Below, piece by piece: positions 1 through 64,000 of a stretch of 64,000 nucleotides of DNA. Both the position numbers and the translations under genes were made by a program. The stretch covers positions 21,386 to 85,385 of the forward strand of contig CAYJDM010000002.1 of NCBI GenBank assembly GCA_964368945.1. The letters are read 5' to 3'. How positions within the stretch are numbered: the stretch's first letter is position 1; every line of letters starts with the position of its first letter. The notes under the pieces are model-generated. The model was not told the origin of the DNA, searched no databases, and was given only the letters and a program-made list of their open reading frames with translations. Source of the stretch: an uncultured Candidatus Saccharibacteria bacterium. GTDB taxonomy: Bacteria; Patescibacteriota; Minisyncoccia; Phycocordibacterales; CAIZLB01.

Positions 1-408
1 ACAGGCGCCCTCCCCCTCTTTGCCAGCATCTCGGCGATCTATTATATGGTGCTCTGGTATGCTTTTTTCTATTCCCTCACGATGTATACGCTGGATAGCT
101 GGATCGTAACGAATATGCGAATCATCAATAGCGTGCAGACCGGCTTTTTCAATAGGCAGATTTCAGAGCTCGCCCTCGACAAGATCCAGGACGTCTCGGT
201 TCATACCAAAGGCGCGATGGGTACTTTCATCAACTATGGCGATATCAAGGTGCAGACCGCAGGTACCGAAAAGCATTTCGTCTTTGAGCAGATTGGCAAG
301 CCTCAGGAGGTAAAGGATCAGATTATGGAGCTCGTAGCCACTAAGCGCCATGAATTCGAGCATGAATTGGGCGAAGGACTGAAGGAGCAGCTGTTTGGGG
401 AGATTTAG
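1..408 (+). CDS. Membrane-associated bacterial PH-domain (bPH_2/YdbT-like) protein, C-terminal part. The ORF is open from base 1, so the 5' end lies outside the window.
   Basis: Frame 1 is open from position 1 to the stop at 408. The motif ...NMRIINSVQTGFFNRQISELALDKIQDVSVHTKGAMGTFINYGDIKVQTAG is typical of the bPH_2 fold. Confidence 0.45.
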   Translation, partial: TGALPLFASISAIYYMVLWYAFFYSLTMYTLDSWIVTNMRIINSVQTGFFNRQISELALDKIQDVSVHTKGAMGTFINYGDIKVQTAGTEKHFVFEQIGKPQEVKDQIMELVATKRHEFEHELGEGLKEQLFGEI

Positions 409-469
409 GTTAAAACCCTACCGTGCCATTACGGTTTAATTTCAGCCTTATTTAGAGCCATCATACCTA

Positions 470-498
470 TTGACAAAGCTAGATATCGGGTGTATAAT
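470..498 (+). promoter_or_regulatory. Near-consensus sigma70-type promoter: TTGACA, 17-nt spacer, TGnTATAAT
   Basis: TTGACA sits at 470-475, the spacer is 17 nt, and an extended -10 TG-TATAAT sits at 491-498. Confidence 0.6.
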
Positions 499-586
499 GT
501 ATACATCCTGTTTTCTTTCCATTCAGACAATTCTTGATCTTTTTGCAAACGAAACAGTCCAACACCAACCTACTCAGAACACCGAT

Positions 587-925
587 ATGAACACGAATAA
601 GCCTATCGCTCAACTCGCCGCCGATGCCATCGCCAGCCAATCCCAGACACAGAGGTACGTCAACCTCCTGGACGATGCCGTAAACAACTGGATCACCGAC
701 ACCGTCATGACAGGCAAGGACATCGCGGAGAACAAGAAGTTCGAAACCGTTATCAAGATTGACAAGGAGTCTGATGCGCCGTTGGCAGAAGCGATCTGCT
801 TCCGCCTCGGGATCCTCCTGCGCCATCTCGGCTTCCGCGACATTGAAGTGGCCTCTCCTGTTGAAGCGGAACCTGGCGCGATCAAGGTCTCTGCCCTGCT
901 CCCAATACCGACTCAGAAATCCTAG
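587..925 (+). CDS. Hypothetical protein. The ORF track opens it at 470, but that ATG lies inside the promoter, so the likely start is ATG 587.
   Basis: An ORF of 113-151 aa lies downstream of a strong promoter. I recognise no family for it. Confidence 0.35.
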   Translation: MNTNKPIAQLAADAIASQSQTQRYVNLLDDAVNNWITDTVMTGKDIAENKKFETVIKIDKESDAPLAEAICFRLGILLRHLGFRDIEVASPVEAEPGAIKVSALLPIPTQKS

Positions 926-1064
926 TGGAGTAGCGACCCAAGGACATCAAGTCCCGTCCGGCACAGCCGGACGGGACTTTTCTCGTCTCAATGCTTTGCG
1001 CAAACAAAAAAACACCCAGCGAATTGCTGGATGTCTTTCAAATCTATTGAGATTCCGGAACGGA

Positions 1065-1334
1065 CTACTTCGCAGTCGCCTTTCGGACAGCTGCAGCCAA
1101 TCGAGACTTCTTTCGGTCTGCTGCACCCTTCTTGATGAGACCTGTCTTTGCAGCCTTATCCAAAGCCTTGTATGCGAGAGACAATGCTCCGGCTACGGCC
1201 TTCTTTTCTCCCTTAACCATTAATTTCTTGACGTCCTTGACGGCAACCTCGATATTCTTCTTTCGTCGAATATTGACGACTCGCTTCTTTTCAGAGCCTC
1301 GAAGCGCCTTTTTCGCTGATGATGTAATTGGCAT
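1065..1334 (-). CDS. rpsT: 30S ribosomal protein S20
   Basis: The sequence MPITSSAKKALRGSEKKRVVNIRRKK... is the Lys/Ala-rich S20 signature. The start is taken at the second Met of the ORF. Confidence 0.85.
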   Translation of the reverse strand: MPITSSAKKALRGSEKKRVVNIRRKKNIEVAVKDVKKLMVKGEKKAVAGALSLAYKALDKAAKTGLIKKGAADRKKSRLAAAVRKATAK

Positions 1335-1494
1335 ATGTACAGAGGAGATTAACACAGCTTGAGGAGATTGACAATGCTACTGGGGGATTTTTTGATTAAA
1401 AAAGGCGTAATATTGACAGTTTACATAGATATGTCATAGTAGTAATACTTTGGTAAGCACGCGTCAGGCGAAGAGCAACCGAAGTACTTGCGGG

Positions 1495-1530
1495 GGTCGG
1501 AGCGCAGCGCGCGCTCCGACCCTTTTTTAT
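1495..1530 (+). terminator. Strong intrinsic terminator: 11-bp GC-rich stem plus T6, effective on the + strand only
   Basis: The stem ggtcggagcgc / gcgctccgacc is followed by tttttt. It lies 35 nt upstream of the ruvA ATG, in the divergent rpsT/ruvA intergenic region. Confidence 0.7.
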
Positions 1531-1566
1531 TTTCATAAAAACACCATCGACTATATAATTGAGCTT

Positions 1567-2223
1567 ATGATCGCCCACCTCTCCGGAACCGTTTTATATA
1601 AAGACAATAAGCATGTCGTCGTGCAGACTGGCGGCGTAGGCTATAAGGTCTATGCTACGGAGCGCGATCTCGGCATGATGCGTATCGGCGAGCATGCGGC
1701 CATCTGGATCTATACCGCGGTCAAGGAAGATGCCCTCGACCTCTATGGCTTCATCCTCCGCGATAGCAAGGATATGTTTGATCACCTTCTCTCGATCTCC
1801 GGCGTCGGGCCAAAGACCGCGCTCAATATTTTGAATACATCAGGGCATGAGCCGATTCAGACCGCGGTGGTTACTGGCGAGATTTCATATCTGACTTCGA
1901 TTTCAGGCATTGGAAAAAAGATGGCTGAGAAAATCGTTCTGGAACTCAAGGGCAAGCTCAGCGCAATCGAGCTTATCGATCCGATCACTGGAGAAAAAAC
2001 CCTCGTCGGTCTCGGTGCTGCCGGCATGGCTGGCGCAAATGGCGCGGGCGGATACGGAGACCTTGCCGGAGCGACGCAAAGCGATATCGATACTATCGAG
2101 GCACTCAAGTCGCTCGGCTATACGCATCGCGAAGCAAAGACTGCTTTGGAGCAACTCGATACTGAGGTTCGCGCGAAGGATATTGGAGAGAAGATCAAGT
2201 TCTTGCTGAAGGTGCTGGGTTAG
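1567..2223 (+). CDS. ruvA: Holliday junction DNA helicase RuvA
   Basis: The N-terminus MIAHLSGTV...VVQTGGVGYKV, the HhH region ISGVGPKTALNIL and the C-terminal domain III all match. The start is taken at the internal Met of ORF 1450..2223. Confidence 0.9.
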   Translation: MIAHLSGTVLYKDNKHVVVQTGGVGYKVYATERDLGMMRIGEHAAIWIYTAVKEDALDLYGFILRDSKDMFDHLLSISGVGPKTALNILNTSGHEPIQTAVVTGEISYLTSISGIGKKMAEKIVLELKGKLSAIELIDPITGEKTLVGLGAAGMAGANGAGGYGDLAGATQSDIDTIEALKSLGYTHREAKTALEQLDTEVRAKDIGEKIKFLLKVLG

Positions 2224-2320
2224 CGGGCGCTATTTCTCATTCTGTTTACAAACCAAGCCTGCGAGCGTATAGTTTCCGCAGGTAAAGCAGACACAGCCAA
2301 CCCAGACATCAACTAACCGC

Positions 2321-2932
2321 ATGAGAACCTTCACAGCCGCTGGCAACAGCGTCACATATACCATTTTTAGCATCGCCGACCTCGGCGGCAACAGCATAGA
2401 CGGGGTTATCCCACGAGAAATCGTTGAAACGGTGCTCTCCAGCGGATACATGTGCATCCCCAAAGGACATTGGAAAAGCATACAAGCAAGCCTGACATTG
2501 GCTACGCCGGGATCTGGCCGATACACCCTGATTTTCCCTTTTTCGCCAGACCTCAGCTCTGGCATGGTTGCCCTGCGTCAGGCCGGTTGGATCATTGATG
2601 ATTTTTTTAGTCCTTTGGCCACCGGCGGCAGCATGTCACACCCAGCCAGCGAATGGGTCTTTATCAACATTGACGGTCCCACAAACAATCCTGGAACGAT
2701 CGCCATGACTGGAAAAATTATCAACATCGGCCTTCGAGCCGAGACATTCAAGGTCAGATTCGGCAATGAGGAAGTGGAATTCGATACCCCCTTCGACCTT
2801 GAATTCGGTTATACGCCTCAAATCGGCGACAACATCGAACGGCTCGCTGGCTTTGAAGTCAAAGACGGCCGGAAATGGAATGGCAAATGGAAAGCGACTC
2901 GCGGAGGATCCGTCGCATACGAATCACGTTGA
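2321..2932 (+). CDS. Hypothetical protein
   Basis: A 203-aa ORF is preceded by TTTACA-17nt-TATAGT at 2247-2280. It has no recognisable family. Confidence 0.4.
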   Translation: MRTFTAAGNSVTYTIFSIADLGGNSIDGVIPREIVETVLSSGYMCIPKGHWKSIQASLTLATPGSGRYTLIFPFSPDLSSGMVALRQAGWIIDDFFSPLATGGSMSHPASEWVFINIDGPTNNPGTIAMTGKIINIGLRAETFKVRFGNEEVEFDTPFDLEFGYTPQIGDNIERLAGFEVKDGRKWNGKWKATRGGSVAYESR

Positions 2933-3030
2933 TCCCTGCGCATGTGCTCACCCCTGACGAAAGAAGCCCCTGGCTCCCTGTCGTCAGGGGTATTCTTTTT
3001 ATAAAAAATACACCGTGCTATATTGCACAT

Positions 3031-4083
3031 ATGCCCGAACTCCCCGAAGTTCAAACGACCGTCAACGGCCTCAATGCCAAAGTGAAAGGCCTGATAATTC
3101 GAGATGTCTGGACGGACTATCGAAGCCCTCACCATATCGGCAAGGACAATATCAAGAATCCTGATTTCTTCGCGAAATTCCGCGATGCCGTCGTTGGCGC
3201 CAGGATCATAGGCGCTCGTCGTCGTGCAAAGAATATATTGATCGATCTCGCTCCGATTGAGAAAAAGCATGGCAAAAAATCGATCGTTACCGAGTCCAAA
3301 ACCATTCTCATTCATATGAAAATGACCGGCCATGTCATGTTCGGCGAATATGTTTTTGATAAGAAGATCGCGGCGGCGAAAGGTAGCGATCCATGGAAAG
3401 CCGCCGATCGCAATGCCGATAATCCGCTCAATGATTCTTTCAACAGGTTTATCCACTTCGTATTAACATTGGGGAAAGACAGTGGAAAAAATGGCGCGAA
3501 GTACGACGAGGACAAACAACTTGTCCTTTCCGATATGCGCAAATTCGGCAAAGTCACCCTGATCCCCACGGTGCAGACATTATACGGCGGAGAAACGCAT
3601 CCTGATCTATCGCATCTCGGACCAGAGCCTCTTGATGAAAAATTCACATTCTCCATTTTCGACAAACAGTTATCGAAGCGGCCGAATGGACCGATCAAGC
3701 AGACCTTGATGGATCAAGCGCTCATCGCGGGCGTCGGGAATATTTATTCTGATGAAATTCTCTGGAGAGCCAGCGTTCATCCCAAGAGTCAGTATGGAAA
3801 AATCCCTGCCGATGTCCGCAAGGAAATGTACAAAGCGACGAAAGAAATGCTGCGCAAAGGAATCGATTTCGGCGGAGACTCGATGTCAGATTATCGAAAT
3901 ATCGATGGCCTGCCCGGAGAATTCCAAGGCCAGCACAAGGCATACCGACGCACAGGAAAGCCTTGCGGCAAGACGGTTCTATTCAATGGCGAGAAAGTCA
4001 TATGCAATGGCATAATCAAGCGTATCGTAGTCGGCGGGCGCAGCACGCATTTCTGCGATAGGCATCAGGTGCTGTATACTTAG
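3031..4083 (+). CDS. mutM: Formamidopyrimidine-DNA glycosylase (Fpg/MutM) with an internal insertion
   Basis: The N-terminal MPELPEVQT catalytic Pro/Glu motif and the C-terminal zinc finger CGK...C-x16-C..C are both present. The protein is about 350 aa, longer than the canonical 270-290 aa. Confidence 0.85.
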   Translation: MPELPEVQTTVNGLNAKVKGLIIRDVWTDYRSPHHIGKDNIKNPDFFAKFRDAVVGARIIGARRRAKNILIDLAPIEKKHGKKSIVTESKTILIHMKMTGHVMFGEYVFDKKIAAAKGSDPWKAADRNADNPLNDSFNRFIHFVLTLGKDSGKNGAKYDEDKQLVLSDMRKFGKVTLIPTVQTLYGGETHPDLSHLGPEPLDEKFTFSIFDKQLSKRPNGPIKQTLMDQALIAGVGNIYSDEILWRASVHPKSQYGKIPADVRKEMYKATKEMLRKGIDFGGDSMSDYRNIDGLPGEFQGQHKAYRRTGKPCGKTVLFNGEKVICNGIIKRIVVGGRSTHFCDRHQVLYT

Positions 4084-4135
4084 ATCAGACAAAGATCGTT
4101 TCTTCGTCCCGAATTTCAACCAATCCCACATACTT

Positions 4136-4357
4136 ATGTTTAGACTCGTCACTCCAGATCAACCCGAAGACATGATAGACCTGACGGTCGAAATCAGTCC
4201 TGATAAAACAGCCGAGCTGCGCAAAAAGGCCGAATCCGCAGGCATATCCCTCGAAGAATATTTGGCCCACATGGTCAGAAGGTCAATACTAAATGGAGAC
4301 CTTGTAAACTTTATCAAACAGCAACTCGATGGAGAGAATATGGGCCTTGCTTCATAA
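4136..4357 (+). CDS. Small hypothetical protein, possibly a ribbon-helix-helix (CopG/ParD-like) fold
   Basis: The pattern IDLTVEISPDKTAELRKKAESAGISLEEYLAHMVRRSI reads as a beta strand followed by two helices. No toxin partner lies adjacent. Confidence 0.3.
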   Translation: MFRLVTPDQPEDMIDLTVEISPDKTAELRKKAESAGISLEEYLAHMVRRSILNGDLVNFIKQQLDGENMGLAS

Positions 4358-4465
4358 CGGCGAATGCCCCATTGCAAACCATTATATGTCCCGCCCCGGC
4401 GCAATAAGCTCGGGCGGGACAATTCTTGCCTCATTTAAAAAATGCCGCCTGGATTTGGAAAAACT

Positions 4466-5011
4466 TTATGCAAAATAAGCGATCAGATACATCGCGATCC
4501 CTCCCGCCACAGAAACATTGAGCGATTCCTTCATACCGCTCATCGGCAATTCGATGAGATGATCCATGAGCCTTTTATCCGCGGCCGTCATTCCGCTTAC
4601 TTCTTCCCCAACCACGAGAACTATGCGGGATGAAGTTTTGATCAATTTCTTGAAGCGCGAATTCGCTTCCTTGTCTTCAGGTTTTTTTGATCCCAATTTG
4701 ATGGATTTTTCATCTTGTTCTAGCCCGATAATGACAAAACCCTCCTTCTTCAGCTTCTTGATCGCCGCAGCGAGAGTCGCGGTATATTCGCTCGGAATCG
4801 CCTTTTCGGCGCCGAGGGCAGTCTTTGCGATCTCCTTCTGAGGCTTGCCCATTCGCCCGAACCTGTCGAGCAAAGGCGGCGTATGTCCGCATAAATATAC
4901 CTTTGAGAATCCGGCCCCATCCGCCGTGCGGAACAAAGAACCCACATTATGTGCGCTGCGAACATTGGGAATGACGAGCGAGAATTCCTTTCGCAATGAG
5001 TTGGATTTCAT
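4466..5011 (-). CDS. SpoU/TrmH-family RNA 2'-O-methyltransferase (SPOUT)
   Basis: The SPOUT motif LVIPNVRSAHNVGSLFRTADGAG and a C-terminal knot region (LPMSGM...ESLNVSVAGGIAMY) are present. Confidence 0.8.
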   Translation of the reverse strand: MKSNSLRKEFSLVIPNVRSAHNVGSLFRTADGAGFSKVYLCGHTPPLLDRFGRMGKPQKEIAKTALGAEKAIPSEYTATLAAAIKKLKKEGFVIIGLEQDEKSIKLGSKKPEDKEANSRFKKLIKTSSRIVLVVGEEVSGMTAADKRLMDHLIELPMSGMKESLNVSVAGGIAMYLIAYFA

Positions 5012-5085
5012 GGCTCATACTATAGCCCAATCGACCGCTATTTGTATAGACTTTTTCATACTCAGCTGGTATATTGTCCTGACAT

Positions 5086-5158
5086 GCGCCCGTAGCTCAG
5101 TCGGTAGAGCACCTGCCTTTTAAGCAGAGGGTCGTTGGTTCGATTCCAACCGGGCGCA
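5086..5158 (+). tRNA. tRNA-Lys (anticodon TTT)
   Basis: The cloverleaf shows acceptor GCGCCCG/CGGGCGC, anticodon loop cUUUUAa and T-arm GGTTCGATTCC. No CCA is encoded. Confidence 0.9.
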
Positions 5159-5164
5159 CATGCG

Positions 5165-5196
5165 AAAAAAGACTGCACTGCTGCAGTCTTTTTTCA
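5165..5196 (+). terminator. Intrinsic terminator after tRNA-Lys
   Basis: The stem aagactgca / tgcagtctt is followed by ttttt. Confidence 0.7.
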
Positions 5197-5434
5197 GTCA
5201 TGTGCGAGACGGAGCGTTACGAGCTCAGCAGAGCGAGTCGCGAGTCAGAGCCGTGAGAATTTCCGAGCGGCGGGGAGGAAATTACTCATGGCCACAGAGA
5301 ATTATCCATGACCACAACTCCAACATTCTTTTTTATCCCTGAGAAGTTGCGTTATTTATCGACCAGAATATACTTATATCAAATGGCCGCAAGGCTCGGT
5401 CTCTCGTAAGAGAGACCCACGAAATGACAAAACA

Positions 5435-5827
5435 TCAGATTAATAACCTGATGTTTTGTTTTACCTTTTCAAAGCCCTCACTCGAAATTCTCTCGATCTT
5501 GCTGTTCAGCCTTCTTGCGTCAAATAGCCTCATATGTGTTATCAGTGCAGTTATTATTTTCCCATCTTTCATGATGATCTTTTCATAAAAGACACCCTCC
5601 TTTATGGATGAAGTCAGCGGTATGCCCCAAAACAGATTTCTACTGAATTTCTTTAATATCAAGACGGGCCTACTGTAGTAATCCCCCTTCCCTTGTTCTT
5701 CGTCACCGATATTCAAGCCTATGGAGCACCACCAGATATCCCTTTCCCTAAAGAAAACCTCCCTTCTGTCGCTGAAATTGGCCAGCTTTTTATACTCATT
5801 CCATTCATCGTAATTATTCATGTCCAT
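5435..5827 (-). CDS. PemK/MazF-family toxin-like protein, an orphan with no adjacent antitoxin ORF
   Basis: The pattern RERDIWWCSIGLNIGDEEQGKGDYYSRPVLILKKF...GIPLTS...ALITHMRLFDARRL matches the PemK/MazF family (PF02452-like). Confidence 0.55.
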   Translation of the reverse strand: MDMNNYDEWNEYKKLANFSDRREVFFRERDIWWCSIGLNIGDEEQGKGDYYSRPVLILKKFSRNLFWGIPLTSSIKEGVFYEKIIMKDGKIITALITHMRLFDARRLNSKIERISSEGFEKVKQNIRLLI

Positions 5828-5945
5828 ATGCCAGATTTATACCTCTTCAGATATGAAATTTTGATCAATTCCCCATGTACGATTCCGGGAGTATAATTAA
5901 CCCGGACCCTTTTTATCCCTATTTAATCCCTAACCAATCACAAAA

Positions 5946-6455
5946 ATGAACAAAACCCCTCCCGATAAAATCGATGAGAACGGAATCGCCCATTTCGATG
6001 ACAAGAACGAGCCAATGGTTGAAGGAAAGCCGCTCGTCGAAAGAAACGTAGTCCATGTCCTTATATACAATCGCGCAACCGATGAAATGCTTTGCCTCGA
6101 CTGGGCGAACTTCGGATGGAAAATGTTCATCGTAGGCGGCATCGAGGGAGACGAGGATCCCATCCTTGCAGCAAAACGAGAAGTGACGGAAGAGACCGGC
6201 TATAAGAATCTCAAATTCATAGCGGAACTCGCCAAGACGCGATCGACATTCTTTGCAGCGCATAAGGACGTGAATCGAATCGCGAATGCGACAGGCCTCT
6301 TATTCGAATTGGAGAATGACGAGAAAGACGAGGTCAGCGAAGAAGAAAAAGCGAAGCATGCGGTAGTCTGGGTCAAAAAGGACGAAGTGTCTGACTATCT
6401 CAATGTCTCGAATCAGCATTATTTGTGGGACAAAGCCTTGCCGCTTCTAGGCTAA
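5946..6455 (+). CDS. NUDIX hydrolase
   Basis: The Nudix box GGIEGDEDPILAAKREVTEETGY is present. Confidence 0.85.
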   Translation: MNKTPPDKIDENGIAHFDDKNEPMVEGKPLVERNVVHVLIYNRATDEMLCLDWANFGWKMFIVGGIEGDEDPILAAKREVTEETGYKNLKFIAELAKTRSTFFAAHKDVNRIANATGLLFELENDEKDEVSEEEKAKHAVVWVKKDEVSDYLNVSNQHYLWDKALPLLG

Positions 6456-7315
6456 GCAGTCGCACCAGTAGCAAGCGCCATTCTCTGCAGAGCACCCTCC
6501 AAATTCAGCTTCCCCAAATGCGCCTGATGATATGACTCGATCATTTCATTCGAAAGATTGCGCAATTCGGTCTCACTCCACTTCTTGAGAAAACGAGAGC
6601 TTTTCGTCACCACATATGGCGAAAGGCTTTTTGTTTCCTTCTTTAGAATCTGAAACATCACCTTCGTCTGCCACCAGAGAGCGCCATGAATTTCTTCGGC
6701 CGCTATTTCCTGATTGGCCAATTCGGTCAGCGCATTGATTGCCTGCAGGGGGTTTTTATCAAAAAAAGCATCAGTGAATGTAAAAGACGTCACGCCTCCC
6801 TGCCCCCGCTTCGCTCCGCCAAAATTTCCACCGCCGAAACCGCTGCCACTTTTCGCGCCAAATGCAGACGGTGAAATTGTCACCTTCACATCATGAGACT
6901 CGAGCTTGTCAGAATGCTTCTTGAGCTCATCATGAATTTCAGCGAGCAGCTTGGTCTCTTTGACGCCGAGTTCCTTGCCGGTGCTTTTACCGAGCATCGC
7001 ATCCTCGACGATGATCCAGATATGATCCGATGTCTTGAGATCCGCGAGCTTCGGGATGATAATTTCCGCTGGCGTTTCGCTCTCATCGTATTTTTTCTCA
7101 GATGATCCCGTAAGGAGATTGTCCAGGAGGACTATGTATTTTGTAGAAAAAAGCCCGATCGACTGCGTCAATTCAGCGAACATGTCCGCGCTCCAGTTTT
7201 CCAAATGCAATCTATAGAGAGATGCGTCTGGACGCTTTTCCTGGAGGGTGGCGATGAGGGCGCGGCTGCGAGCTCGGTTTTTTTCTATATCTGTGCCGAA
7301 GAGGGTGTAGAGCAT
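6452..7315 (-). CDS. holA: DNA polymerase III delta subunit-like (HolA family), with a Gly-rich insertion
   Basis: The N-terminal MLYTLFGTD... and C-terminal ...HGALWWQTKVMFQILKK resemble the delta clamp-loader subunit. Confidence 0.5.
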   Translation of the reverse strand: MLYTLFGTDIEKNRARSRALIATLQEKRPDASLYRLHLENWSADMFAELTQSIGLFSTKYIVLLDNLLTGSSEKKYDESETPAEIIIPKLADLKTSDHIWIIVEDAMLGKSTGKELGVKETKLLAEIHDELKKHSDKLESHDVKVTISPSAFGAKSGSGFGGGNFGGAKRGQGGVTSFTFTDAFFDKNPLQAINALTELANQEIAAEEIHGALWWQTKVMFQILKKETKSLSPYVVTKSSRFLKKWSETELRNLSNEMIESYHQAHLGKLNLEGALQRMALATGATA

Positions 7316-7409
7316 TGCTGTGGAGTGGGGCTAATATCTGCACAGTATATCAGAAACCCCGCTTGCCTTCTGCCATGGCGGGCATACACTTATATATGGA
7401 CATATCCGG

Positions 7410-7652
7410 TTGTATATGTCCATCCAAAATCCTAATACTATGAGCGAAATTGATCGCGATAATAAAAAGGGTAAGGAAACAGCAAAACAAGAAGCGAGGG
7501 TAGAAATGCTGATAGGACAGTATGTCATCCGGTGCCTGAATCAAAGGCCACCCGACATGCAACCTTATCTGGATGCCTGCCCGACCCCTGAGCTGCGCCG
7601 CGAATTCCGCGCATGCGTAGCTATCGGTCAGCTGATGATCGCCTTGCTGTAA
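7410..7652 (+). CDS. Small hypothetical protein
   Basis: This is an 80-aa ORF only, with no family signal. Confidence 0.25.
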   Translation: MYMSIQNPNTMSEIDRDNKKGKETAKQEARVEMLIGQYVIRCLNQRPPDMQPYLDACPTPELRREFRACVAIGQLMIALL

Positions 7653-7751
7653 GCGAGAAGGCATGACGGCAATAGCCGCCGGCGCATCTCAAAAAAAGGT
7701 CAAAAAAATAATCCGAAAGTGGCGCGCATGACAAAGCCCGCCCACCTATCA

Positions 7752-7790
7752 CAACCACCCAGGGGCCCAGGCTATTGCAGCCGGGCCCCT
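7752..7790. terminator. Bidirectional hairpin terminator downstream of polA
   Basis: The stem aggggcccaggc...gccgggcccct is followed by a T-run, with an A-run on the other side. Confidence 0.55.
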
Positions 7791-7815
7791 CTCTTTTTTC
7801 AAAAAAAACGAAAAC

Positions 7816-10518
7816 CTATTTCATATCACCCCATGTATCAGCAATCGCCATGGATACGGTGACCGGAACCGTCTTGACCCGCTCTTCAATGCCCGCTTCC
7901 GCAGGATCTGCATTCTTTGCTTTTGCCGCTGATCCTTCGCCATTCTCGAACTTCTTATATTCCTCAAAAGAATCCACGAGCACAGCCTCCATAATTTTCT
8001 TTATTTCCTTCGCCATCTTTTCAGCCTTACCCTCATCGACTTCGAATACGAGTTCATCGTGAATCTGCATGAGCATGACGATCTCATTCTTTGGATCATC
8101 GCAGACTTCCTTCTGAACGCGCAGCATGGCGAGCTTGGCAATATCCGCAAGAGTTCCCTGAACCGGCGCATTGATGGCCATGCGCTCTGCAGCTGCGCGA
8201 ATGAATGGCAATCGGGACTTGATGCCTTCGAAGTATCGTCGGCGGCCGAACAAGGTCTTGGTATATCCGAGAGCTGCAGCGGATCTCTTTACCTCTTCGA
8301 GATATGTGGCAATGCCATTGAAGGTATTGAAGTATTCATTATAAAAATTCTGAGCATCCTCACGCGATGTCTCCTGTCCCCCTTGTGCGAGATTCATTCG
8401 AAGCGCAGAAACGCCCATACCGTAGAGGATGCCGAAGTTGATGACCTTGGCCTGTCGTCGCATATTGCTTGTTACCTCAGATTCAGGCACCTTGAATACG
8501 CGCGCTGCGACTCCGGTATGCACATCTGTTCCCGTCTGAAAGATCTCAACGAGATTCTTGTCGCCGGACAATATCGCGGCGATGCGCAATTCCATCTGCG
8601 AATAATCGAGAGAGATGAGCTTTTTGCCCTTTGGCGCAATGAAAGCGTTTCGGATATTTTTGCCCAATTCGCTCTTGATCGGAATATTCTGAATGCTCGG
8701 ATCATGCGTAGCCATTCGCCCAGTCGCAGCGCCGGTCTGCGAGAAATTAGGATGCAGGCGGTCATTGGCGTCAGCCATCGTCGGGAATGTATCTATATAT
8801 GTGCCCAGAAGCTTGGCAAGCTCTCTGTATTCTATGATCTTGCCGATGATTGGATGCGAATCGCGCATCTTTTCAAGCTCCGATTCCTTCGTCGATTTTG
8901 CTCCGCCCGCTGTCTTCTTGATGCGAGTGCCGGACCCTGCCCCGCCGAGACCGAGCTTGTCATACAAGACTTCGCCTAGCTGCTTTGGCGATGCGACATT
9001 GAATTCTGATCCGGCAAGCTTGTGGATTTCCTTTTCGAGACGATCGAGAACGATATGATATTCCTTCGAGATCTTCTCGAGGTATTTCACATTGATCATC
9101 ACGCCTTCAGCCGTCATCTTGCGAATAACGGGAATGAGCGGTATCTCGACATTATCGAGAATATACCCTAACCCTTGATCATGCGCCTTTTTCCAAAGCA
9201 TCTGATATGCCTTGTCAGCGTCTTCTTCATCAGTCTCATAAAATGCATCCTGCAAAGTGGGATTTGTCTTATTCGAATCAAGCACCCAGACGGCGACTCT
9301 CAATTTCTCTTTCAGATCCTCTGAGGCGTTTAGATAGTACGCGTTTTCTGCATCCTCCTTGATTTCCTTTTTTGTTTTTCCTTCTGATGCAGGAGAGCCT
9401 TCGCCTGCTTCTGAATCTGATGCTGCTTTTTTGTCCTTGGCCTTCTTCGGCTTTGCATCATATGTTGGCGCTCCAATATCCGCCGTCCAATCTCCGAGGG
9501 TTCCCTGAGCTTTCTTATGCGCATCCGCCTCGAGTCCGCTGATGAGCTGCTTGGCCTTCACGATAAGCGATCGGAATTCCAAATCCTTGAAGAGGGTTTC
9601 AAGCTGATCTATATGAGGAGTCCATTTGGCATGCTCGAAATCGAAATTGATCGGAGCATCGCGGCGAATCGTCGCGAGCGTCTTGCTGAAAATCGCATCA
9701 TCCCGGCCATTCTCAAGAAGCCCGCAGACGCGATCCGTTATGCCTATCGATTTCATTTTGGCCCTGAATTCTTCCGGGCTCTTATCAAACAGAGCATACA
9801 TTTCCTCTATGGTGCTGAAAGCATTGATGAGGATGGATGCGGTTTTTTCTCCGATGCCAGCGATGCCGATGATATTGTCGGAAGGATCTCCGCGAAGACC
9901 CTTATAGTCCGGCAAGAATTCAGGCTTGAAGCCGAAGCGCTCGATGACAGCGAGTTCATCGTAGATGACGATATCCTTTATCCCCTTCTTGAGCGTATAT
10001 ACGACGACATCATCGCCAGTGATGAGCTGCATGGTATCCATATCGCCTGATGCGATTACGACTTTGATGGGTGCGCCATCGAGATCGGCTTTGCCTCTTT
10101 CATATGCAACTTGCTGCACGATCGTGCCGAGCATATCGTCGGCCTCGAATCCGACCAAGTCATACATGGGAATTCCAAATGCCTCGAAAATCTTTCGAGA
10201 GCTTTCGAGCTGCAGAACGAGATTGTCATCTGTCTTTTTTCGCCCAGCCTTATATTCCTTGTATGCGATATGTCGATATGTAGGCTGAGGCAAGTCATAG
10301 CAAGCCACGATATATTCTGGCTTGAATTTTTCTATGATGCCGATAAGCATTGTCGTCAGGCCATACAGCGCGCCGGTAGGGACGCCTTTGGAAGAAGCGA
10401 AGTCAGGCAAGGCATGATATGCGCGATGAATGATCGCATGCGAATCCAGGAGGACGAGGGTCTTTCTATGCTGCTTTGTTGGCGCCTTAGCAGGCGCAGC
10501 GCTTGGAGATTTGGCCAT
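7816..10518 (-). CDS. polA: DNA polymerase I (5'-3' exonuclease plus polymerase domains), with a K/E-rich low-complexity insertion
   Basis: The N-terminal 5'-nuclease motifs LLDSHAIIHRAYHAL are present. Polymerase motifs A (DYSQMELRI), B (RRQAKVINFGILYG) and C (QIHDELVFE) are all found. Confidence 0.95.
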   Translation of the reverse strand: MAKSPSAAPAKAPTKQHRKTLVLLDSHAIIHRAYHALPDFASSKGVPTGALYGLTTMLIGIIEKFKPEYIVACYDLPQPTYRHIAYKEYKAGRKKTDDNLVLQLESSRKIFEAFGIPMYDLVGFEADDMLGTIVQQVAYERGKADLDGAPIKVVIASGDMDTMQLITGDDVVVYTLKKGIKDIVIYDELAVIERFGFKPEFLPDYKGLRGDPSDNIIGIAGIGEKTASILINAFSTIEEMYALFDKSPEEFRAKMKSIGITDRVCGLLENGRDDAIFSKTLATIRRDAPINFDFEHAKWTPHIDQLETLFKDLEFRSLIVKAKQLISGLEADAHKKAQGTLGDWTADIGAPTYDAKPKKAKDKKAASDSEAGEGSPASEGKTKKEIKEDAENAYYLNASEDLKEKLRVAVWVLDSNKTNPTLQDAFYETDEEDADKAYQMLWKKAHDQGLGYILDNVEIPLIPVIRKMTAEGVMINVKYLEKISKEYHIVLDRLEKEIHKLAGSEFNVASPKQLGEVLYDKLGLGGAGSGTRIKKTAGGAKSTKESELEKMRDSHPIIGKIIEYRELAKLLGTYIDTFPTMADANDRLHPNFSQTGAATGRMATHDPSIQNIPIKSELGKNIRNAFIAPKGKKLISLDYSQMELRIAAILSGDKNLVEIFQTGTDVHTGVAARVFKVPESEVTSNMRRQAKVINFGILYGMGVSALRMNLAQGGQETSREDAQNFYNEYFNTFNGIATYLEEVKRSAAALGYTKTLFGRRRYFEGIKSRLPFIRAAAERMAINAPVQGTLADIAKLAMLRVQKEVCDDPKNEIVMLMQIHDELVFEVDEGKAEKMAKEIKKIMEAVLVDSFEEYKKFENGEGSAAKAKNADPAEAGIEERVKTVPVTVSMAIADTWGDMK

Positions 10519-10530
10519 GAGCCTATTTTC

Positions 10531-11061
10531 TCATACTTTCAGTTCTACGGTAACCTTTCGGGATTCGGCATGTTCTGGCGCGCTATGAACAAGCCCATGC
10601 TTTGGACCATGGATATGGGAGAATTTCATCTCGATTCGACTTGAGGGCAGGATATCGGATATGATTTCCGGCCACTCGATGCATAGTATATTTTTCTCAG
10701 ATGAAGTTTTGATAAAATTCTGAAAGCCGATTTTTTCCATCTCTGACGATTTTTCCACCCTATAGGCATCTACATGTATCAGATTGGCAAAAGGGATGCC
10801 GGCACTCTCGGGGATCGGATATCGCCTGAGTATGACGAAGGTGGGGCTCGTAACGGATTCGGTAATGCCGAGCCGCTTGGCAAAAGCCTTGGTAAAAGTC
10901 GTCTTGCCCGATCCGAGCTCGCCCTGGAGAGTGATTATGGTAGCGCAAGATTCGCCATCGCCCCGTGGACCGCAATCATTGGCGATAGCCATATCGAGGA
11001 TCGAATTCGCAAGTGAGTCGATATCGTCTTGTTTTTTTAAAATAAATTCCTGGGCTGTCAT
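10531..11061 (-). CDS. tsaE: tRNA threonylcarbamoyladenosine biosynthesis protein TsaE (YjeE)
   Basis: The P-loop GELGSGKTTFTKAFAKRLGI and the motif VTSPTFVIL match TsaE. Confidence 0.85.
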   Translation of the reverse strand: MTAQEFILKKQDDIDSLANSILDMAIANDCGPRGDGESCATIITLQGELGSGKTTFTKAFAKRLGITESVTSPTFVILRRYPIPESAGIPFANLIHVDAYRVEKSSEMEKIGFQNFIKTSSEKNILCIEWPEIISDILPSSRIEMKFSHIHGPKHGLVHSAPEHAESRKVTVELKV

Positions 11062-11179
11062 AATATATGCCTAGCGATAATAGCAAAATCCCGCTCCTCC
11101 GTCATCAAAGCCCCTTATGGGACAATGTGACGGAGAGAGTCGGGATGTTTTTGTTTTGGTTGGGCTTGGGAAGCGACCT

Positions 11180-11695
11180 TTATCGGTACTGCTTCACCAG
11201 CTGTTTTGCGCAGGCGCTGAAGACGGGCTTCATCACCCTCTGCAACACCGGCGGGCGGCATTGCTGTTGAGGGGGGTTGTAAACCCTCTGAGGTGCCTGC
11301 CTGTACACCGGCCGGCATTGCTGCTGCGGATAGCACTGCACCGGCGGCGGATATGCATATTGCGGCACATACCGCGTCGGCGGCACGCAACTCGCTGGCG
11401 GATACACCACTCGAGTATTACGGTACGGCGTATAGCACGCACCCTGATTGACCCAAGATTGTGCGTCAACGCGCTCGGCACATACCGCAGCGGCATCGGC
11501 CTGCGTCGCCCAATTCGGAGCGGGGTGGTAGTAGATCCTCCGCACCCGTTTTTGAGGTGCCTGACCGCCATAGAAGTGGTGCACGTCGTCACCATCAGCT
11601 TGCTCGCAAGAGCAGAGTCCGAGCATGGCACCAACTCCCACCAACATGGCCAGCATTCTTACAAGGAACGTATTTTTCGTTTTCATCTTCTTCAA
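11180..11695 (-). CDS. Putative lipoprotein with proline/glutamine/tyrosine-rich Cys-containing repeats
   Basis: A signal peptide with lipobox LGLC is followed by repeats (YPPxxC, PQQQCRP). Local GC is elevated, and the overlapping opposite-strand ORFs look like high-GC artefacts. Confidence 0.45.
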   Translation of the reverse strand: MKKMKTKNTFLVRMLAMLVGVGAMLGLCSCEQADGDDVHHFYGGQAPQKRVRRIYYHPAPNWATQADAAAVCAERVDAQSWVNQGACYTPYRNTRVVYPPASCVPPTRYVPQYAYPPPVQCYPQQQCRPVYRQAPQRVYNPPQQQCRPPVLQRVMKPVFSACAKQLVKQYR

Positions 11696-11843
11696 TCATC
11701 CGTCTTTGGTATGTCTCAATTGGCGAGAAATAAGGGGTTTTTCTTTGGTGTTTTCCCTTCTTTTTATAGACCAAAATCCAGATGCGTTCTGCGGTGGAGT
11801 ATAGCATCTTTTATATAAAAAGTCAATACCTTATTAAGGCTAT

Positions 11844-12668
11844 TTGCGTACGGGGAAACAAGGCTTGACTCGGCTCATTTATGACGTAATCTTCATGCAG
11901 ACACAGAGCACCTTCATGGCTTTTCAGTGTCATTCTCGGCCCGTAATTGGGCCATTTGCAGACAAACCCGTAATATTGAAACCCACTAAAATGTCACCAC
12001 CCAATCAAGGGATACCACCACTCGCGCTTTGCATGTTTGCAGGCAAAACCGACAAAGACCTCACCTTCATGAAAGGTCTTTATGAAGCCGGCTTCAACCT
12101 CTTTGCCAGCAAAGGCACCGCGGAAAAAGCCGTCGAGGCTTATCCGCGCCTGCCAATCACCGATATCGCCGAGCTGACAGGCCAAGGACCCATCCTCGAT
12201 CACATGGTCGTAAGCCTCGATCAACACATCCATGCGATGATGCTTGCCGGCGTGCCGCAACTCGATGAGCTGCAAGGTCTCAAGGTCACGCCATTTCATG
12301 TGGTAGCGGTCACGCTATACGACCTCGAAACCGCGGTTCTCGAATTCCTGGCCGGCAAGTGCACGCGCGAATACACCAATTCAAAGGCTGATCGTGGCGG
12401 TGTCGCCGCACTGCTCTCTGCATGCAAAGGCGACCGAATAGTCATCAGCGATCACTCTCAGTATGATTGGGTGATCGGGAAGCTCCGAAGCGGAATGCTT
12501 AACGCTGCAGATGTGGCGGATCTTCAGGCGGCAGCCATAGCGAGATGCGTCGCATACCTGGGCGCAGAGTCCCGCTTCCGACAGCTTGTCGCGAGCGGTC
12601 TCCACCAGGCCGAACCGACTCCATATCAACTGCTCGGATCTCCGACCCTCACAGCTCGAGTTCTCTAA
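11844..12668 (+). CDS. MGS-like domain protein resembling the N-terminal IMP-cyclohydrolase domain of PurH but lacking the AICAR-transformylase domain. It is divergent, and the probable start is ATG 11991.
   Basis: By eye, LALCMFAGKTDKD...LFASKGTAEKAV...ITDIAELTGQGPILD...HIHAMML...FHVVAVTLYDLETAV aligns to the PurH stretch ALLSVSDK...LLSTGGTA...VTEVSDYTGFPE...KIHGGIL...IDLVVVNLYPFE. Several catalytic-region residues are substituted. Confidence 0.45.
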   Translation: MRTGKQGLTRLIYDVIFMQTQSTFMAFQCHSRPVIGPFADKPVILKPTKMSPPNQGIPPLALCMFAGKTDKDLTFMKGLYEAGFNLFASKGTAEKAVEAYPRLPITDIAELTGQGPILDHMVVSLDQHIHAMMLAGVPQLDELQGLKVTPFHVVAVTLYDLETAVLEFLAGKCTREYTNSKADRGGVAALLSACKGDRIVISDHSQYDWVIGKLRSGMLNAADVADLQAAAIARCVAYLGAESRFRQLVASGLHQAEPTPYQLLGSPTLTARVL

Positions 12669-12684
12669 ACCAAACCCTTCGCAG

Positions 12685-12730
12685 AAACCCCGCCCAGTGC
12701 GGACGTCTCTGCGCGGGGTTTCTTTTTTTC
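12685..12730 (+). terminator. Intrinsic terminator
   Basis: The stem aaaccccgc...gcggggttt is followed by tcttttttt. Confidence 0.7.
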
Positions 12731-12803
12731 ACAAACATAAAACCCATAAAACCAGAATCGCAAAAACATACGAGATGAAATCATGATAAAATAATCATCA
12801 AAT

Positions 12804-14537
12804 ATGACTATTCATTTTGACGAAGACAAGCAGAATCAGCGATTGCGAATGCTATTGCTGGAAGAAGAGGAAAAATCAATCCAGATTCTCTCCCAGAAAT
12901 ACGGCCTGCAGTATATTGATCTTACTCGAATCCCCATCAATACCGACGGCCTCCGACTCGTGCCCGAAGCAGATGCACGCGCCAACCATGTTGCCGTATT
13001 CAATATTATTGGAAAAAAAGTATCAATAGCCGTTCACCTTCCAGACGATGAGGGTGTCAAGGCGATATTGGATGATCTACAGAACAAAGGCTATGAAATA
13101 ACCATGTTTATGGCCTCGAAACAGAGCATCTCCAAAGCATGGGATCGCTATAAGGATTTGTCTTTCGCATTCAAGACGGAAGAAGGGTCGCTTGATATTT
13201 CGAGCAGCGAGATTGAATCGCTCTTGGAAAAAGCGACGAAGCTTCCTGAAATCACCGAACTGATCAAGGTCGCTCTCGTGGACAAGAAAAGTCACATGGT
13301 CTCCCACCTGCTATCAATCATCATGGCTGGCGCCCTTTCTACATCCGCATCCGATATCCATATCGAGCCAGAAGAAGGATTCGCTCGATTGCGTTACCGA
13401 CTCGATGGCGTGCTCGCCGAAGCCGTACAGTTTACGCTTGATACCTACAAGCTCCTGCTTGCGCGAATCAAGCTCCTCTCCGGCCTCAAGCTCAATATCA
13501 AAGAAGCCGCCCAGGATGGACGTTTTACCGTGCGAATCTATACGAGCGATATCGAAATTCGAACTTCCACTATCCCAGGAAATTATGGTGAGTCTATCGT
13601 AATGCGAGTCTTGAATCCGAAAGCCATCTCCACCAACCTCGAGGAATTAGGCATCTCGCCCAAGCTTTTGGCACAGCTCAAGGTTGAGATCAGCCGACCG
13701 AACGGCCTCATCCTAACTACCGGACCCACAGGATCAGGAAAGACCACTACCCTCTATGCCTTTTTGCGCTATACGCAGAGCCCTGAATACAAGGTAATCA
13801 CCATCGAAGACCCTATCGAGTACCACCTGCCCGGCATCGTGCAGACGCAGATCGATGAGGGCCGAGGCTATACATTCGATGCCGGCCTCAAAGCAGCTAT
13901 GCGACAAGACCCCGATATCATCATGGTTGGAGAAATCCGAGACGGAGATACGGCCAATACAGCCATCCAAGCTTCCCTCACAGGACATATGGTGTATTCG
14001 ACTCTGCATACCAATAATGCCGCTGGTACATATACCCGACTCGTAGACCTCGGCGTAGATCCGAAAGTGCTTACATCCGCCATCCGAGTGGCAATCGCCC
14101 AGCGACTCGTTCGAAAAACCTGCCCTGACTGCCGCATCAAGGCTCCAATGCCAGAATCAAGGCTCGCTCTTGTGAAAGAGGTCTTTGATACCGTCAGAAA
14201 AGATATCCCTGATGCGGATGAGCTCAAGGAATTCCCATCAATTCCAACCGAGGTGTATTCAGCGCCCGGATGTGCGGCTTGCAACCATACCGGCTTCCGA
14301 GGACGAATCGGCGTTTATGAGGCGATTCTATCTGATAAGGCAATTGAGCAGATCATCCGAGACAATCCAAGCGAGAGAGAAATTCGCACCGCGGCTCTCC
14401 CTCAAGGAATTCTGAATATGAAGCAGGATGGCGTATTCAAGGTATTGAAAGGCGTGACGACGTTTGAGGAATTGGAGCGCGTCGTAGACATCGCGTTGGA
14501 GCCAGTAGATATTCCTGCACCAGAAATAAATCAATAA
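12804..14537 (+). CDS. pilB: Type IV pilus assembly / type II secretion ATPase (PilB/GspE family)
   Basis: The N-terminal T2SSE_N-like region, Walker A GPTGSGKTTTLYA, an Asp box, a His box and a tetracysteine CPDC...CAAC are all present. Confidence 0.9.
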   Translation: MTIHFDEDKQNQRLRMLLLEEEEKSIQILSQKYGLQYIDLTRIPINTDGLRLVPEADARANHVAVFNIIGKKVSIAVHLPDDEGVKAILDDLQNKGYEITMFMASKQSISKAWDRYKDLSFAFKTEEGSLDISSSEIESLLEKATKLPEITELIKVALVDKKSHMVSHLLSIIMAGALSTSASDIHIEPEEGFARLRYRLDGVLAEAVQFTLDTYKLLLARIKLLSGLKLNIKEAAQDGRFTVRIYTSDIEIRTSTIPGNYGESIVMRVLNPKAISTNLEELGISPKLLAQLKVEISRPNGLILTTGPTGSGKTTTLYAFLRYTQSPEYKVITIEDPIEYHLPGIVQTQIDEGRGYTFDAGLKAAMRQDPDIIMVGEIRDGDTANTAIQASLTGHMVYSTLHTNNAAGTYTRLVDLGVDPKVLTSAIRVAIAQRLVRKTCPDCRIKAPMPESRLALVKEVFDTVRKDIPDADELKEFPSIPTEVYSAPGCAACNHTGFRGRIGVYEAILSDKAIEQIIRDNPSEREIRTAALPQGILNMKQDGVFKVLKGVTTFEELERVVDIALEPVDIPAPEINQ

Positions 14538-14566
14538 AAAGCACACTTCTGGTGTGTACATGTCAA

Positions 14567-14595
14567 TTGACTTCAAACAGGGGTGGGCGTATTGT
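14567..14595 (+). promoter_or_regulatory. Promoter-like element TTGACT-17nt-TATTGT, directly downstream of pilB
   Basis: TTGACT is at 14567-14572 and TATTGT is at 14590-14595. Confidence 0.4.
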
Positions 14596-14936
14596 TTCGT
14601 TAGGGCCAATCAAGGCAAAACAAAAACGGCACTTTAAATCTCTAAGCGATGCTTTTGATACTAGGATCGAAAGCCCAATCACGCTTCAAGGATAATCCCA
14701 GGAACAAAAGCGTAAGCTATTGCACCAGGATGTCCTATAAGTGAGACCGAAAAAATCTGGGAGGATCTTATCGCTAAGAGATTTAAGTTGCCGTTTCAAT
14801 GCATCATTGCTTGAAAGTCTTTTAAAAAAATACGCCGTGACCTTTATCACTGGCTTTGTTTTTTTGAAAGATTGCCACCCATCCGATTAAGGAAACTGAG
14901 CGGCACCTGGAATCATACTAGCACAGATCAATTTTT

Positions 14937-16067
14937 ATGTCAAGTACCCCTCCTATTTCAGCTGATATGCATGAAGATATATCCAGAGACAATACTGATA
15001 ATATGGCTAATAATAACGATAATATCAAAGACACAAAGGACATGACTGATACTGTCGATGAGATGTCCGAAGCAGAAAAGACAGGTTTGGATACTGTCCT
15101 AGATCAAGCTTTGCGGCCTCAAAATTTCAATGACTATATCGGACAAGATCAGATAAAAGACAATCTTAAGATACTGCTTCAAGCCGCCAAGGAAAGGTCG
15201 GCATCCCCAGAGCATATTCTTTTCTATGGGCCACCAGGTTTGGGCAAAACGACATTGGCGCTTCTCATAGCCAAGGAAATAGGAGCGCAGATAAAGACAA
15301 CGTCAGGACCGGCGATCGAGCGCGTTGGAGATCTCGCTTCCATACTCACGAACCTGTCGCCTGGAGATATTTTATTCATAGATGAAATTCACCGACTCAA
15401 TAAAGCAGTCGAGGAAGTTCTCTACCCAGCAATGGAATCAGGGCATATCGATATCATTATCGGCAAAGGACCTTCTGCGCGAACCATACAGCTCGAATTG
15501 CCTCCATTCACATTGATAGCCGCAACGACGCGCATAGCGATGATCTCTTCACCTCTCAGATCGCGATTCGGCGGCGGAGTATTCCGATTGGAATTCTATA
15601 CGGACGGCCAGATCGAGCAAATTATCAAGAGATCTTCGACACTCCTCAATATCAAGCATTCCATTGAGACTGAGGATTCCGCCTTGCGAGCGATAGCGGT
15701 ACGCAGCCGAAAGACTCCGCGAACAGCCAATTACCTCCTCAAGCGAGCCAGAGATTATGCGCAGGTACATAAGGAATCTCTTCGCCATGAAACGGCACAG
15801 AAGGCCCTCAGCCTCATCGGAATCGATGCTTCAGGGCTAACGCAGTCCGATATCCAAATCCTCCGAACCATTGCTGAGAAATACAATGGCGGACCCGTCG
15901 GCCTCAATACCATAGCGGCCGCCTTGTCAGAGGATCAGGGAACGATTGAGGAGTTCAATGAGCCTTACCTCATCCAGCTAGGCTTCATAGAGCGCACGCC
16001 TAGGGGACGAGTCATATCGGATGCGGGCTATAGGCATTTGGGGATCGAACCGCCAGTCAGAATCTAG
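14937..16067 (+). CDS. ruvB: Holliday junction ATP-dependent DNA helicase RuvB, with a ~45-aa low-complexity N-terminal extension
   Basis: The pattern LRPQNFNDYIGQD...FYGPPGLGKTTLA...ILFIDEIHRL matches RuvB, and a C-terminal winged helix is present. Confidence 0.95.
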   Translation: MSSTPPISADMHEDISRDNTDNMANNNDNIKDTKDMTDTVDEMSEAEKTGLDTVLDQALRPQNFNDYIGQDQIKDNLKILLQAAKERSASPEHILFYGPPGLGKTTLALLIAKEIGAQIKTTSGPAIERVGDLASILTNLSPGDILFIDEIHRLNKAVEEVLYPAMESGHIDIIIGKGPSARTIQLELPPFTLIAATTRIAMISSPLRSRFGGGVFRLEFYTDGQIEQIIKRSSTLLNIKHSIETEDSALRAIAVRSRKTPRTANYLLKRARDYAQVHKESLRHETAQKALSLIGIDASGLTQSDIQILRTIAEKYNGGPVGLNTIAAALSEDQGTIEEFNEPYLIQLGFIERTPRGRVISDAGYRHLGIEPPVRI

Positions 16068-16096
16068 AATGCAGGGCCGAAGCCTTGTTTAAAAAA

Positions 16097-16125
16097 GGAA
16101 AAACGCCCGATATGGGCGTTTTTCC
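16097..16125. terminator. Bidirectional terminator between convergent ruvB and the acidic-protein gene
   Basis: The hairpin ggaaaaacgcccgatatgggcgtttttcc has flanking A-runs and T-runs. Confidence 0.7.
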
Positions 16126-16149
16126 TTAATCATCACAGTTGGCGGGCTA

Positions 16150-16452
16150 TTATTCCTGCTCTTCTTCAGGCCAGGCCGTAATCGCATCTTCTTCTGCAGA
16201 ATCAGAGAACGATACGGTCGGAGCCTTATACAAATAAGCATCAGGGTCCTCTGCCTCTGGATCCTCTTCCGAAGAGAAGCTGTCTGCCAATATAGCCTCA
16301 TCATCATCGATATCCTCAAGCGGCTCGCCATCATCGCCTACGGCAAGAGCGGGGATATCGCCGAGAACATCGGCATTTTCCGAATCGACTTCGGCTTCGC
16401 TTTCATCATCAGTTCCTAATGCTACAGCATCATCTTGTAAATCATCAGCCAT
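16150..16452 (-). CDS. Highly acidic small protein (100 aa, roughly 40% Asp/Glu)
   Basis: The ORF MADDLQDDAVALGTDDESEAEVDSENAD...EEDAITAWPEEEQE is the last gene of the tyrS-ruvC operon and is followed by a strong terminator. Confidence 0.45.
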   Translation of the reverse strand: MADDLQDDAVALGTDDESEAEVDSENADVLGDIPALAVGDDGEPLEDIDDDEAILADSFSSEEDPEAEDPDAYLYKAPTVSFSDSAEEDAITAWPEEEQE

Positions 16453-16558
16453 GAATTATTGTTTTCTTTAAATCTGCTAAAAATCTGAGGTATGCGAATA
16501 TATTTAACACACTCACAGAAATATGCAACTGCTCTTATATAGAGCCATCTGTGAATAA

Positions 16559-17062
16559 TTAATCGAGCTTGGTTATCGCAGGACGATAGAGCGCATGGAA
16601 TGCGACGCCGGCAGCGATCGCATCATATTCGTCATCCTTGGCCTTCTTCTGCAATCCTGTAATGAGCTGAATCATTTTTATCATTTGAGCCTTATCGCTC
16701 TTTCCATCGCCGGTAACCGCGAGCTTGATCTGCATCGGATTGATTTCCATTATTGCCAAGCCGGCTTCTTTCGCAATGAACAGCAATGCCCCTCGCACTT
16801 CTGCAACGCGCATAGCTGTAGACGTATTGGATGAGAAAAACAAAGTCTCGACCGCGAAGAAATTCGGCTTGTATTCGGCGACCTTTTCCTTGAAAAGCGA
16901 AATGACTTGGGTGAGCCTGGTGACGAATGAGTCCTTTGGAGATGTCTGACAGCAATCTGAAAAAATGAGCCGCTCTTTAGATCCTGGGCTTTTTTCCATT
17001 ACGGCAATGCCGAGGCGATCATATCCCGGATCGACAGAGATGACGCGGATGGTTTCGTTCAT
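16559..17062 (-). CDS. ruvC: Crossover junction endodeoxyribonuclease RuvC
   Basis: The sequence MNETIRVISVDPGYDRLGIAVME... matches RuvC, and the RNase H-like catalytic acidic residues are present. Confidence 0.9.
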   Translation of the reverse strand: MNETIRVISVDPGYDRLGIAVMEKSPGSKERLIFSDCCQTSPKDSFVTRLTQVISLFKEKVAEYKPNFFAVETLFFSSNTSTAMRVAEVRGALLFIAKEAGLAIMEINPMQIKLAVTGDGKSDKAQMIKMIQLITGLQKKAKDDEYDAIAAGVAFHALYRPAITKLD

Positions 17063-17066
17063 GAAC

Positions 17067-18326
17067 TTATTCTACCTTGAATGTGATGAAAGTCTTCTTG
17101 CCCACCTTGAGCGTCATATTCGAATCGATCGTCTGATTGAAATCGGTAATTTCCTTTATGCCATCGATCTTGATCGCCTTTTCCTTGATGAGCCGCTTGA
17201 AGTCTCCGACAGAGGTAAGGATATTGTTTTCCACGAGCGCCGCGCTGAGCTTATCGCCCTTCTTAGCCTTGATTTCCTTGATATTTTCCGGCATCTCCTT
17301 ATTTGAGAATGCTTTTGAGAAAAAATTCTCAGCCTCCTGTGCCGCCGCGGCGCCATGATATATGGCCACGATTTCCTTTGCGAGGCGAGATTTTAGATTC
17401 TTTGGATTTGTCGCGGGATCAGAGAGTTCGGCTTTGATTTTCTCAAGCTCATCATTCGAGACGAAGGTGCAAAGCTCGAATCCGGGAGCGACCATGCCAT
17501 CAGTCCAGCTCATGATTTTTCCATACATATCCGTCGGAGAATTGGCGAGAGAAACCATATTGCCTTCTGTCTTGCCCATCTTCTTACCCCCTGCATCAGT
17601 GAGAAGCTTCATGGTGATCGCGATCTTTTCCTTATCCTTCAATTTTTTCAAAAAATCGCGGCCGACGAGCATATTGAACATCTGATCATTGCCGCCGATC
17701 TCTACATCGACATCCATTGCTACGCTGTCATATCCCTGCAAGACCGGGTACATGAATTCATGGATGAATGTAGGTTTGCCTTCCTCGGCTCGTCGCGCGA
17801 ACATATCGCGCTTCATCATCTGATCAACCGTCATAAGCGAAGTGAGCTCGAGCACATCCTTCATACCAAGCTTCTTGAGCCACTTCGAATTGAACATTAT
17901 CTTCGTCGCATTCTTTCCTGAGAAATTGAGCAGCTTGCTCGCCTGCTTCTTATACGCCTTGAGATTGTGCTTGATTTCTTTTTCAGTCAAAGTCTTTCGG
18001 ACAGCCATCTTGTCCGTTGGATCTCCGATCATCGCGGTAAAATCTCCGATGAGCATTATCGTCTCATGTCCTAGATCTTGGAACTCCTTGAGCTTTTTAA
18101 GGACAATCGCATGTCCTATATGAAGCGAATCTCCCGTGGGATCAATCCCTGCATATACGCGCAATTTCTTTTTCTGTTCGAATGTCTCTTTGATTCTTTT
18201 TTCCAAAAAACCCTTCGCAGGGAATATTTCTTCCACGCTTCTGTCGACGAGCTGAGAAACCAAATAGGCCCGATCCGCAGAGCTGTCTTTTTTCATATCG
18301 TTTTCGTTGGTTTTTTTCTCATTCAT
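17067..18326 (-). CDS. tyrS: Tyrosyl-tRNA synthetase
   Basis: The HIGH motif (SLHIGHAIV), the KMSKS-like KKMGKTEGN and a C-terminal S4 domain are all present. Confidence 0.95.
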   Translation of the reverse strand: MNEKKTNENDMKKDSSADRAYLVSQLVDRSVEEIFPAKGFLEKRIKETFEQKKKLRVYAGIDPTGDSLHIGHAIVLKKLKEFQDLGHETIMLIGDFTAMIGDPTDKMAVRKTLTEKEIKHNLKAYKKQASKLLNFSGKNATKIMFNSKWLKKLGMKDVLELTSLMTVDQMMKRDMFARRAEEGKPTFIHEFMYPVLQGYDSVAMDVDVEIGGNDQMFNMLVGRDFLKKLKDKEKIAITMKLLTDAGGKKMGKTEGNMVSLANSPTDMYGKIMSWTDGMVAPGFELCTFVSNDELEKIKAELSDPATNPKNLKSRLAKEIVAIYHGAAAAQEAENFFSKAFSNKEMPENIKEIKAKKGDKLSAALVENNILTSVGDFKRLIKEKAIKIDGIKEITDFNQTIDSNMTLKVGKKTFITFKVE

Positions 18327-18371
18327 ATGAGAAAAAATATAGCATATATCATGCTATTTTGATATGCTTTC

Positions 18372-18537
18372 TAGAGCCCGCAAAAAACCTCGTGGCACCC
18401 CTCATTCCGCTGTTAATTTTGAGCGAGAAGCGAGTCGCAGAGCGAAACGCATCGGTTATGCGTTGAGATCGAGACGAAGCTTCGCAGCCAAAAATAACCA
18501 GCGGAATGAGAGGGGGAAGGTTCATTTGCGGGCTCTA
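18372..18537. repeat. 166-bp nested inverted-repeat (palindromic) element in the divergent tyrS/PBP intergenic region
   Basis: The outer arms tagagcccgcaaa (18372-18384) and tttgcgggctcta (18525-18537) pair. The inner arms cacccctcattccgctg and cagcggaatgagaggggg pair. The core holds further hairpins: aacgcat/atgcgtt and gaagcgagtcgcag/ctgcgaagcttcg. Confidence 0.6.
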
Positions 18538-18543
18538 TAATAT

Positions 18544-21045
18544 ATGCGAAATACAAATTTTAGAAATTCATGGGTCGACAAGGTCGGGGTCTTTGTCAAA
18601 AAAACAAGAGACAAGCTAAAGGACAGGCTTAAAAACAAGATGGCGAGAAAGCGATTCATCAGGGATGCCATATTGGTCATCGCTATCGCTTTTATCATAT
18701 TCGTAACAGCCATGCTTCTCTGGGCAGCCAGCCTCAAAACCCCCGATCTCGAGTCATTCGACGCTCGCCTCCTGGGACAATCTGCCAAAATCTATGACCG
18801 AACAGGAACAATCCTCCTTTATGACCTGAGTCAGAAGATTCGACGAACCGTGGTTCCTCTCGATCAAATCTCCCCTTACGCCAAAAAAGCAACGATCGCC
18901 ATCGAAGACGCTGATTTCTACAACCACAAAGGCATCCGAGCCACTTCGGTTATCCGAGCGGTTTTGGCCAACCTGACATCGATGAGCTTTAGCCAAGGCG
19001 GATCAACGATCACTCAGCAGGTCGTCAAAAACTCCCTTTTGACCAAAGAAAAGACCATCTCAAGAAAGGTGAAGGAATGGATCCTCGCCATCAAGCTTGA
19101 AAAAACTGCCGACAAGGACACCATCCTAAGCCTTTACCTAAATGAATCCCCTTATGGCGGAAATGTCTATGGCATCGAGGAAGCCAGCCGTGTATATTTC
19201 GCAAAAAAATCAAGCGACTTGACCCTCGCTGAATCGGCTTATCTCGCAGCCCTCCCACAATCACCAACGGTATTGTCTCCATATGGAAACAATAAGCAGA
19301 GATTGGTAGATCGAAAGAACCTCGTATTGCAGAAAATGCTTGAAAATAAGCTTATTTCTCAAGAAGAGCATGATTCTGCCGCAGCAGAAGAAGTCATATT
19401 CCAGCCGCGATCGGTGTCCAATATCAAAGCGGCGCATTTCGTCATGTATCTAAAGGATTATCTTGAAGAGCAGTATGGCGATGCATTGCTCGCAGAAGGA
19501 GGGCTCAAGATCACATCGACAATCGACTATGATCTCCAATCAAAAGCAGAAGAAATCGTGAAGGATTATGTAATCAAGACCGGCGTAAAGACATACAAAG
19601 CAACGAATGGCGCCATGGTTGCCATCGATCCCAAGACGGGACAAATCCTCATGATGGTCGGCTCTCGAGATTACTTCGATAAGGAAATCGAGGGTAATTT
19701 CAATGTCGCAACGGCGAGACGACAGCCAGGATCCGCTTTCAAGCCATTCGTATATGCTACGGCATTCAAGAGAGGAATGACGCCGGACACGCCATTGTTT
19801 GATGTACCCACGGAATTCAACTCTTCTTGCAGCCCATCAGGAGTACCGCTGGCTACCGGAGCAAAATGCTATAACCCAGACAACTATGAAGGCGGATTCC
19901 AAGGTCTCATGAGCATCAGAAGCGCATTGGGACAGTCGAGAAATATCCCCGCAGTTAAGGCCTTATACCTAGCAGGAATCGACGATACCATAAAGACGGC
20001 AACGGATATGGGAATCACGGACCTTAGCGGCGCAGACCAGTACGGATTGTCATTGGCGCTTGGAGGAGGAGAAGTTTCTCCTTTGGACATGGCCAGCGCA
20101 TACGGCGTATTCGCACAGGATGGAGTTCGCAATAAGCTCGCAGGAATACTCAAGATCGAGAAAATGAACGGTGATGTCATCGAGGAATTCGAACCGAATC
20201 CGCAGCAGGTGCTTGATAATCAGGTAGCGAGACAAATGAATGACGTTTTGACGGACAGGTATGCCCGAGCAGGAATCTTCGGCTCAAATTACTTCGGAAC
20301 GCGACAGGTTGGAATCAAGTCTGGTACGACCAACAGCTCTCGCGATGCATGGATGGTTGGATATACGCCAAGCATCTCGGTCAGCGCATGGATGGGCAAT
20401 AACAATAATACGCCGATGGCACAGCAAGCCTCAGCCCGAATCATAGGCCCAATGTGGAAAGGATTCATGGATTATGCGCTCAACAAACTGCCAACAGAAA
20501 CATTTGAGGAACCGGACCCTATCTCCACAAGCCTAAAGCCATTCCTCAAAGGGGCATGGCAGACTGAGATGGGTGAAGTTCATTCTGAGCTTTTCTGGAT
20601 AAACAGAAACGACGTTAAAGGCGAGGCACCAGGTGCAGGATCAACAGATCCCCTCTTCCGAAACTGGGAAGCTGGCATGGGCAACTATAAGGGCGGATAC
20701 GCTGGACAGATAGTCCCAGGAGCGACAACGACGCCTGGAACCATACCGGGCCAGACACCGGTAACTCCGATTGGATTCCAGATAGTTTCTCCGGCAAGGA
20801 ATGCATCCTTGGCTGCAAATGACAGAGCGTATGTCAGCGTTGCCGGTGCGAATGGCAGCATTAATCAGGTTCAATATTATATAAACGATACACTCGTCGG
20901 TACGGTGAATCAGGCACCGTTCACATTCTCATTCGTACCAACACAAGTCGCCGGTATTCAGGATGAAAACACCCTTAAGGCTGTCTCGATGGATAATTTG
21001 GGCAAAAGCAGCGAAGCAACAACATTCTTCTCTATCAGGAGATAG
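18544..21045 (+). CDS. Class A penicillin-binding protein (bifunctional glycosyltransferase/transpeptidase, PBP1A-like) with a C-terminal beta-rich extension. The alternative start is ATG 18640.
   Basis: The GT51 motif EDADFYNHKGI is present. The transpeptidase motifs SAFKP (SxxK), SRN and KSGTT follow, after an N-terminal transmembrane anchor. Confidence 0.9.
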   Translation: MRNTNFRNSWVDKVGVFVKKTRDKLKDRLKNKMARKRFIRDAILVIAIAFIIFVTAMLLWAASLKTPDLESFDARLLGQSAKIYDRTGTILLYDLSQKIRRTVVPLDQISPYAKKATIAIEDADFYNHKGIRATSVIRAVLANLTSMSFSQGGSTITQQVVKNSLLTKEKTISRKVKEWILAIKLEKTADKDTILSLYLNESPYGGNVYGIEEASRVYFAKKSSDLTLAESAYLAALPQSPTVLSPYGNNKQRLVDRKNLVLQKMLENKLISQEEHDSAAAEEVIFQPRSVSNIKAAHFVMYLKDYLEEQYGDALLAEGGLKITSTIDYDLQSKAEEIVKDYVIKTGVKTYKATNGAMVAIDPKTGQILMMVGSRDYFDKEIEGNFNVATARRQPGSAFKPFVYATAFKRGMTPDTPLFDVPTEFNSSCSPSGVPLATGAKCYNPDNYEGGFQGLMSIRSALGQSRNIPAVKALYLAGIDDTIKTATDMGITDLSGADQYGLSLALGGGEVSPLDMASAYGVFAQDGVRNKLAGILKIEKMNGDVIEEFEPNPQQVLDNQVARQMNDVLTDRYARAGIFGSNYFGTRQVGIKSGTTNSSRDAWMVGYTPSISVSAWMGNNNNTPMAQQASARIIGPMWKGFMDYALNKLPTETFEEPDPISTSLKPFLKGAWQTEMGEVHSELFWINRNDVKGEAPGAGSTDPLFRNWEAGMGNYKGGYAGQIVPGATTTPGTIPGQTPVTPIGFQIVSPARNASLAANDRAYVSVAGANGSINQVQYYINDTLVGTVNQAPFTFSFVPTQVAGIQDENTLKAVSMDNLGKSSEATTFFSIRR

Positions 21046-21047
21046 GC

Positions 21048-21338
21048 TTAGCAAATATCAACAATAGTCAGACCAGGAAGAGCGCTGCGCATCGATTCGA
21101 GGCAGCGCTCTTTTGATACCAGGATCTTATGCTTGATTGCAGGGTTTAGTCGCAAGCGAACGATGCACTCTTTGTCCTTGAATTCTATATCGCCCTCTCC
21201 CACGAGCTGGGATTTAAGGACGTCATTGATGACGGAAGCCATGATGCGCTTGTTTTGAGCGGGATCCTGGATGTTTTTAAACTTGCCGAGAAGGTCTTTT
21301 ATTTGAAGCATGGTTGGGCGATGGCCATTCCTAGCCAT
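21048..21338 (-). CDS. Small DUF721/DciA-like protein encoded directly downstream of dnaN
   Basis: A ~90-aa protein sits in the yaaB/DciA genomic position. Its architecture (...LVGEGDIEFKDKECIVRLRLNPAIKHKILVSKERCLESM) resembles DUF721. The match is weak. Confidence 0.35.
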   Translation of the reverse strand: MARNGHRPTMLQIKDLLGKFKNIQDPAQNKRIMASVINDVLKSQLVGEGDIEFKDKECIVRLRLNPAIKHKILVSKERCLESMRSALPGLTIVDIC

Positions 21339-22434
21339 TCATTGGCATCATCAAATAGAGAAAGCTCTTGTCTGAGGCGCTTGTGATGACGATAGGCCGT
21401 CCTTTGCCAGCAAAAGAGAACTGCACATTATCGCCCTTCACCGAAGGAAGGCAATCGCTGAGATATTTGAAATTGAACTGAACAGCGATATCCTCGCCGG
21501 TTACGGCAGAATCTATTTCTGACTCATGTTCGCCCAGATCCTTATTCTTGCTGGAAGCCTTGATGTTTTTACCCTCCTTCGAAACAGAGAAATTGATCTG
21601 ATTGAAGCTGTCTGAGAAAAGATTGCTCAATTTGAGGGTGTTCAAGAGATCCTGCTTGAGAATTTTTGATTCGGTTGAATATTCTTTTGGGATGATTGAT
21701 CGGTAATCGGGGAAAACGCCATCGATAGTCCTCGAGACGATTCTCATAGCATCGACCTTGATCTCTATCTGTCCTTGATCGACTGAAATTGTCGCATCGC
21801 CAGTGACGCCTTCCAGTAGCCGAATAATCTCGCCCACATTCTTTACCGGGATCAATATATGAGAAAAATCAGGGAGAGATTTGGTCTTTATCTTCTTTTC
21901 AGCCAAACGGAAACCGTCAGTCGCTACGAATACCAATTCCTCGCCATCGCGATAGACCCTTACGCTTGAAAGCTCAGGCTTTATGCTCGTAGTGGCAGAG
22001 CTATACCAGACCGCTCGCAAGCCACCCACGAAGTCCTCCGTATCGATATCAAAGACCGTAGGGTTGTCGACATGCGGAAGGCCGGGAAAATCCTCAGCGC
22101 TTAGGGTTTTGATCGTCGTAGTGGTCTTTTCAGAGGAAACGCGCACCCCTCCATCGCCTTCGGTCTCGATCTTTACGGTTTTGCTATTGCCCAGGTTATT
22201 GAGGAAGCTTGATAAAACCCCTCCAAGCACGGCAACCGTACCCGCCTCTTCTACTTTGATAGGAAGGGTGCATTCAATGCCCACATCCAGGTTCGTGGCT
22301 CGTATCTGAAGGGTGTTTTTGTCAGCGCTAAAAAGCAGGCATTTCAATACAGGCAAGGTCGCATTCTTGCTTGAGACCTTTTCGGTCCTTGAGACGGCCT
22401 CAGACAGTTTTTCCTTGAGACATTCAATCTTCAT
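21331..22434 (-). CDS. dnaN: DNA polymerase III beta subunit (sliding clamp)
   Basis: MKIECLKEKLSEAVSRTEKVSSKNATLPVLKCLLF... shows the three-domain clamp pattern. Confidence 0.9.
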   Translation of the reverse strand: MKIECLKEKLSEAVSRTEKVSSKNATLPVLKCLLFSADKNTLQIRATNLDVGIECTLPIKVEEAGTVAVLGGVLSSFLNNLGNSKTVKIETEGDGGVRVSSEKTTTTIKTLSAEDFPGLPHVDNPTVFDIDTEDFVGGLRAVWYSSATTSIKPELSSVRVYRDGEELVFVATDGFRLAEKKIKTKSLPDFSHILIPVKNVGEIIRLLEGVTGDATISVDQGQIEIKVDAMRIVSRTIDGVFPDYRSIIPKEYSTESKILKQDLLNTLKLSNLFSDSFNQINFSVSKEGKNIKASSKNKDLGEHESEIDSAVTGEDIAVQFNFKYLSDCLPSVKGDNVQFSFAGKGRPIVITSASDKSFLYLMMPMNG

Positions 22435-22897
22435 GGCCTAAGTATACATGAGGGATGCGATTGTATCTCTTTACATATATAAAAAATAAATTCCCTATAT
22501 GTAATATGTCATGTGGATAAGTGGATACTTTATCCCCAAGGCCAGAAATATGGGCTGATCCGAATTTGTTATCAGAAATGCCATGTGGGTTCGGCTGGGG
22601 AAAGATCAAAAGGACTTAAAAGACGGCTAAAAGACTGGGTATATTCAACATGCTATTAAAGACAATCCCCTACTTATACCCATAGTAATCCCCATCGAAA
22701 ATAAGGATCCCCACAACTTATTCACAGGGTTATCCACACTGTGCATAAAGTACATAAAACTGGGGAAAACTATTGGACAAAACAGCCTCAAATTACTGTC
22801 CATAAAGACAAAACAAGCAAAAAACCCGCCTTTAAGCGAGTCTTTTTGACAATCATCCTTAAAAATATGGCTTAGAATAAGGATTGTGTGTTTTGAC
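22435..22897. other. Putative chromosomal replication origin (oriC): a DnaA-box cluster plus AT-rich unwinding element between dnaA and dnaN
   Basis: Perfect DnaA boxes are TGTGGATAA (22511-22519) and TTATCCACA (about 22730). One-mismatch boxes include TTATCCcCA, TTATtCACA and gTGGATAc. An AT-rich tract catatataaaaaataaatt lies at about 22475. Confidence 0.7.
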
Positions 22898-24241
22898 CTA
22901 GATCAAAGCCCTGATTTGTCCTATTTCCCCATGCAATTCGGAATTATTCTTCAATTCATTCCTGATCTTGTCGCAAGAGTGGATAACGGTCGTATGGTCC
23001 CTACCCCCTAGCTTCTGTCCAATTGAAGGAAAGGACACATTGAAGTCCTCTCGGAGGATATACATGGTGATCTGTCGCGGCTTAACCACTTCCTGTCGGC
23101 GGGTTTTATCATAAATGCTATCCTCCTCGATGTTATAGAAGGCTGCGACCGCCTTGACCACATCCTTAACAGAGACCGTTTTATGGGGTTTTGTCGAATT
23201 CTTGGTAGTTTGCTTGATTTCAGCAAGCGTCAGGTCCTTGCCCTTGAGCTGGGTTTGGCAAATGACGCTGTTTAGAACGCCTTCTAGTTCTCGGATGCTT
23301 CCTTCTACCCCAGAGGCCAAGTGCAGGCAGATCTCATGGTTGAGCTCGAAATTATTCTGCTTGGCCTTTGCTTGCAGGATAGCCATCTTTGATTCAATAT
23401 CGACGGCTGAGACATCCACGATCATGCCTGCTAGGAAGCGAGATTTGAGCCTATCCTCGAGGTTTGGGAGATAGTTGGGGTGAACATCAGAAGAGAAGAT
23501 GATTTGTCTGTTATTGTCGTATAGCGAGTTGAAGAGGTGGAATATTTCTTCCTGAGTCTTCTCCTTAGTAGAGAGCATTTGGATATCATCCATGATCAAT
23601 ACATCGTACTTGCGGTATTTCTCCTTGAAATGATTGACGCGGTTCGCTTGGACTGAATTTACATAATCGATCGAGAATTTCTCAGAAGTAACATAATGAA
23701 CTTTTTTGTCCTTATTCAGCTTGAGATAGTTTCCAACCGCCTGCATGAGATGGGTTTTGCCCAAACCTGTATTTCCATAGATAAATAAAGGGTTATATGC
23801 GACCGGCTTCTTGATGATGGCTTGTGAAGCTGCATAGGCAAGCTCATTAAAAGGGCCAACAATAAAGGTTTCGAAGGTGTATCGAGGGTTTAGATTGTCT
23901 TCTGGGTTGATAAAGAGGTTCTGCATCGGCAATTCCTTATTGCTTGAGCTCTCAACGGGTTTTATGTCCTCTTTCTTAGGCTTCGTATGGGAAATGACAT
24001 ATTCCAAAGCGCGCACATCCTCCACTTCGTTGCGGAGAGACTGAAGCATTGCCTTGTGATATCGCTTTGAAAGCCATTCCTTGGCGAATACGCTTGGTAC
24101 GGCGAGGTATACGGTATTGTTATCGATCTTTGAAATATACGTATCACGAAACCATGTGGTGAAGTTTGCTACGGAGACATCTATCTCCATCTGACCCAAA
24201 ACAGCATCCCATAATTGTTTCGTATCCATGTTGGTCAACAT
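22898..24241 (-). CDS. dnaA: Chromosomal replication initiator DnaA. The start is taken at the Met preceded by GGAAGG; the ORF extends to 24289.
   Basis: The AAA+ Walker A GNTGLGKTHL, Walker B LIMDDIQ and the C-terminal DnaA-box binding domain (...HTTVIHSCDKI) are present. Confidence 0.95.
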   Translation of the reverse strand: MLTNMDTKQLWDAVLGQMEIDVSVANFTTWFRDTYISKIDNNTVYLAVPSVFAKEWLSKRYHKAMLQSLRNEVEDVRALEYVISHTKPKKEDIKPVESSSNKELPMQNLFINPEDNLNPRYTFETFIVGPFNELAYAASQAIIKKPVAYNPLFIYGNTGLGKTHLMQAVGNYLKLNKDKKVHYVTSEKFSIDYVNSVQANRVNHFKEKYRKYDVLIMDDIQMLSTKEKTQEEIFHLFNSLYDNNRQIIFSSDVHPNYLPNLEDRLKSRFLAGMIVDVSAVDIESKMAILQAKAKQNNFELNHEICLHLASGVEGSIRELEGVLNSVICQTQLKGKDLTLAEIKQTTKNSTKPHKTVSVKDVVKAVAAFYNIEEDSIYDKTRRQEVVKPRQITMYILREDFNVSFPSIGQKLGGRDHTTVIHSCDKIRNELKNNSELHGEIGQIRALI

Positions 24242-24419
24242 TATACCTTCCATGTTTTTTTGGTGTACTTGAAAGAAACAAATTTTCATGTTGAGAAGAT
24301 GTAATTAAGTTTTAATAAAATATATATGAAGAAAAATTCATATCCCGTATGGGTCATTTGGGATATATCCTTGACGGCGCAACTTGTGCAATTGTGTGTT
24401 TTAATGTAGTATCTTCGTC

Positions 24420-24578
24420 ATGTCAGTCACATATCAACCTAGCAAAAAGAAGCGATCTCGAAAGCATGGCTTTCTCGCTCGAACAAAGTCTCATGGAGGC
24501 AAGCGCGTTCTTCAGGCGCGACGCCGAAAGGGCCGAGCAAAGCTCGCGGTTACCCCTACCAAAAAGCGCTCTAAATAG
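24420..24578 (+). CDS. rpmH: 50S ribosomal protein L34
   Basis: The sequence translates to [52 protein letters not shown]. It is below the 60-aa ORF-track cutoff. Confidence 0.9.
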
Positions 24579-24596
24579 CCGTTAAAAGCGTCTATC

Positions 24597-24980
24597 ATGA
24601 TGCCTTTTGGTCAGAATATAGCCCCAAAGCCTATGCCAGAAGCCAGATCAGACCTTAAAAACACAATCCCAAGACCTGGGATTGTGTTTTTAAGACTATT
24701 CCCCCAGCAAAATAGCCAATCTCTAGCGAAATCGACTAAATTGGCACGAAAACCAAAGCTCCTGACAATATCCGTAAGCAAAAAGGTATTCAAAACGGCT
24801 GTTTTGCGAAATAGGGCTAAGCGCATGGTCCGGGAGGCATATCGGCTGGCGGTGAAGGGCTTGGCGAAACATGCTACACTTCATCAGCTGCCGCCCCTCC
24901 GAATCGATGCCAGAGAAGGCGTATTCAAGATGAAAATCGAAGAAATACAAAAGCTTATTCAGAATCAGCTATTACAATAA
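24597..24980 (+). CDS. rnpA: Ribonuclease P protein component. The start is ambiguous: 24597, 24600 or 24633.
   Basis: ...LTISVSKKVFKTAVLRNRAKRMVREAYR is the RnpA RNR motif. The gene order is rpmH-rnpA-yidC. Confidence 0.8.
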   Translation: MMPFGQNIAPKPMPEARSDLKNTIPRPGIVFLRLFPQQNSQSLAKSTKLARKPKLLTISVSKKVFKTAVLRNRAKRMVREAYRLAVKGLAKHATLHQLPPLRIDAREGVFKMKIEEIQKLIQNQLLQ

Positions 24981-24998
24981 GAAACAAACCAATACACA

Positions 24999-25721
24999 AT
25001 GTTCAAAGCAATTTTCTATACACCCTTATATAACGCCTTGGTATTCCTTACGGATCTTATTCCTGGACACCATCTCGTTCTTGCCATCATCATCCTGACC
25101 TTGATCGTCAAGATCGTTCTTTTCCCCATCTCAAAGAAAGCGGTTATCACTCAGATGAAGATGAAGGTTCTCGAGCCTGAGCTCAAAGAGATCAATGAGA
25201 AATACAAAGGGGATCGAAATGCATTGGCTCAGAAAACTCTCGAGGTATACCGAAAAAACAAGCTGAACCCTTTCTCGACCCTGCTTCTTGTCATCATTCA
25301 GCTCCCCATCTTCATCTCGCTCGCTTTCATGTTTTCAAAGAATGCCCTTGCGACAGTAGACACCAATCTGATCTATTCGTTCGTGCATATCCCTGAATAT
25401 ATAAACCAGATGTTTCTCTGGGTGTTCAATACGAGCGAAAAGAGCCTTATTCTCGGCGCAATTGCTGGAATCTTGCAATTCATCCAGATTCGAATCAGCC
25501 TCCCTGCGATGAAGAAGAAAGAGCCTGGAGCGAAGCCAGATTTCAAAGAAGATCTTGCGCGAAGCATGAACACTCAGATGAGATTCGTCATGCCAGTGAT
25601 CGTATTCGTCGCATCGCTTGGATTCATGGCCGCAATGTCCGTATATTGGATCGTAAGCACTTTGTTTACCATCGCGCAGGAATTGCACTTCAAGAAGACT
25701 ATCAAGAAGGATCAGGCATAA
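24999..25721 (+). CDS. yidC: Membrane protein insertase YidC/Oxa1 family (short form)
   Basis: Multiple transmembrane segments and the pattern KMKVLEPELKEINEKYKGD...NPFSTLLLVIIQLPIFISL match YidC/Oxa1. Confidence 0.85.
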   Translation: MFKAIFYTPLYNALVFLTDLIPGHHLVLAIIILTLIVKIVLFPISKKAVITQMKMKVLEPELKEINEKYKGDRNALAQKTLEVYRKNKLNPFSTLLLVIIQLPIFISLAFMFSKNALATVDTNLIYSFVHIPEYINQMFLWVFNTSEKSLILGAIAGILQFIQIRISLPAMKKKEPGAKPDFKEDLARSMNTQMRFVMPVIVFVASLGFMAAMSVYWIVSTLFTIAQELHFKKTIKKDQA

Positions 25722-25746
25722 TTTCAGGCGAAACAGCATTGCCAAA

Positions 25747-25781
25747 AAGAAAACCCCTCGGAGCGAGGGGTTTTCTTTTTG
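25747..25781. terminator. Bidirectional terminator between yidC and the end of the T4SS-like operon
   Basis: The hairpin aaaacccctcggagcgaggggtttt is followed by cttttt. Confidence 0.7.
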
Positions 25782-27158
25782 CTATTGTGTCGGCGGCGTC
25801 TCGGTTCGGTTTGCCAATCTCAAGCCCCAGAGGCTCAGGTCTATCTTGTTCTGGAACATGAGATAGTCTTCGCTGGGATTGAGCATTGGATTGATAACAT
25901 CGAGCGGCTCATCCGCGAGGCTGCCGATAAGGGCGAAAAGCCTCGTCTCCGCAGTCTGTGCATTGACTCTCCAGATCGAATCATCGAATGAGATTCGGCC
26001 CTGGTACCAGACATCTGGATAATCGGTGATTGCAAGTTCGTTTGGCACTGCGCAATAAAGCATTTCTTTTTCCTTGGCAGACCATACGCATTTTTCAGGG
26101 AGCGTTCGGAGGAAAAGATTCGTGACTTGTCCCGTCTTTATATCCAGAGAGTAGAGGTTTGGTGATCCTTGCTCTGATTCGCTATAGAGCAGCTTTTCTC
26201 CGCTTGGAGACATAAGGGTTGTAAGTCCTTTGATATTGCCCAAGAGTTTTTGCATATTCTTGCTAGCTACATCTATCTTATAGGCGTATCCATCGACATT
26301 GGCAGAAGGCTTTGTCGTGATTACAAGCGTCTTTTCCGTAGGCCATTGAACGAGCCATTCCTTGATCGGAGAATCGAATGCTGTAATTTGGCTTGTGCCA
26401 TCCGTATTTGATATGACTCCTGATGGTGTGACTTTTTGTGCGTAAAATATCTTTGATTTGCTAGGAGATAGCGCGATGCTCGTAATATTTCCGGCCAGCT
26501 GCTGTATTGTCAATTCAGGCGAAGTCGATGTAGCGGACATTGATTTCAATATACCGTATCTTGTCCTGATGATATCTGTATCCTGTGCCAAATCTCGCAT
26601 CAAGACGCTCTCTTTCGATGGGAATAATGCCTCGTATATTTTCGGATATGTCGTATTCGAAATCTTGAGCGTATTCAATGTCGTAGAAGCGGTTTCGTAG
26701 ATATGTCCATTTCCGCGATCCATATATTGCATTGTTTCTACTCGCGCTATCAGATTTCTTTGCTCCGGTCGAATGACTCGGGTTGTTGTTGCTGATGTCG
26801 TTCCATTCGCTACGACGATCGTTTCGGTGAGCGGAGTCGTTGTTGCGTATATGTCTTTTGTGAAAAAACCCATTCCGGCCACTGGTGCGCCATAAATCTG
26901 CCGCAGGATTGGCATGCCAAATGGCACGACATCGGTAGGCTGAATAATAGGAGGCAGATCCTCTAGGGTTGTGCTGGCATTTCCAGACACTGATCCCGTT
27001 CCTGATGGATTTCCGAAACCGCTACCCGTTACGACTTCTCGGCCGAACGTATCAAGCTGTGCGCTCTTGCTATTGAGATAGAAATAAAAACCGAGGATTC
27101 CACCGGCCACAATGCAAAGAACGATAACGATGGTTGTGATGATTGTGGAACGCTTCAT
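25782..27158 (-). CDS. Membrane-anchored TolB-like beta-propeller (PD40 repeat) protein. It is the last gene of the T4SS-like operon.
   Basis: An N-terminal transmembrane helix is followed by a PD40-like repeat (SPSGEKLLYSESEQGSPNLYSLDIKTGQVTNL). Confidence 0.45.
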   Translation of the reverse strand: MKRSTIITTIVIVLCIVAGGILGFYFYLNSKSAQLDTFGREVVTGSGFGNPSGTGSVSGNASTTLEDLPPIIQPTDVVPFGMPILRQIYGAPVAGMGFFTKDIYATTTPLTETIVVANGTTSATTTRVIRPEQRNLIARVETMQYMDRGNGHIYETASTTLNTLKISNTTYPKIYEALFPSKESVLMRDLAQDTDIIRTRYGILKSMSATSTSPELTIQQLAGNITSIALSPSKSKIFYAQKVTPSGVISNTDGTSQITAFDSPIKEWLVQWPTEKTLVITTKPSANVDGYAYKIDVASKNMQKLLGNIKGLTTLMSPSGEKLLYSESEQGSPNLYSLDIKTGQVTNLFLRTLPEKCVWSAKEKEMLYCAVPNELAITDYPDVWYQGRISFDDSIWRVNAQTAETRLFALIGSLADEPLDVINPMLNPSEDYLMFQNKIDLSLWGLRLANRTETPPTQ

Positions 27159-27220
27159 GGTTTTTTCAAATGCTTCTAAATTCTAACACAAGATATTGAA
27201 TATGGCTTCGCCATGCAAGT

Positions 27221-28261
27221 CTAAGGGTTTCTCGTCTGTGCTCGAGGCGTTCCAAAGGTAAGATCCCATCCTGATGATGGTATTGTTTTGAAAAAATTAT
27301 TACCCCCATACACCTTATTGGGGTCGTATATATCTACGGTATTTACCGATCCTGGCCCAGTCGTATCCTCGTAATATCCAATCATATTTCCATTTACATA
27401 CACTGGCGCGCCTACGGTTGGCTTGTATTTGGATATCAAATCCGGAGAGAGGGCGACGGACCCTGCGGTCAGCAGGTTGTTGCTATTTCCTCTCCTTGCG
27501 ATCGTATTCCTATCAGGGGTGAGATCGTCACTATATCCATATGAAGATATATTAAGTCTGCCATCAGATCCTCGGGATCCATTCGAGATGGCTGAGATTA
27601 ATTCATTTTGCTGCAATGATCCGGTTGGCAGTGCTGTTCCTGACCCGCCAACCACCCCTCCTGTTCCAGGCGATCCGGGCACAATTCGTATTACCGGATT
27701 CACGCTGAACCCTATCCCCGGATCCGCATCGATGACTTTGGGCACGAAGTTCGCGCTGAGGAGGTTGACGTTTATCGTGGACAGGATGAGATATGAGAGC
27801 AGTGCTAAGGCCAATCCTGACAATGCGGCATTGATCTTCTTGCGGCCCCCGCCGTCAATCTTGCCGGACATGGCGTCCACCGTGGACATCTCTATGCCTC
27901 CCACAACGATCATTATGACAGCGAGTCCAGCGGCCACGGCGACGCCGAATATATAGAGATTCTTGACGTACTGCGTCGCCCCTTCCCCTCCCAGATCGAT
28001 ATCACCACCCGTCTTCTCTTTCGCATTGGCTGGCGTTATCCCGTCTATGGGCAATGGCGCGAGGAATACGAACTTGCAGGATGCTCCGGTGCAGCTAGGC
28101 GTATACGCGTCGGCGGTCTTTGGGATGAACGATATTGAGAAAATAAAAACCGATACAAGCCCTAGCCATGTCGCGAGAATGGTTTGCGCGAAAATTTTGG
28201 TTTTTCTTTTGGAAATATGACCAGCGCGTGATGAAATCATTTTGATTATAGTATAAACCAA
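27221..28261 (-). CDS. Membrane protein combining a conserved two-helix (pilin-like) N-terminal module with a C-terminal 3D-domain (MltA/YocH-type) cell-wall-binding/lytic domain
   Basis: The 3D-domain motif is ...LLTAGSVALSPDLISKYKPTVGAPVYVNGNMIGYYEDTTGPGSVNTVDIYD. Its N-terminal 138 aa are nearly identical to the paralog at 28305..29351. Confidence 0.6.
   Translation of the reverse strand: MVYTIIKMISSRAGHISKRKTKIFAQTILATWLGLVSVFIFSISFIPKTADAYTPSCTGASCKFVFLAPLPIDGITPANAKEKTGGDIDLGGEGATQYVKNLYIFGVAVAAGLAVIMIVVGGIEMSTVDAMSGKIDGGGRKKINAALSGLALALLSYLILSTINVNLLSANFVPKVIDADPGIGFSVNPVIRIVPGSPGTGGVVGGSGTALPTGSLQQNELISAISNGSRGSDGRLNISSYGYSDDLTPDRNTIARRGNSNNLLTAGSVALSPDLISKYKPTVGAPVYVNGNMIGYYEDTTGPGSVNTVDIYDPNKVYGGNNFFKTIPSSGWDLTFGTPRAQTRNP
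27867..28105. repeat. Copy 1 of a 239-bp near-identical direct repeat (236 of 239 nt match 28984..29222)
   Basis: Direct comparison of the two stretches shows flanking homology of only about 85%. That pattern indicates a gene-conversion tract. Confidence 0.85.
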
Positions 28262-28304
28262 AATTACCGAATCATTTAGTTTTTTTGTTTTTTGCCGCCC
28301 TAAT

Positions 28305-29351
28305 TTATCTTGGCCTGAATACGTATGTGCTCAATCCCTTGTTGCCGGAATAATAGTTTTGCCATGAATCCAAAGAGAATTTGTCATCAACTTGCTGTTC
28401 TGAGCTGCTATTTGATATTATCTTGCCGCTTGTCGTGAATATTCCCACATGACCCGTATTCGATCCTTGAGTCGGAGAGATTACGATATCGCCAGGCTTA
28501 GCCTGTGTGGCATTGCTCGCGACCAGATAGAATCTATCGCTTCCGCTGAGCTCTGCATACATATCGGAGGTGCTTTTTCCATAATTGGCATTGCTTCCGG
28601 TTATCGGTTTGCCCAAGGCGTCAAATACAATGGCATTAACGGCATATGCGCATGCCAACCTTCCGCCGTTGGTTCCTGATATATTACATGTAGAAACGCC
28701 GAGTTTGCCCAAGGCGGCATCATTCAATCTCTGTGCCGCCGTTCCGTCTGATACATATCCTTGTCCCCCCATCCCTGATGCGATTGGCTGTCCTGGTCGA
28801 ACCGTGATAGTTGGATTCACGCTGAATCCGATATTCGGATCCGCATCGATGACCTTCGGCACGAAGTTCGCGCTGAGGAGATTGACGTTGACTGTCGAGA
28901 GGATCAGATATGACAAAAGGGCGAGCGCCAATCCTGAAAGCGCCGCATTGATCTTCTTCCTCCCGCCCCCATCTATTTTCCCCGACATGGCGTCCACCGT
29001 GGACATCTCTATGCCTCCGACGACTATCATTATGACAGCGAGTCCAGCGGCCACGGCGACGCCGAATATATAGAGATTCTTGACGTACTGCGTCGCCCCT
29101 TCCCCTCCCAGATCGATATCACCACCCGTCTTCTCTTTCGCATTGGCTGGCGTTATCCCGTCTATGGGCAATGGCGCGAGGAATACGAACTTGCAGGATG
29201 CTCCGGTGCAGCTAGGCGTATAGGCCTCTACTCGCTTAGGAGAAAAGACAGACAATGCAAAAAGAGACGATATTGTCAGAATCATCATTCCGAACATTGC
29301 ACCCTGCCCGATCTTTATCAGCTTTTTAAATGATGTTCTCGACATTGGCAT
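28305..29351 (-). CDS. Membrane protein combining the same conserved two-helix N-terminal module with a C-terminal CHAP-domain peptidoglycan hydrolase
   Basis: The CHAP-like Cys...His pattern is CAYAVNAIVFDALGKP...PGDIVISPTQGSNTGHVGIF. The N-terminal module (AYTPSCTGASCKFVFLAPLPIDG...LYIFGVAVAAGLAVIMIVVGGIEM...INAALSGLALALLSYLILST) is shared with 27221..28261. Confidence 0.6.
   Translation of the reverse strand: MPMSRTSFKKLIKIGQGAMFGMMILTISSLFALSVFSPKRVEAYTPSCTGASCKFVFLAPLPIDGITPANAKEKTGGDIDLGGEGATQYVKNLYIFGVAVAAGLAVIMIVVGGIEMSTVDAMSGKIDGGGRKKINAALSGLALALLSYLILSTVNVNLLSANFVPKVIDADPNIGFSVNPTITVRPGQPIASGMGGQGYVSDGTAAQRLNDAALGKLGVSTCNISGTNGGRLACAYAVNAIVFDALGKPITGSNANYGKSTSDMYAELSGSDRFYLVASNATQAKPGDIVISPTQGSNTGHVGIFTTSGKIISNSSSEQQVDDKFSLDSWQNYYSGNKGLSTYVFRPR
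28984..29222. repeat. Copy 2 of the 239-bp near-identical direct repeat
   Basis: See copy 1. Confidence 0.85.
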
Positions 29352-29373
29352 TTTTTCTATGAATCAGTCGCCC

Positions 29374-30504
29374 TTATAAAGCAGGCGTACTCGGTGTGGT
29401 ATCAAAGTCTATGACAAGCCCTGTAGCCGTCGACTGAAGAATCTTATTTAAATTATCAAGCTGAACCCTGACCGCGCTTCTGCCGATATCAGAATCGGAA
29501 TTCTTTCGAAGGGTAATGGTATTCTGGTTGGCAGGTATATCCACCCCATAAGTATCCACATCCCATGAATATGTAGGTCCAGAGTTTTTATTCAAAACAG
29601 ACTGGAAATATGGATATGCCGAGAGTCCGAGCTCGCTCTTCTTTGCCGTGATTGATCCTTCGAGAGAGCGGTTGAAAAGCAATCCATAAAGCGGATGATT
29701 TTCATAAAACAATGCTATTGGAAAATCATTCTCCACCGTCATATCAGCAACCGCTGCCGCCTTTCCGCTATTTGCTTCATATGTATCGACGCTTACATCC
29801 ACCGGCTGAACGATAATTGGTCCATTATACGTATATGAATTTCTGCCGAATCCTGAATTTTCGGCATCGGCTTCGTAATCGATTTTCCAATTGAATACGA
29901 TGTTTTTTGGATTGATTACGCCGCTCGATGTTCGTGGCATCGCTACGAAAATAAGGCTAGCTTCAGGCGTATAAAGGGCTTTACCTTTATAAAAAGGAGG
30001 GACATATACATTCGACTGCCATAAGAGATCCACATCGCCAGTAGCGAAGGTGAATTTCTGAGAAATGCTAGGCCTGTCTGACGGAGCAACGGTCAGGTCA
30101 ACCACATTGGTCTGTCCAGCCAACCCTGCCTGAAATACGAACTTTTTTGCACCAAGGTCTTGCTGTATGACCTTGCCATTCACCTTCCATGTAATCAGAG
30201 CCGAATTGATGTCGAAGCTATAGGCATTGACGGTGATCGTCGTCTGCTCTCCTGGCTTTGGAATTTCCGGCGTCACCGTCGTATCGAGCTGATCCTTGAA
30301 TTCAGGATATTGAGCAGTCGCTGGAGGAGCATACCCTTCGCTTCCGTCTCCGGAGCCATTGAGATAATTATCTGCCTGCGCATCGCCGCTCTGAGCGCGT
30401 GCGAATTGTCCGCCTACGATGAATGCAAGAGCGAAAACCAATGCCCCGTTCAAAATGAGCAGCGAGATCTTTCTTCGGTGATGTCGATTGTGCTTACTTC
30501 GCAT
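29374..30504 (-). CDS. Membrane-anchored extracellular beta-rich protein of the T4SS-like operon, with no recognised family
   Basis: An N-terminal transmembrane helix (LLILNGALVFALAFIVGG) is followed by a 340-aa Thr/Val/Asn-rich ectodomain. Confidence 0.45.
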   Translation of the reverse strand: MRSKHNRHHRRKISLLILNGALVFALAFIVGGQFARAQSGDAQADNYLNGSGDGSEGYAPPATAQYPEFKDQLDTTVTPEIPKPGEQTTITVNAYSFDINSALITWKVNGKVIQQDLGAKKFVFQAGLAGQTNVVDLTVAPSDRPSISQKFTFATGDVDLLWQSNVYVPPFYKGKALYTPEASLIFVAMPRTSSGVINPKNIVFNWKIDYEADAENSGFGRNSYTYNGPIIVQPVDVSVDTYEANSGKAAAVADMTVENDFPIALFYENHPLYGLLFNRSLEGSITAKKSELGLSAYPYFQSVLNKNSGPTYSWDVDTYGVDIPANQNTITLRKNSDSDIGRSAVRVQLDNLNKILQSTATGLVIDFDTTPSTPAL

Positions 30505-30589
30505 GGCGAGTTTTTTCTAGTATAGCACTTTTTTGTTTCGGCTATCTGCATATAAGCGGAAAAGTCGTCTTTATTCGCGGCCTGCGGCT

Positions 30590-31177
30590 TTAATTTAGAT
30601 TTTTTGAAATGAATTCATCTGCCGATTCCGCAATCTGGGCGGATATGACCGCCAATGTGAATCCTGGCAAGGCATTGATTATAGGAAGGAATTCTATGAT
30701 TACGCATATGCCTACAATCACCACCGTCTTTTTATTAATGGACTTGCCTGAAAGGAATTTGAAACCGCCCAAAAGCAGCCATCCCAGCGGAGCGATGATC
30801 AAGCTCGATAAAAAGCCACCCAGGCCTGGCAATATCTGAATGACAAGGCTTGCGAAATCCAGACAGATGGCCGCACATAGCGCTGAAAGGAAGATCGAAA
30901 TGGCCCAAATCTTCTTGGCAGCGCCTTTTTGGAAGTCTGATTCGCCTCCTCCGTTGAGCTTGCTGAAGCCGGCCATATCATTCTGCATTCTATTGTATCG
31001 AGGGCTTCTTGGTGAGGGTTTTCGCGGCGCAGAAACCGTCGTCGTCTGCGTTTCGATCTCTTGTTCTGCCTCGCTTTCATCAGAAACAGCCTCATTCTCA
31101 CCTCTCGGCTTGGAATTGAGGGGCCTCATCGTTATCGGTGCCTGTGCTGGATATTGGGTATTTCTATTGTCGACCAT
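30590..31177 (-). CDS. Small polytopic membrane protein of the T4SS-like operon, encoded directly downstream of virB4
   Basis: A charged N-terminal region is followed by three to four hydrophobic helices (IWAISIFLSALCAAICL..., LIIAPLGWLLLGGF..., VVIVGICVIIEFLPII...). Confidence 0.4.
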   Translation of the reverse strand: MVDNRNTQYPAQAPITMRPLNSKPRGENEAVSDESEAEQEIETQTTTVSAPRKPSPRSPRYNRMQNDMAGFSKLNGGGESDFQKGAAKKIWAISIFLSALCAAICLDFASLVIQILPGLGGFLSSLIIAPLGWLLLGGFKFLSGKSINKKTVVIVGICVIIEFLPIINALPGFTLAVISAQIAESADEFISKNLN

Positions 31178-31226
31178 ATAATAAGGCTATAAATAAGGAT
31201 AAAAAACAGATCCTGCCCTAACCAGG

Positions 31227-33248
31227 CTACTGATTGAGCAAAGACCCCATATTGCGATTCGCATTCTCTGTATCGCCTGCTTCCATGCGAGGCTGGCCAT
31301 TTGGAGTCTGTTCCTGGGCAGCATGCTGCTTTTCAGCCATTGCGGCATCGTGAATCTCCTGCCCTACGCTCATGACATCCCCTGCTAGGCCTCGAGATTT
31401 AAGATCTTCCTTGGCTTTTCGGATGGCGAGAACCTGAGAAGGGTTCGAAGTGATGATCTGATCCTCCGTATATGAGGCGATAATCTTGATTGCCACGTGT
31501 TTTAGCCCTGCAAAGAAGATTCCTTCACCTACATCAGACTCGAGAAGAAGGTATTTTTCCTCATCTGTAAGGTTGAAGGTCTTCTGGACGACATCAATCG
31601 ATGAAGGAGACTGCTTGAGGAGAACCTGGATAGAAGAGTTGGTGATGATCGGCAAACCGTACGGAGATCGGAGGAAGTCCTCGACATCCTGAGTGATGGT
31701 AGATAATCCGAGATAGTATTTTCGTCCTCGTTTCGCCAAACCATATAGGAATGAAGCCGTATCTTCGGATTTCATCATCCACCATGCCTCGTCTATTACA
31801 AGGAGCCGCTTCTTGAGGGTCTTGCGAACGGTATTCCAAATGAAGTTCATCACGATATACATTGCTACTGGCTTCAATTCGTCTTCCATATTGAGGAGCG
31901 AGAATACGACGAACTTCTTATTGATATCGATATTGGTAGGTCGGTTGATAAAACCCGCCCATGTTCCCTTCGTATATTTCGTCAATCGAGCCACGAGAGA
32001 CTCGCCTCCTTCCATTCCGGCCAATACGAGCTCGAAGTCGGACATCAGAGGTGGCTCTACTTCGGCAAAATTTGACTCTGGCGTGATGTCTTTGAGCGCA
32101 TACGTCTCAGTGATCGCTCGATCGATAATAGAGTCCTCTTCGGGCGTTAAACCGCCAAGCATGATGCGGAACAATCCTACCAGGTTCACGATATTGGATC
32201 GCAAAACATCCGCGCCGGATTCATCCTCTCTCGCGATAGGCAAATCGAATGGATTGATATGGTGTTCTGAAGTCAAAGAGATATTGAAATATCGTCCGCC
32301 AGTAGCCTCAGCCATATATTCATATTCGCGCTCTGGGTCGAGAACGATTACGTCTGTATCGAACATGAGGGTTCGGAGGATTTCGAGCTTCGTAGAGTAT
32401 GACTTTCCTGATCCGGCCTTGGCGAATGTCACGGAGTTATAGTTTTCGAGGCTGAACCGATCAAACAAAATAAGGCTAGAATTATGGCGATTTATGCCAT
32501 AGAGGATTCCTTTGTCCGATGTGAGGTCGAATGAGATAAAAGGGAAAACGCTCGAAAGCGGCGAAGAATTGAGCTTCGAATGCACCGAGAGCTGATCGTC
32601 TGCGATCGGAAGCACGCTTTTGAACCCCTGCTCCTGCTGGAAGAGGGCTGGCTTGAGGTATACGAGGCTCGATTCGAGCATTGATTTGATTTCAGACTCG
32701 ATCTTGTCCAATTCGGAATCAGAATCCCCATAGATCGAGATATAGAGCCCTACATCGAAGATTTTCTCCTGTGCCTGCTGCAGCTGATCTCGCAATCCTT
32801 CGAGGTCCTGGTATGCGGTATCGAGCATCGGATCTCGAACGAGGCCTTTTTCCTCTCGCAAATGGATTTGGCTCTGTACTTCGGCCACTTTCTTCTGGAA
32901 TGTTCGCAAAACCGAAGCCGTATCGATCGGATGGATGAAGATTGAGATATCGAAGATCTTGTCGAGGTTGATTACCGGCGCGAACCAGCTCTCAGAGAGG
33001 AATCGCGGATAAGATATTACGAAAAATGTTCGGACAATCTTGTCCCCAAGGTTGAGCGCTCGCGGGCTTATTTTGAGCGCTGAAGGCGCGATTACATCCT
33101 GAAGCTCGAGTACGCCGGCCTGATAGATTTCCTTCGGCAAAATCGAAGTAATCTGCGGATTATCGGCAAAATCGCCAAGCGGATTGGACATGCCGGCACC
33201 GTTTTTGCCGCCAGCATTCTTTTTTCCTAAAAAATCAAGTAGTCCCAT
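31227..33248 (-). CDS. virB4: Type IV secretion system ATPase VirB4/TrbE/PrgJ family
   Basis: Walker A FAKAGSGKS and Walker B RLLVIDEAWWMM are present. An N-terminal VirB4 membrane-associated domain and the conserved C-terminal block follow. Confidence 0.9.
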   Translation of the reverse strand: MGLLDFLGKKNAGGKNGAGMSNPLGDFADNPQITSILPKEIYQAGVLELQDVIAPSALKISPRALNLGDKIVRTFFVISYPRFLSESWFAPVINLDKIFDISIFIHPIDTASVLRTFQKKVAEVQSQIHLREEKGLVRDPMLDTAYQDLEGLRDQLQQAQEKIFDVGLYISIYGDSDSELDKIESEIKSMLESSLVYLKPALFQQEQGFKSVLPIADDQLSVHSKLNSSPLSSVFPFISFDLTSDKGILYGINRHNSSLILFDRFSLENYNSVTFAKAGSGKSYSTKLEILRTLMFDTDVIVLDPEREYEYMAEATGGRYFNISLTSEHHINPFDLPIAREDESGADVLRSNIVNLVGLFRIMLGGLTPEEDSIIDRAITETYALKDITPESNFAEVEPPLMSDFELVLAGMEGGESLVARLTKYTKGTWAGFINRPTNIDINKKFVVFSLLNMEDELKPVAMYIVMNFIWNTVRKTLKKRLLVIDEAWWMMKSEDTASFLYGLAKRGRKYYLGLSTITQDVEDFLRSPYGLPIITNSSIQVLLKQSPSSIDVVQKTFNLTDEEKYLLLESDVGEGIFFAGLKHVAIKIIASYTEDQIITSNPSQVLAIRKAKEDLKSRGLAGDVMSVGQEIHDAAMAEKQHAAQEQTPNGQPRMEAGDTENANRNMGSLLNQ

Positions 33249-33307
33249 AAAGTATGCGTATAGTATAGCGTATTTATTTTCATCGCGCTGATTTTTTGCA
33301 GAAATAA

Positions 33308-33338
33308 AAAGGACCGGTCGTTGAACCGGTCCTTTTGA
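33308..33338. terminator. Hairpin terminator inside the T4SS-like operon, immediately upstream of the virB4 promoter
   Basis: The hairpin aaaaggaccggtcgttgaaccggtccttttg is followed on the minus strand by ttttt and a TATACT -10 before virB4. Confidence 0.55.
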
Positions 33339-33758
33339 CGATTGAATACGGAGATGAATTGGTGTATCTCAGGCGAACGCCACTCGCTCAGGAGGCATGA
33401 GAGGCGAGATGACGGCTGCAAAGCCGGTCTCCGAACTGCAAATGACGTGTCCATCGAAAGAAAACTGGCGGAGATTTCTATTTTGCAAACCGTCGTCAAC
33501 GCTGTTCGTGAAGCCTTGCTTGGCCAGCCAGTCATTTGCATCGAACGCGTTTACGAAAGGGATTTGTACCGACATTGTGGGCTGTGAAGCATTCGGTCCT
33601 ATCCTGGTGATTGTTACGCTAAATATGTACATAGGTGGTGAGCGGGGTGCGCGGTTTTCTTGGGACTGCCAAGTCAGGTGCTTTTGCATGGACATAAAAC
33701 ACCATCGAAGCGATGGTGTCAATGATGTCCGGCTATTGGATTTCTTGTGCTGGCAAGC

Positions 33759-34406
33759 CTAGAAAAGCTGAATCGGCTTGTCCACATCGCCTGGATTGAA
33801 GATCTTGTAGAACAATTCGATCAATTCCTCGGTTCCGAGCGCTGCGATTCGCACTCCGCATCGCACAAGTCCTTGCTCAACTACCTCTACGCGCTGCTGC
33901 AGCTGGCTGCGCTTTTCTTCGAAGTCGCTATCTGCCTCGAGCTTCTTATCGCTCGCGGATTTTTTGGCAAAAAAGCCCGTCACATTCTTCGCAGAAGGCA
34001 GGCTGAGCTGAGAATACGGCACGACGATAAAGAAGCTTTTCGTCATGATATTCGTAGACTGGGTAAAGCTCTGGATGAATTCGATATATTCGCGAGTCTG
34101 CATCTTCATCAAATCCCCCACCTGGTCCTTGAGCCTTTCCTCAAGGAGGCTTATATATGGCCGTATATCGAGCCTTCGAGACTGCGAATAGATCTGAATG
34201 GAGAAGTTGAGCGAGTTCAGAAAGTTCTGAAACTGGAACAAAACCGATTGCTGCTCCTCAGAGGATTTGAGGGCGAAGTTGATTGATGAGGCCAAAAGAA
34301 CTGCGCGCATAGAGCCATCGCGCATGATGGCGATTCCCTCTCGGATTTCCTTGATTGGAACGAATTCCTGTGTAGCTTTGGCTTGAGCGCTTGTTTTGGT
34401 TGCCAT
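33759..34406 (-). CDS. Hypothetical soluble protein of the T4SS-like operon
   Basis: A 215-aa ORF starts ...VPIKEIREGIAIMRDGSMRAVLLASSINFALKSSEEQ. Its N-terminal motif is reminiscent of the N-termini of Gram-positive conjugation ATPases, but VirB4 downstream is complete on its own. Confidence 0.4.
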   Translation of the reverse strand: MATKTSAQAKATQEFVPIKEIREGIAIMRDGSMRAVLLASSINFALKSSEEQQSVLFQFQNFLNSLNFSIQIYSQSRRLDIRPYISLLEERLKDQVGDLMKMQTREYIEFIQSFTQSTNIMTKSFFIVVPYSQLSLPSAKNVTGFFAKKSASDKKLEADSDFEEKRSQLQQRVEVVEQGLVRCGVRIAALGTEELIELFYKIFNPGDVDKPIQLF

Positions 34407-34571
34407 TACAAGTTGAATTGTATCACAAAATAAAATGACTCACGGATATGAATCTGGTCCTCGCACTAACTTTCAGTCTCCTGACGGAAACGAAAGTTAG
34501 GCTGCGGAGGATTCACACCCATGAGTCATTTTATTTTGTGATATCAATCCAAACTTGATCATGATCTGCGA

Positions 34572-35033
34572 CTATTCGCGTAGGCCGAATGATTCGCGGG
34601 TCGATAGTTTTTTGGCATCCTTTGAGAAAATGGTCTCATTGATATCCAGGCTCCATGCCAGATCCTTGAGCTTGCTGTCTGATACCCGCGGCACATGCGT
34701 CGTTCGGTATTCAGGTGAACCGACTTCGGGCGCTTTTGCCTTTGGAATGGCTTTATCGCGCTTTTTCCAGATATACAATCTGCTACCAGCGAAGAATCTG
34801 ATCGCTGATTCGAGCACATTGATGAGAGGGCGATTATTTACCTTATAAAAAGCCAAAGATAGCGAGACGATAGCCGCAAAGATCATAAGCGGAATGCCGA
34901 TGATGCCAGGCAGAAGCTTGTATGCGATAAAGCAGACGCCAGCGCCTCCTAAGAGGTATGCGAATTGGCGAAATGTGAACGGCCCGAATATTTTATCCTC
35001 TACTTCGATGAATTGAGGAACTTGATATCTCAT
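34572..35033 (-). CDS. PrgI/VirB3-like small membrane protein
   Basis: QFIEVEDKIFGPFTFRQFAYLLGGAGVCFIAYKLLPG... resembles the PrgI-family pattern (EDKIxG..T.RQ plus two transmembrane helices). It is encoded upstream of virB4. Confidence 0.45.
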   Translation of the reverse strand: MRYQVPQFIEVEDKIFGPFTFRQFAYLLGGAGVCFIAYKLLPGIIGIPLMIFAAIVSLSLAFYKVNNRPLINVLESAIRFFAGSRLYIWKKRDKAIPKAKAPEVGSPEYRTTHVPRVSDSKLKDLAWSLDINETIFSKDAKKLSTRESFGLRE

Positions 35034-35171
35034 ATGGGATTAGTATAACACGATGAAATTCTGAAGCAGCTTTTTGATGAACGGCGCACAACTGTTAGTA
35101 AAAAATAAAGACTATTGTTAGGGCTAAGATCATCAAAAGACCTCCTGTCGGTTTTTAAATGAATGCAAAAA

Positions 35172-35546
35172 TCAAGAATCCAATATATCGTCGGCTTCGA
35201 TATCGTTTCTCTTGCCGTCTGCCGTTCTTTCGGATGTCTGCTGCGCTTTGATCGCTTCGCGGATTGGAAGAAGGACGATGCCATTCACATCGATTGCAAG
35301 CTCGCTGACCTTATCCTTTGGCATATGGAGCTCGCTCTCCAATTTGTGGATCATCTGATCGGAGTGAATGTCTCCGAAGATGATATCTGCGATTGTTTTT
35401 TCCAGAATAAAAGCCTGATCGATATGGAGCTTATGCTTCTCCGTGATGCCCGCCATTTTTTTATCATAATCAAAATTCCTGATCGCTTCCTGAAAGAGCG
35501 GCGGCAATTTGATAAAACGATCGGCGGCCTGTTCTAGTGAATTCAT
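35172..35546 (-). CDS. Hypothetical protein of the T4SS-like operon
   Basis: This is a 124-aa ORF with no family signal. Confidence 0.35.
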   Translation of the reverse strand: MNSLEQAADRFIKLPPLFQEAIRNFDYDKKMAGITEKHKLHIDQAFILEKTIADIIFGDIHSDQMIHKLESELHMPKDKVSELAIDVNGIVLLPIREAIKAQQTSERTADGKRNDIEADDILDS

Positions 35547-35561
35547 GCGCCTATAATAGCA

Positions 35562-36515
35562 TTATTCTATCGGTTCTCGGTATGGATCCATCGGTCGAGC
35601 CTTCTCGGATTGCGGAACGATTTTATATGATTCCTTCGTGACAGAGCCGGTGATTCCGCTGAGCTTATCGCCCATGCTCGCGCCGATATTCGGAGTCGTC
35701 GATGGCATTGGCGCCTGAGGCTTGAATGGATCGATTATGTTTTCGGTATTCGTGCTTAGGTCAAGGCTGTCTGCGAGTGATGTGCCTATCGCCTGAGAAG
35801 GTGTCGCTGGTGTTGTCGATGTGGCAGGTGCGGCGGGCGCAGGCGCTGTTGGTGAGACCGAGACTTCGTCAGTGGGAGTCAAAATGCCGCGAAGGATATC
35901 TGATGTGCTTGGCTTTGATTTTGGCAAAACGAATTCCGGCTGAGCGATGCTCGGTGTCGGGTTTTCGATTTCGTTCAGAAGCTGCTTTGCGTCGGTATGC
36001 GGGACGTCTTGGATCGGCTCATCTGCATTGCCTGATAATATCTGAGCAGTCGGTGTCTTGAAGGACGGCAAAGGATTGCCTACTGGCATCTGGGAGAACA
36101 TATTCTCGATGAATATTTGTGATGCGGGATCAGTATTCATCGGATATGTCTTCAATTCACTCGAAAGGTCTTTGAAAACTTCATTGTATATTGTATCAAG
36201 GGCATTTGAAACATCTTCATACTCGACCGCGTTCTCTATGATCGTGTTCACGGATGTATTGATAGGGGTTTTGCCTAAGAGCACATCGTTTAACGTCTCA
36301 GTTATGTTTTGTAAGTCAATGTTTGAGAGCGTTATGTCGTTTGATTTTAGGGAAGATAAAATCTTTTCACGCAAGGTTACCGAAGCAATCAAAAGCTTTG
36401 GATTGGGTTTAATTTTGTTGATCGATTTTTCTTCATTCATATATGTGCTTTTAAGAAGATTTTGAGTTAGCTCGCGCCAAATCAGATTCAAGACGTGCCA
36501 TTCGGCGAGTGACAT
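35562..36515 (-). CDS. Hypothetical protein with a Pro/Thr/Ala-rich C-terminal region (T4SS-like operon). The start is probably at 36440.
   Basis: The ORF is long and lies in an operon context. It contains the low-complexity stretch PTAPAPAAPATSTTPATPS. Confidence 0.4.
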   Translation of the reverse strand: MSLAEWHVLNLIWRELTQNLLKSTYMNEEKSINKIKPNPKLLIASVTLREKILSSLKSNDITLSNIDLQNITETLNDVLLGKTPINTSVNTIIENAVEYEDVSNALDTIYNEVFKDLSSELKTYPMNTDPASQIFIENMFSQMPVGNPLPSFKTPTAQILSGNADEPIQDVPHTDAKQLLNEIENPTPSIAQPEFVLPKSKPSTSDILRGILTPTDEVSVSPTAPAPAAPATSTTPATPSQAIGTSLADSLDLSTNTENIIDPFKPQAPMPSTTPNIGASMGDKLSGITGSVTKESYKIVPQSEKARPMDPYREPIE

Positions 36516-39183
36516 CGTTGAGCTTTTTCATATGCTCATCGAGCTCATCCATCTGATCCTGCCAATGTTCTGCAGCAGCGATCTTTGAAGGATCTGTATC
36601 CGCGAGTGCTTTAACCGCATCGAATCTTGTTTCGGCCTTTTTGACCTCAGCTTCCCATCGGTTCTTTGTTGAAATGAAGGCTGGGTTTTCGAGAAGGGCT
36701 TTCTCTTCTTTCGCAAGATCTGAGAGCTGATCCTCAATACCCTTGACGCTGCCTTTGTTTCCTGTGCGTGCTTTTTTAACCGCGGCCAGTCGGGATGCAC
36801 CGGAAATCCCGCCGATTCGCTTTGCATTGAATTCTGCAGAATCAAAAGCCTCCTTTTCGAATCTCTTGTTATCGCCGACATTGTCCTTGTTATATTTGCT
36901 GATTCCACCTGCGCTTTTTGGACGAGCGACGACTTTCTTTACTGAAGGATCTTTTGCGTCTGGAACACGGATATAGTCGATTCCAAGGCGATCGAAATGA
37001 GCCGCCTTCTTATCCTCTTCCTGTCTGTCCTTTCGTGATTTGAACTCCTTTTCATCCTCTCGCCCCAATAATCGTCGCGGCGCCTTGATTTCAGAGAATC
37101 GATCGCGCGTCTTTTCATCACGAGCCTCTCGTGCTTTCTTCGCCTCAGTCAGGCTTGCTCCTCCGACTTTCACATCCTTGAGGTCGCCGATTTTATTATA
37201 CAAATACTGTCCGCCAATATGCTTCAACGGGCTTCTTGCGAGAAGCGTTTGAACGGCTTTGCTTTGCGAGAGCGTATTTCCCAAACCGCCGACCGCTCGC
37301 CTGCCGACATATCCGCCGACGCCGAATCCGTCCATTGCAAAAGCCTTCGCTTTTTTCTTGAAGCCATCTGCGAATTTGAAGCTATCAGCGAATTGATCTG
37401 CGGCGAGCTGTGTACCGAGCATCAATCCGATGATCATGATGAACCAGAATAGAGTTCCTGTTCCAGACACATTTCCCTGGAACAATGATGCAAAGCCAGA
37501 AAGGCCGACGCCAGAGTTGATGCCAGTCTGATCAGGGCCGACTCCTTTTCCAAAGACGATCAATGCAACGACATAGAAGATCGCCATATACGCCGGAGCG
37601 AATAAGAGATTGTCTTTCAATCGGCCTTGCCATTTGCTAGCCGCTCCTTTGAGCGGAGGAATGGCGCCACCGACGAAGCCGACAGGCGAAAGAATCATCA
37701 AGAAGATGAGCACGATTGATCTATAGAGGAATCGAATCGTTGCCATGAACATGGTAAATGCCGTGATGAGAATGAATGTTCCTCCTCCGAGGCAAACGAT
37801 GATGAGCTGGCCTGGGGTATTGATCGTTCCAAATTGGCTTGCGTCAGCAACGGTTTTATCTTTGTTTGTCCAAATAGTCTTCAGTCCCATGGCATTGACG
37901 ATACCGATTGAGATTCCGCCATCCCAGTCATTGCCATTCTCATCGCCTCGAGTAAGGGCGCCGTCGCTGCTATTGGCTATGTCTGCCGCAGCCAAGACGC
38001 GGGTATAGAATTGCAAGGCTATCAGATTGGATACGTCGATGACCGCTTTTGTGAAAAAGAGGCTGAAGTTCAATAAGAGAGCTGCGATCACCACCTTTAT
38101 GATGGTCTGTTTTACTCCATATCCATCCAATCCCAATATCGTCGCTATGCCGGCATACAATAGTATGAAAATGAATCCGACATTAATAAGATCTCGAATC
38201 GCTGACCAGCCGAGATAGATGGGTCCATTTCCTGCATTGCCCAATCCCTCATCGCGGATGAACTTTCCGAAGTTGAGAGTAAAGTCGATGCTGTAATTGA
38301 ATGCGACGCCAGCAGCCCAAAGAACCCAAGAGCTAGGCTTGAGGAATCCATAATATAATCCGAGAGCGATACATCCCTGGAAGCTGAAGTCTGGCAATGC
38401 TGATGCCAAGATGCCGTCCCCGTTCATGACAGAAGAAGAGCTTTCCCTGACGCAGTAAATAGGCTCATTTGCCATTCTCGCCGCAAAAGCTTCCTGTGCT
38501 TTGAGTCGTGCCATGACAGCGTCTTGATTCGCAATTATTGAACCTTCTGGTTTATTGATGGTATCTTTTATTGCCTGTGATGACGAGGCATTGATTATTT
38601 TGAACTTCTCAAAAACATCAAGCTTGGCGGCAAGCAAGGCGTTCCTGGCCTTTTCGTATTCCAAAGCCTGCGCCTTTAATTTTGGGTCCGCATTGATTTC
38701 GGCCGTGCTCTTTCTTTGGAAATTCAAATCATACGCCTTAGTCGCTTCGTCTTTTGTAAGCGCATCCAGTTTCAGGAACGCCGCGTATGACGCATCTTTT
38801 GCGAGCTGATATGCTGTTGCATAATTCTGCTTCGCAGGATCATACTGCTGCTGATAGACCCGGGCGAATACGCTTGATGCGGCATTCTCGCCGCTATATA
38901 CCGTTCCGTCTGCGCTACGGCCTGTTAGCTCATAGATATTCTTCTCATATGCTGCCTGTATGGAATCCTCTCTGCTCGGAGCGCCTTCGCCAAATAAGAA
39001 ATTATAAGCCGATACCGTCGGAGCGGCAATGATATCAAGAGCGCTCTGTGCCTGCGCAATTCGCGCAGTAGACGAAGAAAAAAGCCCAAATACCGAAAAA
39101 ACCAAGCAAGAAAGCGCTATTCCGTATCTGAAAGCACGGTTCTTGCCGCTATGGTTTTCTTTGGGAGAATCGAATCTATTCAT
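36451..39183 (-). CDS. VirB6/TrbL-like polytopic T4SS membrane protein with an N-terminal secreted domain and a ~320-aa highly charged coiled-coil C-terminal tail
   Basis: A signal peptide is followed by a central block of at least six transmembrane helices (WVLWAAGVAFNYSIDF..., FIFILLYAGIATILGL..., IIKVVIAALLLNFSLFF..., etc.). The K/E/R/D-rich tail runs DEKTRDRFSEIKAPRRLLGREDEKEFKSRKDRQEEDKK... Confidence 0.6.
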   Translation of the reverse strand: MNRFDSPKENHSGKNRAFRYGIALSCLVFSVFGLFSSSTARIAQAQSALDIIAAPTVSAYNFLFGEGAPSREDSIQAAYEKNIYELTGRSADGTVYSGENAASSVFARVYQQQYDPAKQNYATAYQLAKDASYAAFLKLDALTKDEATKAYDLNFQRKSTAEINADPKLKAQALEYEKARNALLAAKLDVFEKFKIINASSSQAIKDTINKPEGSIIANQDAVMARLKAQEAFAARMANEPIYCVRESSSSVMNGDGILASALPDFSFQGCIALGLYYGFLKPSSWVLWAAGVAFNYSIDFTLNFGKFIRDEGLGNAGNGPIYLGWSAIRDLINVGFIFILLYAGIATILGLDGYGVKQTIIKVVIAALLLNFSLFFTKAVIDVSNLIALQFYTRVLAAADIANSSDGALTRGDENGNDWDGGISIGIVNAMGLKTIWTNKDKTVADASQFGTINTPGQLIIVCLGGGTFILITAFTMFMATIRFLYRSIVLIFLMILSPVGFVGGAIPPLKGAASKWQGRLKDNLLFAPAYMAIFYVVALIVFGKGVGPDQTGINSGVGLSGFASLFQGNVSGTGTLFWFIMIIGLMLGTQLAADQFADSFKFADGFKKKAKAFAMDGFGVGGYVGRRAVGGLGNTLSQSKAVQTLLARSPLKHIGGQYLYNKIGDLKDVKVGGASLTEAKKAREARDEKTRDRFSEIKAPRRLLGREDEKEFKSRKDRQEEDKKAAHFDRLGIDYIRVPDAKDPSVKKVVARPKSAGGISKYNKDNVGDNKRFEKEAFDSAEFNAKRIGGISGASRLAAVKKARTGNKGSVKGIEDQLSDLAKEEKALLENPAFISTKNRWEAEVKKAETRFDAVKALADTDPSKIAAAEHWQDQMDELDEHMKKLNDVTRRMARLESDLARANSKSS

Positions 39184-39201
39184 GAGGAGCTTACTCTTAC
39201 C

Positions 39202-40569
39202 TTACTTCGTTAACACTTTGTTCAATGCAACCTTGATCAGATTGTTTACGATTGCCGTAATCATCTGATCGAATTTCTGTGCCATCACCAATCTGTTCTT
39301 GCTCTGATCGAGCGTGCTGTTGAGCTGAGATTCAATCAATCTTCCTGGCGTAACTATATCACATGTCTTGCTATCGTTCGGATCCTTGCACTTCTTGAAG
39401 TTGAGCCACCCATTATTCATTCCTACTTCCAACTGAACTGAATTCTGCTGTCGGCTGACTCCTGCATAGAATGCTTGGTTCGCCGCTATCGTTGCTCCGT
39501 ATGGATTGTTTTTATCATTCTGAGTCACGCTTATCCAGTCATCCCATGTGATATTTCCCGGTCTGGCCGCAGTCGATACCTTGCTTCCTCCTACGCTCGT
39601 CGTGACTCCTCCAAAGAATCTGCCGCTCGTTATATCCGATAATCCGCAAGTCATCCATGCACTCCCTCCATTTCCTCCAGTACCGCTATAATTCTGAGCC
39701 AGTCCAATCGCGATATTGACTCGGAAAGGCTGACAGACATTGACTCCAGTCGCTCCATAAGCGATATCTCTGATGATTGATCCTGCAGCCTTGTCTGCTA
39801 TTGATTTGAAAAAACGATCAGGGTTCTGGATAAAGGCCGGCTTGCCATTGAATCCGGAATTGGCCCAAGCAATGGTTGAGTTGGCGATCTGCTCGATCAT
39901 CGCATTGACGATGCACCAAGCGACCGCATCCCAGCTCACCCCCGTATATGTGGCGCCGATCGTATATGAACCGCTATGCGCTCGGGCATCTCCTACGATA
40001 TGCTGCCCAACCTGGCCTTTTTCCTCTACGGGCACTCGCGGAAGGATGATGCTTACCGCTGCATTGGCAACGGTTCCTCCGATGAAGTTGGATATCGCAT
40101 TTCGAATGGATGTGGCTAGGATATTGCCCAAAAGCGTTCCGACGGCGCATTGAGCCGCTCCTCCTGCAACTCCTCCCGCGCTAGCACCTCCGGCAGCGCC
40201 TCCTCCGGTTCCTTGATCCACTGCCCCCCCTACCGTCTGAACCATGCCGTTTTCATCTACATACTGAAATGCACCCGTTGTCGCAGAGCTGGGAAGGATG
40301 CTTCCTGGGGGAAGAGTGCTTTTGGTTCCGGCGCTTGCTCCGGCATTGGCGCCTGAAGCGGGAGTCAATGTCCCAGCTGTTCGAGTTGGCGGCGTAAGCG
40401 ATCCAGCCGTCTGCGCAAAAGCGACTCGAGGCAAGATGAATGCATTTATGAAAAGAATGCTTACGATCAATGAGACGGTGAGAGTCTTTTTTGCCCCAAT
40501 TCTCATTACCCTGCCGCATATTCGTGCAGCTTGAGAAAGGCGATGGGAGAAATATCGTGATTGTTTCAT
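39202..40569 (-). CDS. Secreted glycine/alanine-rich protein (T4SS-like operon), a possible surface or pilus-associated component
   Basis: A signal peptide (LIVSILFINAFILPRVAFAQ) is followed by Gly-rich tracts (GGGAAGGASAGGVAGGAAQ). Confidence 0.45.
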   Translation of the reverse strand: MKQSRYFSHRLSQAARICGRVMRIGAKKTLTVSLIVSILFINAFILPRVAFAQTAGSLTPPTRTAGTLTPASGANAGASAGTKSTLPPGSILPSSATTGAFQYVDENGMVQTVGGAVDQGTGGGAAGGASAGGVAGGAAQCAVGTLLGNILATSIRNAISNFIGGTVANAAVSIILPRVPVEEKGQVGQHIVGDARAHSGSYTIGATYTGVSWDAVAWCIVNAMIEQIANSTIAWANSGFNGKPAFIQNPDRFFKSIADKAAGSIIRDIAYGATGVNVCQPFRVNIAIGLAQNYSGTGGNGGSAWMTCGLSDITSGRFFGGVTTSVGGSKVSTAARPGNITWDDWISVTQNDKNNPYGATIAANQAFYAGVSRQQNSVQLEVGMNNGWLNFKKCKDPNDSKTCDIVTPGRLIESQLNSTLDQSKNRLVMAQKFDQMITAIVNNLIKVALNKVLTK

Positions 40570-41417
40570 TGTTCAGCGACAGTCAGGCGCGGCCAAATTA
40601 ATCCAGCCTCATTATCGGAATACAGTATATCATTTTGCTCGAAGTAGCTGTTGATTTCTCCGGCCGCTTTCGTCAGATTCTTGCTAGATTCTTCCGCAGT
40701 TCGAATAGAAAGCAATGCTCTGAGAGGATCAACCTTCTCTTGAGTTGCCAAAACGTCCAATGAATCACCGAACATCACATATGCATTCGCCAAATTGAGA
40801 TGCGATTGCGCCAAAGCCGCAGGAACCTTGATCTGTATGAGCGCCTGCCCGATTTGCTTATGGAGACGAGCTACTTTTCTTAGGTCGTTGTCTGCATATT
40901 CAGGCGTGCCTAGCAATAGATAGTTGTTTTTGATGACAGTGCCGGCATCATTGCCGTACTTTTTGACCTCATCATTCGTCATTGGGACAAAAAGCTGCAC
41001 ATTATTAAGGCTATATGCCACCTTTGGGAGATTTGAAACGTCTATCTGTCCTATCACTGAGTTGGCGATAGAGGCATCATCATCGCTCCTTTGCCCGCTC
41101 TCCCTTTCTGCATATGTTAGGAATATGCTCTTTGCGAACGAATCCGTCATGGTATCCGTTGGCTTTGGGGTAAAAGGATTATCGTCCGTTCCCGATGCCG
41201 TTTCATCTGATTCGATATTTTCCAGCGCGGCTTGCAATAGGGCATTGCTTGGATCAGTCGGCTTAAAATCTACATATACGGCGCCGGTCTTTCGTCGCTC
41301 TTCATTCAGAACTTTTCGCGCTTCCCCGATCTTATACGCGCCCAAACTCGCGATGACTGATAGGCAGATCGCGCTCAATATCAAGATCTTATTGCTGGGA
41401 ACTTTTGACGTGGCCAA
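40566..41417 (-). CDS. Membrane-anchored hypothetical protein, the first gene of the T4SS-like gene block
   Basis: An N-terminal transmembrane helix (ILILSAICLSVIASLGAY) is followed by a soluble domain. Confidence 0.4.
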   Translation of the reverse strand: MATSKVPSNKILILSAICLSVIASLGAYKIGEARKVLNEERRKTGAVYVDFKPTDPSNALLQAALENIESDETASGTDDNPFTPKPTDTMTDSFAKSIFLTYAERESGQRSDDDASIANSVIGQIDVSNLPKVAYSLNNVQLFVPMTNDEVKKYGNDAGTVIKNNYLLLGTPEYADNDLRKVARLHKQIGQALIQIKVPAALAQSHLNLANAYVMFGDSLDVLATQEKVDPLRALLSIRTAEESSKNLTKAAGEINSYFEQNDILYSDNEAGLIWPRLTVAEQ

Positions 41418-41439
41418 GATGCAATTAGTATAGCATCGT

Positions 41440-42408
41440 CTATATGTTTTTGGCGATCATTTCTGTGATTTCAAACCACTTTTCCGTGCTGATTTCTTCC
41501 GCTCGGGTATTGTCCGGGTTTTCCGGAGTCCTTGTAGCTTCTCCAAAGATCTGGTTTATGATTTTGGCCGTATTTTCCGCGCTGATTCCTTTTTTTGATA
41601 AATATTCCTTGAGGTTTCCAGATAATTTCTTGCGCTTATGAGCGAACCCGGCTTTCATGACCTCGAAAAACATATCTTCGCTGATGCCGGATTCAATGAA
41701 GCTCTGGTTAGATATGTCCGAAATGCATATTGCAGCAGAGTCCACCCTGGGCGCAGGCACGAAATTGCCTCTGACTACGGTAAATAAATATTCTGCCCGG
41801 CCATATGCGCTGATGCTTTCGGCGAGGATATTGCTCTTTGCTCGGCCAGCCTTGCCCGATCCGCTCTCTTCCTTGCGCGTAATTCGCTCGGCAACCTCTT
41901 TTTGGACCAGGAAAATGGCCTTTTTTGGCTTGATTTCATCCTCGAGGACCTTACGGATGATGGCTCCGGTTATATAATAAGGTATATTCGCGATGATTTT
42001 ATAGGAAAAACCTTCGGTTTTTTTGCTCGTGGCCTTATTCTTAGCCATTTTCTCTGATTTCGCCTCTTTTTTGAAAATTTCCGCGATTTCTAGCTCTAGG
42101 AAGTCCCCCTCTATGATCTCAAGAGTGCCAGATTCAATTTCAGCCTTAAATTTAGCCTCCAAAATAGGAATAGCCCTGCGGTCCTTCTCGATTACTATCA
42201 ATTTCGCTCCATCTCCTGCCGCCTTTACCTTTTCCAGGATAATCGAAGTCATCGCCCCAGTTCCAGGGCCAATTTCAAGGATATAATCTCCTTTCTGTAT
42301 GTCTCCAGCATCGACTATTTTCTCGATAATTGTCGTATTTTTGAGAAAATTCTGCCCGAGGCTCTTTTTTGCTTCGATTTCGAACATTGTGCCCATAGTA
42401 TACCTCAC
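41440..42408 (-). CDS. rsmA: 16S rRNA (adenine1518-N6/adenine1519-N6)-dimethyltransferase RsmA/KsgA, with an internal insertion
   Basis: LGQNFLKNTTIIEKIV...ILEIGPGTGAMTSII is the SAM-binding motif I. The pattern ANIPYYIT is also present. Confidence 0.9.
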   Translation of the reverse strand: MRYTMGTMFEIEAKKSLGQNFLKNTTIIEKIVDAGDIQKGDYILEIGPGTGAMTSIILEKVKAAGDGAKLIVIEKDRRAIPILEAKFKAEIESGTLEIIEGDFLELEIAEIFKKEAKSEKMAKNKATSKKTEGFSYKIIANIPYYITGAIIRKVLEDEIKPKKAIFLVQKEVAERITRKEESGSGKAGRAKSNILAESISAYGRAEYLFTVVRGNFVPAPRVDSAAICISDISNQSFIESGISEDMFFEVMKAGFAHKRKKLSGNLKEYLSKKGISAENTAKIINQIFGEATRTPENPDNTRAEEISTEKWFEITEMIAKNI

Positions 42409-42435
42409 ATAGGCAAAACGCCGATATGTTCCAGA

Positions 42436-44727
42436 TTAGAACTCAATCAGCCTAGATAGCAGGCCATCTCCGAAGTCGCCGCCGAATCGGTTCTCCCCGC
42501 TTCCGCCGCTCGGATTCTCGGTCTTGATAAGCTCTGGATTGATGTCCTCAATGAAAGGCGAAATCTGATTGAATACCTTGCTTCCGAAGATGGTTCGGAT
42601 CAATGCATATGACAGATGCAATTTATGTCGAGCGCGTGTGAGCGCGACATAAAACAGCCGGCGCTCTTCTTCTGCATCTTCTGGCGCAGCATTCTTTGCT
42701 TCTTCATTGCCTCCATGTCGCACATGCGGAAAGAGATCCTGCTCCAAACCGGTTATGAAGACATGATCAAATTCGAGCCCTTTCGATGCATGAACGGTCA
42801 TGAGCTTTACGCATGGCCCCTTCTTGTTCTTGTCGTCGATCGTATCCTGCTCGCCGAGAAGCGAAACGTCTTCAATGAATTTCTCGAGCTTCCATAAATG
42901 ACTTTCTGGCTTGTCAGCGATTTCGCCCGCATTCCCTTCGCTTTCTTTTTTCGCTGCAGCTCCTACGTTTTCAAAAGGAGATTCGAATGCTTCGTTGCCT
43001 TCCAGTCCTGCCCATGGATCAGTCTCCGGCTCTGAATCGCCTTCAGCCGCAATCTCCGCATAATCATGCTCGGGCTCAGAATGCGATGGCGGCGGCATTA
43101 TTGAAGACGGAATGTTTTTATCCAATTCTGATTTCTCCGGAACGATCTCATCATAGCGCTTCGCAAGCGATACGACTTCGCGCGCATTTTCCAATCGCTC
43201 TTCATCATCTTCGTTTTTCAATTCGGTTTCTATGCCAGATCGCGACAATGCATACTTCACGGTTTCGCTCGGCACATGAGAGATCGCATATGATCTGATA
43301 TCCGAAATTATCGTGAAGAAATTATTCACCTTCATGCGGAATGAATCTGCGAGCTCATTCGTTTTTCCTTCGAGAACTTTGAGAACGGTAGTCTTGCCAA
43401 TTCCTCTCACAGGCGTATTGATGACGCGCTTTATATCAGCGCTCGAATCGGGGTTGAGAGCGAGTTTTATATAGGACAAAACGTCCTTTACTTCCTTGCG
43501 ATCGAAGAATTTCGTGCCAAGGACATGATATGGAATATTTCTAAAAAGACATGCATCTTCAAGCGTTCGCGATTGGAAATTCGCGCGATAGAGAATCGCG
43601 ATTTCGTCAGCATTAACTCCTTTCGCAAGCAATGATTCGATTGTCGCGCCGATCTTATTCGCTTCATCTCCCTCATCCATCGCTGCGTATAGAGAAATCT
43701 TTTCTCCTGCATCATTCGAAGTGAATAGATTTTTTTCCTTTCGAAAAACATTCTTGGCGATCACATCGTTGGCTGCCTCAAGAATATTCTTAGTCGATCG
43801 ATAGTTTTCTTCGAGCAAGATCATTTCCCCATTTGGGAAATCCTTTTCGAATCTGAGCATATTCGCGATTCGCGCGCCTCTCCAACCATAAATCGCCTGA
43901 TCGATATCTCCTACCACCGCGATATTATGCGCAGGCCCGCAAAGCAATTCCGCGATTCGATACTGAACCGCATTCGTATCCTGGTACTCATCGATATGAA
44001 TATATTGAAAACGATTCTGATAATAGTCGCGGACATCCTTGCTCTGCTCCAAAAGAAAAACCGTCTTCTGCAAAAGATCATCGAAGTCGAGCGCCTTGTC
44101 CTTTTTCATTATGCCCTCATATTTTTCCCATGTGCTTGCTACTATCTCGCCGTAATAGTCTGGCCTTCTCTGCTTGAACTGCTCGATCGTCAGAGCATCG
44201 CCTTTCGCGCGCGAGATGGTTCCCAGAATCTTATTCGGCTCGAATTGCTTCGGATCATGCCCGAGAGAATTCAAGGCATCCTTCACTGCCTGCTTGGAAT
44301 CGGATCGATCGTAGATGGTAAAGCTTTTCGGAATTTCGATGACATGCCCGAATTTTCGGAGAATGTATACGCCGAGGGAGTGAAAAGTAGAAACGAGCGG
44401 AAATCGATTCGTCGCGACGGGGAAATTCAGCATCTTGTCGCTCTCGATGAGCTTGATCAGTCGCTCGCGCATTTCCTTAGCGGCCTTATTGGTGAAGGTT
44501 ATGGCCAAAATGCGATCCGGCTCCGTGCCCTTATGGAGCAGATTGAGGATTCGGTGCGTGAGGGTCTTGGTCTTGCCCGCTCCTGCTCCGGCCAGAATAA
44601 GGAGCGGCCCATCTGTCGTCAGGACGGCCTTTTTCTGGCGCTCGTTTAGGCCTTTTAGATAGCTCGGGACTTCGCCGGCTGGATTCATTTGGTTATCAAG
44701 GTGCTGATTCATAATTTGTTTGGCCAT
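42436..44727 (-). CDS. pcrA: ATP-dependent DNA helicase PcrA/UvrD (superfamily 1)
   Basis: LNERQKKAVLTTDGPLLILAGAGAGKTKTLTHR matches motifs I and Ia. A DEYQDTN box and a C-terminal 2B domain are present. Confidence 0.95.
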   Translation of the reverse strand: MAKQIMNQHLDNQMNPAGEVPSYLKGLNERQKKAVLTTDGPLLILAGAGAGKTKTLTHRILNLLHKGTEPDRILAITFTNKAAKEMRERLIKLIESDKMLNFPVATNRFPLVSTFHSLGVYILRKFGHVIEIPKSFTIYDRSDSKQAVKDALNSLGHDPKQFEPNKILGTISRAKGDALTIEQFKQRRPDYYGEIVASTWEKYEGIMKKDKALDFDDLLQKTVFLLEQSKDVRDYYQNRFQYIHIDEYQDTNAVQYRIAELLCGPAHNIAVVGDIDQAIYGWRGARIANMLRFEKDFPNGEMILLEENYRSTKNILEAANDVIAKNVFRKEKNLFTSNDAGEKISLYAAMDEGDEANKIGATIESLLAKGVNADEIAILYRANFQSRTLEDACLFRNIPYHVLGTKFFDRKEVKDVLSYIKLALNPDSSADIKRVINTPVRGIGKTTVLKVLEGKTNELADSFRMKVNNFFTIISDIRSYAISHVPSETVKYALSRSGIETELKNEDDEERLENAREVVSLAKRYDEIVPEKSELDKNIPSSIMPPPSHSEPEHDYAEIAAEGDSEPETDPWAGLEGNEAFESPFENVGAAAKKESEGNAGEIADKPESHLWKLEKFIEDVSLLGEQDTIDDKNKKGPCVKLMTVHASKGLEFDHVFITGLEQDLFPHVRHGGNEEAKNAAPEDAEEERRLFYVALTRARHKLHLSYALIRTIFGSKVFNQISPFIEDINPELIKTENPSGGSGENRFGGDFGDGLLSRLIEF

Positions 44728-44778
44728 TATACATTCGACTCCGTTTTTTTGACAAAAACACCCACTTCAGGTGCTGTT

Positions 44779-44812
44779 TATATCGTCGTTGACAATCTTT
44801 CCAGGTCTATTA
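44779..44812 (+). promoter_or_regulatory. Promoter TTGACA-16nt-TATTAT, about 335 nt upstream of the M23 peptidase gene
   Basis: The sequence is ttgacaatctttccaggtctattatgat. Confidence 0.5.
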
Positions 44813-45149
44813 TGATTAAGGACTACCTATGTTGTGTAGGTTAAAAGACGGCTCTAAATAAGGATATTTTCAAATGTTAATGCGAATTTCATCCAATTTT
44901 AGGCTGTAATTTCACAACCACTTCCTGAGACACCGCTGCTTTCCCGAGTTTCACCGCAAATCCACTGATATCCCGTCGCGCGCAAGTACACCCTTCCGGT
45001 CCATTCTTGGACCCATTCAAGCCGCCGACTCGTGTCTTTCGATCCTAAACTAGAAACTTATTTTAATTCCCCCACAAGACCCCCAGATTCCCATATGTAG
45101 GGAACCTGGAGCGAAATATACTGGCCGTTTTGCCATAAAAGCCATATTC

Positions 45150-46238
45150 TTGGCCATATTATGTGTTTTCGGCTCGGCTTTCTTTATCCATAAGGCTCAG
45201 GCGGCCACGCGGTCTTCGTTTGCTCCAAAGAATTCCGTATTGGGCCTTTCCTTCGGAATCAAAGAAGCAAAGAGATTCGAAGAGATCGAAATCCCTCAGA
45301 ATGCCCAGAATGTTCCCCTTCTCCAGGCTCCAAAGAATATCGATCCTCAAGCCAAGGCTGCTCCTGCCGTGCTTATCGTGAATGATTCAGCCTTGAGCGG
45401 TGCCAATATCGGCGCGGATGGAGTCGCCGATGCGAATTCTCCTTTCGTCCGAACTTCCGATCAGATCAGCCTTTATACGGTGCATGAGGGAGATACTCCT
45501 AGCGGCATTGCTGCAATGTTCGATATCAATGTGGCGACGCTCTATAGCGCGAACGATCTCAAGAGCAATGAAAAGATCCAGCCGGGACAGGTATTGGTTA
45601 TTTTGCCAGTGGCCGGCGCAAAATTCACGACCAAGTTGAAGGGCGATACGATTTCTCGAATTGCCAAGTCATACGGTGCCGATGTCTCAAAGGTTTCAGA
45701 ATTCAATAATATCCCTAGCAATCAGGCCCTTGAAATCGGCACGACAATCATCATTCCTGATGCGGAGGAAGGCAGCGCGACTGGTCACGATGGAGCAGGC
45801 GGTGCGAAGAAGCCCGTTGCAGCAAAGAAAGATGGAAAGGCTGCCAAGATCGTCGTGAAGACTAAGTCGGGAACATATTTCTCTTGTCCTGTACCGACGG
45901 CCGTAATGTCTCAGAATATCCACGGTCATAATGGCGTCGACCTGGCTGCTCCTTCGGGAACTCCGATCTATGCTGCCGCCGATGGGCAGGTGATGATCGC
46001 GCGATCTGGTGGATGGGGCGGCGGATATGGAACATATGCCGTAATCAAGCATCCTAATGGAATGCAGACGATGTATGCCCATGCGAGCTCGCTTACTGTG
46101 TCTACAGGAGAAAATGTTGTGAAGGGTCAGCTCATCGGCCGAGTGGGAAGCACTGGCGACTCATCTGGAAACCATACTCACTATGAGGTTCGAGGAGGCG
46201 CGAACACTGCCTGCAATGGCTTGAAGAAGATTTACTAA
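45150..46238 (+). CDS. Secreted LysM-domain M23 family metallopeptidase, with an apparent TTG start codon
   Basis: A signal peptide ...FIHKAQAA is followed by two LysM repeats (GDTPSGIAAMF..., GDTISRIAKSY...). The M23 catalytic motifs HNGVDLAAPSGTPIYAAADG and HTHYEV are present. Confidence 0.85.
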   Translation: MAILCVFGSAFFIHKAQAATRSSFAPKNSVLGLSFGIKEAKRFEEIEIPQNAQNVPLLQAPKNIDPQAKAAPAVLIVNDSALSGANIGADGVADANSPFVRTSDQISLYTVHEGDTPSGIAAMFDINVATLYSANDLKSNEKIQPGQVLVILPVAGAKFTTKLKGDTISRIAKSYGADVSKVSEFNNIPSNQALEIGTTIIIPDAEEGSATGHDGAGGAKKPVAAKKDGKAAKIVVKTKSGTYFSCPVPTAVMSQNIHGHNGVDLAAPSGTPIYAAADGQVMIARSGGWGGGYGTYAVIKHPNGMQTMYAHASSLTVSTGENVVKGQLIGRVGSTGDSSGNHTHYEVRGGANTACNGLKKIY

Positions 46239-46253
46239 AGCTGCGGCGATTGG

Positions 46254-47849
46254 CTACTGAAGAAAAGGATTGATGCGCGCATATTGGATAGCCTCCATGA
46301 CATGCGCGTTTTCTATTTCTTCCTTTTCGTCGAGATCGGCTATGGTGCGCGAAATCCTGAATATATTCGTAACGACGCGCTTCGGTATAGAAAGGGCCTT
46401 TTCCGATTCATTGATCGTCTGCAAGGCATCGTTTGCAATGCCGAATGATCGTATGTATTTTGCGGAAAGATGGGCATTCGGCAGATATGCACCTTGATGA
46501 CCGATCTTTGGGTTTCTCAAGCTCTGTCTCTGGGTTGCCGCTTCGATGGATTGCTTCATGCTGAAACCGCTGAGCGTTGAATCCTTGTTATCTTTCTTCG
46601 CTTTATCTCGATAGGGGCCAAATGATTCCTGGTGGAATATCGTCTTGATATGAAATCTATCCAGCATGGGATTGGATATTTTCCCCTGATATTGGCGTAT
46701 GCGAAACGGAGTGCATCTGCAGGCTCCGCTGTTTTGGCTTTCTGTCTTTACTCCTACTGATCCGCATGGACAGAGATTGGTCGTGGCGATGATAATCCCT
46801 TCGAATGCCACGAATGACTGGCGATTACCTCTGCGTATATATGCGCCGCGATGATCGAATATTTCTCGCAGGGATTCTATGGTATCGCGATTGAATTCGC
46901 ATAGCTCATCCAATAGCAACACGCCGTGATGGGCAAGAGATATTTCCCCGGTATGATGCAATGTATTCCCTCCGACCATCGATATGCGCGTCGCATGATG
47001 GTGCGGCATGCGAATCGGCGGCCTATAGAATTCCTCGGCCGAATCATATCTGGGGAGATTTGAATTGAGATATGCGGACTGCACCTCCATTGCCTGTTCA
47101 TATGAAAGATCGTCAAGCAATTCGATGGCGCATCTTGCGAGGGCGCTTTTGCCGGTGCCTGGCATTCCGCCGAATAGGATGGGGTGCCTGCCGGCTAAGG
47201 CGATATGCAATGCGCGCTTATGCTGATCAATGTTATCGAGGGAATCAATTTCGAATTCCTGATGCGAGCGTTGCCGGTCTGTCTCGTTTTCCGCCTCGAT
47301 CAAGTCTTGCGGCGATATTGAAATGGATTTTTTAAATTGCAGGCCCGCGATGTCCTTTAGATTATCTATCGAAGCGATATTGATTTCGTGAATTGCATTG
47401 ATATGTCGAGCGCTTTCCTTTGGGAGAACGAAGTTGCGAATATCATTTTGCAGCGCGACATGCACGAGATGCGATATGTCATCCGAGCAGAAAACGCTGC
47501 CATCGAGTCCGAGCTGGCCTATCAATACGGTAGGTTCTGCGAAATCATCGATCTGCTTTGAGGCTATGAGATATGTCGCGGCGATTGCAAGGTCTGAGTA
47601 ATTGCTGATCTTTTTTATATGCGCTGGCAGCAGAGATACGGTCACTTTTTCATTTCTTCGCTGCGGGATGCCGAAGCCGCTATTCCTCAAGGCAGATAGA
47701 ATGCGAAATCTCGATTCCTGAACCATGCGATCTGCCAACCCGATTATTTTGAAAAAGAATAATCCCGACGATATATCCGTCTCTATCGTCATTAATTCAA
47801 AGCCATCCGTGCCATTGAATACGGAATTGCATGAGCTGAACTTCTTCAT
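46254..47849 (-). CDS. comM: YifB/ComM family Mg-chelatase-like AAA+ ATPase
   Basis: An N-terminal Lon-like domain, Walker A GMPGTGKSALARC and a sensor region match the ComM C-terminal domain. Confidence 0.9.
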   Translation of the reverse strand: MKKFSSCNSVFNGTDGFELMTIETDISSGLFFFKIIGLADRMVQESRFRILSALRNSGFGIPQRRNEKVTVSLLPAHIKKISNYSDLAIAATYLIASKQIDDFAEPTVLIGQLGLDGSVFCSDDISHLVHVALQNDIRNFVLPKESARHINAIHEINIASIDNLKDIAGLQFKKSISISPQDLIEAENETDRQRSHQEFEIDSLDNIDQHKRALHIALAGRHPILFGGMPGTGKSALARCAIELLDDLSYEQAMEVQSAYLNSNLPRYDSAEEFYRPPIRMPHHHATRISMVGGNTLHHTGEISLAHHGVLLLDELCEFNRDTIESLREIFDHRGAYIRRGNRQSFVAFEGIIIATTNLCPCGSVGVKTESQNSGACRCTPFRIRQYQGKISNPMLDRFHIKTIFHQESFGPYRDKAKKDNKDSTLSGFSMKQSIEAATQRQSLRNPKIGHQGAYLPNAHLSAKYIRSFGIANDALQTINESEKALSIPKRVVTNIFRISRTIADLDEKEEIENAHVMEAIQYARINPFLQ

Positions 47850-47946
47850 GTATGCATCATATATCCGCCTGCATTAAATACCCATCAAGAATATATAAAA
47901 ATTATGAAATTCTGCCCTAGGCTTTTTTAACCTAATTAATCCCGCG

Positions 47947-49077
47947 CTATCTCCTGATTCGTCCTGTCGTGATTCTAGACTGTACTTCCTTCAGCCCCCT
48001 CTCGCTGGATACGATGAGAAGCGTCTTTGTATCGAGGAATGTATATAGGAATTTGACCGCGCCATTCGCATCGGTGAGGACTCGCGCATCCTTGTTTTGA
48101 AGAACCATATCCTTGAATGCGGCAGTCTGCGCAGCACCTGCAAATGTAGATGTGCCACTTGTTGCGGCGGTGCTTGTAGATGCTGGCAATGCTGAATATG
48201 GGAAAAATCTTCCGATATCCGTTTCCATAAAAGGCTCCCAGCTCAGCATGCCTGGATATGCGCTTTCATAGGAATTGACTGTCATGAGGATGAATGTATC
48301 ATGCGGATTATTCGAATAGCTGCCGAGGAAATAATTAGTGCCAAGCGCGGCCTTGAGGCTGTCATTCGGTCGGCTGCGCGTCAGATCCAGGAATTCAACC
48401 GCAGTGGTATTGCGAGTCGTCGAAGCCGTGCCTGTGAGAAGCATAGTTCGTCTGATGACGCCGAGATCGAGATTGTCCATCATGGAATCTCTGATTTCCT
48501 TATTGATAAAATCACTCGACTTGTCTCTGGCTGAAACAGCGATCTGATTCTCAGAATAAATAAGCTCGGGCTCGTCGGGAGCAACCTGTTCAGATATCGT
48601 AGGGGCAATCGGCTTATTGAAAAAAGCATATAGCCCATACACGATTCCGCCGACTAGGATGATTGCGCCGAAGATTGCGATGATGGGGCCATAATTCTTT
48701 TTTGGCCGAGCGACATCCGCATACTGCGGGCTTCGCTCCTGCCTTGCCTTTTCAGCAAGGGCGATCTTGATCATTGAGACATTGTCATTCTTTACCGCAC
48801 CGGCCACATCGCTCTGAAATGTCCTGACCGCATTGTTTCGCGAGCCTTCATTTTCAGCCTGCTTTTCAGCATCGAGTGCCTCTCCTATCTTGATTGTCGA
48901 ACGAGGAATCGTTCCAGGCGCCGGCTGCATTGTCGAATTGGCAAAGCCAGAGGCGCTTGATCCCCCATTCGCTGCATTATTAGCCGCATTATTTGCCGAG
49001 CCAAAATCCCCGCCCGCTGGAGGGTTCATCGAAGGGCTCGTATTAAGGCTGGAGTCTGTTTGGTTTTGCATTTCCAC
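47947..49077 (-). CDS. Single-pass membrane protein, hypothetical
   Basis: An N-terminal low-complexity N/A/G-rich region is followed by a transmembrane helix (IIAIFGAIILVGGIVYGLYAFF). Confidence 0.4.
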   Translation of the reverse strand: MEMQNQTDSSLNTSPSMNPPAGGDFGSANNAANNAANGGSSASGFANSTMQPAPGTIPRSTIKIGEALDAEKQAENEGSRNNAVRTFQSDVAGAVKNDNVSMIKIALAEKARQERSPQYADVARPKKNYGPIIAIFGAIILVGGIVYGLYAFFNKPIAPTISEQVAPDEPELIYSENQIAVSARDKSSDFINKEIRDSMMDNLDLGVIRRTMLLTGTASTTRNTTAVEFLDLTRSRPNDSLKAALGTNYFLGSYSNNPHDTFILMTVNSYESAYPGMLSWEPFMETDIGRFFPYSALPASTSTAATSGTSTFAGAAQTAAFKDMVLQNKDARVLTDANGAVKFLYTFLDTKTLLIVSSERGLKEVQSRITTGRIRR

Positions 49078-49594
49078 GATTATTGTTTGGTCGCAATATG
49101 AATTTTCGGGAATTATCGCACATGTCTATGAAGTCATCAGCTGCTGCTCGCAAAGCCGATGATGAAGAGCGTCCGAATGCGATGACCTCCACTTGGCATC
49201 CCTGATTCGTCTGAAGATATTCTACGAGAGGCACGAAGTCCCCATCGCCAGACGCGATGATTACCGTATCAAGTTTCGGTGCGAGCTTGATCGCATCGAC
49301 TGCCAATCCCACATCCCAGTCCGCCTTCTTTGCTCCGTCTGTGAAAATCTGAAGATTCTTTGTCTTTGTCTCGATTCCCATCTTGCTCAATGCTTCGAAG
49401 AAGCTCGTCTCATCCCCTGCTTCTGTCGTGATCACATATGCGATCGCGCGGATGATGGATCTGCCAGCGACCGCCTCCTTCATGATTTCTCCGAAGTTCA
49501 CGCGCGCCTGATAGAGGTTTTTGGCGCTGTGATAGAGGTTCTGGGTATCGATGAAAATTCCAACTCTTTGTTCTTTGTGTTTGATTACTGTCAT
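49043..49594 (-). CDS. NYN-domain (LabA-like) protein
   Basis: The pattern VGIFIDTQNLY...DWDVGLAVDAIKLA...IIASGDGDFVPLVEYLQ...VEVIAF matches the NYN/LabA family. Confidence 0.75.
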   Translation of the reverse strand: MTVIKHKEQRVGIFIDTQNLYHSAKNLYQARVNFGEIMKEAVAGRSIIRAIAYVITTEAGDETSFFEALSKMGIETKTKNLQIFTDGAKKADWDVGLAVDAIKLAPKLDTVIIASGDGDFVPLVEYLQTNQGCQVEVIAFGRSSSSALRAAADDFIDMCDNSRKFILRPNNNRGNAKPNRLQP

Positions 49595-49700
49595 TTGATA
49601 TTAAAAATTAATATGCGTTTGTCGCATTAAACGTATGAAAAGAGAAACAGCATCCTTTTTGATGCTGTTCTCAGTATAGCACTATTTTTTTTCGCTTGGC

Positions 49701-50075
49701 TTACTTAGAAGATTTTGTAGACTTCTTCTTTGCAACCTTCGTTTCCTTTGCCTTTGTTCGGATAGCCTTGGCTGTCTTTGCAGGAGCATCAGTCTTCTTG
49801 CTCGCATCCTTTCGCTTGATATCAAGCTTAGAAATAAGGGCATCGTATCGAGCAGAATCCTTCTTCTGAAGGTATTTGAGGTGAGACTGTCGATTAGCTA
49901 CGAGCTGCAAAAGGCCTCGTCGAGAGTGATTATCCTTCTGGTGCTTCTTAAGGTGCTTTGTGAGCTCCTCGATCTTCTCGCTGATAAGGGCAATCTGCGC
50001 CTCAGGAGAACCAGTGTCCTTGGCATGGACCTGTACGCCCTTGATTACTCGCTGTTTTTTAGACTTTGTTAACAT
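49701..50075 (-). CDS. rpsO: 30S ribosomal protein S15 with a Lys-rich C-terminal extension
   Basis: ...GSPEAQIALISEKIEELTKHLKKHQKDNHSRRGLLQLVANRQSHLKYL matches S15. Confidence 0.85.
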   Translation of the reverse strand: MLTKSKKQRVIKGVQVHAKDTGSPEAQIALISEKIEELTKHLKKHQKDNHSRRGLLQLVANRQSHLKYLQKKDSARYDALISKLDIKRKDASKKTDAPAKTAKAIRTKAKETKVAKKKSTKSSK

Positions 50076-50249
50076 GATTCCCAAGATTATCACAGTTATC
50101 CCCAGTATGCAAGCCGATCCATGGCGTTTTCAGGGGTAGTTTGGTCCAATCTAGGCCTTTGTTGGGCCGTTTTTCTCTATATTTGCATTTGATAAAAGCT
50201 CCCGGGTCCCAATTTCAGGCACCCTATGAATTCAGCCATGGTACTATGA

Positions 50250-51221
50250 ATGCGTATTTTGTCGCAAAATAATATGTCAGACGCCTCAAGCCAGAATAAA
50301 AATAATGCTCCAAAAAATCAGCTTCAGATGCTGAAGCGTCATTTTCTCGAATATATCGAGATCGAGCGAGGCCGAAGCCTGCGCACCGTCCTTAATTATG
50401 ACCATTATTTGAGCCGTTTTTTGGATTTTTCCAAGCTTTCCGACCCGGCCGACATCAATGAGGAGAATATCCGCGAATTCAGGCTCTGGTTGAACCGCCA
50501 ATCAGCTGGCAAGGCTGGAAAAGGCCGCATTTATGCCACCGGACAGGATACCCTCAAGAAAAAGACCCAGAATTACTATCTGATCGCTCTTAGGTCTTTT
50601 CTCAAATTCATGATTACCAAGCGCGGCATCCAAACCGTCTCGCCTGAGGTGATCGAATTGGCCAAAGTGCCCGAAAGAACCCTTGATCTCATGCATCAGG
50701 ATGAATTATATCGCCTATTAGACGCTCCGAAAGACAATAAGGATCCCAAAAAAGCCCTCCGTGATCGCGCAATCCTTGAAACCCTCTTCTCTACCGGCCT
50801 TCGAGTATCGGAGCTTTGCAATCTGCCCCGAGACCTCGATCTGACCAAAGATGAATTCTCAGTCCGAGGAAAGGGCGAAAAAGTCCGCGTCGTCTTTTTA
50901 TCTGAGAATGCGCGCGCGACAATCAAGGCATATTTGGCCAAGGCTACGGATATAGACTCCGCTACGCTATTTAATACGTATCCCCGCGAAGTACAGCGCC
51001 TCATCAAGCACTATGCCGCAAAGGCCGGAATTTCGCGAAAGGTGACGCCTCATATCGTGCGGCATAGCTTCGCTACCGATCTTTTGCAGAATGGCGCCGA
51101 TCTGCGCTCGGTCCAGGCACTGCTCGGCCATGCGAATATCGCCACTACGCAGATCTATACTCATGTTACTGACAAGCATCTCAAGGATATTCACAAGAAT
51201 TTCCACAGCAAGCGCTCATAG
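50250..51221 (+). CDS. Tyrosine site-specific recombinase XerC/XerD family
   Basis: The catalytic-domain motifs ...GLRVSEL... and HIVRHSFATDLLQNGADLRSVQALLGHANIATTQIYTHV (R...HxxR...Y) are present. Confidence 0.85.
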   Translation: MRILSQNNMSDASSQNKNNAPKNQLQMLKRHFLEYIEIERGRSLRTVLNYDHYLSRFLDFSKLSDPADINEENIREFRLWLNRQSAGKAGKGRIYATGQDTLKKKTQNYYLIALRSFLKFMITKRGIQTVSPEVIELAKVPERTLDLMHQDELYRLLDAPKDNKDPKKALRDRAILETLFSTGLRVSELCNLPRDLDLTKDEFSVRGKGEKVRVVFLSENARATIKAYLAKATDIDSATLFNTYPREVQRLIKHYAAKAGISRKVTPHIVRHSFATDLLQNGADLRSVQALLGHANIATTQIYTHVTDKHLKDIHKNFHSKRS

Positions 51222-51235
51222 GTTACACTTAGCAG

Positions 51236-52078
51236 ATGAATAAGACTGCGACAAAGACTGCTAAATCAGCCGGCAAAAGCGCAAAGGGCGCATTTCCCAA
51301 TAAGATCCTCTGCTGGAATGTAAATGGAGTGCGCGCCCTTATCAAAAAGGGCGGCTTTCAGTCTATCCTCGATCAGAATGCGGATATTTTTTGCCTACAG
51401 GAGACAAAGGCACATCCCGAGCAGCTTCCAGAGGAATTTCGCAATCCTGCCGGCTATCATTCTTTTTTCGATCATTCAAAGATCAAGAAGGGCTATAGCG
51501 GCGTCGTAATCTATACCAAGATGGAGCCAGAGAAATTCGTGGATGCCTTCCTCATCAATGGCGACAAGGAGCCTGCCGATCATGAGGGGCGATTCATGCA
51601 GCTCGACTTCCCTGCATTTACCCTTATCAACTGCTATTTCCCCAATGGCGGCGGCCTCCCCGAACGACTTGTCTATAAGCTTAAATTCTTTACTTCATTC
51701 GTAAAGCATGTGAAAAAGCTCCTCGCAGAAGGGCGCGAGCTGATTGTCTGCGGCGATTTCAATATCGTGCACAAAGAGCTCGATTCAGCGCGATTCAAGG
51801 AGAATCAAGGGAATATCGGCTTCCTTCCCGAGGAGCGTGCCCAGATGGATGCTCTCGTAGACGCTGGATTGATCGATATATTCAGGCATTTTTATCCTGA
51901 TAAAAAAGACGCATATACATGGTGGGATATGAAGTCATTCGCTCGCGATCGAAATATCGGTTGGAGAATCGACACATTCTTTGCAACGAAAGGACTTGTG
52001 GATAACTTAAAAGATATGCAAATCGAATCTGAAATTTACGGTTCGGACCACTGCCCTGTTGTCCTTGAATTTAAGTAA
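51236..52078 (+). CDS. xth: Exodeoxyribonuclease III (Xth/APE1 family)
   Basis: KILCWNVNGVRA...IFCLQETK... and GSDHCPVVLEF are EEP nuclease motifs. Confidence 0.9.
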   Translation: MNKTATKTAKSAGKSAKGAFPNKILCWNVNGVRALIKKGGFQSILDQNADIFCLQETKAHPEQLPEEFRNPAGYHSFFDHSKIKKGYSGVVIYTKMEPEKFVDAFLINGDKEPADHEGRFMQLDFPAFTLINCYFPNGGGLPERLVYKLKFFTSFVKHVKKLLAEGRELIVCGDFNIVHKELDSARFKENQGNIGFLPEERAQMDALVDAGLIDIFRHFYPDKKDAYTWWDMKSFARDRNIGWRIDTFFATKGLVDNLKDMQIESEIYGSDHCPVVLEFK

Positions 52079-52128
52079 TTTCCCTGCGCAATTGCATGTG
52101 GCTTGTCCTTTATCCACAAGATAATTTC

Positions 52129-52156
52129 GCTATGTCCTTTACACTTCATTAAGGAC
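52129..52156 (+). promoter_or_regulatory. Promoter TTTACA-16nt-TATAAT with no downstream + strand ORF
   Basis: The sequence is tttacacttcattaaggacatataat. A perfect DnaA box TTATCCACA lies 10 nt upstream, at 52111-52119. Confidence 0.5.
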
Positions 52157-52486
52157 ATATATAATGTGATGCAGAGAGCGCTCTTCAGTTAGAGGCAGCA
52201 GTTGTTTGATTCATGGAATCATCGGTAATAAGGGAGGGATTCGCGAAACGAGTCCTCAAAATATATTTTAAGCAGTGACTTCCGTTATCGCCTAAAAATC
52301 CCCCGCTGTTATGCGACAGATTCCTTGCCGCCCTTTTTATGGGTTGGCTCTCTTACAAACCGCTTACGAGCGGCGCTACAAATTTTCTTTGGGACGGGTA
52401 CGTTAAATTATTGAGGTAAAAGTTCTTTCACAACAATGCGCCACTCTAGGCGGTTTATTTTTGCCTGGATTTTTCATATACATAAG

Positions 52487-52513
52487 CAAAAACCGGCGAT
52501 TTGCCGGTTTTAA
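52487..52513. terminator. Bidirectional intrinsic terminator. It ends the cca gene on the minus strand and the putative + strand transcript.
   Basis: The stem aaccggc / gccggtt has loop gattt and is flanked by an A-run and a T-run. Confidence 0.7.
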
Positions 52514-52514
52514 G

Positions 52515-53996
52515 CTATTTGACTCGGTATTTGTCCTTTATAACCTTGAGTTCGGCTTCCTCTACCATATCTTTCTTTGCAATCGCCACCGCGGACATCG
52601 ATTTCAGTTCCTCGGTAGGCATCTTTTCAAGCTCTGTGACACGTGAAACGAGGCTTTCTACTGTATTCTTCGCCGGATCTTCAATCACATCTTCTAGGAG
52701 AATGTTTAACATGAAACCTATTCTCGGTCCTGGTTCCACATGTAACGTTTCGATTATATCCTTCCCATCAATTTTGAGCATTCCTACAGATACCGGATCC
52801 CTGAGAACCTCTTCGATCATGGATATGTATTTTCGAAGTCTGTAAGGGTCTTCTTTAGGACGACCTGTTCCTACTCGGTCACAGATCCGAAGATTGATCA
52901 GATCCCATATAAGCTTATCCCCTACATTGGCAACCATTCTTCGTACGGCAGATAAGGTAATCTGATTAACATCGCTGAAAAACATATGCCATCGGACGAG
53001 TTTTGTTACGATTTCCATCGTTTCACGTGAAAACTTAAGTCTCTCAAGGATAGATTTTGCCATCTTCGCCCCTACAACCTCATGTCCGTAAAAGGTATAG
53101 TCACCTTTTTCTTCTGAATATCGGCGGCTCCTTGGCTTCCCTACATCATGTAATAGGGCGGCTAACCTAACCTCTAATGGGTATTTTTTGTCTATTGCAC
53201 ATTGTAGGCTTCGAACCAGGTGCTCGAATACCTCAAAGCTATGTGCCTGATTCTGTTTCATATGTAACCCTTCCTCTAATTCAGGCAGGATTTTAGCCAA
53301 AAGGCCCATTTTCTGTAAGACAAACAACCCCATGGCTCCGTTATCGGACATAAGGAGCTTGGAAAGCTCGTCTCTTATGCGCTCCCAAGCGATCTTTTCA
53401 AGGACAGACACATTCTTTGTAATGGACATTTCAGTGTCCGATTCAATGGTGAATCCGAGTTCAGCTGCTAATCGGACAGCGCGCATTATCCTGAGTCCAT
53501 CTTCCCTGAACCGGGCTCCCGGCTCCCCTACTGTCCTTAATGTCTTTGATGAAATATCGTTCACTCCGTCGAAATCATCCACGAAAATATCGCCTATCGG
53601 ATCATATGCTATCGCATTTATCGTAAAGTCTCGGCGCATCAGATCGTCATGGATATTGTCGCTGAAGCTTATCGTATCCGGGTGCCGAGCATCCCCATAC
53701 TCTGACTCTACTCGATAAGGAGTCACTTCGATTATTTTCAAGCTGGGATTTGCCTCTTCTTCGAATACCACCCCTACCGTTCCATAGGTGTTCTCATAAT
53801 AGGTCTTTGGGAACAATGCGATGATCTCGTCGGGCACGGCATCTGTGGTGATATCCCAGTCTTTGGGCTCTTTTCCCAGGATAATATCGCGCACGCAGCC
53901 CCCTACCAGGTATGCTTCGAATCCGGCATTTTGCAACACTTTAATACATTCCAGGGCATTTGCCGGGATTGCGCTATTGATCTTAGGGGCATTCAT
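52515..53996 (-). CDS. cca: CCA-adding tRNA nucleotidyltransferase / poly(A) polymerase family with a C-terminal HD domain
   Basis: The pattern GGCVRDIILGKEPKDWDITTDA matches the nucleotidyltransferase head. An HD motif LLHDVGKP is also present. Confidence 0.85.
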   Translation of the reverse strand: MNAPKINSAIPANALECIKVLQNAGFEAYLVGGCVRDIILGKEPKDWDITTDAVPDEIIALFPKTYYENTYGTVGVVFEEEANPSLKIIEVTPYRVESEYGDARHPDTISFSDNIHDDLMRRDFTINAIAYDPIGDIFVDDFDGVNDISSKTLRTVGEPGARFREDGLRIMRAVRLAAELGFTIESDTEMSITKNVSVLEKIAWERIRDELSKLLMSDNGAMGLFVLQKMGLLAKILPELEEGLHMKQNQAHSFEVFEHLVRSLQCAIDKKYPLEVRLAALLHDVGKPRSRRYSEEKGDYTFYGHEVVGAKMAKSILERLKFSRETMEIVTKLVRWHMFFSDVNQITLSAVRRMVANVGDKLIWDLINLRICDRVGTGRPKEDPYRLRKYISMIEEVLRDPVSVGMLKIDGKDIIETLHVEPGPRIGFMLNILLEDVIEDPAKNTVESLVSRVTELEKMPTEELKSMSAVAIAKKDMVEEAELKVIKDKYRVK

Positions 53997-54072
53997 TGGT
54001 GAAATAGTAGTATATATTTTGATTTTTTGCTATTTATGATGTAATATCATCCTGCTGAGTTGAACATTATAT

Positions 54073-54144
54073 GCACTTGTGGTGAAATGGATATCACAAC
54101 GGTCTTCGGAACCGTTATTCCAGGTTCGAATCCTGGCAGGTGCA
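54073..54144 (+). tRNA. tRNA-Arg (anticodon TCG)
   Basis: The acceptor is GCACTTG/CAGGTGC, the D-stem is GTGA/TCAC, the anticodon loop is cuUCGga and the T-arm is CCAGGTTCGAATCCTGG. Confidence 0.8.
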
Positions 54145-54177
54145 CATGTCGTAGAAATAGGACATATGCGGGTATGG

Positions 54178-54248
54178 TTTAGTGGTAGAATACGTCCTTG
54201 CCAAGGACGAGACAAGGGTTCGATTCCCTTTACCCGCACCAAATACAA
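54178..54248 (+). tRNA. tRNA-Gly (anticodon GCC); CCA is encoded at 54249-54251
   Basis: The acceptor is GCGGGTA/TACCCGC, the anticodon loop is cuUGCCaa and the T-arm is AAGGGTTCGATTCCCTT. Confidence 0.9.
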
Positions 54249-54250
54249 AG

Positions 54251-54296
54251 GCACCCATGCTAATAGCATGGGTGCCTTTGTATTTGGCCGGAGCTA
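54251..54296 (+). terminator. Strong intrinsic terminator after the tRNA-Arg/tRNA-Gly pair
   Basis: The 17-bp stem aaatacaaaggcaccca...tgggtgcctttgtattt is followed by T's. Confidence 0.75.
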
Positions 54297-54398
54297 AGGG
54301 ATGAGAAAGCCGGACGAAGTTGCGCGATGAGCCAAAGGCGAAGCGCAACGAGGAGGCGGGGCCGACGGGCTTTTTGCGGAGCAAAAAGAACCGGTGAC

Positions 54399-54418
54399 CG
54401 ATTCCCTTTACCCGCACC
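54399..54418 (+). repeat. 20-nt perfect direct repeat of the tRNA-Gly(GCC) 3' end (cgattccctttacccgcacc), 168 nt downstream of the tRNA
   Basis: It is identical to 54231-54250. The intervening ~100 nt are GC-rich (~60%), unlike the surrounding sequence. Confidence 0.7.
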
Positions 54419-54758
54419 CCCCTCCTCTATCTCGCGCATATGGCCTTGCTGAGCCCTGTGATTGATTTCTTACGCTTTTCCTTGGCTTTTATCCCCCCCC
54501 AATAAAAGACAAACTGTGGATAACTCAGTGGATATGTGTATAAAAGACAAATTTACTATTGGGTGTTTTGTCCCTGATCCGTGCCGCATATGAAATATAC
54601 GGCTAATTATAAAGCTCATCTAGAATAGTTAAATATAAGTCTTTGAAAATCACCTCATGTACTTTATCCACTTTGTTTCATGTGAAACTAAGTATGACTT
54701 TTTCACCACAATGTAGAATATTGCATATAACTCATATTATTAGCCATATAGTAGCATT

Positions 54759-55304
54759 TTGATCAATATTTCACATGTAACATGTTACATGTATAACATG
54801 GAAGAAATTGCTGAAAAACACTCAAAAAGACGGATAAAGACAGGGTCAATGGGCGAAAAGGCTGTAGATAGGCTCCTTAGCAGGTTTGGCTATACGAATA
54901 TCGCCAGGAATATGGCTCTATATAAGGGTAAAAAGATAGGGGAGATAGATATTTTATCCATAAAGAATGACGTCCTATACATTGTCGAGGTGCGTACGGG
55001 AAGGAATCCTTGGGACAGGGAAGATAGGCTGCCTCAAAGAAAGAGGCAGTCGCTCCTCAATATTCTAAAGGAGCTTTATGTTCTGAGGGCACAACTGCGG
55101 CACGACGTAGTGCATTCGCCTGATCCTGGGATTGATCTGCGATTCAGTCCTTCGGTCGATTTGGCCATACTCAACGAGGCCCTGGTATGTACTGGGAAGA
55201 TCGTAATGGTCCTCGCGGAGGTCAGATTGCCGTCCGGTTTTCCAAGGCCTTCGGCATCAAATAAGTGTCATATTGAATTTAGCCTAATACATCCATATTC
55301 ATAG
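54759..55304 (+). CDS. YraN/UPF0102-family PD-(D/E)xK nuclease-like protein. The start is probably internal, at about 54798 to 54849.
   Basis: ...GEKAVDRLLSRFGYTNIARNMALYKGKKIGEIDILSIKNDVLYIVEVRTGRNP matches the YraN core. Confidence 0.5.
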   Translation: MINISHVTCYMYNMEEIAEKHSKRRIKTGSMGEKAVDRLLSRFGYTNIARNMALYKGKKIGEIDILSIKNDVLYIVEVRTGRNPWDREDRLPQRKRQSLLNILKELYVLRAQLRHDVVHSPDPGIDLRFSPSVDLAILNEALVCTGKIVMVLAEVRLPSGFPRPSASNKCHIEFSLIHPYS

Positions 55305-55394
55305 CCTCCAAAGCGCTGGATTATTATTGAGGTATTAAAAGAAGTGTGATAAGCTAAGCCGGCTACAGTATTTGGAGCATGTCCAATAGCAAAT

Positions 55395-55467
55395 CGGGGC
55401 GTAGTGTAACGGTTAACATTCCTGTTTTGGGAACAGGCGACTCCGGGTTCGAATCCCGGCGCCCCGA
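55395..55467 (+). tRNA. tRNA-Pro (anticodon TGG)
   Basis: The acceptor is CGGGGCG/CGCCCCG, the anticodon loop is tuUGGga and the T-arm is CCGGGTTCGAATCCCGG. Confidence 0.8.
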
Positions 55468-55482
55468 CAAGTAGGTCACATT

Positions 55483-55890
55483 ATGACGAACCAGCCAAAA
55501 AAGAGTTTTTCAAAAAAGAAGGAGGATTTTGTTTGTGAAAAATGCGGAGCGGAAGTAAAAGGCAATGGATATACCAATCATTGTCCTATTTGCCTATGGA
55601 GCAAGCATGTGGATGTCATACCGGGGGATAGGCAAGCCTTGCTGACATGCGGCGGGCTAATGAAGCCGCTATCGATCGAAGGCACGACGGGCCAGGGATA
55701 TAGCGTCGTGCATGAATGCATCAAATGCGGTCATAGAAAGAAAAACGGCCTTTCGAAAAAAGACAATGAGGATGTGGTGCTCGCGGTGATCAAGGCGGAC
55801 GTAGAAAAAAAGCTCAATCAGCCAGGATCGAATGCCGTTCCAAACCAAAGCAAGAGAAAGACTTCCAAGCTGATGCGAAAAAGGGTTTAG
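55483..55890 (+). CDS. RNHCP-domain zinc-ribbon protein
   Basis: ...CEKCGAEVKGNGYTNHCPICLWSKHVD...HECIKCGH shows the RNHCP signature N-H-C-P and the flanking Cys pairs. Confidence 0.5.
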   Translation: MTNQPKKSFSKKKEDFVCEKCGAEVKGNGYTNHCPICLWSKHVDVIPGDRQALLTCGGLMKPLSIEGTTGQGYSVVHECIKCGHRKKNGLSKKDNEDVVLAVIKADVEKKLNQPGSNAVPNQSKRKTSKLMRKRV

Positions 55891-55905
55891 CGCCGAACTG
55901 CCGAT

Positions 55906-57249
55906 TTAAAGAAGATTCGCTTTCACTGTCTGCAAATATCGAGATTCGAAAATCTGCTTCAATGACGATCCATCGCCATTCATAAGCTCCACGAGGCTGA
56001 TTCCTGCCTGCTGGAGCAGGGAAGAGCTGATATGGTCGAGGCTGATGCCGCGTATATACGTCCTGTCGGGATTCTGCGTAGGGATAACGTTGGCGATCAG
56101 TCCGATGAGATGGTTGCCCGAATCGACGATCGCTCCGCCGGAAGATCCGCTTTTGCCAATGCTGCTGGCTGACGTTTCGAGAAGGTCTTTGCCATTTCCT
56201 TGCCCAGAGAATCCGAAAAGGTCTCTGATCGATAGCTGGTCCTGCTTTTTTAATAAAGAATTAGAGTCGCCGCTCAGAATAGGGTAGCCGATTGCGGTTA
56301 TCTGCTGTCCAATCGCCAATCCAGGGCTAAAAGAATGGTTCGAGCTAGAATTCGCATTCAATGCGAATAATTCGAGAGGATTAGTCGTTTTTCCGTTGCG
56401 GGTCATTATCGGCGTAGCGAATTTGAGGATGTCGCCAGGGTTGGAGGCCTTGAGGATTGAAAAATCCCCTTCGCCAGAGTCTATGCTGATCGTTCCGCTG
56501 GTCTCTCCTCGATGTCGATCGGTCCATGTCGAAGACATATAGATGAAGGAAAGCTGATGCGAAGTCTGGGCAGGGGAGCCTGATCGTATCTTGCAAGACC
56601 AGCCAACGTTTGCAGCATTGCCCGTATTGCCATATGCAGCGATGAATGGATGGATTCCTACATGCGCATTCGTCAGGATCAAGCCTGAAGAACTGATCAA
56701 GACGCCGCTGCTCGATATCTGCTTTATGTTTTTTCCAATTGTCTGAGAACAAAGGATATTCACCACTGCCGTAGATGGATTATCGTTCTTGCCAGCGACC
56801 GGAGTATTAAGCGGATTCGCCACAGGCTTAAGCACGGGCAGATCTAGTGGATTGACTATAGTGGACGCGGGCGGCGTTATGATGGGCTTAGGAACGACCA
56901 CAGAAGATCTGGGCGCATTCGTGGTCATCGATGCCTTTGTAGCCATAGGATTATTCGAGATGGGCTTGAGGATTGGCGCAAACAATCGGAATTCATTCAG
57001 GGCTTTTACGCTAAAGACATTGTTTCGATTCGCATTTCTTGCGGTCTGCAGAGCTGGCACTGCCGATGCCGAATTATTGAATTCATGCGCTGAAAAAGAG
57101 GGGAGAGTGGCCTGGTCATTTATGAAAATGGCTATTCCGAGCAATGCCACAAGACCGGTAAGCAAGACGAAAAACTTGGATGAGAACTCGGAAGGGGCAT
57201 TGGGGTCTTTCGATGTTTCGGCCTGGCCCTGGTCGTTTTCCTGCTTATT
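55906..57249 (-). CDS. Membrane-anchored trypsin-like serine protease (S1/HtrA-like). The start is trimmed to MNKQEND..., because the longer ORF to 57435 runs through the opposite-strand tRNA.
   Basis: The catalytic motifs are TNAHV (His) and GSSGGAIVD (Ser). An N-terminal transmembrane helix LLTGLVALLGIAIF is present. Confidence 0.7.
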   Translation of the reverse strand, partial: NKQENDQGQAETSKDPNAPSEFSSKFFVLLTGLVALLGIAIFINDQATLPSFSAHEFNNSASAVPALQTARNANRNNVFSVKALNEFRLFAPILKPISNNPMATKASMTTNAPRSSVVVPKPIITPPASTIVNPLDLPVLKPVANPLNTPVAGKNDNPSTAVVNILCSQTIGKNIKQISSSGVLISSSGLILTNAHVGIHPFIAAYGNTGNAANVGWSCKIRSGSPAQTSHQLSFIYMSSTWTDRHRGETSGTISIDSGEGDFSILKASNPGDILKFATPIMTRNGKTTNPLELFALNANSSSNHSFSPGLAIGQQITAIGYPILSGDSNSLLKKQDQLSIRDLFGFSGQGNGKDLLETSASSIGKSGSSGGAIVDSGNHLIGLIANVIPTQNPDRTYIRGISLDHISSSLLQQAGISLVELMNGDGSSLKQIFESRYLQTVKANLL

Positions 57250-57362
57250 CATTTGCCCATAGTATATCAAAAATGGCAAAGATACACGGCCTTTGAAGCA
57301 TGTCTTTGGAAATTGTATTTTTTCCTCCATTCTGATATATTGGGTTGGTTCGATAAATTCAT

Positions 57363-57433
57363 TGCGGGATTGGTTTAGTGGCAGAACTGCAGTTTTCCAA
57401 ACTGTAGGCGCCGGTTCGATTCCGGCATCCCGC
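57363..57433 (+). tRNA. tRNA-Gly (anticodon TCC); CCA is encoded at 57434-57436
   Basis: The acceptor is GCGGGAT/ATCCCGC, the anticodon loop is uuUCCaa and the T-arm is GCCGGTTCGATTCCGGC. Confidence 0.85.
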
Positions 57434-57440
57434 ACCAGAC

Positions 57441-57466
57441 GAAAGAGCGCCTCCAGGGCGCTTTTT
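57441..57466 (+). terminator. Intrinsic terminator after tRNA-Gly(TCC)
   Basis: The stem agcgcc / ggcgct has loop tccag and is followed by ttttt. Confidence 0.65.
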
Positions 57467-57497
57467 CATCGGCCGGATTTTATGAGAAGATATATCC

Positions 57498-57785
57498 ATG
57501 CTCGAACTCACACCTTTTGATTTCTTAAGTTCAGGAAAAGGAGATGGCAAAAGCGCATCGTATGGGATCTTCATGGTCTTATGGGCGGCTTTTCTTTTTT
57601 TCGGAGGAGAAATCATCGGCGGACTTCTCGTTCTTGCAGCATGGATCCTGCCGATGATATTCGAAATGATTTTCCCAGGATTTTATGATTCGTGGATCTA
57701 TAAGACGATTGTCGGCACAGCCATAGTCATTGCCATGATCTGCGTATTATTTTGGATCTACAGGGATTTTATACAAGTAGCGTAA
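57498..57785 (+). CDS. Small integral membrane protein, hypothetical
   Basis: It has two to three transmembrane helices. The evidence is an ORF only. Confidence 0.3.
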   Translation: MLELTPFDFLSSGKGDGKSASYGIFMVLWAAFLFFGGEIIGGLLVLAAWILPMIFEMIFPGFYDSWIYKTIVGTAIVIAMICVLFWIYRDFIQVA

Positions 57786-57798
57786 TAACAATATACCC

Positions 57799-57999
57799 AT
57801 GTCACCATTGCACGATATGAATTGGCATACCAAATGGATAAGCGATAAATTGTTCTATGGATTTTTTGGCGCAGCTGCAGTGATTCTGCTTCTGGCAGGA
57901 AAATATGATTTGGCGATTGGGGCAGTCTTGATCGCGCTCTTCGAGGGCATATTCAATTTTATTTTTGGAATAAAGGACGATAGCGAAGATGGAAAGTGA
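57799..57999 (+). CDS. Small integral membrane protein, hypothetical
   Basis: It has two transmembrane helices. The evidence is an ORF only. Confidence 0.3.
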   Translation: MSPLHDMNWHTKWISDKLFYGFFGAAAVILLLAGKYDLAIGAVLIALFEGIFNFIFGIKDDSEDGK

Positions 58000-58021
58000 T
58001 TGCAATGCTCCGATTCAGACA

Positions 58022-58062
58022 AACGAAAAACCTCCGGTGGTGTTCGGAGGTTTTTCGTTTTG
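58022..58062. terminator. Bidirectional terminator between the small membrane-protein genes and hup
   Basis: The hairpin aacgaaaaacctccg...cggaggtttttcgtt is the evidence. Confidence 0.7.
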
Positions 58063-58086
58063 AATCGTGAGACTCAATAATTGCAA

Positions 58087-58359
58087 TTATCGAACCGCAT
58101 CCTTGAGAGCCTTCGCTGCTCGGAACTTCGGAACCTTCATCGCCGCAACTTTTACCATTTCGCCAGTTCGAGGGTTTCGAGCTGATCGAGCTGCGCGCTG
58201 CTTTGCAGAGAAAATACCGAAGCCTGCGATTGAAACCTCAGCTCCCTTCTTGAGAGAAGCCGTGATTGAATCGAAGACGAGGTCAACAATGGATTCAGCC
58301 TGAACCTTTGTTGTTCCTAGCGCTTCATTTACTTTGTCTACGAGTGCTGCTTTGTTCAT
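58087..58359 (-). CDS. hup: DNA-binding protein HU
   Basis: The sequence MNKAALVDKVNEALGTTKVQAESIVDLVFDSI...GFGIFSAKQRAARSARNPRTGEMVKV is an HU signature. The longer ORF to 58578 is upstream read-through. Confidence 0.9.
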   Translation of the reverse strand: MNKAALVDKVNEALGTTKVQAESIVDLVFDSITASLKKGAEVSIAGFGIFSAKQRAARSARNPRTGEMVKVAAMKVPKFRAAKALKDAVR

Positions 58360-58809
58360 TTTATATTTGTGGTGGTAAATTTTTAAATCGTTCGACCGGA
58401 ACGGGTATCGGAATAAATTATATAGTAAGCCGTATTTTGAAGCAACAGTCTTGCGCAATGGGCAAAAGAGATGTGTAAAACCTCCGGACTGCTCCGAGCT
58501 ATCCATCCTGTGGGCAGGGGAGCCGGAACGACATATATTTTGCCAGGCTTTTCTATAAATAACCATATTCTTAGCCATATAATTAGTGAAAATAAAAACA
58601 TCCGAGCTTCGCAGCCGGATGTTTATGATCGTCAGGAGCTACCCTGGTTTGCCTTGCCGGCACCCTTCAGCGTCTTTCGATGCTTCTTGATGCGGGCCGC
58701 ATTTCACGACCTATATGAAGTTTTGATAAATCATTCGACTAATGTTGAATCGATCTATGATTATTGCTCGGATTCAGTCCTAGAAATTGCCATCTCGGCC
58801 CTGTCTAGT

Positions 58810-59925
58810 CTATCTATTGAATTGTGCTGCACCGATCGTCTTGAAGTCCTCGAGACCGTATGTCTGCGTAACGACTCCATTTCCTGCATTCCATTTGATT
58901 CCCGTAATGAATGCATTGTATAGCCCTGATGTCGGGATATTCGCCGAATTGGCCATTGCAGTAACGGTAACGTTAGCGGTTGATCCGTCAGCGATGTCCT
59001 GGTTTGGAATCACGACTACGCTTTTTGAACCGCTGGGATAGCTTGCCGTTCCATTCCAGAACATGACTGTGAAGTCATTCGATGTCGGCATTACCACATT
59101 TCTTCCCAAGGCTTGAACGGTCATTGGGAATGTCGCGATAAGCGATGGAGAGCTTCCCGTTGCATTGTTCGCTGCTTGCGCAGTGATAGTAGGGGAAGAT
59201 GCTAGCTTATACAGGGCGACCGCAGTATATAGATACTGAGGAGATCCCCATATGCCATTCGCTGCCGTCGCGACGGTTCCATTTCCTCTATCGTATACCG
59301 CAGGCGCGACCCCTATTGTGACGTTGCTTCCATTAGGCGTATTCGAAGGAAAATCAGCTTTGATCGTCAAGGTCTTCGTAGTATCTTTCTGTACCATGAC
59401 TCTGATATTGTCGAATATTATCGTTCCGTTCGAAAGAACGCTTCTGGAGCTTAGCAATGTTGATCCATCATAGAGGTGGATCGTCGCTGGCTTAGTCCCG
59501 GAAGCTGTCACTGTCAGGTTCGTGATCGTCGATGCGCCAATCTCTGATCTCACATTGAAATTGAGCAAGGGCGCGGCAACAAGGCCGTCGATCGTCGAAA
59601 CCCGATAATTCGTTGATCGCAATGGATTTGCCGATTGCGACATCGTCAGCACTGAAGGCGTCGTGGATGCGGGAGGAGTCTGCGTTATTTTCGCGACGCA
59701 TTTGCCCATTCCCATTCCAGATCCATCCGTTAAGCATTTGATTACATCGATCAACTGATCCCTGTTGAGGGGGTTGAGCACGGCATAATCCGTGCCTCTG
59801 ACATCAAACGCTCCAGCGACTGCCGCACTCTGGCTTCCAGGATGTGCAGAAGACATTGCCGGCCCGATAATGATTGCAAGCAATAAAGCCGCACCGAGAA
59901 CCGATTTCTCGATAATTTGTTTCAT
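58810..59925 (-). CDS. Secreted Thr/Ser/Asn-rich beta-rich protein, hypothetical (possible surface protein)
   Basis: A signal peptide (LLLAIIIGPAMSSAHP) is followed by a 340-aa low-hydrophobicity region with no family signal. Confidence 0.45.
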   Translation of the reverse strand: MKQIIEKSVLGAALLLAIIIGPAMSSAHPGSQSAAVAGAFDVRGTDYAVLNPLNRDQLIDVIKCLTDGSGMGMGKCVAKITQTPPASTTPSVLTMSQSANPLRSTNYRVSTIDGLVAAPLLNFNVRSEIGASTITNLTVTASGTKPATIHLYDGSTLLSSRSVLSNGTIIFDNIRVMVQKDTTKTLTIKADFPSNTPNGSNVTIGVAPAVYDRGNGTVATAANGIWGSPQYLYTAVALYKLASSPTITAQAANNATGSSPSLIATFPMTVQALGRNVVMPTSNDFTVMFWNGTASYPSGSKSVVVIPNQDIADGSTANVTVTAMANSANIPTSGLYNAFITGIKWNAGNGVVTQTYGLEDFKTIGAAQFNR

Positions 59926-60112
59926 TTTTGTTTATTCTGATTTAAGGATAAGGAACTGCTGAATCTTCTCTGGGACGTTGCAGTCATTGTATCACGGCCT
60001 TCATGAAGCCGTTTTATTTTTTAAAGAATGTTGGGGAAAAGAAATGAAAAATCCCTCCGATGCTTTTGGCGGTGGAAGGATTTTTCGTCAATTGACTGTC
60101 TGTCTGAATTTT

Positions 60113-60700
60113 TTATAGGATCTTGTCGATGATTCCGTACTTTTTTCCTTCTTCTGCAGTCATATAATAGTCTCGGTCTATGTCTTTTTCTACCTTCTCG
60201 ACAGTCTGACCGCAGTTCTTGGCCATGATTTCAGCCAATCGCTTGCGGAGCTTGAGGATATTCTTGGCTCGGATCTCGATATCAGTCGCCTGGCCTTCCG
60301 CGCCTCCCAATGGCTGATGGATCATGATCTCGGAATTCTGCAGAGCATATCGCTTGCCTTTTGCACCTGCAGACAAAAGCCATGCGCCGCCTGAAGCAGC
60401 CATGCCGATGCAGATCGTAGAAACATCATTCTTTATATGGTTGATGGTATCGATCATGGCCAAAGTCGCCGAAGCGGATCCTCCTGGAGAGTTGATATAG
60501 AGGCTGATATCCTTCTTTGGATTCTCAGACTGGAGGAAAAGCAGCTGGGCGATGACGATATTCGCCACATTGTCATCGATAGGACCGCCGAGGAAAATGA
60601 TATTTTCCCGGAGGAGGCGAGAGTAGATATCGTATGCTCGCTCGCCGTTTTGAGTCTTCTCAATTACTGTTGGTATTAACATGGTTAGAGTGTACCGCAA
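60113..60700 (-). CDS. clpP: ATP-dependent Clp protease proteolytic subunit
   Basis: ...[18 protein letters not shown]...[16 protein letters not shown]...MIHQPLGG shows the Ser and His catalytic residues in context. Confidence 0.9.
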
Positions 60701-60758
60701 CTGCCGAAAATGGCCAAGTTCAGCGTTTTGAGGTTAAAAACAAAGCAAATCGAAGGAT

Positions 60759-61064
60759 TCAGTAATTCATGGCGTTTAGTGACATGCTGATCGCAGCAAT
60801 TATGGCCAGAACGATTCCGGTAAAAAAAATCCTGCTCCCCACACTCATCTTCCGAGGCAATGCGCTTGCGGCCTCAGGCATGGTATCGTGTTTAAATGAT
60901 TGCGCGCTTATGAACAAGCCGATTATGCCCATTGTTAAAAAAAAGATGCCCAAAATGCTGACAAATCCCGTACCTCTCCCGTGTCTTTGCTCAAGCCAAA
61001 TAGCCCCAATTCCGAGTGTGAGTACTCCCAAGCAAGCAAGTAAAACGAGTATCTTTTTGATCAT
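60759..61064 (-). CDS. Small membrane protein, hypothetical
   Basis: It has three transmembrane helices. The evidence is an ORF only. Confidence 0.3.
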   Translation of the reverse strand: MIKKILVLLACLGVLTLGIGAIWLEQRHGRGTGFVSILGIFFLTMGIIGLFISAQSFKHDTMPEAASALPRKMSVGSRIFFTGIVLAIIAAISMSLNAMNY

Positions 61065-61116
61065 GTAGATATTTTACCAGATATTAACTATACTTGATGG
61101 GAATTTAATCAAGATT

Positions 61117-61824
61117 ATGCGCATACATCGCTTTTATATAGAAAACTTCACAGGTAACGAGAATTCCGAGCTTCATATAGAGGACGAAGCCTTGCTGCAT
61201 CAGTGGCGAGACATATTTCGCATGAAGGTGGGCGATGAGCTAGCCATTTTCAACGCTATGGAAGGGGAATGGCTTGCTCGAATCGTTTCTATAGACAAAA
61301 AAACCGGAGCCAAGCTGGAACTCATCAATCGATTGCGCGACGCCGCAGATGCCATGCCAAAGACCGAAATGGCTTTATATATGGCTATAATAAAGAATAG
61401 CAACTTCGATCTCGTCGTCGAAAAGGCAACCGAGCTAGGCGTTTCAAATATAATCCCTGTCACTACAGAGCGAACCGTAAAGACCAATCTCAACTTCGAC
61501 CGTCTTAATAAGCTCATTTCCGAAGCCGCAGAGCAAAGCGGCCGCATCGATCGTCCGGATATTTCAGAAATAATGACTCTGTCGGATGCGATCGCGCATG
61601 CCAAGCAGAGCTGTGCGGAACTTTTCTTTGGTCATATTGATGAAAACCCTTCCGAATCGACCCGTCCAACTGCAAGCACAGCCTTATTCATAGGTCCAGA
61701 AGGAGGCTGGAGCGAAATAGAAATAACCCAACTCCAGAACGAAGGCGTGAAACCGATCTCTCTCGGCCAATTCGTATTGCGCGCAGAGACGGCTGCAATC
61801 GTCGGCATTTCTAAGCTGGCCTAA
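61117..61824 (+). CDS. rsmE: 16S rRNA (uracil1498-N3)-methyltransferase RsmE family
   Basis: An N-terminal PUA-like region MRIHRFYIE... is followed by a SPOUT domain GPEGGWSEIEI... near the C-terminus. Confidence 0.8.
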   Translation: MRIHRFYIENFTGNENSELHIEDEALLHQWRDIFRMKVGDELAIFNAMEGEWLARIVSIDKKTGAKLELINRLRDAADAMPKTEMALYMAIIKNSNFDLVVEKATELGVSNIIPVTTERTVKTNLNFDRLNKLISEAAEQSGRIDRPDISEIMTLSDAIAHAKQSCAELFFGHIDENPSESTRPTASTALFIGPEGGWSEIEITQLQNEGVKPISLGQFVLRAETAAIVGISKLA

Positions 61825-61838
61825 ACGCGCAGCAAAGC

Positions 61839-62153
61839 CTAAGCGTGCGGCAGACTCAGCATCACCATTCCTGCAGACAGGATAAATAGGCCAAAGAATA
61901 TGGCCGCCAAAGTCATCTGCCTATTCGCGCGATCATAATTCGCCGCATCGCCAGCAGCGATCCTTTTTCTAAATAGAAAATACGCGCAAAATCCGGCAAT
62001 CACTAAGTGAATACCCAAAGCCCAGCCAATCGATCTGATATATCCATAGGAATGGCCCTCTGTTACGAAGCGATATATGAAACCGATAGCCACTTTGTAA
62101 AAGAAGCAGAAATAGATGAAACAGATCGCAAAGATGATTCGTAGGGTTGTCAT
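61839..62153 (-). CDS. Small membrane protein, hypothetical
   Basis: It has three transmembrane helices. The evidence is an ORF only. Confidence 0.3.
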   Translation of the reverse strand: MTTLRIIFAICFIYFCFFYKVAIGFIYRFVTEGHSYGYIRSIGWALGIHLVIAGFCAYFLFRKRIAAGDAANYDRANRQMTLAAIFFGLFILSAGMVMLSLPHA

Positions 62154-62180
62154 ATCCTTATTTTACAGCGTATTTTCGAT

Positions 62181-63125
62181 TTATGCATTAGATCCGCCCT
62201 GTGCATTTGCATCGTCCTCTCTCGCCTCATCTCCATTGGTATTCGCAATGAGGTTCCTGTTCATCGGTTGCACGGCATCAGTTTGATTCAGCGCATCGTT
62301 TGCTGTGCTATTTGTTACACCGGGATTTGCCGGCTTCTGCTTGGCGGTGCTCCCAAGCATTTTTTGATAAAAGCCAACATTGCCCCAGTTCATCTCGAAG
62401 ATCTGCCGCATAATCTTGGCGATCTCGGGATTTTCGATGATGACGAACATTTCCTCGTCAAAAAGGGTGAAACGCACGAAGTTGCGGTTGATATCGATGG
62501 ACGAGGTCGCCGAATACATATCCAATGGGAGGACTTTGACGTCTCGGCCATTCTCCTCATCTTCTGAGCGCCACCTCCGCAACGATTCATGGTCCGGAGC
62601 AAAGGCACGCATTTTGACCCCATTTCTGGTAATGCGAGTCATGAATTCATCTATGCTATGCACCATAGCAGGATTTACCTTCTGTCCCGAAGCGAAATAG
62701 CAGAGCATCTCGCCATCATCGATGATCTCATTTTCCTTATAGGCCATGGCCTGCTCATATCCCTGAACCCCTTCATAATAGGTGACTATGGCCTTGCGAT
62801 TGCCTTTTTTGGCCAGATTCTTGAGTACGGGCAAATCATAAAAGGCTTGGTTAAGCCGTAGTTTGGCAGCCTCAAAGAGGGAATCGGGGTCTTTTGCCGA
62901 ATAAAGCTTCTTTTTAGCCCCAGGAAGGAAAAGCACGGCTTCTTTCTTGCGCAATTCGTCTAGGATTACATAGGTTGTCGGCTTTTTGAGGCCTGATTTC
63001 AGGCTTATCTCTCTGACAGCGCTCGGTCCAAGCTCCAATAAGGCCAAATACACCTCGGCTTCCTTGTCATTGAAGCCGAGGTTTTTGAGGGGTGTTTTGA
63101 GATATTTGGTAGTTTCGATGGCCAT
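62181..63125 (-). CDS. TrmB-family transcriptional regulator (sugar-responsive type)
   Basis: The N-terminal winged HTH LGFNDKEAEVYLALLELGPSAVREISLKSGLKKPTTYVILDELRKK is followed by a C-terminal effector domain. Confidence 0.7.
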   Translation of the reverse strand: MAIETTKYLKTPLKNLGFNDKEAEVYLALLELGPSAVREISLKSGLKKPTTYVILDELRKKEAVLFLPGAKKKLYSAKDPDSLFEAAKLRLNQAFYDLPVLKNLAKKGNRKAIVTYYEGVQGYEQAMAYKENEIIDDGEMLCYFASGQKVNPAMVHSIDEFMTRITRNGVKMRAFAPDHESLRRWRSEDEENGRDVKVLPLDMYSATSSIDINRNFVRFTLFDEEMFVIIENPEIAKIMRQIFEMNWGNVGFYQKMLGSTAKQKPANPGVTNSTANDALNQTDAVQPMNRNLIANTNGDEAREDDANAQGGSNA

Positions 63126-63314
63126 TGTTTTGGGCGGTTTTGTGTAAAAAATCCTGGCATTTGGCCGACTTTCCTTAATTCTACGCCTTGTGATGATTTA
63201 GTCAATATTTTTGATAAAAAAAATAATGTTCATTATACGTTTATATATAAGGTTGAAAATCAATATATAAATCAAAAACATTGAAACTATTGTTGACAAA
63301 TGTAGGATTGCCTC

Positions 63315-64000
63315 ATGAAAAACACAAAACAAACAAGGCTCAAGCTTTGGGCGGGGATCATAATCCTGGTCTTGATAGTCCTAGGCATTAGCCATTATGG
63401 TTCAAAGGAAGTGACCGGATCCAGCCAGGCTGCTGGTTCGAAAACGGAATTGAAGATCGGCGTATTGGCTGCTCTATCCGGCCAGTATGCGAGTGCTGGG
63501 GAAGGCTATAAGAACGGCGCCTTGCTGTCAGCCGACCTCTATCAAAAAGAGCACCCAGACATGAAGATCCAAATGGTCATAGAGGATGATGGCTTTACGG
63601 TCCAGAAAGGCCTAAGCGGCTTCAAAAAGCTGACCGAGCTCGACAAGGTTGATGCCATTATAGGCCTTTCGACCCCAGTAGTAGACGGCATTCATACGGA
63701 TATTCAGAAAGCTGGCCTGCCATATATGCAGTTCGGCCTCCAGAGCACGGGGTTGGCAGATGACAATATCTTCCAGGTTTCACCCATGCCCGCTACTTTG
63801 ATCATTGATTTCACCAAGTACTTCGATAAGGCGAACTCATTCAAGAAGATTGCGGTGGTCTATGAGAATACGAATTATGACCTGGAATTTTATGAAAACT
63901 TCAAGAAGACCTATACAGGTGAATATGAAGGGATGATATTGAGCAATAAGCAGGATACGGTCTCAGTGGGGACAAAGATCGCCAAAGGCTCATATGACGC
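63315..64000 (+). CDS. ABC transporter substrate-binding protein (type I periplasmic-binding fold, LivJ-like); the 3' end lies outside the window
   Basis: An N-terminal transmembrane or signal segment is followed by ...LKIGVLAALSGQYASAGEGYKNGALL..., typical of branched-chain amino-acid binding proteins. The ORF is still open at the window end. Confidence 0.6.
   Translation, partial: MKNTKQTRLKLWAGIIILVLIVLGISHYGSKEVTGSSQAAGSKTELKIGVLAALSGQYASAGEGYKNGALLSADLYQKEHPDMKIQMVIEDDGFTVQKGLSGFKKLTELDKVDAIIGLSTPVVDGIHTDIQKAGLPYMQFGLQSTGLADDNIFQVSPMPATLIIDFTKYFDKANSFKKIAVVYENTNYDLEFYENFKKTYTGEYEGMILSNKQDTVSVGTKIAKGSYD

Follow-up and report, generated by a model that had tools for sequence, protein, structure and literature searches.

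T4SSs of Patescibacteria and related systems

In Ca. Southlakia, epibiotic growth requires the T4SS genes, including those of a pilin array, and the system has no recognisable coupling protein or relaxase (PMC10633639). A phylum-wide survey came to the same conclusions and placed the T4SS of Paceibacteria near dnaA, rnpA, rpmH and ksgA (PMC12102498). The essentiality of the T4SS has been established for Southlakia only.

The block at positions 25782-41417 of the window, i.e., of the whole 64-kb stretch of DNA that was analysed, probably represents a core chromosomal T4SS-like system of Paceibacteria (Patescibacteria/CPR), which would have evolved from monoderm MPF_FATA conjugation machinery of the CD1110/CTn2 type with loss of the DNA-processing partners. 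It has VirB4, TrsD, PrgI/VirB3, VirB6 and VirB2-like pilins in common with the Patescibacteria-clade T4SS (Ca. Southlakia epibionticum SEML1_0006-0019; Quinonero-Coronel et al. 2025). In both, cell-wall hydrolases adjoin virB4, a relaxase and an adjacent coupling protein are absent, and the location is chromosomal, near dnaA, dnaN, rnpA, rpmH and ksgA. Whereas the Saccharimonadia locus encodes six free, divergent pilins, the window encodes two pilin modules, each joined to an enzyme-type tail. Furthermore, the published main text on Patescibacteria T4SSs does not name the 376-aa Ig-like, the 458-aa TolB-like, the 283-aa TSP3-family or the post-VirB4 membrane component described below. The same interpretation has already been published (PMC10633639; PMC12102498; Wang 2023; Quinonero-Coronel 2025; a 2025 FEMS review). 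Since papers of 2023-2025 already describe such systems, the initial annotation of this block was a good call and not a discovery.

Related machinery is found in the MPF_FATA modules of Firmicutes of the CD1110/CTn2 subclass, e.g., on Clostridium botulinum pCDC3875. VirB4 of the window is 32-35% identical to that of these modules and passes the CD1110 equivalog cut-off. Both loci share the order VirB6-PrgI-x-VirB4-small ORF-cell-wall hydrolase; the full order in Firmicutes is VirD4-x-VirB6-PrgI-x-VirB4-x-SLT, which the window matches minus VirD4. In contrast to the CD1110/CTn2 modules, which reside on a plasmid or ICE, the window locus has a fixed chromosomal position, lacks VirD4 (CD1115), relaxase, DUF3801 and SSB, and has its VirB4 split into TrsD and a core protein. 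It also encodes VirB2-like pilin modules, whereas Gram-positive systems are without pilins. Bordetella Ptl, Brucella VirB, Helicobacter pylori ComB and archaeal Ced resemble the window in having no dedicated VirD4 and no relaxase, and they function in protein export or DNA import and not in conjugation. However, Ptl, Brucella VirB and ComB belong to the diderm MPF_T type and possess VirB7, VirB9 and VirB10, whilst Ced is archaeal and dependent on a type IV pilus, and the similarity of the window to it is weak and limited to the ATPase level (CedB/CedD).

Layout and conservation of the locus

ORF calling revealed 13 consecutive ORFs in the block, all on the minus strand, as initially annotated, and the flanking genes are indeed yidC and ksgA-pcrA. 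The features of the region are:

22435..22897, no strand: dnaN-dnaA intergenic region, likely oriC (DnaA-box cluster)
24999-25721: yidC, flank, convergent with the last gene of the block (Pfam)
25743..25781, no strand: bidirectional terminator-like hairpin with an 18-bp stem, between yidC and the last block gene
25782..27158, minus: 458-aa protein, N-terminal TM anchor and TolB-like (PD40) beta-propeller; last block gene
27221..28261, minus: tandem paralogue, putative VirB2-like pilin module and unrelated 170-aa tail (similarity to 28305-29351)
28305..29351, minus: putative VirB2-like pilin module and NlpC/P60-CHAP-like cysteine peptidase tail (PF18895 in orthologues, tail matches)
29374..30504, minus: 376-aa surface protein, N-terminal TM helix and three predicted tandem Ig/FnIII-like beta-sandwich domains (AF2, Foldseek)
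30590..31177, minus: 195-aa protein, disordered N-terminus and three TM helices (TM map, family profile)
31227..33248, minus: VirB4 ATPase, MPF_FATA/CD1110 family (NCBIfam, Pfam, PDB, Walker motifs)
33249..33758, minus: lineage-specific insert of 510 nt between trsD and virB4
33336-33307, minus: intrinsic-terminator-like hairpin at the end of the insert, just upstream of virB4
33369-33722, minus: orphan ORF of 106-117 aa inside the insert
33759..34406, minus: TrsD-like protein (NCBIfam)
34572..35033, minus: PrgI/VirB3-like two-TM protein (Pfam PF12666)
35172..35546, minus: soluble acidic protein of 124 aa, family conserved upstream of PrgI
35562..36515, minus: soluble 317-aa ORF with a Pro/Thr-rich low-complexity region, lineage-specific
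36451..39183, minus: "extended VirB6-like" polytopic membrane protein of 910 aa (TM map, orthologues, gene position)
39202..40569, minus: 455-aa secreted or anchored protein, Gly-rich then Cys-rich, helical (TM map, conservation)
40566..41417, minus: 283-aa protein, one N-terminal TM helix and extracellular body; first block gene
41440-44727: ksgA/pcrA, flank on the other side
50250-51221: tyrosine recombinase, outside the block (XerC/XerD-like)

The genes dnaN, dnaA and yidC were assigned by Pfam. The dnaN-dnaA intergenic region contains, at 22512-22748, five TTATCCACA-like DnaA boxes, two of which are perfect, and is likely the oriC, at ~3 kb from the block.

The gene order pcrA-ksgA-block-yidC-rnpA-rpmH-dnaA is kept in all 37 complete Paceibacteria loci; the related loci stem from MAGs labelled Taylorbacteria, Campbellbacteria, Kaiserbacteria, Wolfebacteria and Nomurabacteria. 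In 35-37 of these 37 loci, eight of the nine gene families tabulated lie between ksgA and yidC/dnaA; the ninth, the small post-VirB4 membrane protein, does so in 20. The median identity of VirB4 in the same loci is 82%, versus 58% for DnaA, 53% for PcrA and 41% for YidC. VirB4 is more conserved than DnaA, and these values point to very strong purifying selection. An origin-proximal, chromosomally fixed T4SS-like cluster is carried by nearly all Paceibacteria (ultrasmall CPR bacteria), and the block appears to be a core system, not an ICE, that is vertically inherited beside oriC. The comparison of related genomes thereby bears out its earlier description as core-integrated between housekeeping genes. 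As to the reported lack of IS or integrase flanks, the window ORFs scanned included no transposase, but a tyrosine recombinase is encoded at some distance from the block; it is a XerC/XerD-like housekeeping enzyme.

Search for DNA-processing partners

The ORFs scanned in the 64-kb window included no member of a VirD4, relaxase or transposase family, tblastn of Clostridium VirD4 (CD1115) against the window gave no match, and no oriT-like or mobile-element features were detected, in agreement with the initial annotation. In 80 related genomes, the 10 kb on either side of virB4 likewise yielded no VirD4, nor was a conserved extra ATPase family found within +/-10 kb in 80 loci. Hence, the absence of VirD4 and relaxase covers the 64-kb window and +/-10 kb in the relatives. 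Nor was a VirB8-like component found. The block is T4SS-derived and chromosomally fixed, and neither a coupling protein nor a relaxase is encoded within it or close by. This sets it apart from ordinary conjugative elements, a claim to which the profile matches, the collinearity without VirD4 and the synteny all lend support.

A functional conjugation or DNA-export system with a VirD4-type coupling protein and a relaxase encoded elsewhere in the genome is improbable. T4CP homologues are common in Patescibacteria, with 5,713 VirD4 homologues in 2,918 genomes, mostly far from virB4 (PMC12102498), and the region scanned here amounts to 64 kb of a 168-kb contig. However, no more than 103 Patescibacteria genomes were found to encode relaxases, and the T4SSs of these genomes are not distinctive (PMC12102498); moreover, in Southlakia the distal T4CP is not essential, whereas the T4SS is. 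Besides the absence of oriT-like or mobile-element features, the fixed location beside oriC between housekeeping genes in 37 of 37 complete loci is unlike that of a transfer module.

VirB4, TrsD and PrgI

The VirB4 assignment was confirmed in Pfam and NCBIfam profile searches, and the canonical Walker A and B motifs are present. The protein matches the curated equivalog conju_CD1110 of NCBIfam at 3.2e-108 (363 bits versus a cut-off of 325), P-loop_TraG of Pfam at 1.4e-25 and the C-terminal domain of VirB4 in the PDB (4AG5) at 1.6e-40, and it contains a Walker A motif (AKAGSGKS) at residue 276 and a Walker B motif (LLVIDE) at residue 482. More than 580 genome matches show 77-92% identity, whilst the best plasmid matches, which include CD1110-family VirB4s of Firmicutes and Actinobacteria, show 32-35%.

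The window VirB4 spans positions 185-732 of the CD1110 profile, and the extreme N-terminal domain is absent. The ORF at 33759-34406, previously listed as unassigned, is identified as TrsD by NCBIfam: it matches VirB4_plasma (2.2e-11; profile positions 98-233), TrsD (2.8e-7) and positions 2-131 of conju_CD1110 (3.2e-5), and a precomputed match to PF26593 (TraC-like) is on record. In one related locus, L036, the alignment of a Clostridium VirB4 spans TrsD and VirB4 together. TrsD, as a separate protein, supplies the N-terminal domain that is missing from this CD1110-type VirB4. TrsD is present in 80 of 81 loci with ~61% identity, and the split, kept in the same number of loci, is ancestral.

In 62 of 69 relatives, trsD and virB4 are spaced by at most 64 nt. 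The 510-nt insert of the window shows no similarity to the related loci or to the remainder of the window and matches no Rfam family. Its hairpin consists of a GC-rich stem of 13 bp followed by a T-run, TTTTTATTT, with a fold z-score of -3.4. The cluster of the orphan ORF has members from the same organism only. Although the genes are co-directional, the presence of this insert with a terminator-like hairpin upstream of virB4 makes it doubtful that the block is a single 15.6-kb operon, as had been proposed. The separation of virB4 from its N-terminal domain, the break in the cluster caused by the insert and an in-frame stop dividing one ORF pair (see below) could suggest a decaying, non-functional remnant of an integrated conjugative element, but this explanation is largely refuted by the conservation data and has hardly any likelihood left. 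The TrsD/VirB4 split is ancestral, the conservation of VirB4 exceeds that of DnaA, and the region past the in-frame stop represents an independent conserved family. Also, all ORFs of the block are intact, and its GC content is unremarkable, without compositional anomaly.

PrgI, with TM helices at residues 27-62, matches PF12666 with an E-value of 5.7e-12 (46.4 bits versus a cut-off of 27), as expected from the initial annotation, and was found in 78 of 81 loci with ~50% identity. This PrgI/VirB3-like protein is the membrane partner of VirB4.

The VirB6-like protein and neighbouring ORFs

The 910-aa protein consists of a signal/TM segment, a helical ectodomain of ~250 aa, ~6-7 TM helices and a charged, coiled-coil tail of ~300 aa. 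Its family is present in 37 of 37 complete loci. W326, N372-F-S374, D383, N386 and R488, which lie in the TM core, are invariant. The VirB6/TrbL assignment holds in part: whilst the window protein finds no family match in Pfam, NCBIfam or PDB profile searches, 9 of 51 orthologues match TrbL/VirB6 (PF04610; best E-value 6e-5), and the gene lies upstream of PrgI, i.e., in the VirB6 position, as in pCDC3875. Transitively, via its orthologues and with agreeing topology and gene position, the protein may be considered VirB6-like.

The region 35172-36515 is not one gene, as had been annotated, but contains two in-frame ORFs (35562-36515 and 35172-35546) with a TAA stop in between. The true product of the first, the 317-aa ORF, is probably 292 aa long, starting from an ATG at 36440. 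It has no TM helix and no family match; a homologue was detected in a single related genome (L002), the one further match (L001) being a short contig of the same organism. The second encodes the 124-aa protein, which belongs to a family present in 31 of 81 loci with ~30% identity. Neither the window copy nor any of 14 orthologues examined has a TM helix, and the protein has no match in Pfam or NCBIfam.

On the other side of virB4, the 195-aa protein has no Pfam or NCBIfam match, but its residues 99-190 match the profile of a post-virB4 family from 48 loci (E-value 2.6e-13), whose genes start at a median of 6 nt past the virB4 stop. It belongs to a family of small membrane proteins encoded directly after virB4.

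Putative pilin modules with enzyme-type tails

Two proteins had been described as cell-wall hydrolases; the VirB2-like pilin modules that they contain were overlooked. In 28305-29351, the module comprises about residues 40-165. T4SS_pilin (PF18895) is matched by 42 of 49 orthologues (best 2.4e-10) and by 124 of 150 database representatives (best 9.5e-19), whereas the window module by itself reaches E=1 only. The tandem paralogue shows 86% amino-acid identity with this protein over 176 N-terminal residues and ~98-100% nucleotide identity over ~180 nt, and the similarity ends at the domain junction. For both proteins, the orthologues point to a VirB2-like pilin identity.

The tail of 28305-29351 resembles NlpC/P60 (1.6e-4), CHAP (9e-4) and CwlO in the PDB (0.02). 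As for the annotation as a CHAP-domain hydrolase, the matches to NlpC/P60 (22.0 bits versus 23) and CHAP (20.1 versus 26) are below the Pfam cut-offs; a Cys232/His301 motif pair (LACAYAV / GHVGIF) is present. The 3D domain reported on 27221-28261 found no support: its 170-aa tail has no Pfam, NCBIfam or PDB match and shows a motif-level, 3D/DPBB-like resemblance only. Homologues of this tail occur on other pilin modules. Thus, among the families annotated initially, VirB4 and PrgI passed the profile searches, VirB6 and 3D failed for the window proteins, and CHAP remained sub-threshold. As an incremental addition to the described systems, the pilin module occurs repeatedly in fusion with swapped cell-wall-enzyme tails. 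Alternatively, the module may be a mere membrane anchor for a VirB1-type hydrolase, and a tail of 170-290 aa may block polymerisation.

Anchored surface proteins

The block is predicted to encode four anchored surface proteins: an Ig-like protein, a TolB-like propeller, a TSP3-family member and a Cys-rich helical protein. The AF2 model of the 376-aa protein, based on a 66-sequence alignment, has a pLDDT of 88.2 and shows a helix (8-39) followed by an all-beta region. Foldseek ranks tandem FnIII/Ig arrays highest (titin, phage Hoc, SiiE adhesin); the flexible linkers keep the TM-scores low. The protein was found in 77 of 81 loci. Pfam recognises no domain in the window copy, and of 96 database homologues, 95 likewise have none and one has PF06832. 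The model suggests a membrane anchor with three Ig-like domains, an incremental addition. Likewise incremental is the likely TolB-propeller-like nature of the 458-aa protein (TM helix at residues 6-24). It shows weak TolB and Peptidase_S9_N matches, and its family profile matches 12 TolB structures (E-values 2.6e-4 to 2.6e-3). Members of this family were found in 59 of 81 loci, in each case with the pilin genes on one side and yidC on the other.

The gene for the 283-aa protein (TM helix at residues 12-30) starts 22 nt downstream of ksgA, and 35 of the 37 complete loci have a member of its family. A TSP3-type Ca-binding motif is found in 16 of 34 orthologues, and Pfam TSP3_bac matches 11 members; the window copy has no TSP3 motif and no Pfam or NCBIfam match. 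The family of the 455-aa protein (TM/signal segment at residues 34-52) is also found in 35 of 37 complete loci and has six invariant cysteines. Its AF2 model is unusable (pLDDT 55.8). Longer homologues bear an SLT transglycosylase domain (PF01464), and the protein may be tied to a VirB1-like, cell-wall hydrolase role.

It is by conserved synteny that the 458-, 455-, 283- and 124-aa proteins are counted as peripheral members of the machine. Possibly, although this is the less likely view, the machine comprises the central genes only, from VirB6 through the pilin proteins, and the 283-, 455- and 458-aa proteins and perhaps the 376-aa Ig-like protein are unrelated envelope proteins, which would be compatible with the other explanations. 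The outer proteins are without T4SS family matches, and the housekeeping genes ksgA and yidC are equally syntenic, so that synteny is no proof of a functional link here. On the other hand, the outer genes all run in the same direction with little space between them and occur in 35-37 of 37 loci, their products are all predicted to be extracytoplasmic, and relatives of the 455-aa protein carry the SLT domains typical of VirB1.

Possible function

A role in protein secretion or cell contact may be inferred by extrapolation from one Saccharimonadia species. The same machine could conversely be an importer that, like H. pylori ComB or archaeal Ced, takes up host nucleic acids or other macromolecules independently of a T4CP into a cell unable to make nucleotides. 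The absence of a coupling protein and relaxase nearby would fit such a role. Import of DNA or other macromolecules was proposed in a 2025 survey (PMC12102498), and a 2026 preprint associates the VirB4 clade of Patescibacteria with feeding on RNA of the host (bioRxiv 10.64898/2026.06.21.733656). The window VirB4 also matches the DNA-import ATPases CedB (1e-8) and CedD (7e-4), but these matches are weak, lie far below the cut-offs and reflect no more than the common ATPase fold. Moreover, the locus has no conserved nuclease or DNA-binding component, and the direction of transport is not readable from the sequence. In Southlakia, comEC is dispensable and the T4SS essential, so that the essential role is something other than uptake via the classical route. 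Overall, an importer is rather unlikely.

In the favored reading of a T4SS-like system derived from conjugation machinery, VirB4/TrsD hexamers would dock onto PrgI and VirB6 in the membrane and power the extraction of pilin modules and their polymerisation, which would yield a short pilus or a conduit. Peptidoglycan of the cell itself and/or of the host would be opened by the fused hydrolase tails and by the SLT-type relatives of the 455-aa protein, whilst the Ig-like, propeller and TSP3 proteins may form a surface stalk or adhesion layer. The machine would then exchange macromolecules with a host cell upon contact, either exporting effectors or importing host material, and would not serve plasmid conjugation. 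Tubular structures, possibly T4SS pili, have been reported at a parasite-host interface (bioRxiv 10.64898/2026.06.21.733656).

Organization and chromosomal setting of the locus

The locus at 25782-41417 is a clean Paceibacteria instance of a known T4SS-like system. It comprises 13 consecutive ORFs, all on the minus strand.

ORFs of the block in transcription order

40566-41417, minus strand, 283-aa protein, first
39202-40569, minus strand, 455-aa protein, second
36451-39183, minus strand, probable VirB6-like protein of 910 aa, third
35562-36515, minus strand, 317-aa ORF, fourth
35172-35546, minus strand, 124-aa ORF, fifth
34572-35033, minus strand, PrgI/VirB3 protein of 153 aa, sixth
33759-34406, minus strand, TrsD of 215 aa, seventh, followed by a 510-nt gap
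31227-33248, minus strand, VirB4 of 673 aa, eighth, after the 510-nt gap
30590-31177, minus strand, 195-aa protein, ninth
29374-30504, minus strand, 376-aa protein, tenth
28305-29351, minus strand, pilin-module protein of 348 aa, eleventh
27221-28261, minus strand, pilin-module protein of 346 aa, twelfth
25782-27158, minus strand, 458-aa protein, thirteenth and final

The segment 35172-36515, initially taken for one gene, contains two same-frame ORFs parted by a TAA stop. Read-through of this stop or an alternative code was ruled out, as the stop is TAA and the other genes use the standard code; a single gene is also contradicted by the downstream part, which constitutes an independent conserved family.

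On one side, the block is flanked by ksgA and pcrA (41440-44727), which are on the same strand, and on the other side by the rpmH-rnpA-yidC group (24349-25721), which is convergent with it. Since five clustered DnaA boxes (22512-22748) adjoin the latter group together with dnaA and dnaN, oriC is probably located beside dnaA/dnaN, and the block begins ~3 kb away. With this location, the block matches the pattern of Paceibacteria, where T4SS genes are found close to dnaA, dnaN, rnpA, rpmH, and ksgA (Quinonero-Coronel, 2025; PMC12102498). The GC content is uniform over the region, with no anomaly. Further perfect or near-perfect matches to the DnaA box lie outside the dnaA-dnaN region, near a tRNA cluster, at 51997-52118 and 54515-54962; these stretches contain three perfect boxes and several with one mismatch. 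The whole window holds 25 matches vs. 12 expected.

The inner-membrane platform

The protein encoded at 31227-33248 can be solidly assigned as a VirB4 ATPase on the basis of profile and structure matches. It scored above the cut-off of the NCBIfam family conju_CD1110 (E 3.2e-108; 363 bits vs. 325) and matched Pfam P-loop_TraG (1.4e-25) and PDB 4AG5, the solved C-terminal domain of VirB4 (1.6e-40). The canonical Walker motifs reported in the initial annotation were found intact, both Walker A (AKAGSGKS) and Walker B (LLVIDE). Similarly, the PrgI/VirB3-like assignment of the protein encoded nearby at 34572-35033, with two TM helices, was borne out by Pfam PrgI (46.4 bits vs. a cut-off of 27).

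The product of 33759-34406, previously left unassigned, is TrsD, a detached N-terminal VirB4 domain (NCBIfam TrsD, 2.8e-7). It matches full-length models of monoderm VirB4 at their very N-terminus (VirB4_plasma, 2.2e-11; CD1110 positions 2-131), and the VirB4 protein of the window spans CD1110 positions 185-732. In one related locus, a Clostridium VirB4 aligns over TrsD and VirB4 jointly. Thus, VirB4 is split into two genes, as TrsD fits the N-terminal part of the model, the VirB4 protein fits the remainder, and the Clostridium protein covers both. That TrsD would be a paralogue of an N-terminal domain within the window VirB4 was rejected (hhalign probability of 0.2%), as TrsD corresponds to a part of CD1110-type VirB4 that is absent from the window VirB4.

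The 910-aa protein encoded at 36451-39183 begins with a signal or TM segment and a helical ectodomain; these are followed by ~6-7 TM helices, and the long tail is charged. Its designation as VirB6/TrbL-like was not recovered when the protein itself was searched, as it matched no family in Pfam or NCBIfam. The designation is favored by its topology, by TrbL/VirB6 matches of 9 of its 51 orthologues (best E 6e-5), and by its gene, which occupies the VirB6 position of Firmicutes modules; accordingly, the protein is probably VirB6-like. A PDB profile search with this family (A1) returned only coiled-coil noise. The 195-aa protein (30590-31177) belongs to a family of small multi-TM proteins; at least 48 loci encode a member directly downstream of virB4.

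No ORF matched a VirB8, PrgL, or TcpC family in Pfam or NCBIfam, as would be expected of a VirB8-like bitopic protein with NTF2 fold. The best candidate was the 376-aa protein, which consists of a TM segment and an ectodomain. A TcpC/VirB8-like double NTF2 fold of this protein was ruled out by a confident AF2 model (pLDDT 88), in which the TM helix is followed by three Ig/FnIII-like sandwiches.

An insert between trsD and virB4

In T4SSs of the Patescibacteria clade, a TrsD homologue is encoded beside VirB4, as it is here, but in this block an atypical insert of 510 nt (33249-33758, minus strand) lies in between. The spacing is ≤64 nt in 62 of 69 relatives, mostly 1-60 nt. The insert, with a fold z-score of −3.4, contains an orphan ORF of 106-117 aa and a strong, terminator-like, GC-rich hairpin of 13 bp at 33336-33307, and it shows no similarity to any related locus. 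Because of this hairpin, the block probably consists here of at least two transcription units, which speaks against the single operon originally proposed. An intron or ncRNA in the insert was dismissed, as Rfam scans with gathering and E-value thresholds gave chance-level matches only.

Small genes for four-helix-bundle proteins with the signature LIVWQK...SNIAEG, which we take to be the “23S rRNA intervening-sequence protein” family, are inserted within the T4SS locus of 11 relatives. They are located at the following positions in six of the related loci and are also present in L005, L007, L057, L063, and L064.

Four-helix-bundle genes in related loci

L006, 9494-9999
L014, 4315-4756
L023, 2113-2538
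L034, 2975-3458
L065, 1498-2035
L070, 2521-3026

These genes occupy several different intergenic sites, including, in six relatives, exactly the trsD-virB4 junction, and resemble a small insert of mobile or selfish nature that recurs. The 510-nt insert was also considered as a remnant of such a gene at the same site, and tblastn found nothing of the kind.

Conservation and absence of DNA-processing genes

Matches to virB4 were found on at least 580 genome contigs of Paceibacteria-type MAGs, the best 80 at 77-92% identity. The nearest homologues (82-92%) are all proteins of Paceibacteria/Parcubacteria MAGs, and plasmid-encoded VirB4 proteins reach ≤35%; judged by percent identity, the window VirB4 would fall within the Patescibacteria clade. 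Across the 80 related loci examined, virB4 and trsD are almost invariably found (79-81 of 81). Among the 37 loci that are complete from ksgA to yidC, VirB6, PrgI, VirB4, and the cluster of the pilin and 458-aa genes are present in 37, TrsD and the 376-aa protein in 36, the 455-aa and 283-aa proteins in 35, and the small membrane protein encoded after VirB4 in 20. Gene order is invariant among the related loci. Median identities in the same neighborhoods (L002-L081) are 82% for VirB4, 58% for DnaA, 53% for PcrA, 41% for YidC, and 40% for KsgA. The near-universal presence, the invariant order and the conservation of VirB4 above that of DnaA, PcrA, and YidC are characteristic of a core function that is inherited vertically and strongly constrained.

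The block was also described as core-integrated between housekeeping genes and free of a relaxase and coupling protein, and both statements held. The housekeeping flanks are identical, and the chromosomal position is the same, in 37 of 37 complete loci, and a patchy, horizontally transferred distribution was not seen among them. Among the ORFs scanned in the 64-kb window, there was no member of the VirD4/TcpA, relaxase, or transposase families, and neither the window nor any of 80 related loci gave a tblastn match to a Clostridium VirD4. Clustering of all ORFs within 10 kb on either side of virB4 in these 80 loci likewise revealed no extra conserved ATPase or relaxase-like family. The only recombinase in the window is an XerC/XerD-like tyrosine recombinase (50250-51221), 9 kb from the block. 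As far as the gene content of the window and the 80 related loci shows, the block is not a mobile conjugative element. It is collinear from VirB6 onward with the CD1110-type module of the Firmicutes plasmid pCDC3875 of C. botulinum, which has the order VirD4-x-VirB6-PrgI-x-VirB4-x-SLT.

Pilin modules with variable tails

The N-terminal module of the proteins encoded at 28305-29351 and 27221-28261 corresponds to a VirB2-like T4SS pilin in relatives. PF18895 was matched by 42 of 49 syntenic orthologues (best 2.4e-10) and by 124 of 150 database representatives (best 9.5e-19), and the window module searched alone reached only E=1. The window modules align with the orthologues across invariant Gly and Lys positions. 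Through this transitive evidence, putative VirB2-like pilin genes are present near virB4. As for VirB6, a PDB profile search with the pilin family (A2) gave only coiled-coil noise.

Behind the module, tails of at least 60 aa are present in 41 of the 49 syntenic orthologues, where they fall into 33 BLAST-unrelated groups, and tails of at least 100 aa in 103 of the 150 representatives; the module in this subfamily is usually not a free pilin. The recognisable domains added among the 150 representatives, pilin families and scattered unrelated matches with one or two members aside, are peptidoglycan enzymes, namely SLT (18), M15 (4), 3D (3), NlpC/P60 (3), CHAP (3), and YkuD (1). For the two window proteins, hydrolase domains had been proposed. 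The tail of 28305-29351 is NlpC/P60-CHAP-like and a candidate VirB1-type peptidoglycan hydrolase; it has the Cys/His motif, with NlpC/P60 and CHAP scores slightly under the cut-offs. A 3D domain in the tail of 27221-28261 was not corroborated by Pfam, NCBIfam, a single-sequence PDB search, or a PDB search with the profile of the tail family.

The two window genes are in tandem (27221-29351). Their modules are 86% identical and their tails unrelated; they share ~530 nt, including a core of ~180 nt at 98-100% nucleotide identity, and diverge wholly at the domain junction. The near-identical modules with unrelated tails suggest that the module was duplicated or underwent gene conversion and that the tail was replaced or recently swapped. 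The module might be a mere membrane anchor for VirB1-type hydrolases. We also entertain, as a rather unlikely possibility, that the conserved VirB2-like module is a handle by which rapidly exchanged cargo domains at the C-terminus are trafficked or displayed, an arrangement that is absent from the main text of the papers cited here. If the tails were displayed on, or delivered through, a T4SS pilus to breach the host wall, this would amount to a polymorphic, host-range-determining effector system inside a pilin. Five database homologues (P0305, P0316, P0319, P0342, and P0361) contain 2-4 pilin modules in polypeptides of 500-890 aa, which is odd for a VirB2-like pilin.

Anchored surface proteins

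Besides the Ig-like 376-aa protein, the block encodes the 458-aa protein, whose family profile matches TolB β-propellers at ~3e-4, and the 283-aa protein, with TSP3 calcium-binding motifs in 16 of 34 family members. Longer relatives of the 455-aa protein carry SLT domains; its own AF2 model (pLDDT 55.8) was too poor for a fold search. The predicted surface proteins (Ig-like, TolB-like, and TSP3-family) and the small membrane protein encoded after VirB4 are conserved components of the locus in Paceibacteria.

Proposed function and relation to published systems

As a gene set, the predicted inner-membrane platform of a monoderm-type T4SS is present, i.e., VirB4/TrsD, PrgI, the VirB6-like protein, and the small TM protein. 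The block also encodes putative pilin-module proteins, whose tails are of enzyme type, and four extracytoplasmic proteins with membrane anchors; DNA-processing genes are absent locally. Driven by the ATPase, the pilin modules could assemble to form a pilus or conduit, the tails and the SLT-bearing relatives of the 455-aa protein would open the peptidoglycan, and the surface proteins might form a stalk or adhesion layer, together constituting a machine for contact-dependent exchange of macromolecules with a host. Sequence does not tell export from import, and a contact or export device is only slightly favored over an importer.

Much of bacterial diversity belongs to the CPR/Patescibacteria, which seem to subsist on host cells. 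In Ca. Southlakia epibionticum, T4SS genes including the pilin array were essential for epibiotic growth by Tn-seq, and recognisable coupling and relaxase proteins are missing (Wang, 2023; PMC10633639). Few machines have been demonstrated to be indispensable for the host-dependent lifestyle; the T4SS-like system is one of them, in one Saccharimonadia species. A phylum-wide survey found the VirB4 clade to be monophyletic and related to MPF_FATA, with TrsD, PrgI/VirB3, VirB6, and VirB2-like pilins widespread, almost no relaxases, and T4CPs seldom near virB4 (Quinonero-Coronel, 2025; PMC12102498). These systems were considered new members of the T4SS superfamily in a 2025 FEMS review, and tubular structures at the parasite-host interface that may be T4SS pili were described in a 2026 preprint (bioRxiv 10.64898/2026.06.21.733656). 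The T4SS-like, non-conjugative reading of the initial annotation is supported and reproduces the published view (PMC10633639; PMC12102498). The tailed pilin modules, the conserved surface and small membrane proteins, and the 510-nt insert may go slightly beyond the accounts cited here. The near-universal presence of virB4 and trsD in related loci, an ATPase more conserved than DnaA, hydrolases on variable-tailed pilin modules, and the surface proteins provide specific starting points for structural and genetic studies and leave the published picture unchanged.

Other features of the window

A cell-wall endopeptidase with LysM-LysM-Peptidase_M23 architecture is encoded at 45150-46238 (plus strand), 3.7 kb outside the block. 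M23 and LysM are additional domains of VirB1-like proteins in the 2025 survey (PMC12102498); judging from its DipM/EnvC-like matches, the protein is more likely a division-type enzyme than VirB1-like. At 12804-14537 (plus strand), a type IV pilus ATPase of PilB/GspE type (T2SSE, 1.8e-114) is encoded, flanked by a purH-like fragment and ruvB; no further pilus genes adjoin it. The segment 11067-12700 is GC-richer and contains overlapping, implausible Arg-rich ORFs on both strands, and a 274-aa ORF (11844-12668) with only a partial purH match (IMP cyclohydrolase/MGS-like); possibly, this is a gene region that has degraded or is otherwise unusual.

Follow-up and report, generated by a model that had tools for sequence, protein, structure and literature searches.

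Two tandem genes, here called A and B, probably encode paralogous envelope proteins of a chromosomal monoderm-type T4SS locus in what is probably a Patescibacteria (CPR) genome. The genes lie in the window, that is, the whole stretch of 64 kb of DNA that was analyzed. We think it probable that the two products are VirB1-like hydrolases anchored by a VirB2-like pilin module, and that they are functional VirB1 equivalents of this T4SS. The comparison of the two genes also strongly supports a recent gene conversion, which appears to have homogenized the 5' two-thirds of the module.

S. epibionticum, the one genetically tractable patescibacterium, cannot live as an epibiont without the T4SS and its pilins (Wang et al. 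2023, PMC10633639). According to surveys, a VirB1-type wall hydrolase is usually missing from the Patescibacterial T4SS, and in one such study most VirB2-containing genomes had no VirB1 (PMC12102498). The present locus shows that, in some lineages, putative wall-cutting enzymes are physically part of VirB2-like proteins. It thereby offers a testable hypothesis of how ultrasmall bacteria pass a secretion conduit through a cell wall, either their own or that of the host.

The gene pair and the T4SS locus

The features of the locus are listed in Table 1. The product of gene B is identical from Met3 on to the NCBI protein P0004, which is encoded on a 168-kb contig, and the orthologue of gene A, P0002, shows 63% identity. 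Logan contig L005, which covers part of gene A, is 100% identical to the window over positions 26068-27896. When A was compared with B by BLASTP, 151/176 residues were identical in the N-terminal part only, and the C-termini were unrelated.

The T4SS operon is conserved and chromosomal, adjoins dnaA, and contains PrgI/VirB3 and a split VirB4. The VirB4 and PrgI genes lie upstream of the gene pair on the same strand, at 1.9 kb and 5.2 kb, respectively. The split ORF corresponding to the N-terminal part of VirB4 is annotated as PF26593 TraC-like in the relatives L001-L003, and the locus is of the VirB4 CD1110/MPF-FATA-like type. The product of 36451-39183 had no Pfam match.

The window contains only two full-length copies of the module gene; phmmer and hmmsearch found neither a third module copy nor a standalone pilin in its 64 kb. 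No standalone pilin was found in the syntenic clusters of L001-L003, and the T4SS cluster contains no further pilin module and no further recognizable hydrolase besides A and B. A 124-aa ORF adjoining prgI lacks hydrophobic helices and was for that reason discarded as a candidate small pilin. The 458-aa protein encoded downstream was likewise discarded as a head-specific immunity protein, since it is conserved whatever the head.

Table 1. Features of the gene pair and of the surrounding T4SS locus (positions in the window).
Feature	Position	Strand	Remarks
Terminator-like hairpin, bidirectional	25743-25781	.	18-bp stem; between yidC and the end of the T4SS operon
458-aa N-terminally anchored beta-propeller-like protein	25782-27158	−	Conserved as the immediate downstream neighbor; closes the operon
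Gene A	27221-28261	−	ORF; 346 aa from TTG 28261, or 339 aa from alternative ATG 28240; signal peptide, pilin module, linker, double-psi beta-barrel (MltA-like) head
Head of A	27224-27649	−	Double-psi beta-barrel, MltA/expansin-like; putative glycan-strand-cleaving or glycan-binding
Module of A	27692-28108	−	Codons 52-190
Gene-conversion tract (probable), copy in A	27867-28105	.	236/239 identical to 28984-29222
Gene B	28305-29351	−	ORF; 348 aa; signal peptide, VirB2-like pilin module, Gly/Pro linker, NlpC/P60-CHAP-Amidase_5-type cysteine hydrolase head (predicted)
Head of B	28308-28772	−	Predicted papain-like cysteine peptidoglycan hydrolase; Cys (GGRLACA) and His (GHVGI) invariant
Module of B	28809-29225	−	Codons 43-181
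Gene-conversion tract (probable), copy in B	28984-29222	.	236/239 identical to 27867-28105
376-aa secreted/anchored protein	29374-30504	−	Conserved directly upstream of the pilin-hydrolase slot
195-aa membrane protein	30590-31177	−	Conserved after virB4
VirB4-like ATPase, P-loop part	31227-33248	−	NCBIfam conju_CD1110 363 bits (cut-off 325); Pfam P-loop_TraG 1.4e-25
TraC-like N-terminal part of VirB4	33759-34406	−	Own ORF as in relatives; weak Pfam TraC_F_IV
PrgI family (VirB3-like) protein	34572-35033	−	Pfam PrgI 5.7e-12
910-aa polytopic membrane protein	36451-39183	−	Putative VirB6-like by position only; synteny conserved

The shared module and its heads

The block that is homologous between the two genes comprises 139 aa, with an offset of +1117 nt, and contains two amino-acid differences, I163V and G182N. 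The preliminary description had noticed this sharing (as 138 aa), but its single I/V difference has to be corrected. The signal peptides of A and B cannot be aligned; identity sets in just past the site predicted for signal peptidase (A-x-A|Y). The module consists of a mature N-terminus with a C-x4-C and a FLAPLP motif, an amphipathic helix followed by TM1 (LYIFGVAVAAGLAVIMIVVGGI), a basic loop (GKIDGGGRKK), and TM2 (INAALSGLALALLSYLILST). That is, it has the layout of PF18895-type proteins, namely a signal peptide followed by a pair of hydrophobic helices with a short basic loop between them. The AF2 model showed a helical hairpin (H41-81/H87-111; pLDDT 70-84 within the helices), a fold which is generic in structure comparison and does not tell a pilin from other helical hairpins.

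In direct searches, B scored 10.3 bits (E=0.81) with PF18895, below the gathering threshold of 26.6 bits, and A gave no match at E<=1. When the module alone was used in phmmer, the PF18895-positive proteins P0018, P0011, and P0012 were matched with E-values of 6e-22, 5e-20, and 1e-14, respectively. PF18895 was matched by 13/16 aligned homologous modules (best 5.9e-9). A profile of the module found 32,858 representatives, and 116 of the 126 top matches scanned were PF18895-positive. The conjugative pilin family PF04956 (TrbC/VirB2) gave no match for A or B; it was weak in 3/16 relatives (best 0.029), and some more distant family members reached 3e-5. By homology, the module belongs to Pfam PF18895 (T4SS_pilin, VirB2-like). 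This membership, the topology, and the VirB4/PrgI locus bear out the TrbC/VirB2-type pilin module that had been proposed before. The heads are less conserved than the module, for which dN was 0.04-0.2 with dS saturated and which is under very strong purifying selection.

The Pfam scores of the B head were all below threshold: 22.0 for NLPC_P60 (cut-off 23), 20.1 for CHAP (26), and 19.0 for Amidase_5 (21). A profile of 11 B-head sequences, searched against the PDB, matched the endolysin Lys2972 (8tw1; E=1.1e-6) and then CwlO and MepS. Cys41 and His108 (numbering of the B-head alignment) are invariant in 11/11 sequences and align with the Cys/His region of Lys2972. Judged from these matches and residues, the B head is a cysteine hydrolase of the NlpC/P60–CHAP–Amidase_5 type, a group of papain-like hydrolases which we take to be Pfam clan CL0125. 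The CHAP amidase/peptidase domain named earlier was thus right at the level of the clan.

The A head has a double-psi beta-barrel (DPBB) fold resembling MltA. Pfam gave no match for A at E<=1, nor for the A-type heads of P0002, P0020-22, P0046, and P0051 at E<=0.1, and NCBIfam had no family for the head of A. Searches of the PDB with phmmer and with profiles yielded nothing relevant for this head. When the A-type profile was compared with 126 family members by HHalign, only A-type heads were found, with no link to the one Pfam-3D-positive pilin. The candidate Asp residues in EDTTG and VDIY are invariant, and P0002 has Asn in place of the candidate in SPD; their correspondence to the Asp residues of the 3D domain was judged by eye. 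Of the 3D domain (MltA/YocH-like) named in the preliminary description, the MltA-like DPBB fold is supported, and membership of Pfam 3D was not confirmed, with no sequence or profile match. DPBB domains can be non-catalytic binders, as in expansins.

The slot of the pilin-hydrolase genes was fixed between T4SS genes in 7/7 related loci examined. Four close relatives (L001, L002, L003, and L006) have one gene in the slot, with an A-type or an SLT head. A distant lineage (L011, GCA_964386665.1) has a tandem pair with a B-type and an SLT head, in the same order as here, which shares a perfect tract of 242 nt. In every tandem pair examined, the module was the sole shared part, and its identity between the paralogues was 98% in this window, 100% in the core of L011, and 93% in L037. 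In L053 the tandem modules were 100% identical over 76 aa despite 39 synonymous differences. Whole-protein identity masks this strong concerted evolution of the module in "pilin arrays". That is, within the fixed slot the head varies among close relatives (SLT, MltA-like, NlpC/P60-CHAP-like), and the module is nearly frozen and is homogenized between tandem copies. On the best reading, the module evolves in concert and its heads can be exchanged. No silent cassette store, immunity genes, invertase, or diversity-generating element was seen at the locus.

The fusion of a hydrolase to the module had been called unusual, but it is common; in these bacteria the design is common yet largely undescribed. 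In many of the family's fusions no hydrolase domain can be recognized in the head, and some of these heads are rich in Cys. The module may accordingly be a scaffold that displays heads in general, and not an anchor specific to VirB1.

Proposed function and other readings

A and B are encoded in the T4SS operon, and with the topology given below they are, like VirB1, membrane-anchored proteins with an extracytoplasmic hydrolase domain. We infer this membrane topology, the enzymatic specificities, the recruitment to the T4SS, and the target wall (own or host) as follows. Both proteins would be exported by Sec, with cleavage probably after A-x-A, and would enter the membrane as a two-helix hairpin like that of VirB2, whose basic loop lies in the cytoplasm and whose N- and C-termini both lie outside. 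The Gly/Pro linker would then position the peptidoglycan-acting head on the outer face. There, the cysteine amidase/endopeptidase head of B may cut the peptide stem, and the MltA-like DPBB head of A may act on the glycan strand. The two proteins would jointly supply the two activities that are combined in single Gram-positive T4SS hydrolases (TraG of pIP501, PrgK, and CwlT). Because both activities would be covered, we think that A and B probably serve as VirB1 equivalents. The pilin module would recruit the heads to the VirB3/VirB4/VirB6 machine and may co-assemble them. In S. epibionticum the pilins are standalone proteins of 127-139 aa and the hydrolases are separate proteins, so the fusion is not required for function.

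A wider reading, of rather low probability, can be put forward tentatively. In a large part of Patescibacteria, the T4SS "pilin" might be a modular carrier, consisting of a near-invariant VirB2-like module and interchangeable extracellular heads (SLT, MltA-like DPBB, NlpC/P60-CHAP, M15/VanY peptidases, YkuD, lipase-like, and Cys-rich domains). If so, a conduit or filament decorated with heads would enzymatically open the wall of the host bacterium, and strains would swap heads by recombination within the conserved module, like polymorphic toxin systems. Gene conversion would keep the tandem copies compatible for co-assembly, and the apparent lack of a canonical VirB1 in most Patescibacterial T4SS loci would be explained.

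We consider it unlikely that A and B are genuine pilus subunits, that is, that the PF18895 module polymerizes, all or some of the subunits display heads, and the filament drills the host wall. The tandem genes would then produce a mixed filament, and the assembly interfaces would be kept identical for this reason. Such a role is consistent with the absence of a standalone pilin from the window and from the L001-L003 clusters, and with the recurrent identity of the module between differently headed tandem paralogues (this window, L011, L053, and L037). The N-out/C-out topology would place the C-terminal head on the surface of the filament, as inferred from the structures of F- and T-pili. In addition, pilins are essential in S. 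epibionticum, and a pilus has been postulated (PMC12857230). However, it is doubtful on steric grounds that a VirB2-type helical filament could carry a head of 150 aa on each subunit, and the high identity is largely explained by the hairpin being extremely conserved across species.

It is quite improbable that the module is a mere two-TM anchor for housekeeping autolysins of growth or division and lies in the T4SS operon by coincidence. The A-type head does occur behind a simple single-TM anchor in P0020-P0022, and the hairpin fold is generic, but the module is conserved more than the heads, its family is named for and enriched in T4SS loci, and the slot between T4SS genes is fixed. The VirB2-module-anchored hydrolase is our preferred reading.

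Probable homogenization of the module and comparison with known systems

The coordinates and the count of the nearly identical tract in the two modules (Table 1) agree exactly with those given before. Its three mismatches (27902, 27905, and 27908) are synonymous and fall on the third positions of three codons in a row, and the longest perfect run is 197 nt (27909-28105). In the 3' flank (27696-27866) we counted 35 differences in 171 nt, almost all of them synonymous, which makes the identity about 80% and not about 85% as previously stated. At the 5' end of the tract the homology stops, so there is no 5' comparison. The Nei-Gojobori values were pS=0.067 and dN=0 in segment 1 (codons 53-131) and pS=0.64 in segment 2 (codons 132-190); inter-genome orthologues were equally saturated (0.65-0.99). 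With 34 of the 139 codons differing, 65 identical codons in a row came up in 0/1e6 permutations (analytic bound 3e-10). The difference in pS, the run length, and the recurrence in another lineage (L011) strongly support recent gene conversion, as had been suggested. Non-reciprocal recombination between direct repeats 1117 nt apart would have homogenized the 5' two-thirds of the module, and recombination where module and linker meet may have swapped heads between lineages.

An independent k=31 assembly of run ERR4405439 (Logan) gave contigs with 100% identity to the window. Coming from the two outer sides, these contigs end 30 nt into the tract, at 29193 (L010) and 27896 (L005), as would be expected of a k=31 graph that branches at a real repeat. 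It is hardly credible that the identity of 239 nt is an assembly artefact (a two-strain chimera or a collapsed or duplicated repeat): the contig is metagenome-assembled and the 197-nt perfect run is longer than usual k-mer sizes, but the two copies have distinct flanks, the junction between the stop of B and the start of A (28262-28304) is unique and would be contained in no single-gene variant, the independent contigs agree on both sides, and the distant lineage L011 has the same architecture with a perfect tract in another assembly. It is also unlikely that the tract is due to selection on an antisense ORF or RNA element: the ORFs of the other strand (27423-27956 and 28585-29073) have the look of shadow ORFs, and in L011 another part of the module is covered by the perfect tract.

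A T4SS adjoining dnaA/rnpA/ksgA, with VirB2-like pilins, has been described in Patescibacteria (Quinonero-Coronel et al. 2025, PMC12102498). In that paper, the pilin arrays are small, standalone, and divergent (mean 25%, maximum 54% identity), and monoderm VirB1 homologues show a two-domain pattern of the SLT + CHAP type; its accessible parts make no mention of pilin-hydrolase fusions. The present locus has a pilin module of the same family by homology, tandem pilin genes, and a chromosomal T4SS with PrgI and a split VirB4 next to dnaA/dnaN/rnpA/rpmH/ksgA. It differs in that predicted enzymatic heads of ~160 aa are carried by the only pilin-module genes, and in that the modules are 98% identical and share a probable conversion tract.

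Among the Gram-positive VirB1-like hydrolases, TraG (pIP501) combines SLT and CHAP, PrgK (pCF10) combines LytM, SLT, and CHAP, and CwlT (ICEBs1) combines a muramidase and NlpC/P60. As here, these proteins are encoded in T4SS operons, have an N-terminal membrane anchor, and pair a glycan-cleaving with a cysteine peptidase/amidase activity, although in our case the activities are predicted. In contrast to them, two paralogous proteins instead of one carry these activities here, a VirB2-family hairpin takes the place of a single TM or lipobox as the anchor, and the glycan head is an MltA-like DPBB rather than SLT or a muramidase. The A head also differs from MltA/3D (PF06725) and RlpA-like DPBB lytic transglycosylases, in that it has no Pfam, PDB-sequence, or HH-level match to 3D/DPBB_1 and in that the candidate first Asp is replaced by Asn in P0002.

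Tandem paralogues of surface proteins are known for concerted evolution and gene conversion, and polymorphic toxin systems (CdiA-CT, Rhs) for head swapping. The locus resembles them in its conserved N-terminal trafficking/assembly module with a recombination-prone boundary, in the C-terminal domains that are interchangeable at one locus among close relatives, and in the identical DNA tracts that join the tandem copies. Unlike in polymorphic toxin systems, no cassette store or immunity genes were seen, and the downstream gene is constant whatever the head. In conclusion, the locus is a variant of a known system.

Genes A and B and their shared module

Genes A and B, 43 nt apart, lie in one co-oriented T4SS-type gene cluster (see the table of features). 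BLASTP found 151 of 176 residues identical in the N-terminal part only and no relatedness between the C-termini; the overall protein identity is ~44%. With an offset of +1117 nt, A codons 52-190 align in register with B codons 43-181, and these 139 residues differ only at I163V and G182N. That is, the near-identity reported in the preliminary description stands, with two differences among 139 residues instead of a single I/V difference among 138. On the 5' side the homology breaks off just past the signal-peptidase motif A-x-A|Y; the signal peptides could not be aligned. Gene A could begin at TTG 28261 or at ATG 28240. Within 28240-28270, a TATAAT-like hexamer precedes the ATG by a few bases and no clear Shine-Dalgarno sequence is present, so that A may be transcribed from a promoter of its own or begin without a leader.

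Features of the T4SS-type cluster (window positions)
Feature	Position	Strand	Remarks
910-aa polytopic protein			first listed cluster member
PrgI/VirB3-like	34572-35033	-	
TraC-like ORF	33759-34406	-	
106/117-aa ORF	33369-33722	-	in spacer 33249-33758; no family match
Strong terminator-like hairpin	33336-33307	-	just 5' of virB4
VirB4 P-loop ORF	31227-33248	-	NCBIfam conju_CD1110, 363 bits (cut-off 325)
195-aa ORF			between VirB4 P-loop ORF and 376-aa ORF
376-aa ORF			between 195-aa ORF and B
Gene B	28305-29351	-	ORF, 348 aa
Long ORF	28585-29073	+	overlaps B, takes in repeated tract; most likely a shadow ORF from duplicated coding sequence
Gene A	27221-28261	-	ORF, 346 aa
Long ORF	27423-27956	+	overlaps A, takes in repeated tract; most likely a shadow ORF, as for B
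458-aa ORF			after A, last in cluster
Bidirectional terminator-like hairpin	25743-25781		18-bp stem; between convergent yidC (+) and last T4SS-operon gene (-)

The bidirectional terminator at the cluster end faces yidC-rnpA-rpmH, and dnaA and dnaN follow just past these on the opposite strand. Neither a standalone pilin nor a recognisable hydrolase besides the A and B heads was found in the cluster or the rest of the 64-kb window. Every related locus (window 31227-34406; comparison loci L001-L003 and L011-L013) encodes VirB4 by two ORFs, one for a TraC-like N-part (~215 aa) and one for a P-loop part (~600-680 aa), so the split is a conserved feature and not a frameshift. The spacer between the two ORFs (33249-33758) is ~510 nt long, against 18-104 nt in relatives, and looks like a small insertion within the operon.

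The module opens with a signal peptide predicted to be cleaved off. The mature N-terminus has C-x4-C and an FLAPLP motif; next come a long helix, the end of which forms TM1, then a short basic loop (GKIDGGGRKK) and TM2, and a Gly/Pro-rich linker follows. The AlphaFold2 model (pLDDT 61 overall, 70-84 within the helices) is a hairpin of the helices H41-81 and H87-111. Fold comparison did not distinguish a pilin from any other hairpin, so that the structure-prediction test proposed earlier as a possible refutation is uninformative. The pilin assignment rests on sequence family and genomic context. Both A and B scored under the Pfam threshold for PF18895 (T4SS_pilin); the module alone matched PF18895-positive proteins at E values of 1e-14 to 6e-22, and PF18895 was matched by 13 of 16 related modules. 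The module profile retrieved 32,858 cluster representatives at E<=1e-3, and 116 of the 126 nearest ones of <=500 aa were PF18895-positive. By homology and T4SS context, the module belongs with the PF18895 family, in agreement with the TrbC/VirB2-type pilin proposed earlier. Four family representatives of 966-1775 aa (P0031, P0047, P0103, P0150) have 10-16 module matches in one chain and look like tandemly fused pilin modules.

The head of A, described earlier as a 3D (MltA/YocH-like) domain, can be accepted as an MltA-like double-psi beta-barrel (DPBB) with putative Pfam 3D membership; its orthologue P0002 is labelled '3D domain-containing' by JGI. For the head of B, NlpC_P60, CHAP and Amidase_5 each scored slightly under the cut-off, so the proposed CHAP domain holds at the level of papain-like wall-hydrolase families. 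The best match of its 11-sequence profile was 8tw1, the endolysin Lys2972 (E=1.1e-6), ahead of CwlO and MepS, and the Cys (GGRLACA) and His (GHVGI) are invariant among the 11 sequences. Since an A-type head can also follow a simple anchor with a single TM (P0020-22), and a B-type head can end a protein that has a phage-tail-lysozyme domain (P0017), both are mobile domains. In P0013, a module 57% identical carries a different head weakly similar to RlpA-like DPBB_1 (E=0.019), a further head type on this module.

The probable gene-conversion tract

The tract described earlier was exact: 27867-28105 and 28984-29222 are identical at 236 of 239 nt, with a perfect run of 197 nt (27909-28105 in A), and all three mismatches are synonymous, each at the third position of one of three adjacent codons. 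The homologous 171 nt downstream (27696-27866) contain 35 differences, almost all synonymous. That is, the diverged flank was correctly noticed, but its identity is ~80% rather than ~85%, and it exists on the 3' side only, there being no 5' homology. By the Nei-Gojobori method, pS was 0.067 and dN 0 for A codons 53-131, against 0.64 and 0.06 for codons 132-190; the latter pS is as saturated as that between orthologues of different genomes (0.65-0.99). An identical run of 65 codons, with 34 of 139 codons differing, arose in 0 of 1e6 permutations (analytic bound 3e-10). This contrast and the run-length statistics indicate that the modules are old at synonymous sites, their protein near-identity being held by purifying selection, and that their 5' two-thirds appear to have been recently overwritten by gene conversion, as first suggested. 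The simplest mechanism would be non-reciprocal recombination of the RecA type between the direct repeats, which lie 1117 nt apart; an in-frame deletion between them could give a single-gene state like that of the relatives.

An assembly artefact was weighed against an independent assembly (Logan, k=31, run ERR4405439). Two Logan contigs, 100% identical to the window, cover 33504-29193 and 27896-26068, and each, coming from the outer unique flank, stops 30 nt into the common tract, which is de Bruijn graph behaviour at a true repeat. The junction between the B stop and the A start is unique sequence, and an NCBI protein encoded on a 168-kb contig is identical to B from Met3 onwards.

Head exchange and tandem pairs in relatives

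Four related genomes (VirB4 region 82-88% identical in nucleotides) keep the gene order with a single pilin-head gene in the A/B slot, which carries an A-type head in L001 and an SLT head in L002, L003 and L006. Thus the head has been swapped while the locus stayed the same, and the exchange point lies in the linker. In the distant lineage of L011 (GCA_964386665.1), the module of which is ~40% identical to that of the window, a tandem pair in the same order carries a B-type and then an SLT head, and a perfect 242-nt tract from helix 1 to TM2 is flanked by diverged sequence. In the L012/L013 lineage, the partner of the pilin-SLT gene is a pilin of 173 aa.

Two designs were seen in 80 metagenomic loci. 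One is an array of 4-5 small divergent pilins, neighbours being 30-70% identical; the other has one, two or three pilins, each with a head of ~150-200 aa. In this latter design, module similarity tends to be high between directly adjacent genes, and every tandem pair checked is similar in the module only.

Module identity between neighbouring genes
Locus	Module identity	Longest identical nt run
Window	98%	197
L053	100% over 76 aa, 39 synonymous differences	28
L037 (second and third genes)	93%	62
L011	87% (core 100%)	242
L071	77%	78
L043	70%	78

In L053 (Ga0180432_10049279, 1005-2874), 39 codons of the identical 76-aa stretch differ synonymously; its Cys-rich heads are unrelated to each other and contain no recognisable hydrolase. 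Recognisable heads among the nearest relatives include SLT (14), SLT_3, Peptidase_M15_3, VanY, YkuD_2, 3D, NlpC/P60, CHAP, GH75 and GDSL, and most heads have no Pfam match. The pilin-hydrolase fusion itself, earlier called unusual, is common. Some fused heads (L037, L047, L061) match SLT_3 ('lysozyme like domain'), which as PF18896 directly follows PF18895 in Pfam; this suggests that the same pilin-lysozyme proteins gave rise to both entries and that curators had met such fusions.

Proposed action and comparison with known systems

From the anatomy, family, synteny, head diversity and conversion tract established here, the following scheme can be drawn. A and B would be exported by Sec and cleaved, and the module would insert as an N-out/C-out hairpin, its basic loop facing the cytoplasm and the attached head the cell exterior. 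B may cut peptide stems and A may act on glycan strands, the VirB2-like module bringing both to the VirB3/VirB4/VirB6 machine. The module may solely anchor the enzymes, or it may polymerise into a head-bearing filament aimed at the host wall.

The T4SS, its location and VirB2-like pilin arrays are already published. The papers surveyed yielded no description of pilin-hydrolase fusions as a VirB1 equivalent, of head exchange at a syntenic slot or of module-level concerted evolution. According to PMC12102498, array members share at most 54% identity; this maximum fits the whole-protein identities of such pairs (A/B ~44%) but hides the module near-identity. The arrangement outlined there for Patescibacteria, an MPF-FATA-like T4SS by the replication origin with VirB2-like pilins and usually without VirB1, is that of the window locus. 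In Southlakia epibionticum, where the T4SS and pilins are essential (PMC10633639), the pilins stand alone and lysozyme and peptidase proteins are separate, whereas in the window pilin module and head are fused. Acting together, A and B would provide, on two proteins, the pair of activities that a single chain unites in Gram-positive T4SS hydrolases.

Follow-up and report, generated by a model that had tools for sequence, protein, structure and literature searches.

Several structured orphan non-coding RNAs of bacteria, among them raiA, OLE, ROOL, GOLLD and HEARO, are restricted to particular lineages and were found through comparative genomics. Promoters regulated by DnaA are known from Escherichia coli, where dnaA, mioC and nrd are examples. 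The promoters of mioC and gid at E. coli oriC are origin-proximal, and Bacillus subtilis has DnaA-box clusters. In the rrn leaders of E. coli, the elements are ordered boxB-boxA-boxC, and position 4 of boxA is critical. Closely spaced pairs of DnaA boxes are preferred (PMC11317965). The CPR/Patescibacteria have tiny genomes, and almost none of their regulation has been studied experimentally.

Here we describe a locus from this group, found in a stretch of 64,000 nucleotides (64 kb) that we analysed as a whole and refer to as the window. The locus carries a predicted transcription unit that is autonomous and specifies a structured non-coding RNA with a restricted lineage range, and this unit is very probably a real ncRNA gene. 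Our full reading, to which we assign a probability of roughly 0.6, is that of a ~290-nt structured ncRNA gene that represents a new family, is confined to a Paceibacteria subclade, follows xth, and has putative DnaA control and a putative action in trans.

The unit is located within a 436-nt spacer flanked by two genes in convergent orientation. Upstream is xth (51236-52078, plus strand; Exo_endo_phos family). The next gene is cca, which is on the opposite strand as originally stated (52515-53996, minus strand; PolyA_pol and HD domains), with its stop codon at 52515. Relatives retrieved via Cca place the host genome in the Patescibacteria/CPR, class Paceibacteria; the nearest of them are labelled Kaiserbacteria, Paceibacteria or Parcubacteria. 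The list of open reading frames contains no gene downstream of the RNA on the plus strand. The neighbourhood of the RNA is tRNA-related, with cca and four tRNA genes, and the tRNA genes of the window have no encoded CCA. Both dnaA and dnaN are encoded within the window, and the ATPase, C-terminal HTH and N-terminal domains of DnaA are all present.

A promoter scan identified a -35 hexamer TTTACA (52138-52143, plus strand) and a -10 hexamer TATAAT (52160-52165, plus strand) separated by 16 nt. The initial annotation had reported this promoter, and it exists, but at 52138-52165 and not at 52129-52156. With 11 of 12 positions agreeing with the consensus, it is the sole such site in the region 51000-54000. 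Promoter-like sites in general occur in this region at the level expected by chance (4 observed, 5.1 expected), and the significance of this one therefore comes from its conservation in 30 loci, not from the consensus match itself. The unit combines -35 and -10 hexamers at a distance of 16-18 nt with a G+C-rich hairpin and a same-strand U-tract, the sequence features of an intrinsically terminated sigma-70 unit.

The predicted transcript is ~290 nt long (52172-52462, plus strand), with its start placed ~7 nt past the -10 hexamer and its end placed at a U-tract (TTTATTTTT / UUUAUUUUU, 52454-52462) that runs from the end of a long hairpin up to 52462. In the predicted fold, this hairpin (52357-52456) and the U-tract are the RNA's own terminator, which shortens the unit from the previously proposed ~340 nt to ~290 nt. 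The longer unit had been drawn to a bidirectional terminator at 52487-52513. A hairpin is indeed present there (AAAACCGGC-GATTT-GCCGGTTTT, 52489-52513), but its position directly against the cca stop codon marks it as the terminator of cca, and for the RNA it could serve as a back-stop at most. Two terminators (52357-52462 and 52489-52513) thus stand in series.

The fold consists of four successive hairpins on the plus strand, without a stem that closes the 5' and 3' ends. The 5' hairpin, GCGCUCU / AGAGGC (52178-52196), is 100% paired with compensatory changes in two of five pairs, and the sets UCU:AGA, CAC:GUG and CCG:CGG are found among the relatives. A boxA-like element, GTTGTTTGATT (52201-52211), is located directly 3' of it. 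This is followed by a long irregular hairpin, or rod, of 35 bp and 108 nt (52215-52323), in which AUCCCCC pairs with the G-rich AAGGGAGGG and 12 pairs (helices 3-5) have compensatory changes. In the short third hairpin, GCCGCCC / GGGUUGGC (52326-52348), seven of eight pairs are compensatory. The fourth is the terminator rod of 100 nt (52357-52456), in which 52357-52376 pairs with 52438-52456, including four compensatory pairs. Its apex contains the only long invariant stretches of the RNA, found in all six alignable members: UUUGGGACGGGU (52388-52399), followed by A in five of the six, and GUUCUUUC (52422-52429), which is the invariant part of GUUCUUUCACA (52422-52432). In the central region, a pair of local hairpins could replace the single rod, and the covariation does not discriminate between these arrangements. 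The 3' GCGC can alternatively pair with the invariant 5' GCGC.

The RNA body could be aligned with those of five other loci (L022, L082, L083, L084 and L085), giving six sequences from about four lineages. An nhmmer search with the body from the window detected L022 at 1.6e-13. For covariance modelling, the RNA was split into two domains, R1 for the 5' half and R2 for the 3' half. R1, built from three sequences, recovered L084, L085 and L022 at E = 1e-10 to 1e-8, and R2 recovered the same loci at E = 6e-3 to 5e-2. Each model had a single match in the window, at 52172-52462. Taken together, the two domains show 91% pairing and compensatory changes in 26 of 74 pairs, as counted in alignments fitted to the covariance models, which lean towards structure. 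In the 5' domain, 91.6% of the cells are paired, with compensatory changes in 15 of 44 pairs, and none of 500 shuffles equalled this; controls with slid partners gave 36-47% pairing and two to six compensatory pairs. The 3' domain (90.9% paired, 11 of 30 pairs compensatory) was likewise equalled in none of 500 shuffles. An earlier plain MAFFT/RNAalifold alignment gave compensatory changes in 13 of 39 pairs.

We assign the RNA to the plus strand because the G·U cells, the promoter and the U-tract agree. Folded as a single sequence and compared with shuffled sequences, the minus strand (z = -5.1) does at least as well as the plus strand (z about -3.7), but 64 G·U cells of the alignment would read as C·A mismatches on the opposite strand, and we rejected an RNA on the minus strand. 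The spacer is ORF-poor and has no conserved ORF. The earlier statement that no ORF exceeds 30 aa misses by one residue, as the largest internal ORF has 31 aa (52311-52406). This ORF is absent from L082, L083 and L022, and the indels among the relatives are not multiples of three and break the frame throughout. A small-protein gene is excluded by these frame-breaking indels and by the lack of a shared ORF. The sequence scan also confirmed a 10-nt palindrome near the predicted 5' end (AGAGCGCTCT, 52175-52184). It is not palindromic in relatives, where only GCGC and the covarying hairpin are conserved, and we do not consider it a functional site.

We compared 30 related loci, including metagenome loci retrieved via Xth. 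In every locus with the element, xth is immediately upstream on the same strand. The spacer is conserved in relatives, which keep the promoter, the DnaA box and the terminator and show compensatory base changes. One or two DnaA boxes with at most one mismatch end 8-10 and/or 18-20 nt upstream of the -35 hexamer in 30/30 loci. The two positions are one helical turn apart, so that the helical phase with the -35 hexamer is kept. The -35 hexamer, supplied by a (T)GTCCTTTACA element, is TTTACA in 24 of the 30 loci, and a -10 of the form TAnnnT follows after a 16-17-nt spacer in 29. This spacer holds a second copy of a repeat, TGTCCTTTA, either inverted or direct. In shorthand, the cassette is DnaA-box/TGTCCTTTACA/boxA. 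In all 30 loci an ORF-free body of 225-453 nt comes next, and at its end a long hairpin runs into a U-tract. All folding z-scores are below zero, ranging from -0.7 to -9.5 (about -3.6 for the window).

Distant relatives (L042, L044 and L057; Cca at most 52% identical) lack the element, and their xth-cca gap of 30-50 nt is too short to hold one. Since only these few nucleotides separate xth and cca in distant relatives, the comparison indicates that the element is an insertion typical of one Paceibacteria subclade. In L004, L014, L019, L035, L038 and L039, the RNA and cca are not adjacent, with other genes or a long spacer in between, and the constant neighbour of the RNA is xth, not cca. The same cassette is also present ahead of a protein-coding gene in three IMG/VR contigs, and is therefore not specific to the RNA. 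Scans of viral contigs for further members gave 11 and 10 matches, approximately the chance estimate, and no RNA homologues.

A single family over all 30 loci had to be rejected, as the models R1, R2 and R3 miss the bodies of the other 24 loci even with filters off. We therefore claim homology of the RNA body for six sequences only. The other 24 loci comprise at least three further body types. Type A2 bodies begin with AGGCCCAGAGAGGGCGAGCAGG and contain UACCUCCAA loops. Type B has a hairpin with the loop AACCGAGGA, then UGUUCUUUGAA, then GUGUGGGUA or GGGGUAG. Type C comprises the remaining loci. In type B taken alone, 33 of 69 predicted pairs have compensatory changes, so these bodies seem to be structured as well. 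This heterogeneity would reflect either very fast divergence of one RNA or exchange of bodies behind a fixed promoter.

Because the models do not recognise the bodies of these 24 loci, the conserved unit might be the promoter DNA and not the RNA. Selection would then act on an origin-proximal promoter or a cluster of DnaA boxes, either titrating DnaA or, through promoter firing, aiding or reporting origin activity, and the transcript would be incidental. The DnaA boxes are indeed the most constant feature over the 30 loci. In the window, the perfect box TTATCCACA at the promoter (52110-52118, plus strand) ends 19 nt upstream of the -35 hexamer; the initial annotation was right about the box, but had placed it at 52111-52119 and 10 nt from the hexamer. 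A second perfect copy of TTATCCACA, inverted, is located inside the 3' end of xth (51997-52005, minus strand), and the two boxes form an 11-nt perfect inverted repeat, CTTGTGGATAA / TTATCCACAAG, 104 nt apart. Perfect boxes are enriched in the window (5 observed, 0.46 expected); the dnaA-dnaN spacer contains two of them, and another two lie on either side of the xth end. The non-homology of the body types and the origin-like features nearby (see below) also fit a DNA element, and B. subtilis DnaA forms stable complexes at intergenic box clusters (PMC2533591). Nevertheless, helices distant from the boxes show compensatory changes in the type found in the window and in type B alike. All 30 loci retain a terminator, their folding energies are significantly low, and an invariant 12-nt motif is present 220 nt into the transcript; a DNA-only element would require none of these. 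We therefore regard this explanation as unlikely.

Several further observations concern the surrounding DNA. At a distance of 2.4 kb there is a larger, conserved cluster of DnaA boxes next to an AT-rich stretch, and the cumulative GC-skew minimum falls at ~52-56 kb of the window. The RNA promoter itself was rejected as a replication origin, as it has no AT-rich unwinding stretch and a better candidate exists at ~54.5 kb. We treat this candidate origin near the RNA only as a lead.

The TGTCCTTTA motif is a putative second regulatory feature of the promoter. With at most one mismatch, it occurs 34 times in the window (10 expected). Copy 1 (52104-52112, plus strand) overlaps the DnaA box as TGTCCTTTATCCACA, and other repeats overlap the -35 hexamer and the promoter spacer. 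The inverted repeat ATGTCCTT-N11-AAGGACAT (52132-52158) embeds the -35 hexamer in an operator-like arrangement. Such an inverted repeat is also present in L022, L082-L085, L020, L030, L033, L038, L039 and L004, and a closely spaced tandem pair of DnaA boxes is found in L020, L030, L032, L033 and L039.

Returning to the ncRNA gene as the preferred reading, we compared its product with known RNA families. At the gathering score, Rfam 15 detected only five tRNAs in the 64-kb window and only tRNAs in 16 related loci, and the spacer was unmatched. At E<=10, the region 52000-52600 gave nothing relevant, only weak matches to terminator hairpins; the type B body had no matches, and the type A2 body only weak matches to miRNAs and snoRNAs. 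Also at E<=10, none of three body types matched SRP RNA, Ms1 or the RF00013 clan (6S RNA), and by eye the supported fold has no 6S-type closing stem or central bubble. RNase P RNA (RF00010 and RF00011) was likewise unmatched in the three body types at E<=10, where the RNase P search of Lui et al. reached ~5 bits, lower than this threshold. By eye, the six aligned sequences contain neither CR-I GGAAAGUCC nor CR-V with an ACAGAA..GGCUUA pair to form P4, and the P1 closing stem is absent from the supported fold. ARAGORN found no tmRNA in the window and 24 related loci, and neither a tRNA-like end nor a tag ORF was found in the spacer by Rfam or by eye. These results agree with the earlier remark that hallmarks of RNase P RNA, tmRNA and SRP RNA are missing.

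A highly diverged housekeeping RNA of one of these four kinds (RNase P, 6S, tmRNA or SRP) could in principle escape the models. The RNase P RNAs of CPR are diverged, and 10 of 35 circularised genomes needed an RF00010 threshold below the noise cut-off (PMC8172020). The size of the transcript suits RNase P, and the neighbourhood is tRNA-related. Given the negative searches at both thresholds, the absence of the expected motifs and the missing closing stem, we consider this highly improbable. We found no paper on CPR/Patescibacteria that describes such an RNA. The negative Rfam results and the conserved spacer support the initial proposal, namely an ncRNA outside the known classes whose promoter carries a DnaA box, and the RNA is best read as a putative new family within a well-known category, the structured orphan ncRNAs of bacteria.

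The convergent arrangement with cca suggests another possibility, in which conditional read-through of the terminator sends RNA polymerase antisense into cca and tunes the CCA-adding enzyme. The two terminators in series, the alternative pairing of the 3' GCGC with the 5' GCGC and the tRNA genes without encoded CCA are consistent with such a cis-acting device. It is nonetheless very unlikely, as the adjacency of RNA and cca is broken in the six loci named above while xth is constant, and the terminators are strong, with long U-tracts. A ligand- or tRNA-sensing motif was not found, and the T-box model RF00230 had no match in the spacer at E<=10, where there is also no downstream gene on the plus strand. 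The sequence GGGACGGGUAC resembles the T-box sequence GGGUGGUACCGCG only loosely, as judged by eye.

We propose that DnaA modulates the promoter by binding to one or two phased boxes that closely precede the -35 hexamer, always on the same face of the helix; the promoter carries the 9-mer TTATCCACA, and the genome encodes DnaA. A second factor may recognise the TGTCCTTTA repeats over the core promoter. This factor would probably be a repressor, because of the position of the repeats over the -35 hexamer and the spacer. The level of the RNA would then follow the replication-initiation status. We predict that the RNA acts in trans, because no genes lie downstream on its strand.

One form of trans action would be base pairing with mRNAs of replication or the cell cycle, as for the CcnA RNA of Caulobacter. 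The promoter under a putative master regulator near a candidate origin is reminiscent of CcnA, an ncRNA that is encoded at the origin, is regulated with the cell cycle and targets ribosome-binding sites (PMC8959179). Purine-rich and pyrimidine-rich tracts resembling SD and anti-SD sequences also exist (AAGGGAGGG and AUCCCCC in the window, UACCUCCAA loops in type A2). However, the SD-like and anti-SD-like tracts pair together, and the 290-nt RNA is almost fully paired, with no obvious conserved single-stranded seed. A crude target prediction by full-length duplex folding against 58 translation-start regions of the 64-kb window revealed no outlier, produced unrealistic duplexes and was discarded. 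We therefore doubt that the RNA is a base-pairing regulator of this type. In the modelled fold, a stable protein-binding or scaffold RNA is more likely than a short-seed antisense regulator, because the RNA is long and nearly fully helical and has its invariant motifs at a helix apex.

The 5' end of the ncRNA provides a further clue in its boxA-like element. The motif G[TC]TCTTT occurs at 3.6 per kb in the 30 RNAs, compared with 0.31 in the surrounding DNA and 0.53 in antisense, a 12-fold and strand-specific enrichment. It is found in 23 of the 30 RNAs, mostly right past the first hairpin. Relative to the gamma-proteobacterial consensus for Nus-factor boxA, GYTCTTTAANA (PMC5725501), which may not be that of CPR, the 5' copy GTTGTTTGATT has G at position 4. 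A second copy, GTTCTTTCACA (52422-52432), located close to the 3' end, matches 10 of 11 positions but falls in a stretch predicted to be base-paired. The boxA-like copy in L082 and L083, GTTGTTTAACA, also matches this consensus at 10 of 11 positions, and that of L084 is GTTCTTTGCAG. Speculatively, the RNA could be a CPR-specific housekeeping RNA made like rRNA, with a strong promoter, a hairpin-boxA leader and Nus-assisted transcription, which would be DnaA-gated beside the chromosome origin and serve as an RNP subunit or scaffold or as a link between replication and translation or RNA processing. We consider this idea improbable in its entirety.

A tiny genome here spends ~400 bp on a conserved structured RNA behind one of its best promoter matches, which suggests that the RNA likely matters to the cell. 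The promoter with its phased DnaA boxes offers a testable case in which DnaA would control the transcription of an RNA gene in CPR, and it also reveals TGTCCTTTA as a second regulatory motif. The six-member alignment and the fold are sufficient to seed an Rfam-style family and metatranscriptome searches.

Compared with described systems, the xth RNA combines familiar parts in an unusual way. Like 6S RNA and Ms1, it appears to be an abundant-type, fast-evolving and mostly helical RNA with little sequence conservation; those RNAs have a closing stem between the 5' and 3' ends and a central bubble, in 6S RNA as a rod of about 180 nt, whereas the xth RNA is a string of four hairpins in the supported fold. 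It resembles rrn leaders in having a hairpin followed by a U-rich boxA-like element at the 5' end of an untranslated structured transcript, and the type B order of hairpin, UGUUCUUUGAA and the GU-rich box GUGUGGGUA resembles boxB-boxA-boxC, but no rRNA is downstream of the xth RNA. DnaA-regulated promoters and box clusters similarly have one or two consensus boxes directly upstream of the promoter, often as a tandem pair. Here the product is an ncRNA and not a protein, and the boxes are flanked by the second motif TGTCCTTTA.

CcnA of Caulobacter crescentus likewise has an ncRNA promoter apparently wired to a replication or cell-cycle master regulator near a candidate origin. CcnA is presumably activated by CtrA and pairs with the ribosome-binding sites of ctrA and gcrA (PMC8959179); the xth RNA carries DnaA boxes instead and has no sequence relationship to it. 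The closest parallel in kind is with raiA, OLE, ROOL, GOLLD and HEARO. As in these families, the predicted gene stands alone between protein genes, has a promoter and a terminator of its own, measures a few hundred nucleotides, has helices backed by covariation and has a narrow phylogenetic range. The xth RNA differs from them in having no sequence or structure likeness to any Rfam 15 family, where our searches covered these five if they are included in that release. It is further set apart by its occurrence in Paceibacteria only, and by two features that are unusual for an orphan ncRNA, a promoter with strictly conserved DnaA boxes and a fixed position after xth.

A cluster of DnaA-box-like 9-mers (TTATACACA, TATCCAC and TTATCCACA) was located at 54503-54549 (-), bordered by TGTCTTTTA. 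After it comes the most AT-rich sequence in the vicinity (54550-54800, GC 0.28-0.33), and the cumulative GC skew reaches its minimum at about 52-56 kb. Based on these sequence features, we consider the cluster and the adjacent AT-rich stretch to be a candidate replication origin. The dnaA gene is 30 kb away from it. In at least 12 Paceibacteria loci, the element TGTCCTTTATAAACAnTACnCACATAGTTATCCACA ... TAAAGGACA, as found in the 54503-54549 cluster, adjoins tRNA-Gly/Arg genes. DnaA boxes are also present in the dnaA-dnaN spacer and just upstream of dnaN (22500-22760), where a sequence scan identified two perfect and several near-perfect copies (22512-, 22718+, 22730+ and 22740-). The identities of DnaA and DnaN were confirmed with Pfam.

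The motif TGTCCTTTA (allowing at most one mismatch) occurs 34 times in the whole window vs 10 expected, with clusters at 52060-52157 and 54503-54549. It tends to occur together with DnaA boxes and, in relatives, is often found as the palindrome TGTCCTTTATAAAGGACA; it is a putative protein-binding motif.

The tRNA genes at 54073-54241, 55395-55468 and 57364-57437 do not encode the 3' CCA; after the tRNA-Gly gene at 54168-54241, for example, the sequence continues with AAT. In keeping with this, a full-length gene for the CCA-adding enzyme adjoins the tRNA genes. A 20-nt segment from the 3' end of tRNA-Gly(gcc) (54221-54240) is exactly duplicated at 54399-54418, 178 nt downstream of the gene. 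The duplicate is within a G+C-rich stretch (54242-54440) that is absent in L022, the locus of the closest relative in the genome collection. This arrangement resembles a scar left by an element that integrated at the tRNA. Elsewhere in the window, the predicted ribosomal protein S15 (49701-50093, -) carries a long lysine-rich C-terminal tail, giving a total of about 124-130 aa; the usual length of S15 is approximately 89 aa.

The promoter cassette of the predicted structured RNA between xth and cca was matched in three related IMG/VR contigs classed as viral (L173, positions 145-335, L179 and L182), in the arrangement TTATCCACA .. TGTCCTTTACA .. TGTCTTTTAT .. TACAAT. In all three, judging from an ATG about 10 nt past the predicted -10, the cassette appears to precede a putative protein-coding gene and thus would not be exclusive to the RNA.

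The RNA body at the syntenic site can also differ. Downstream of xth in five related loci (L020, L030, L033, L038 and L039), the syntenic RNA has a different body of 308-453 nt, with folding z-scores of -4.7 to -8.4. These bodies start at the 5' end with AGGCCCAGAGAGGGCGAGCAGG and have a hairpin loop, UACCUCCAA, that is identical to the anti-Shine-Dalgarno core.
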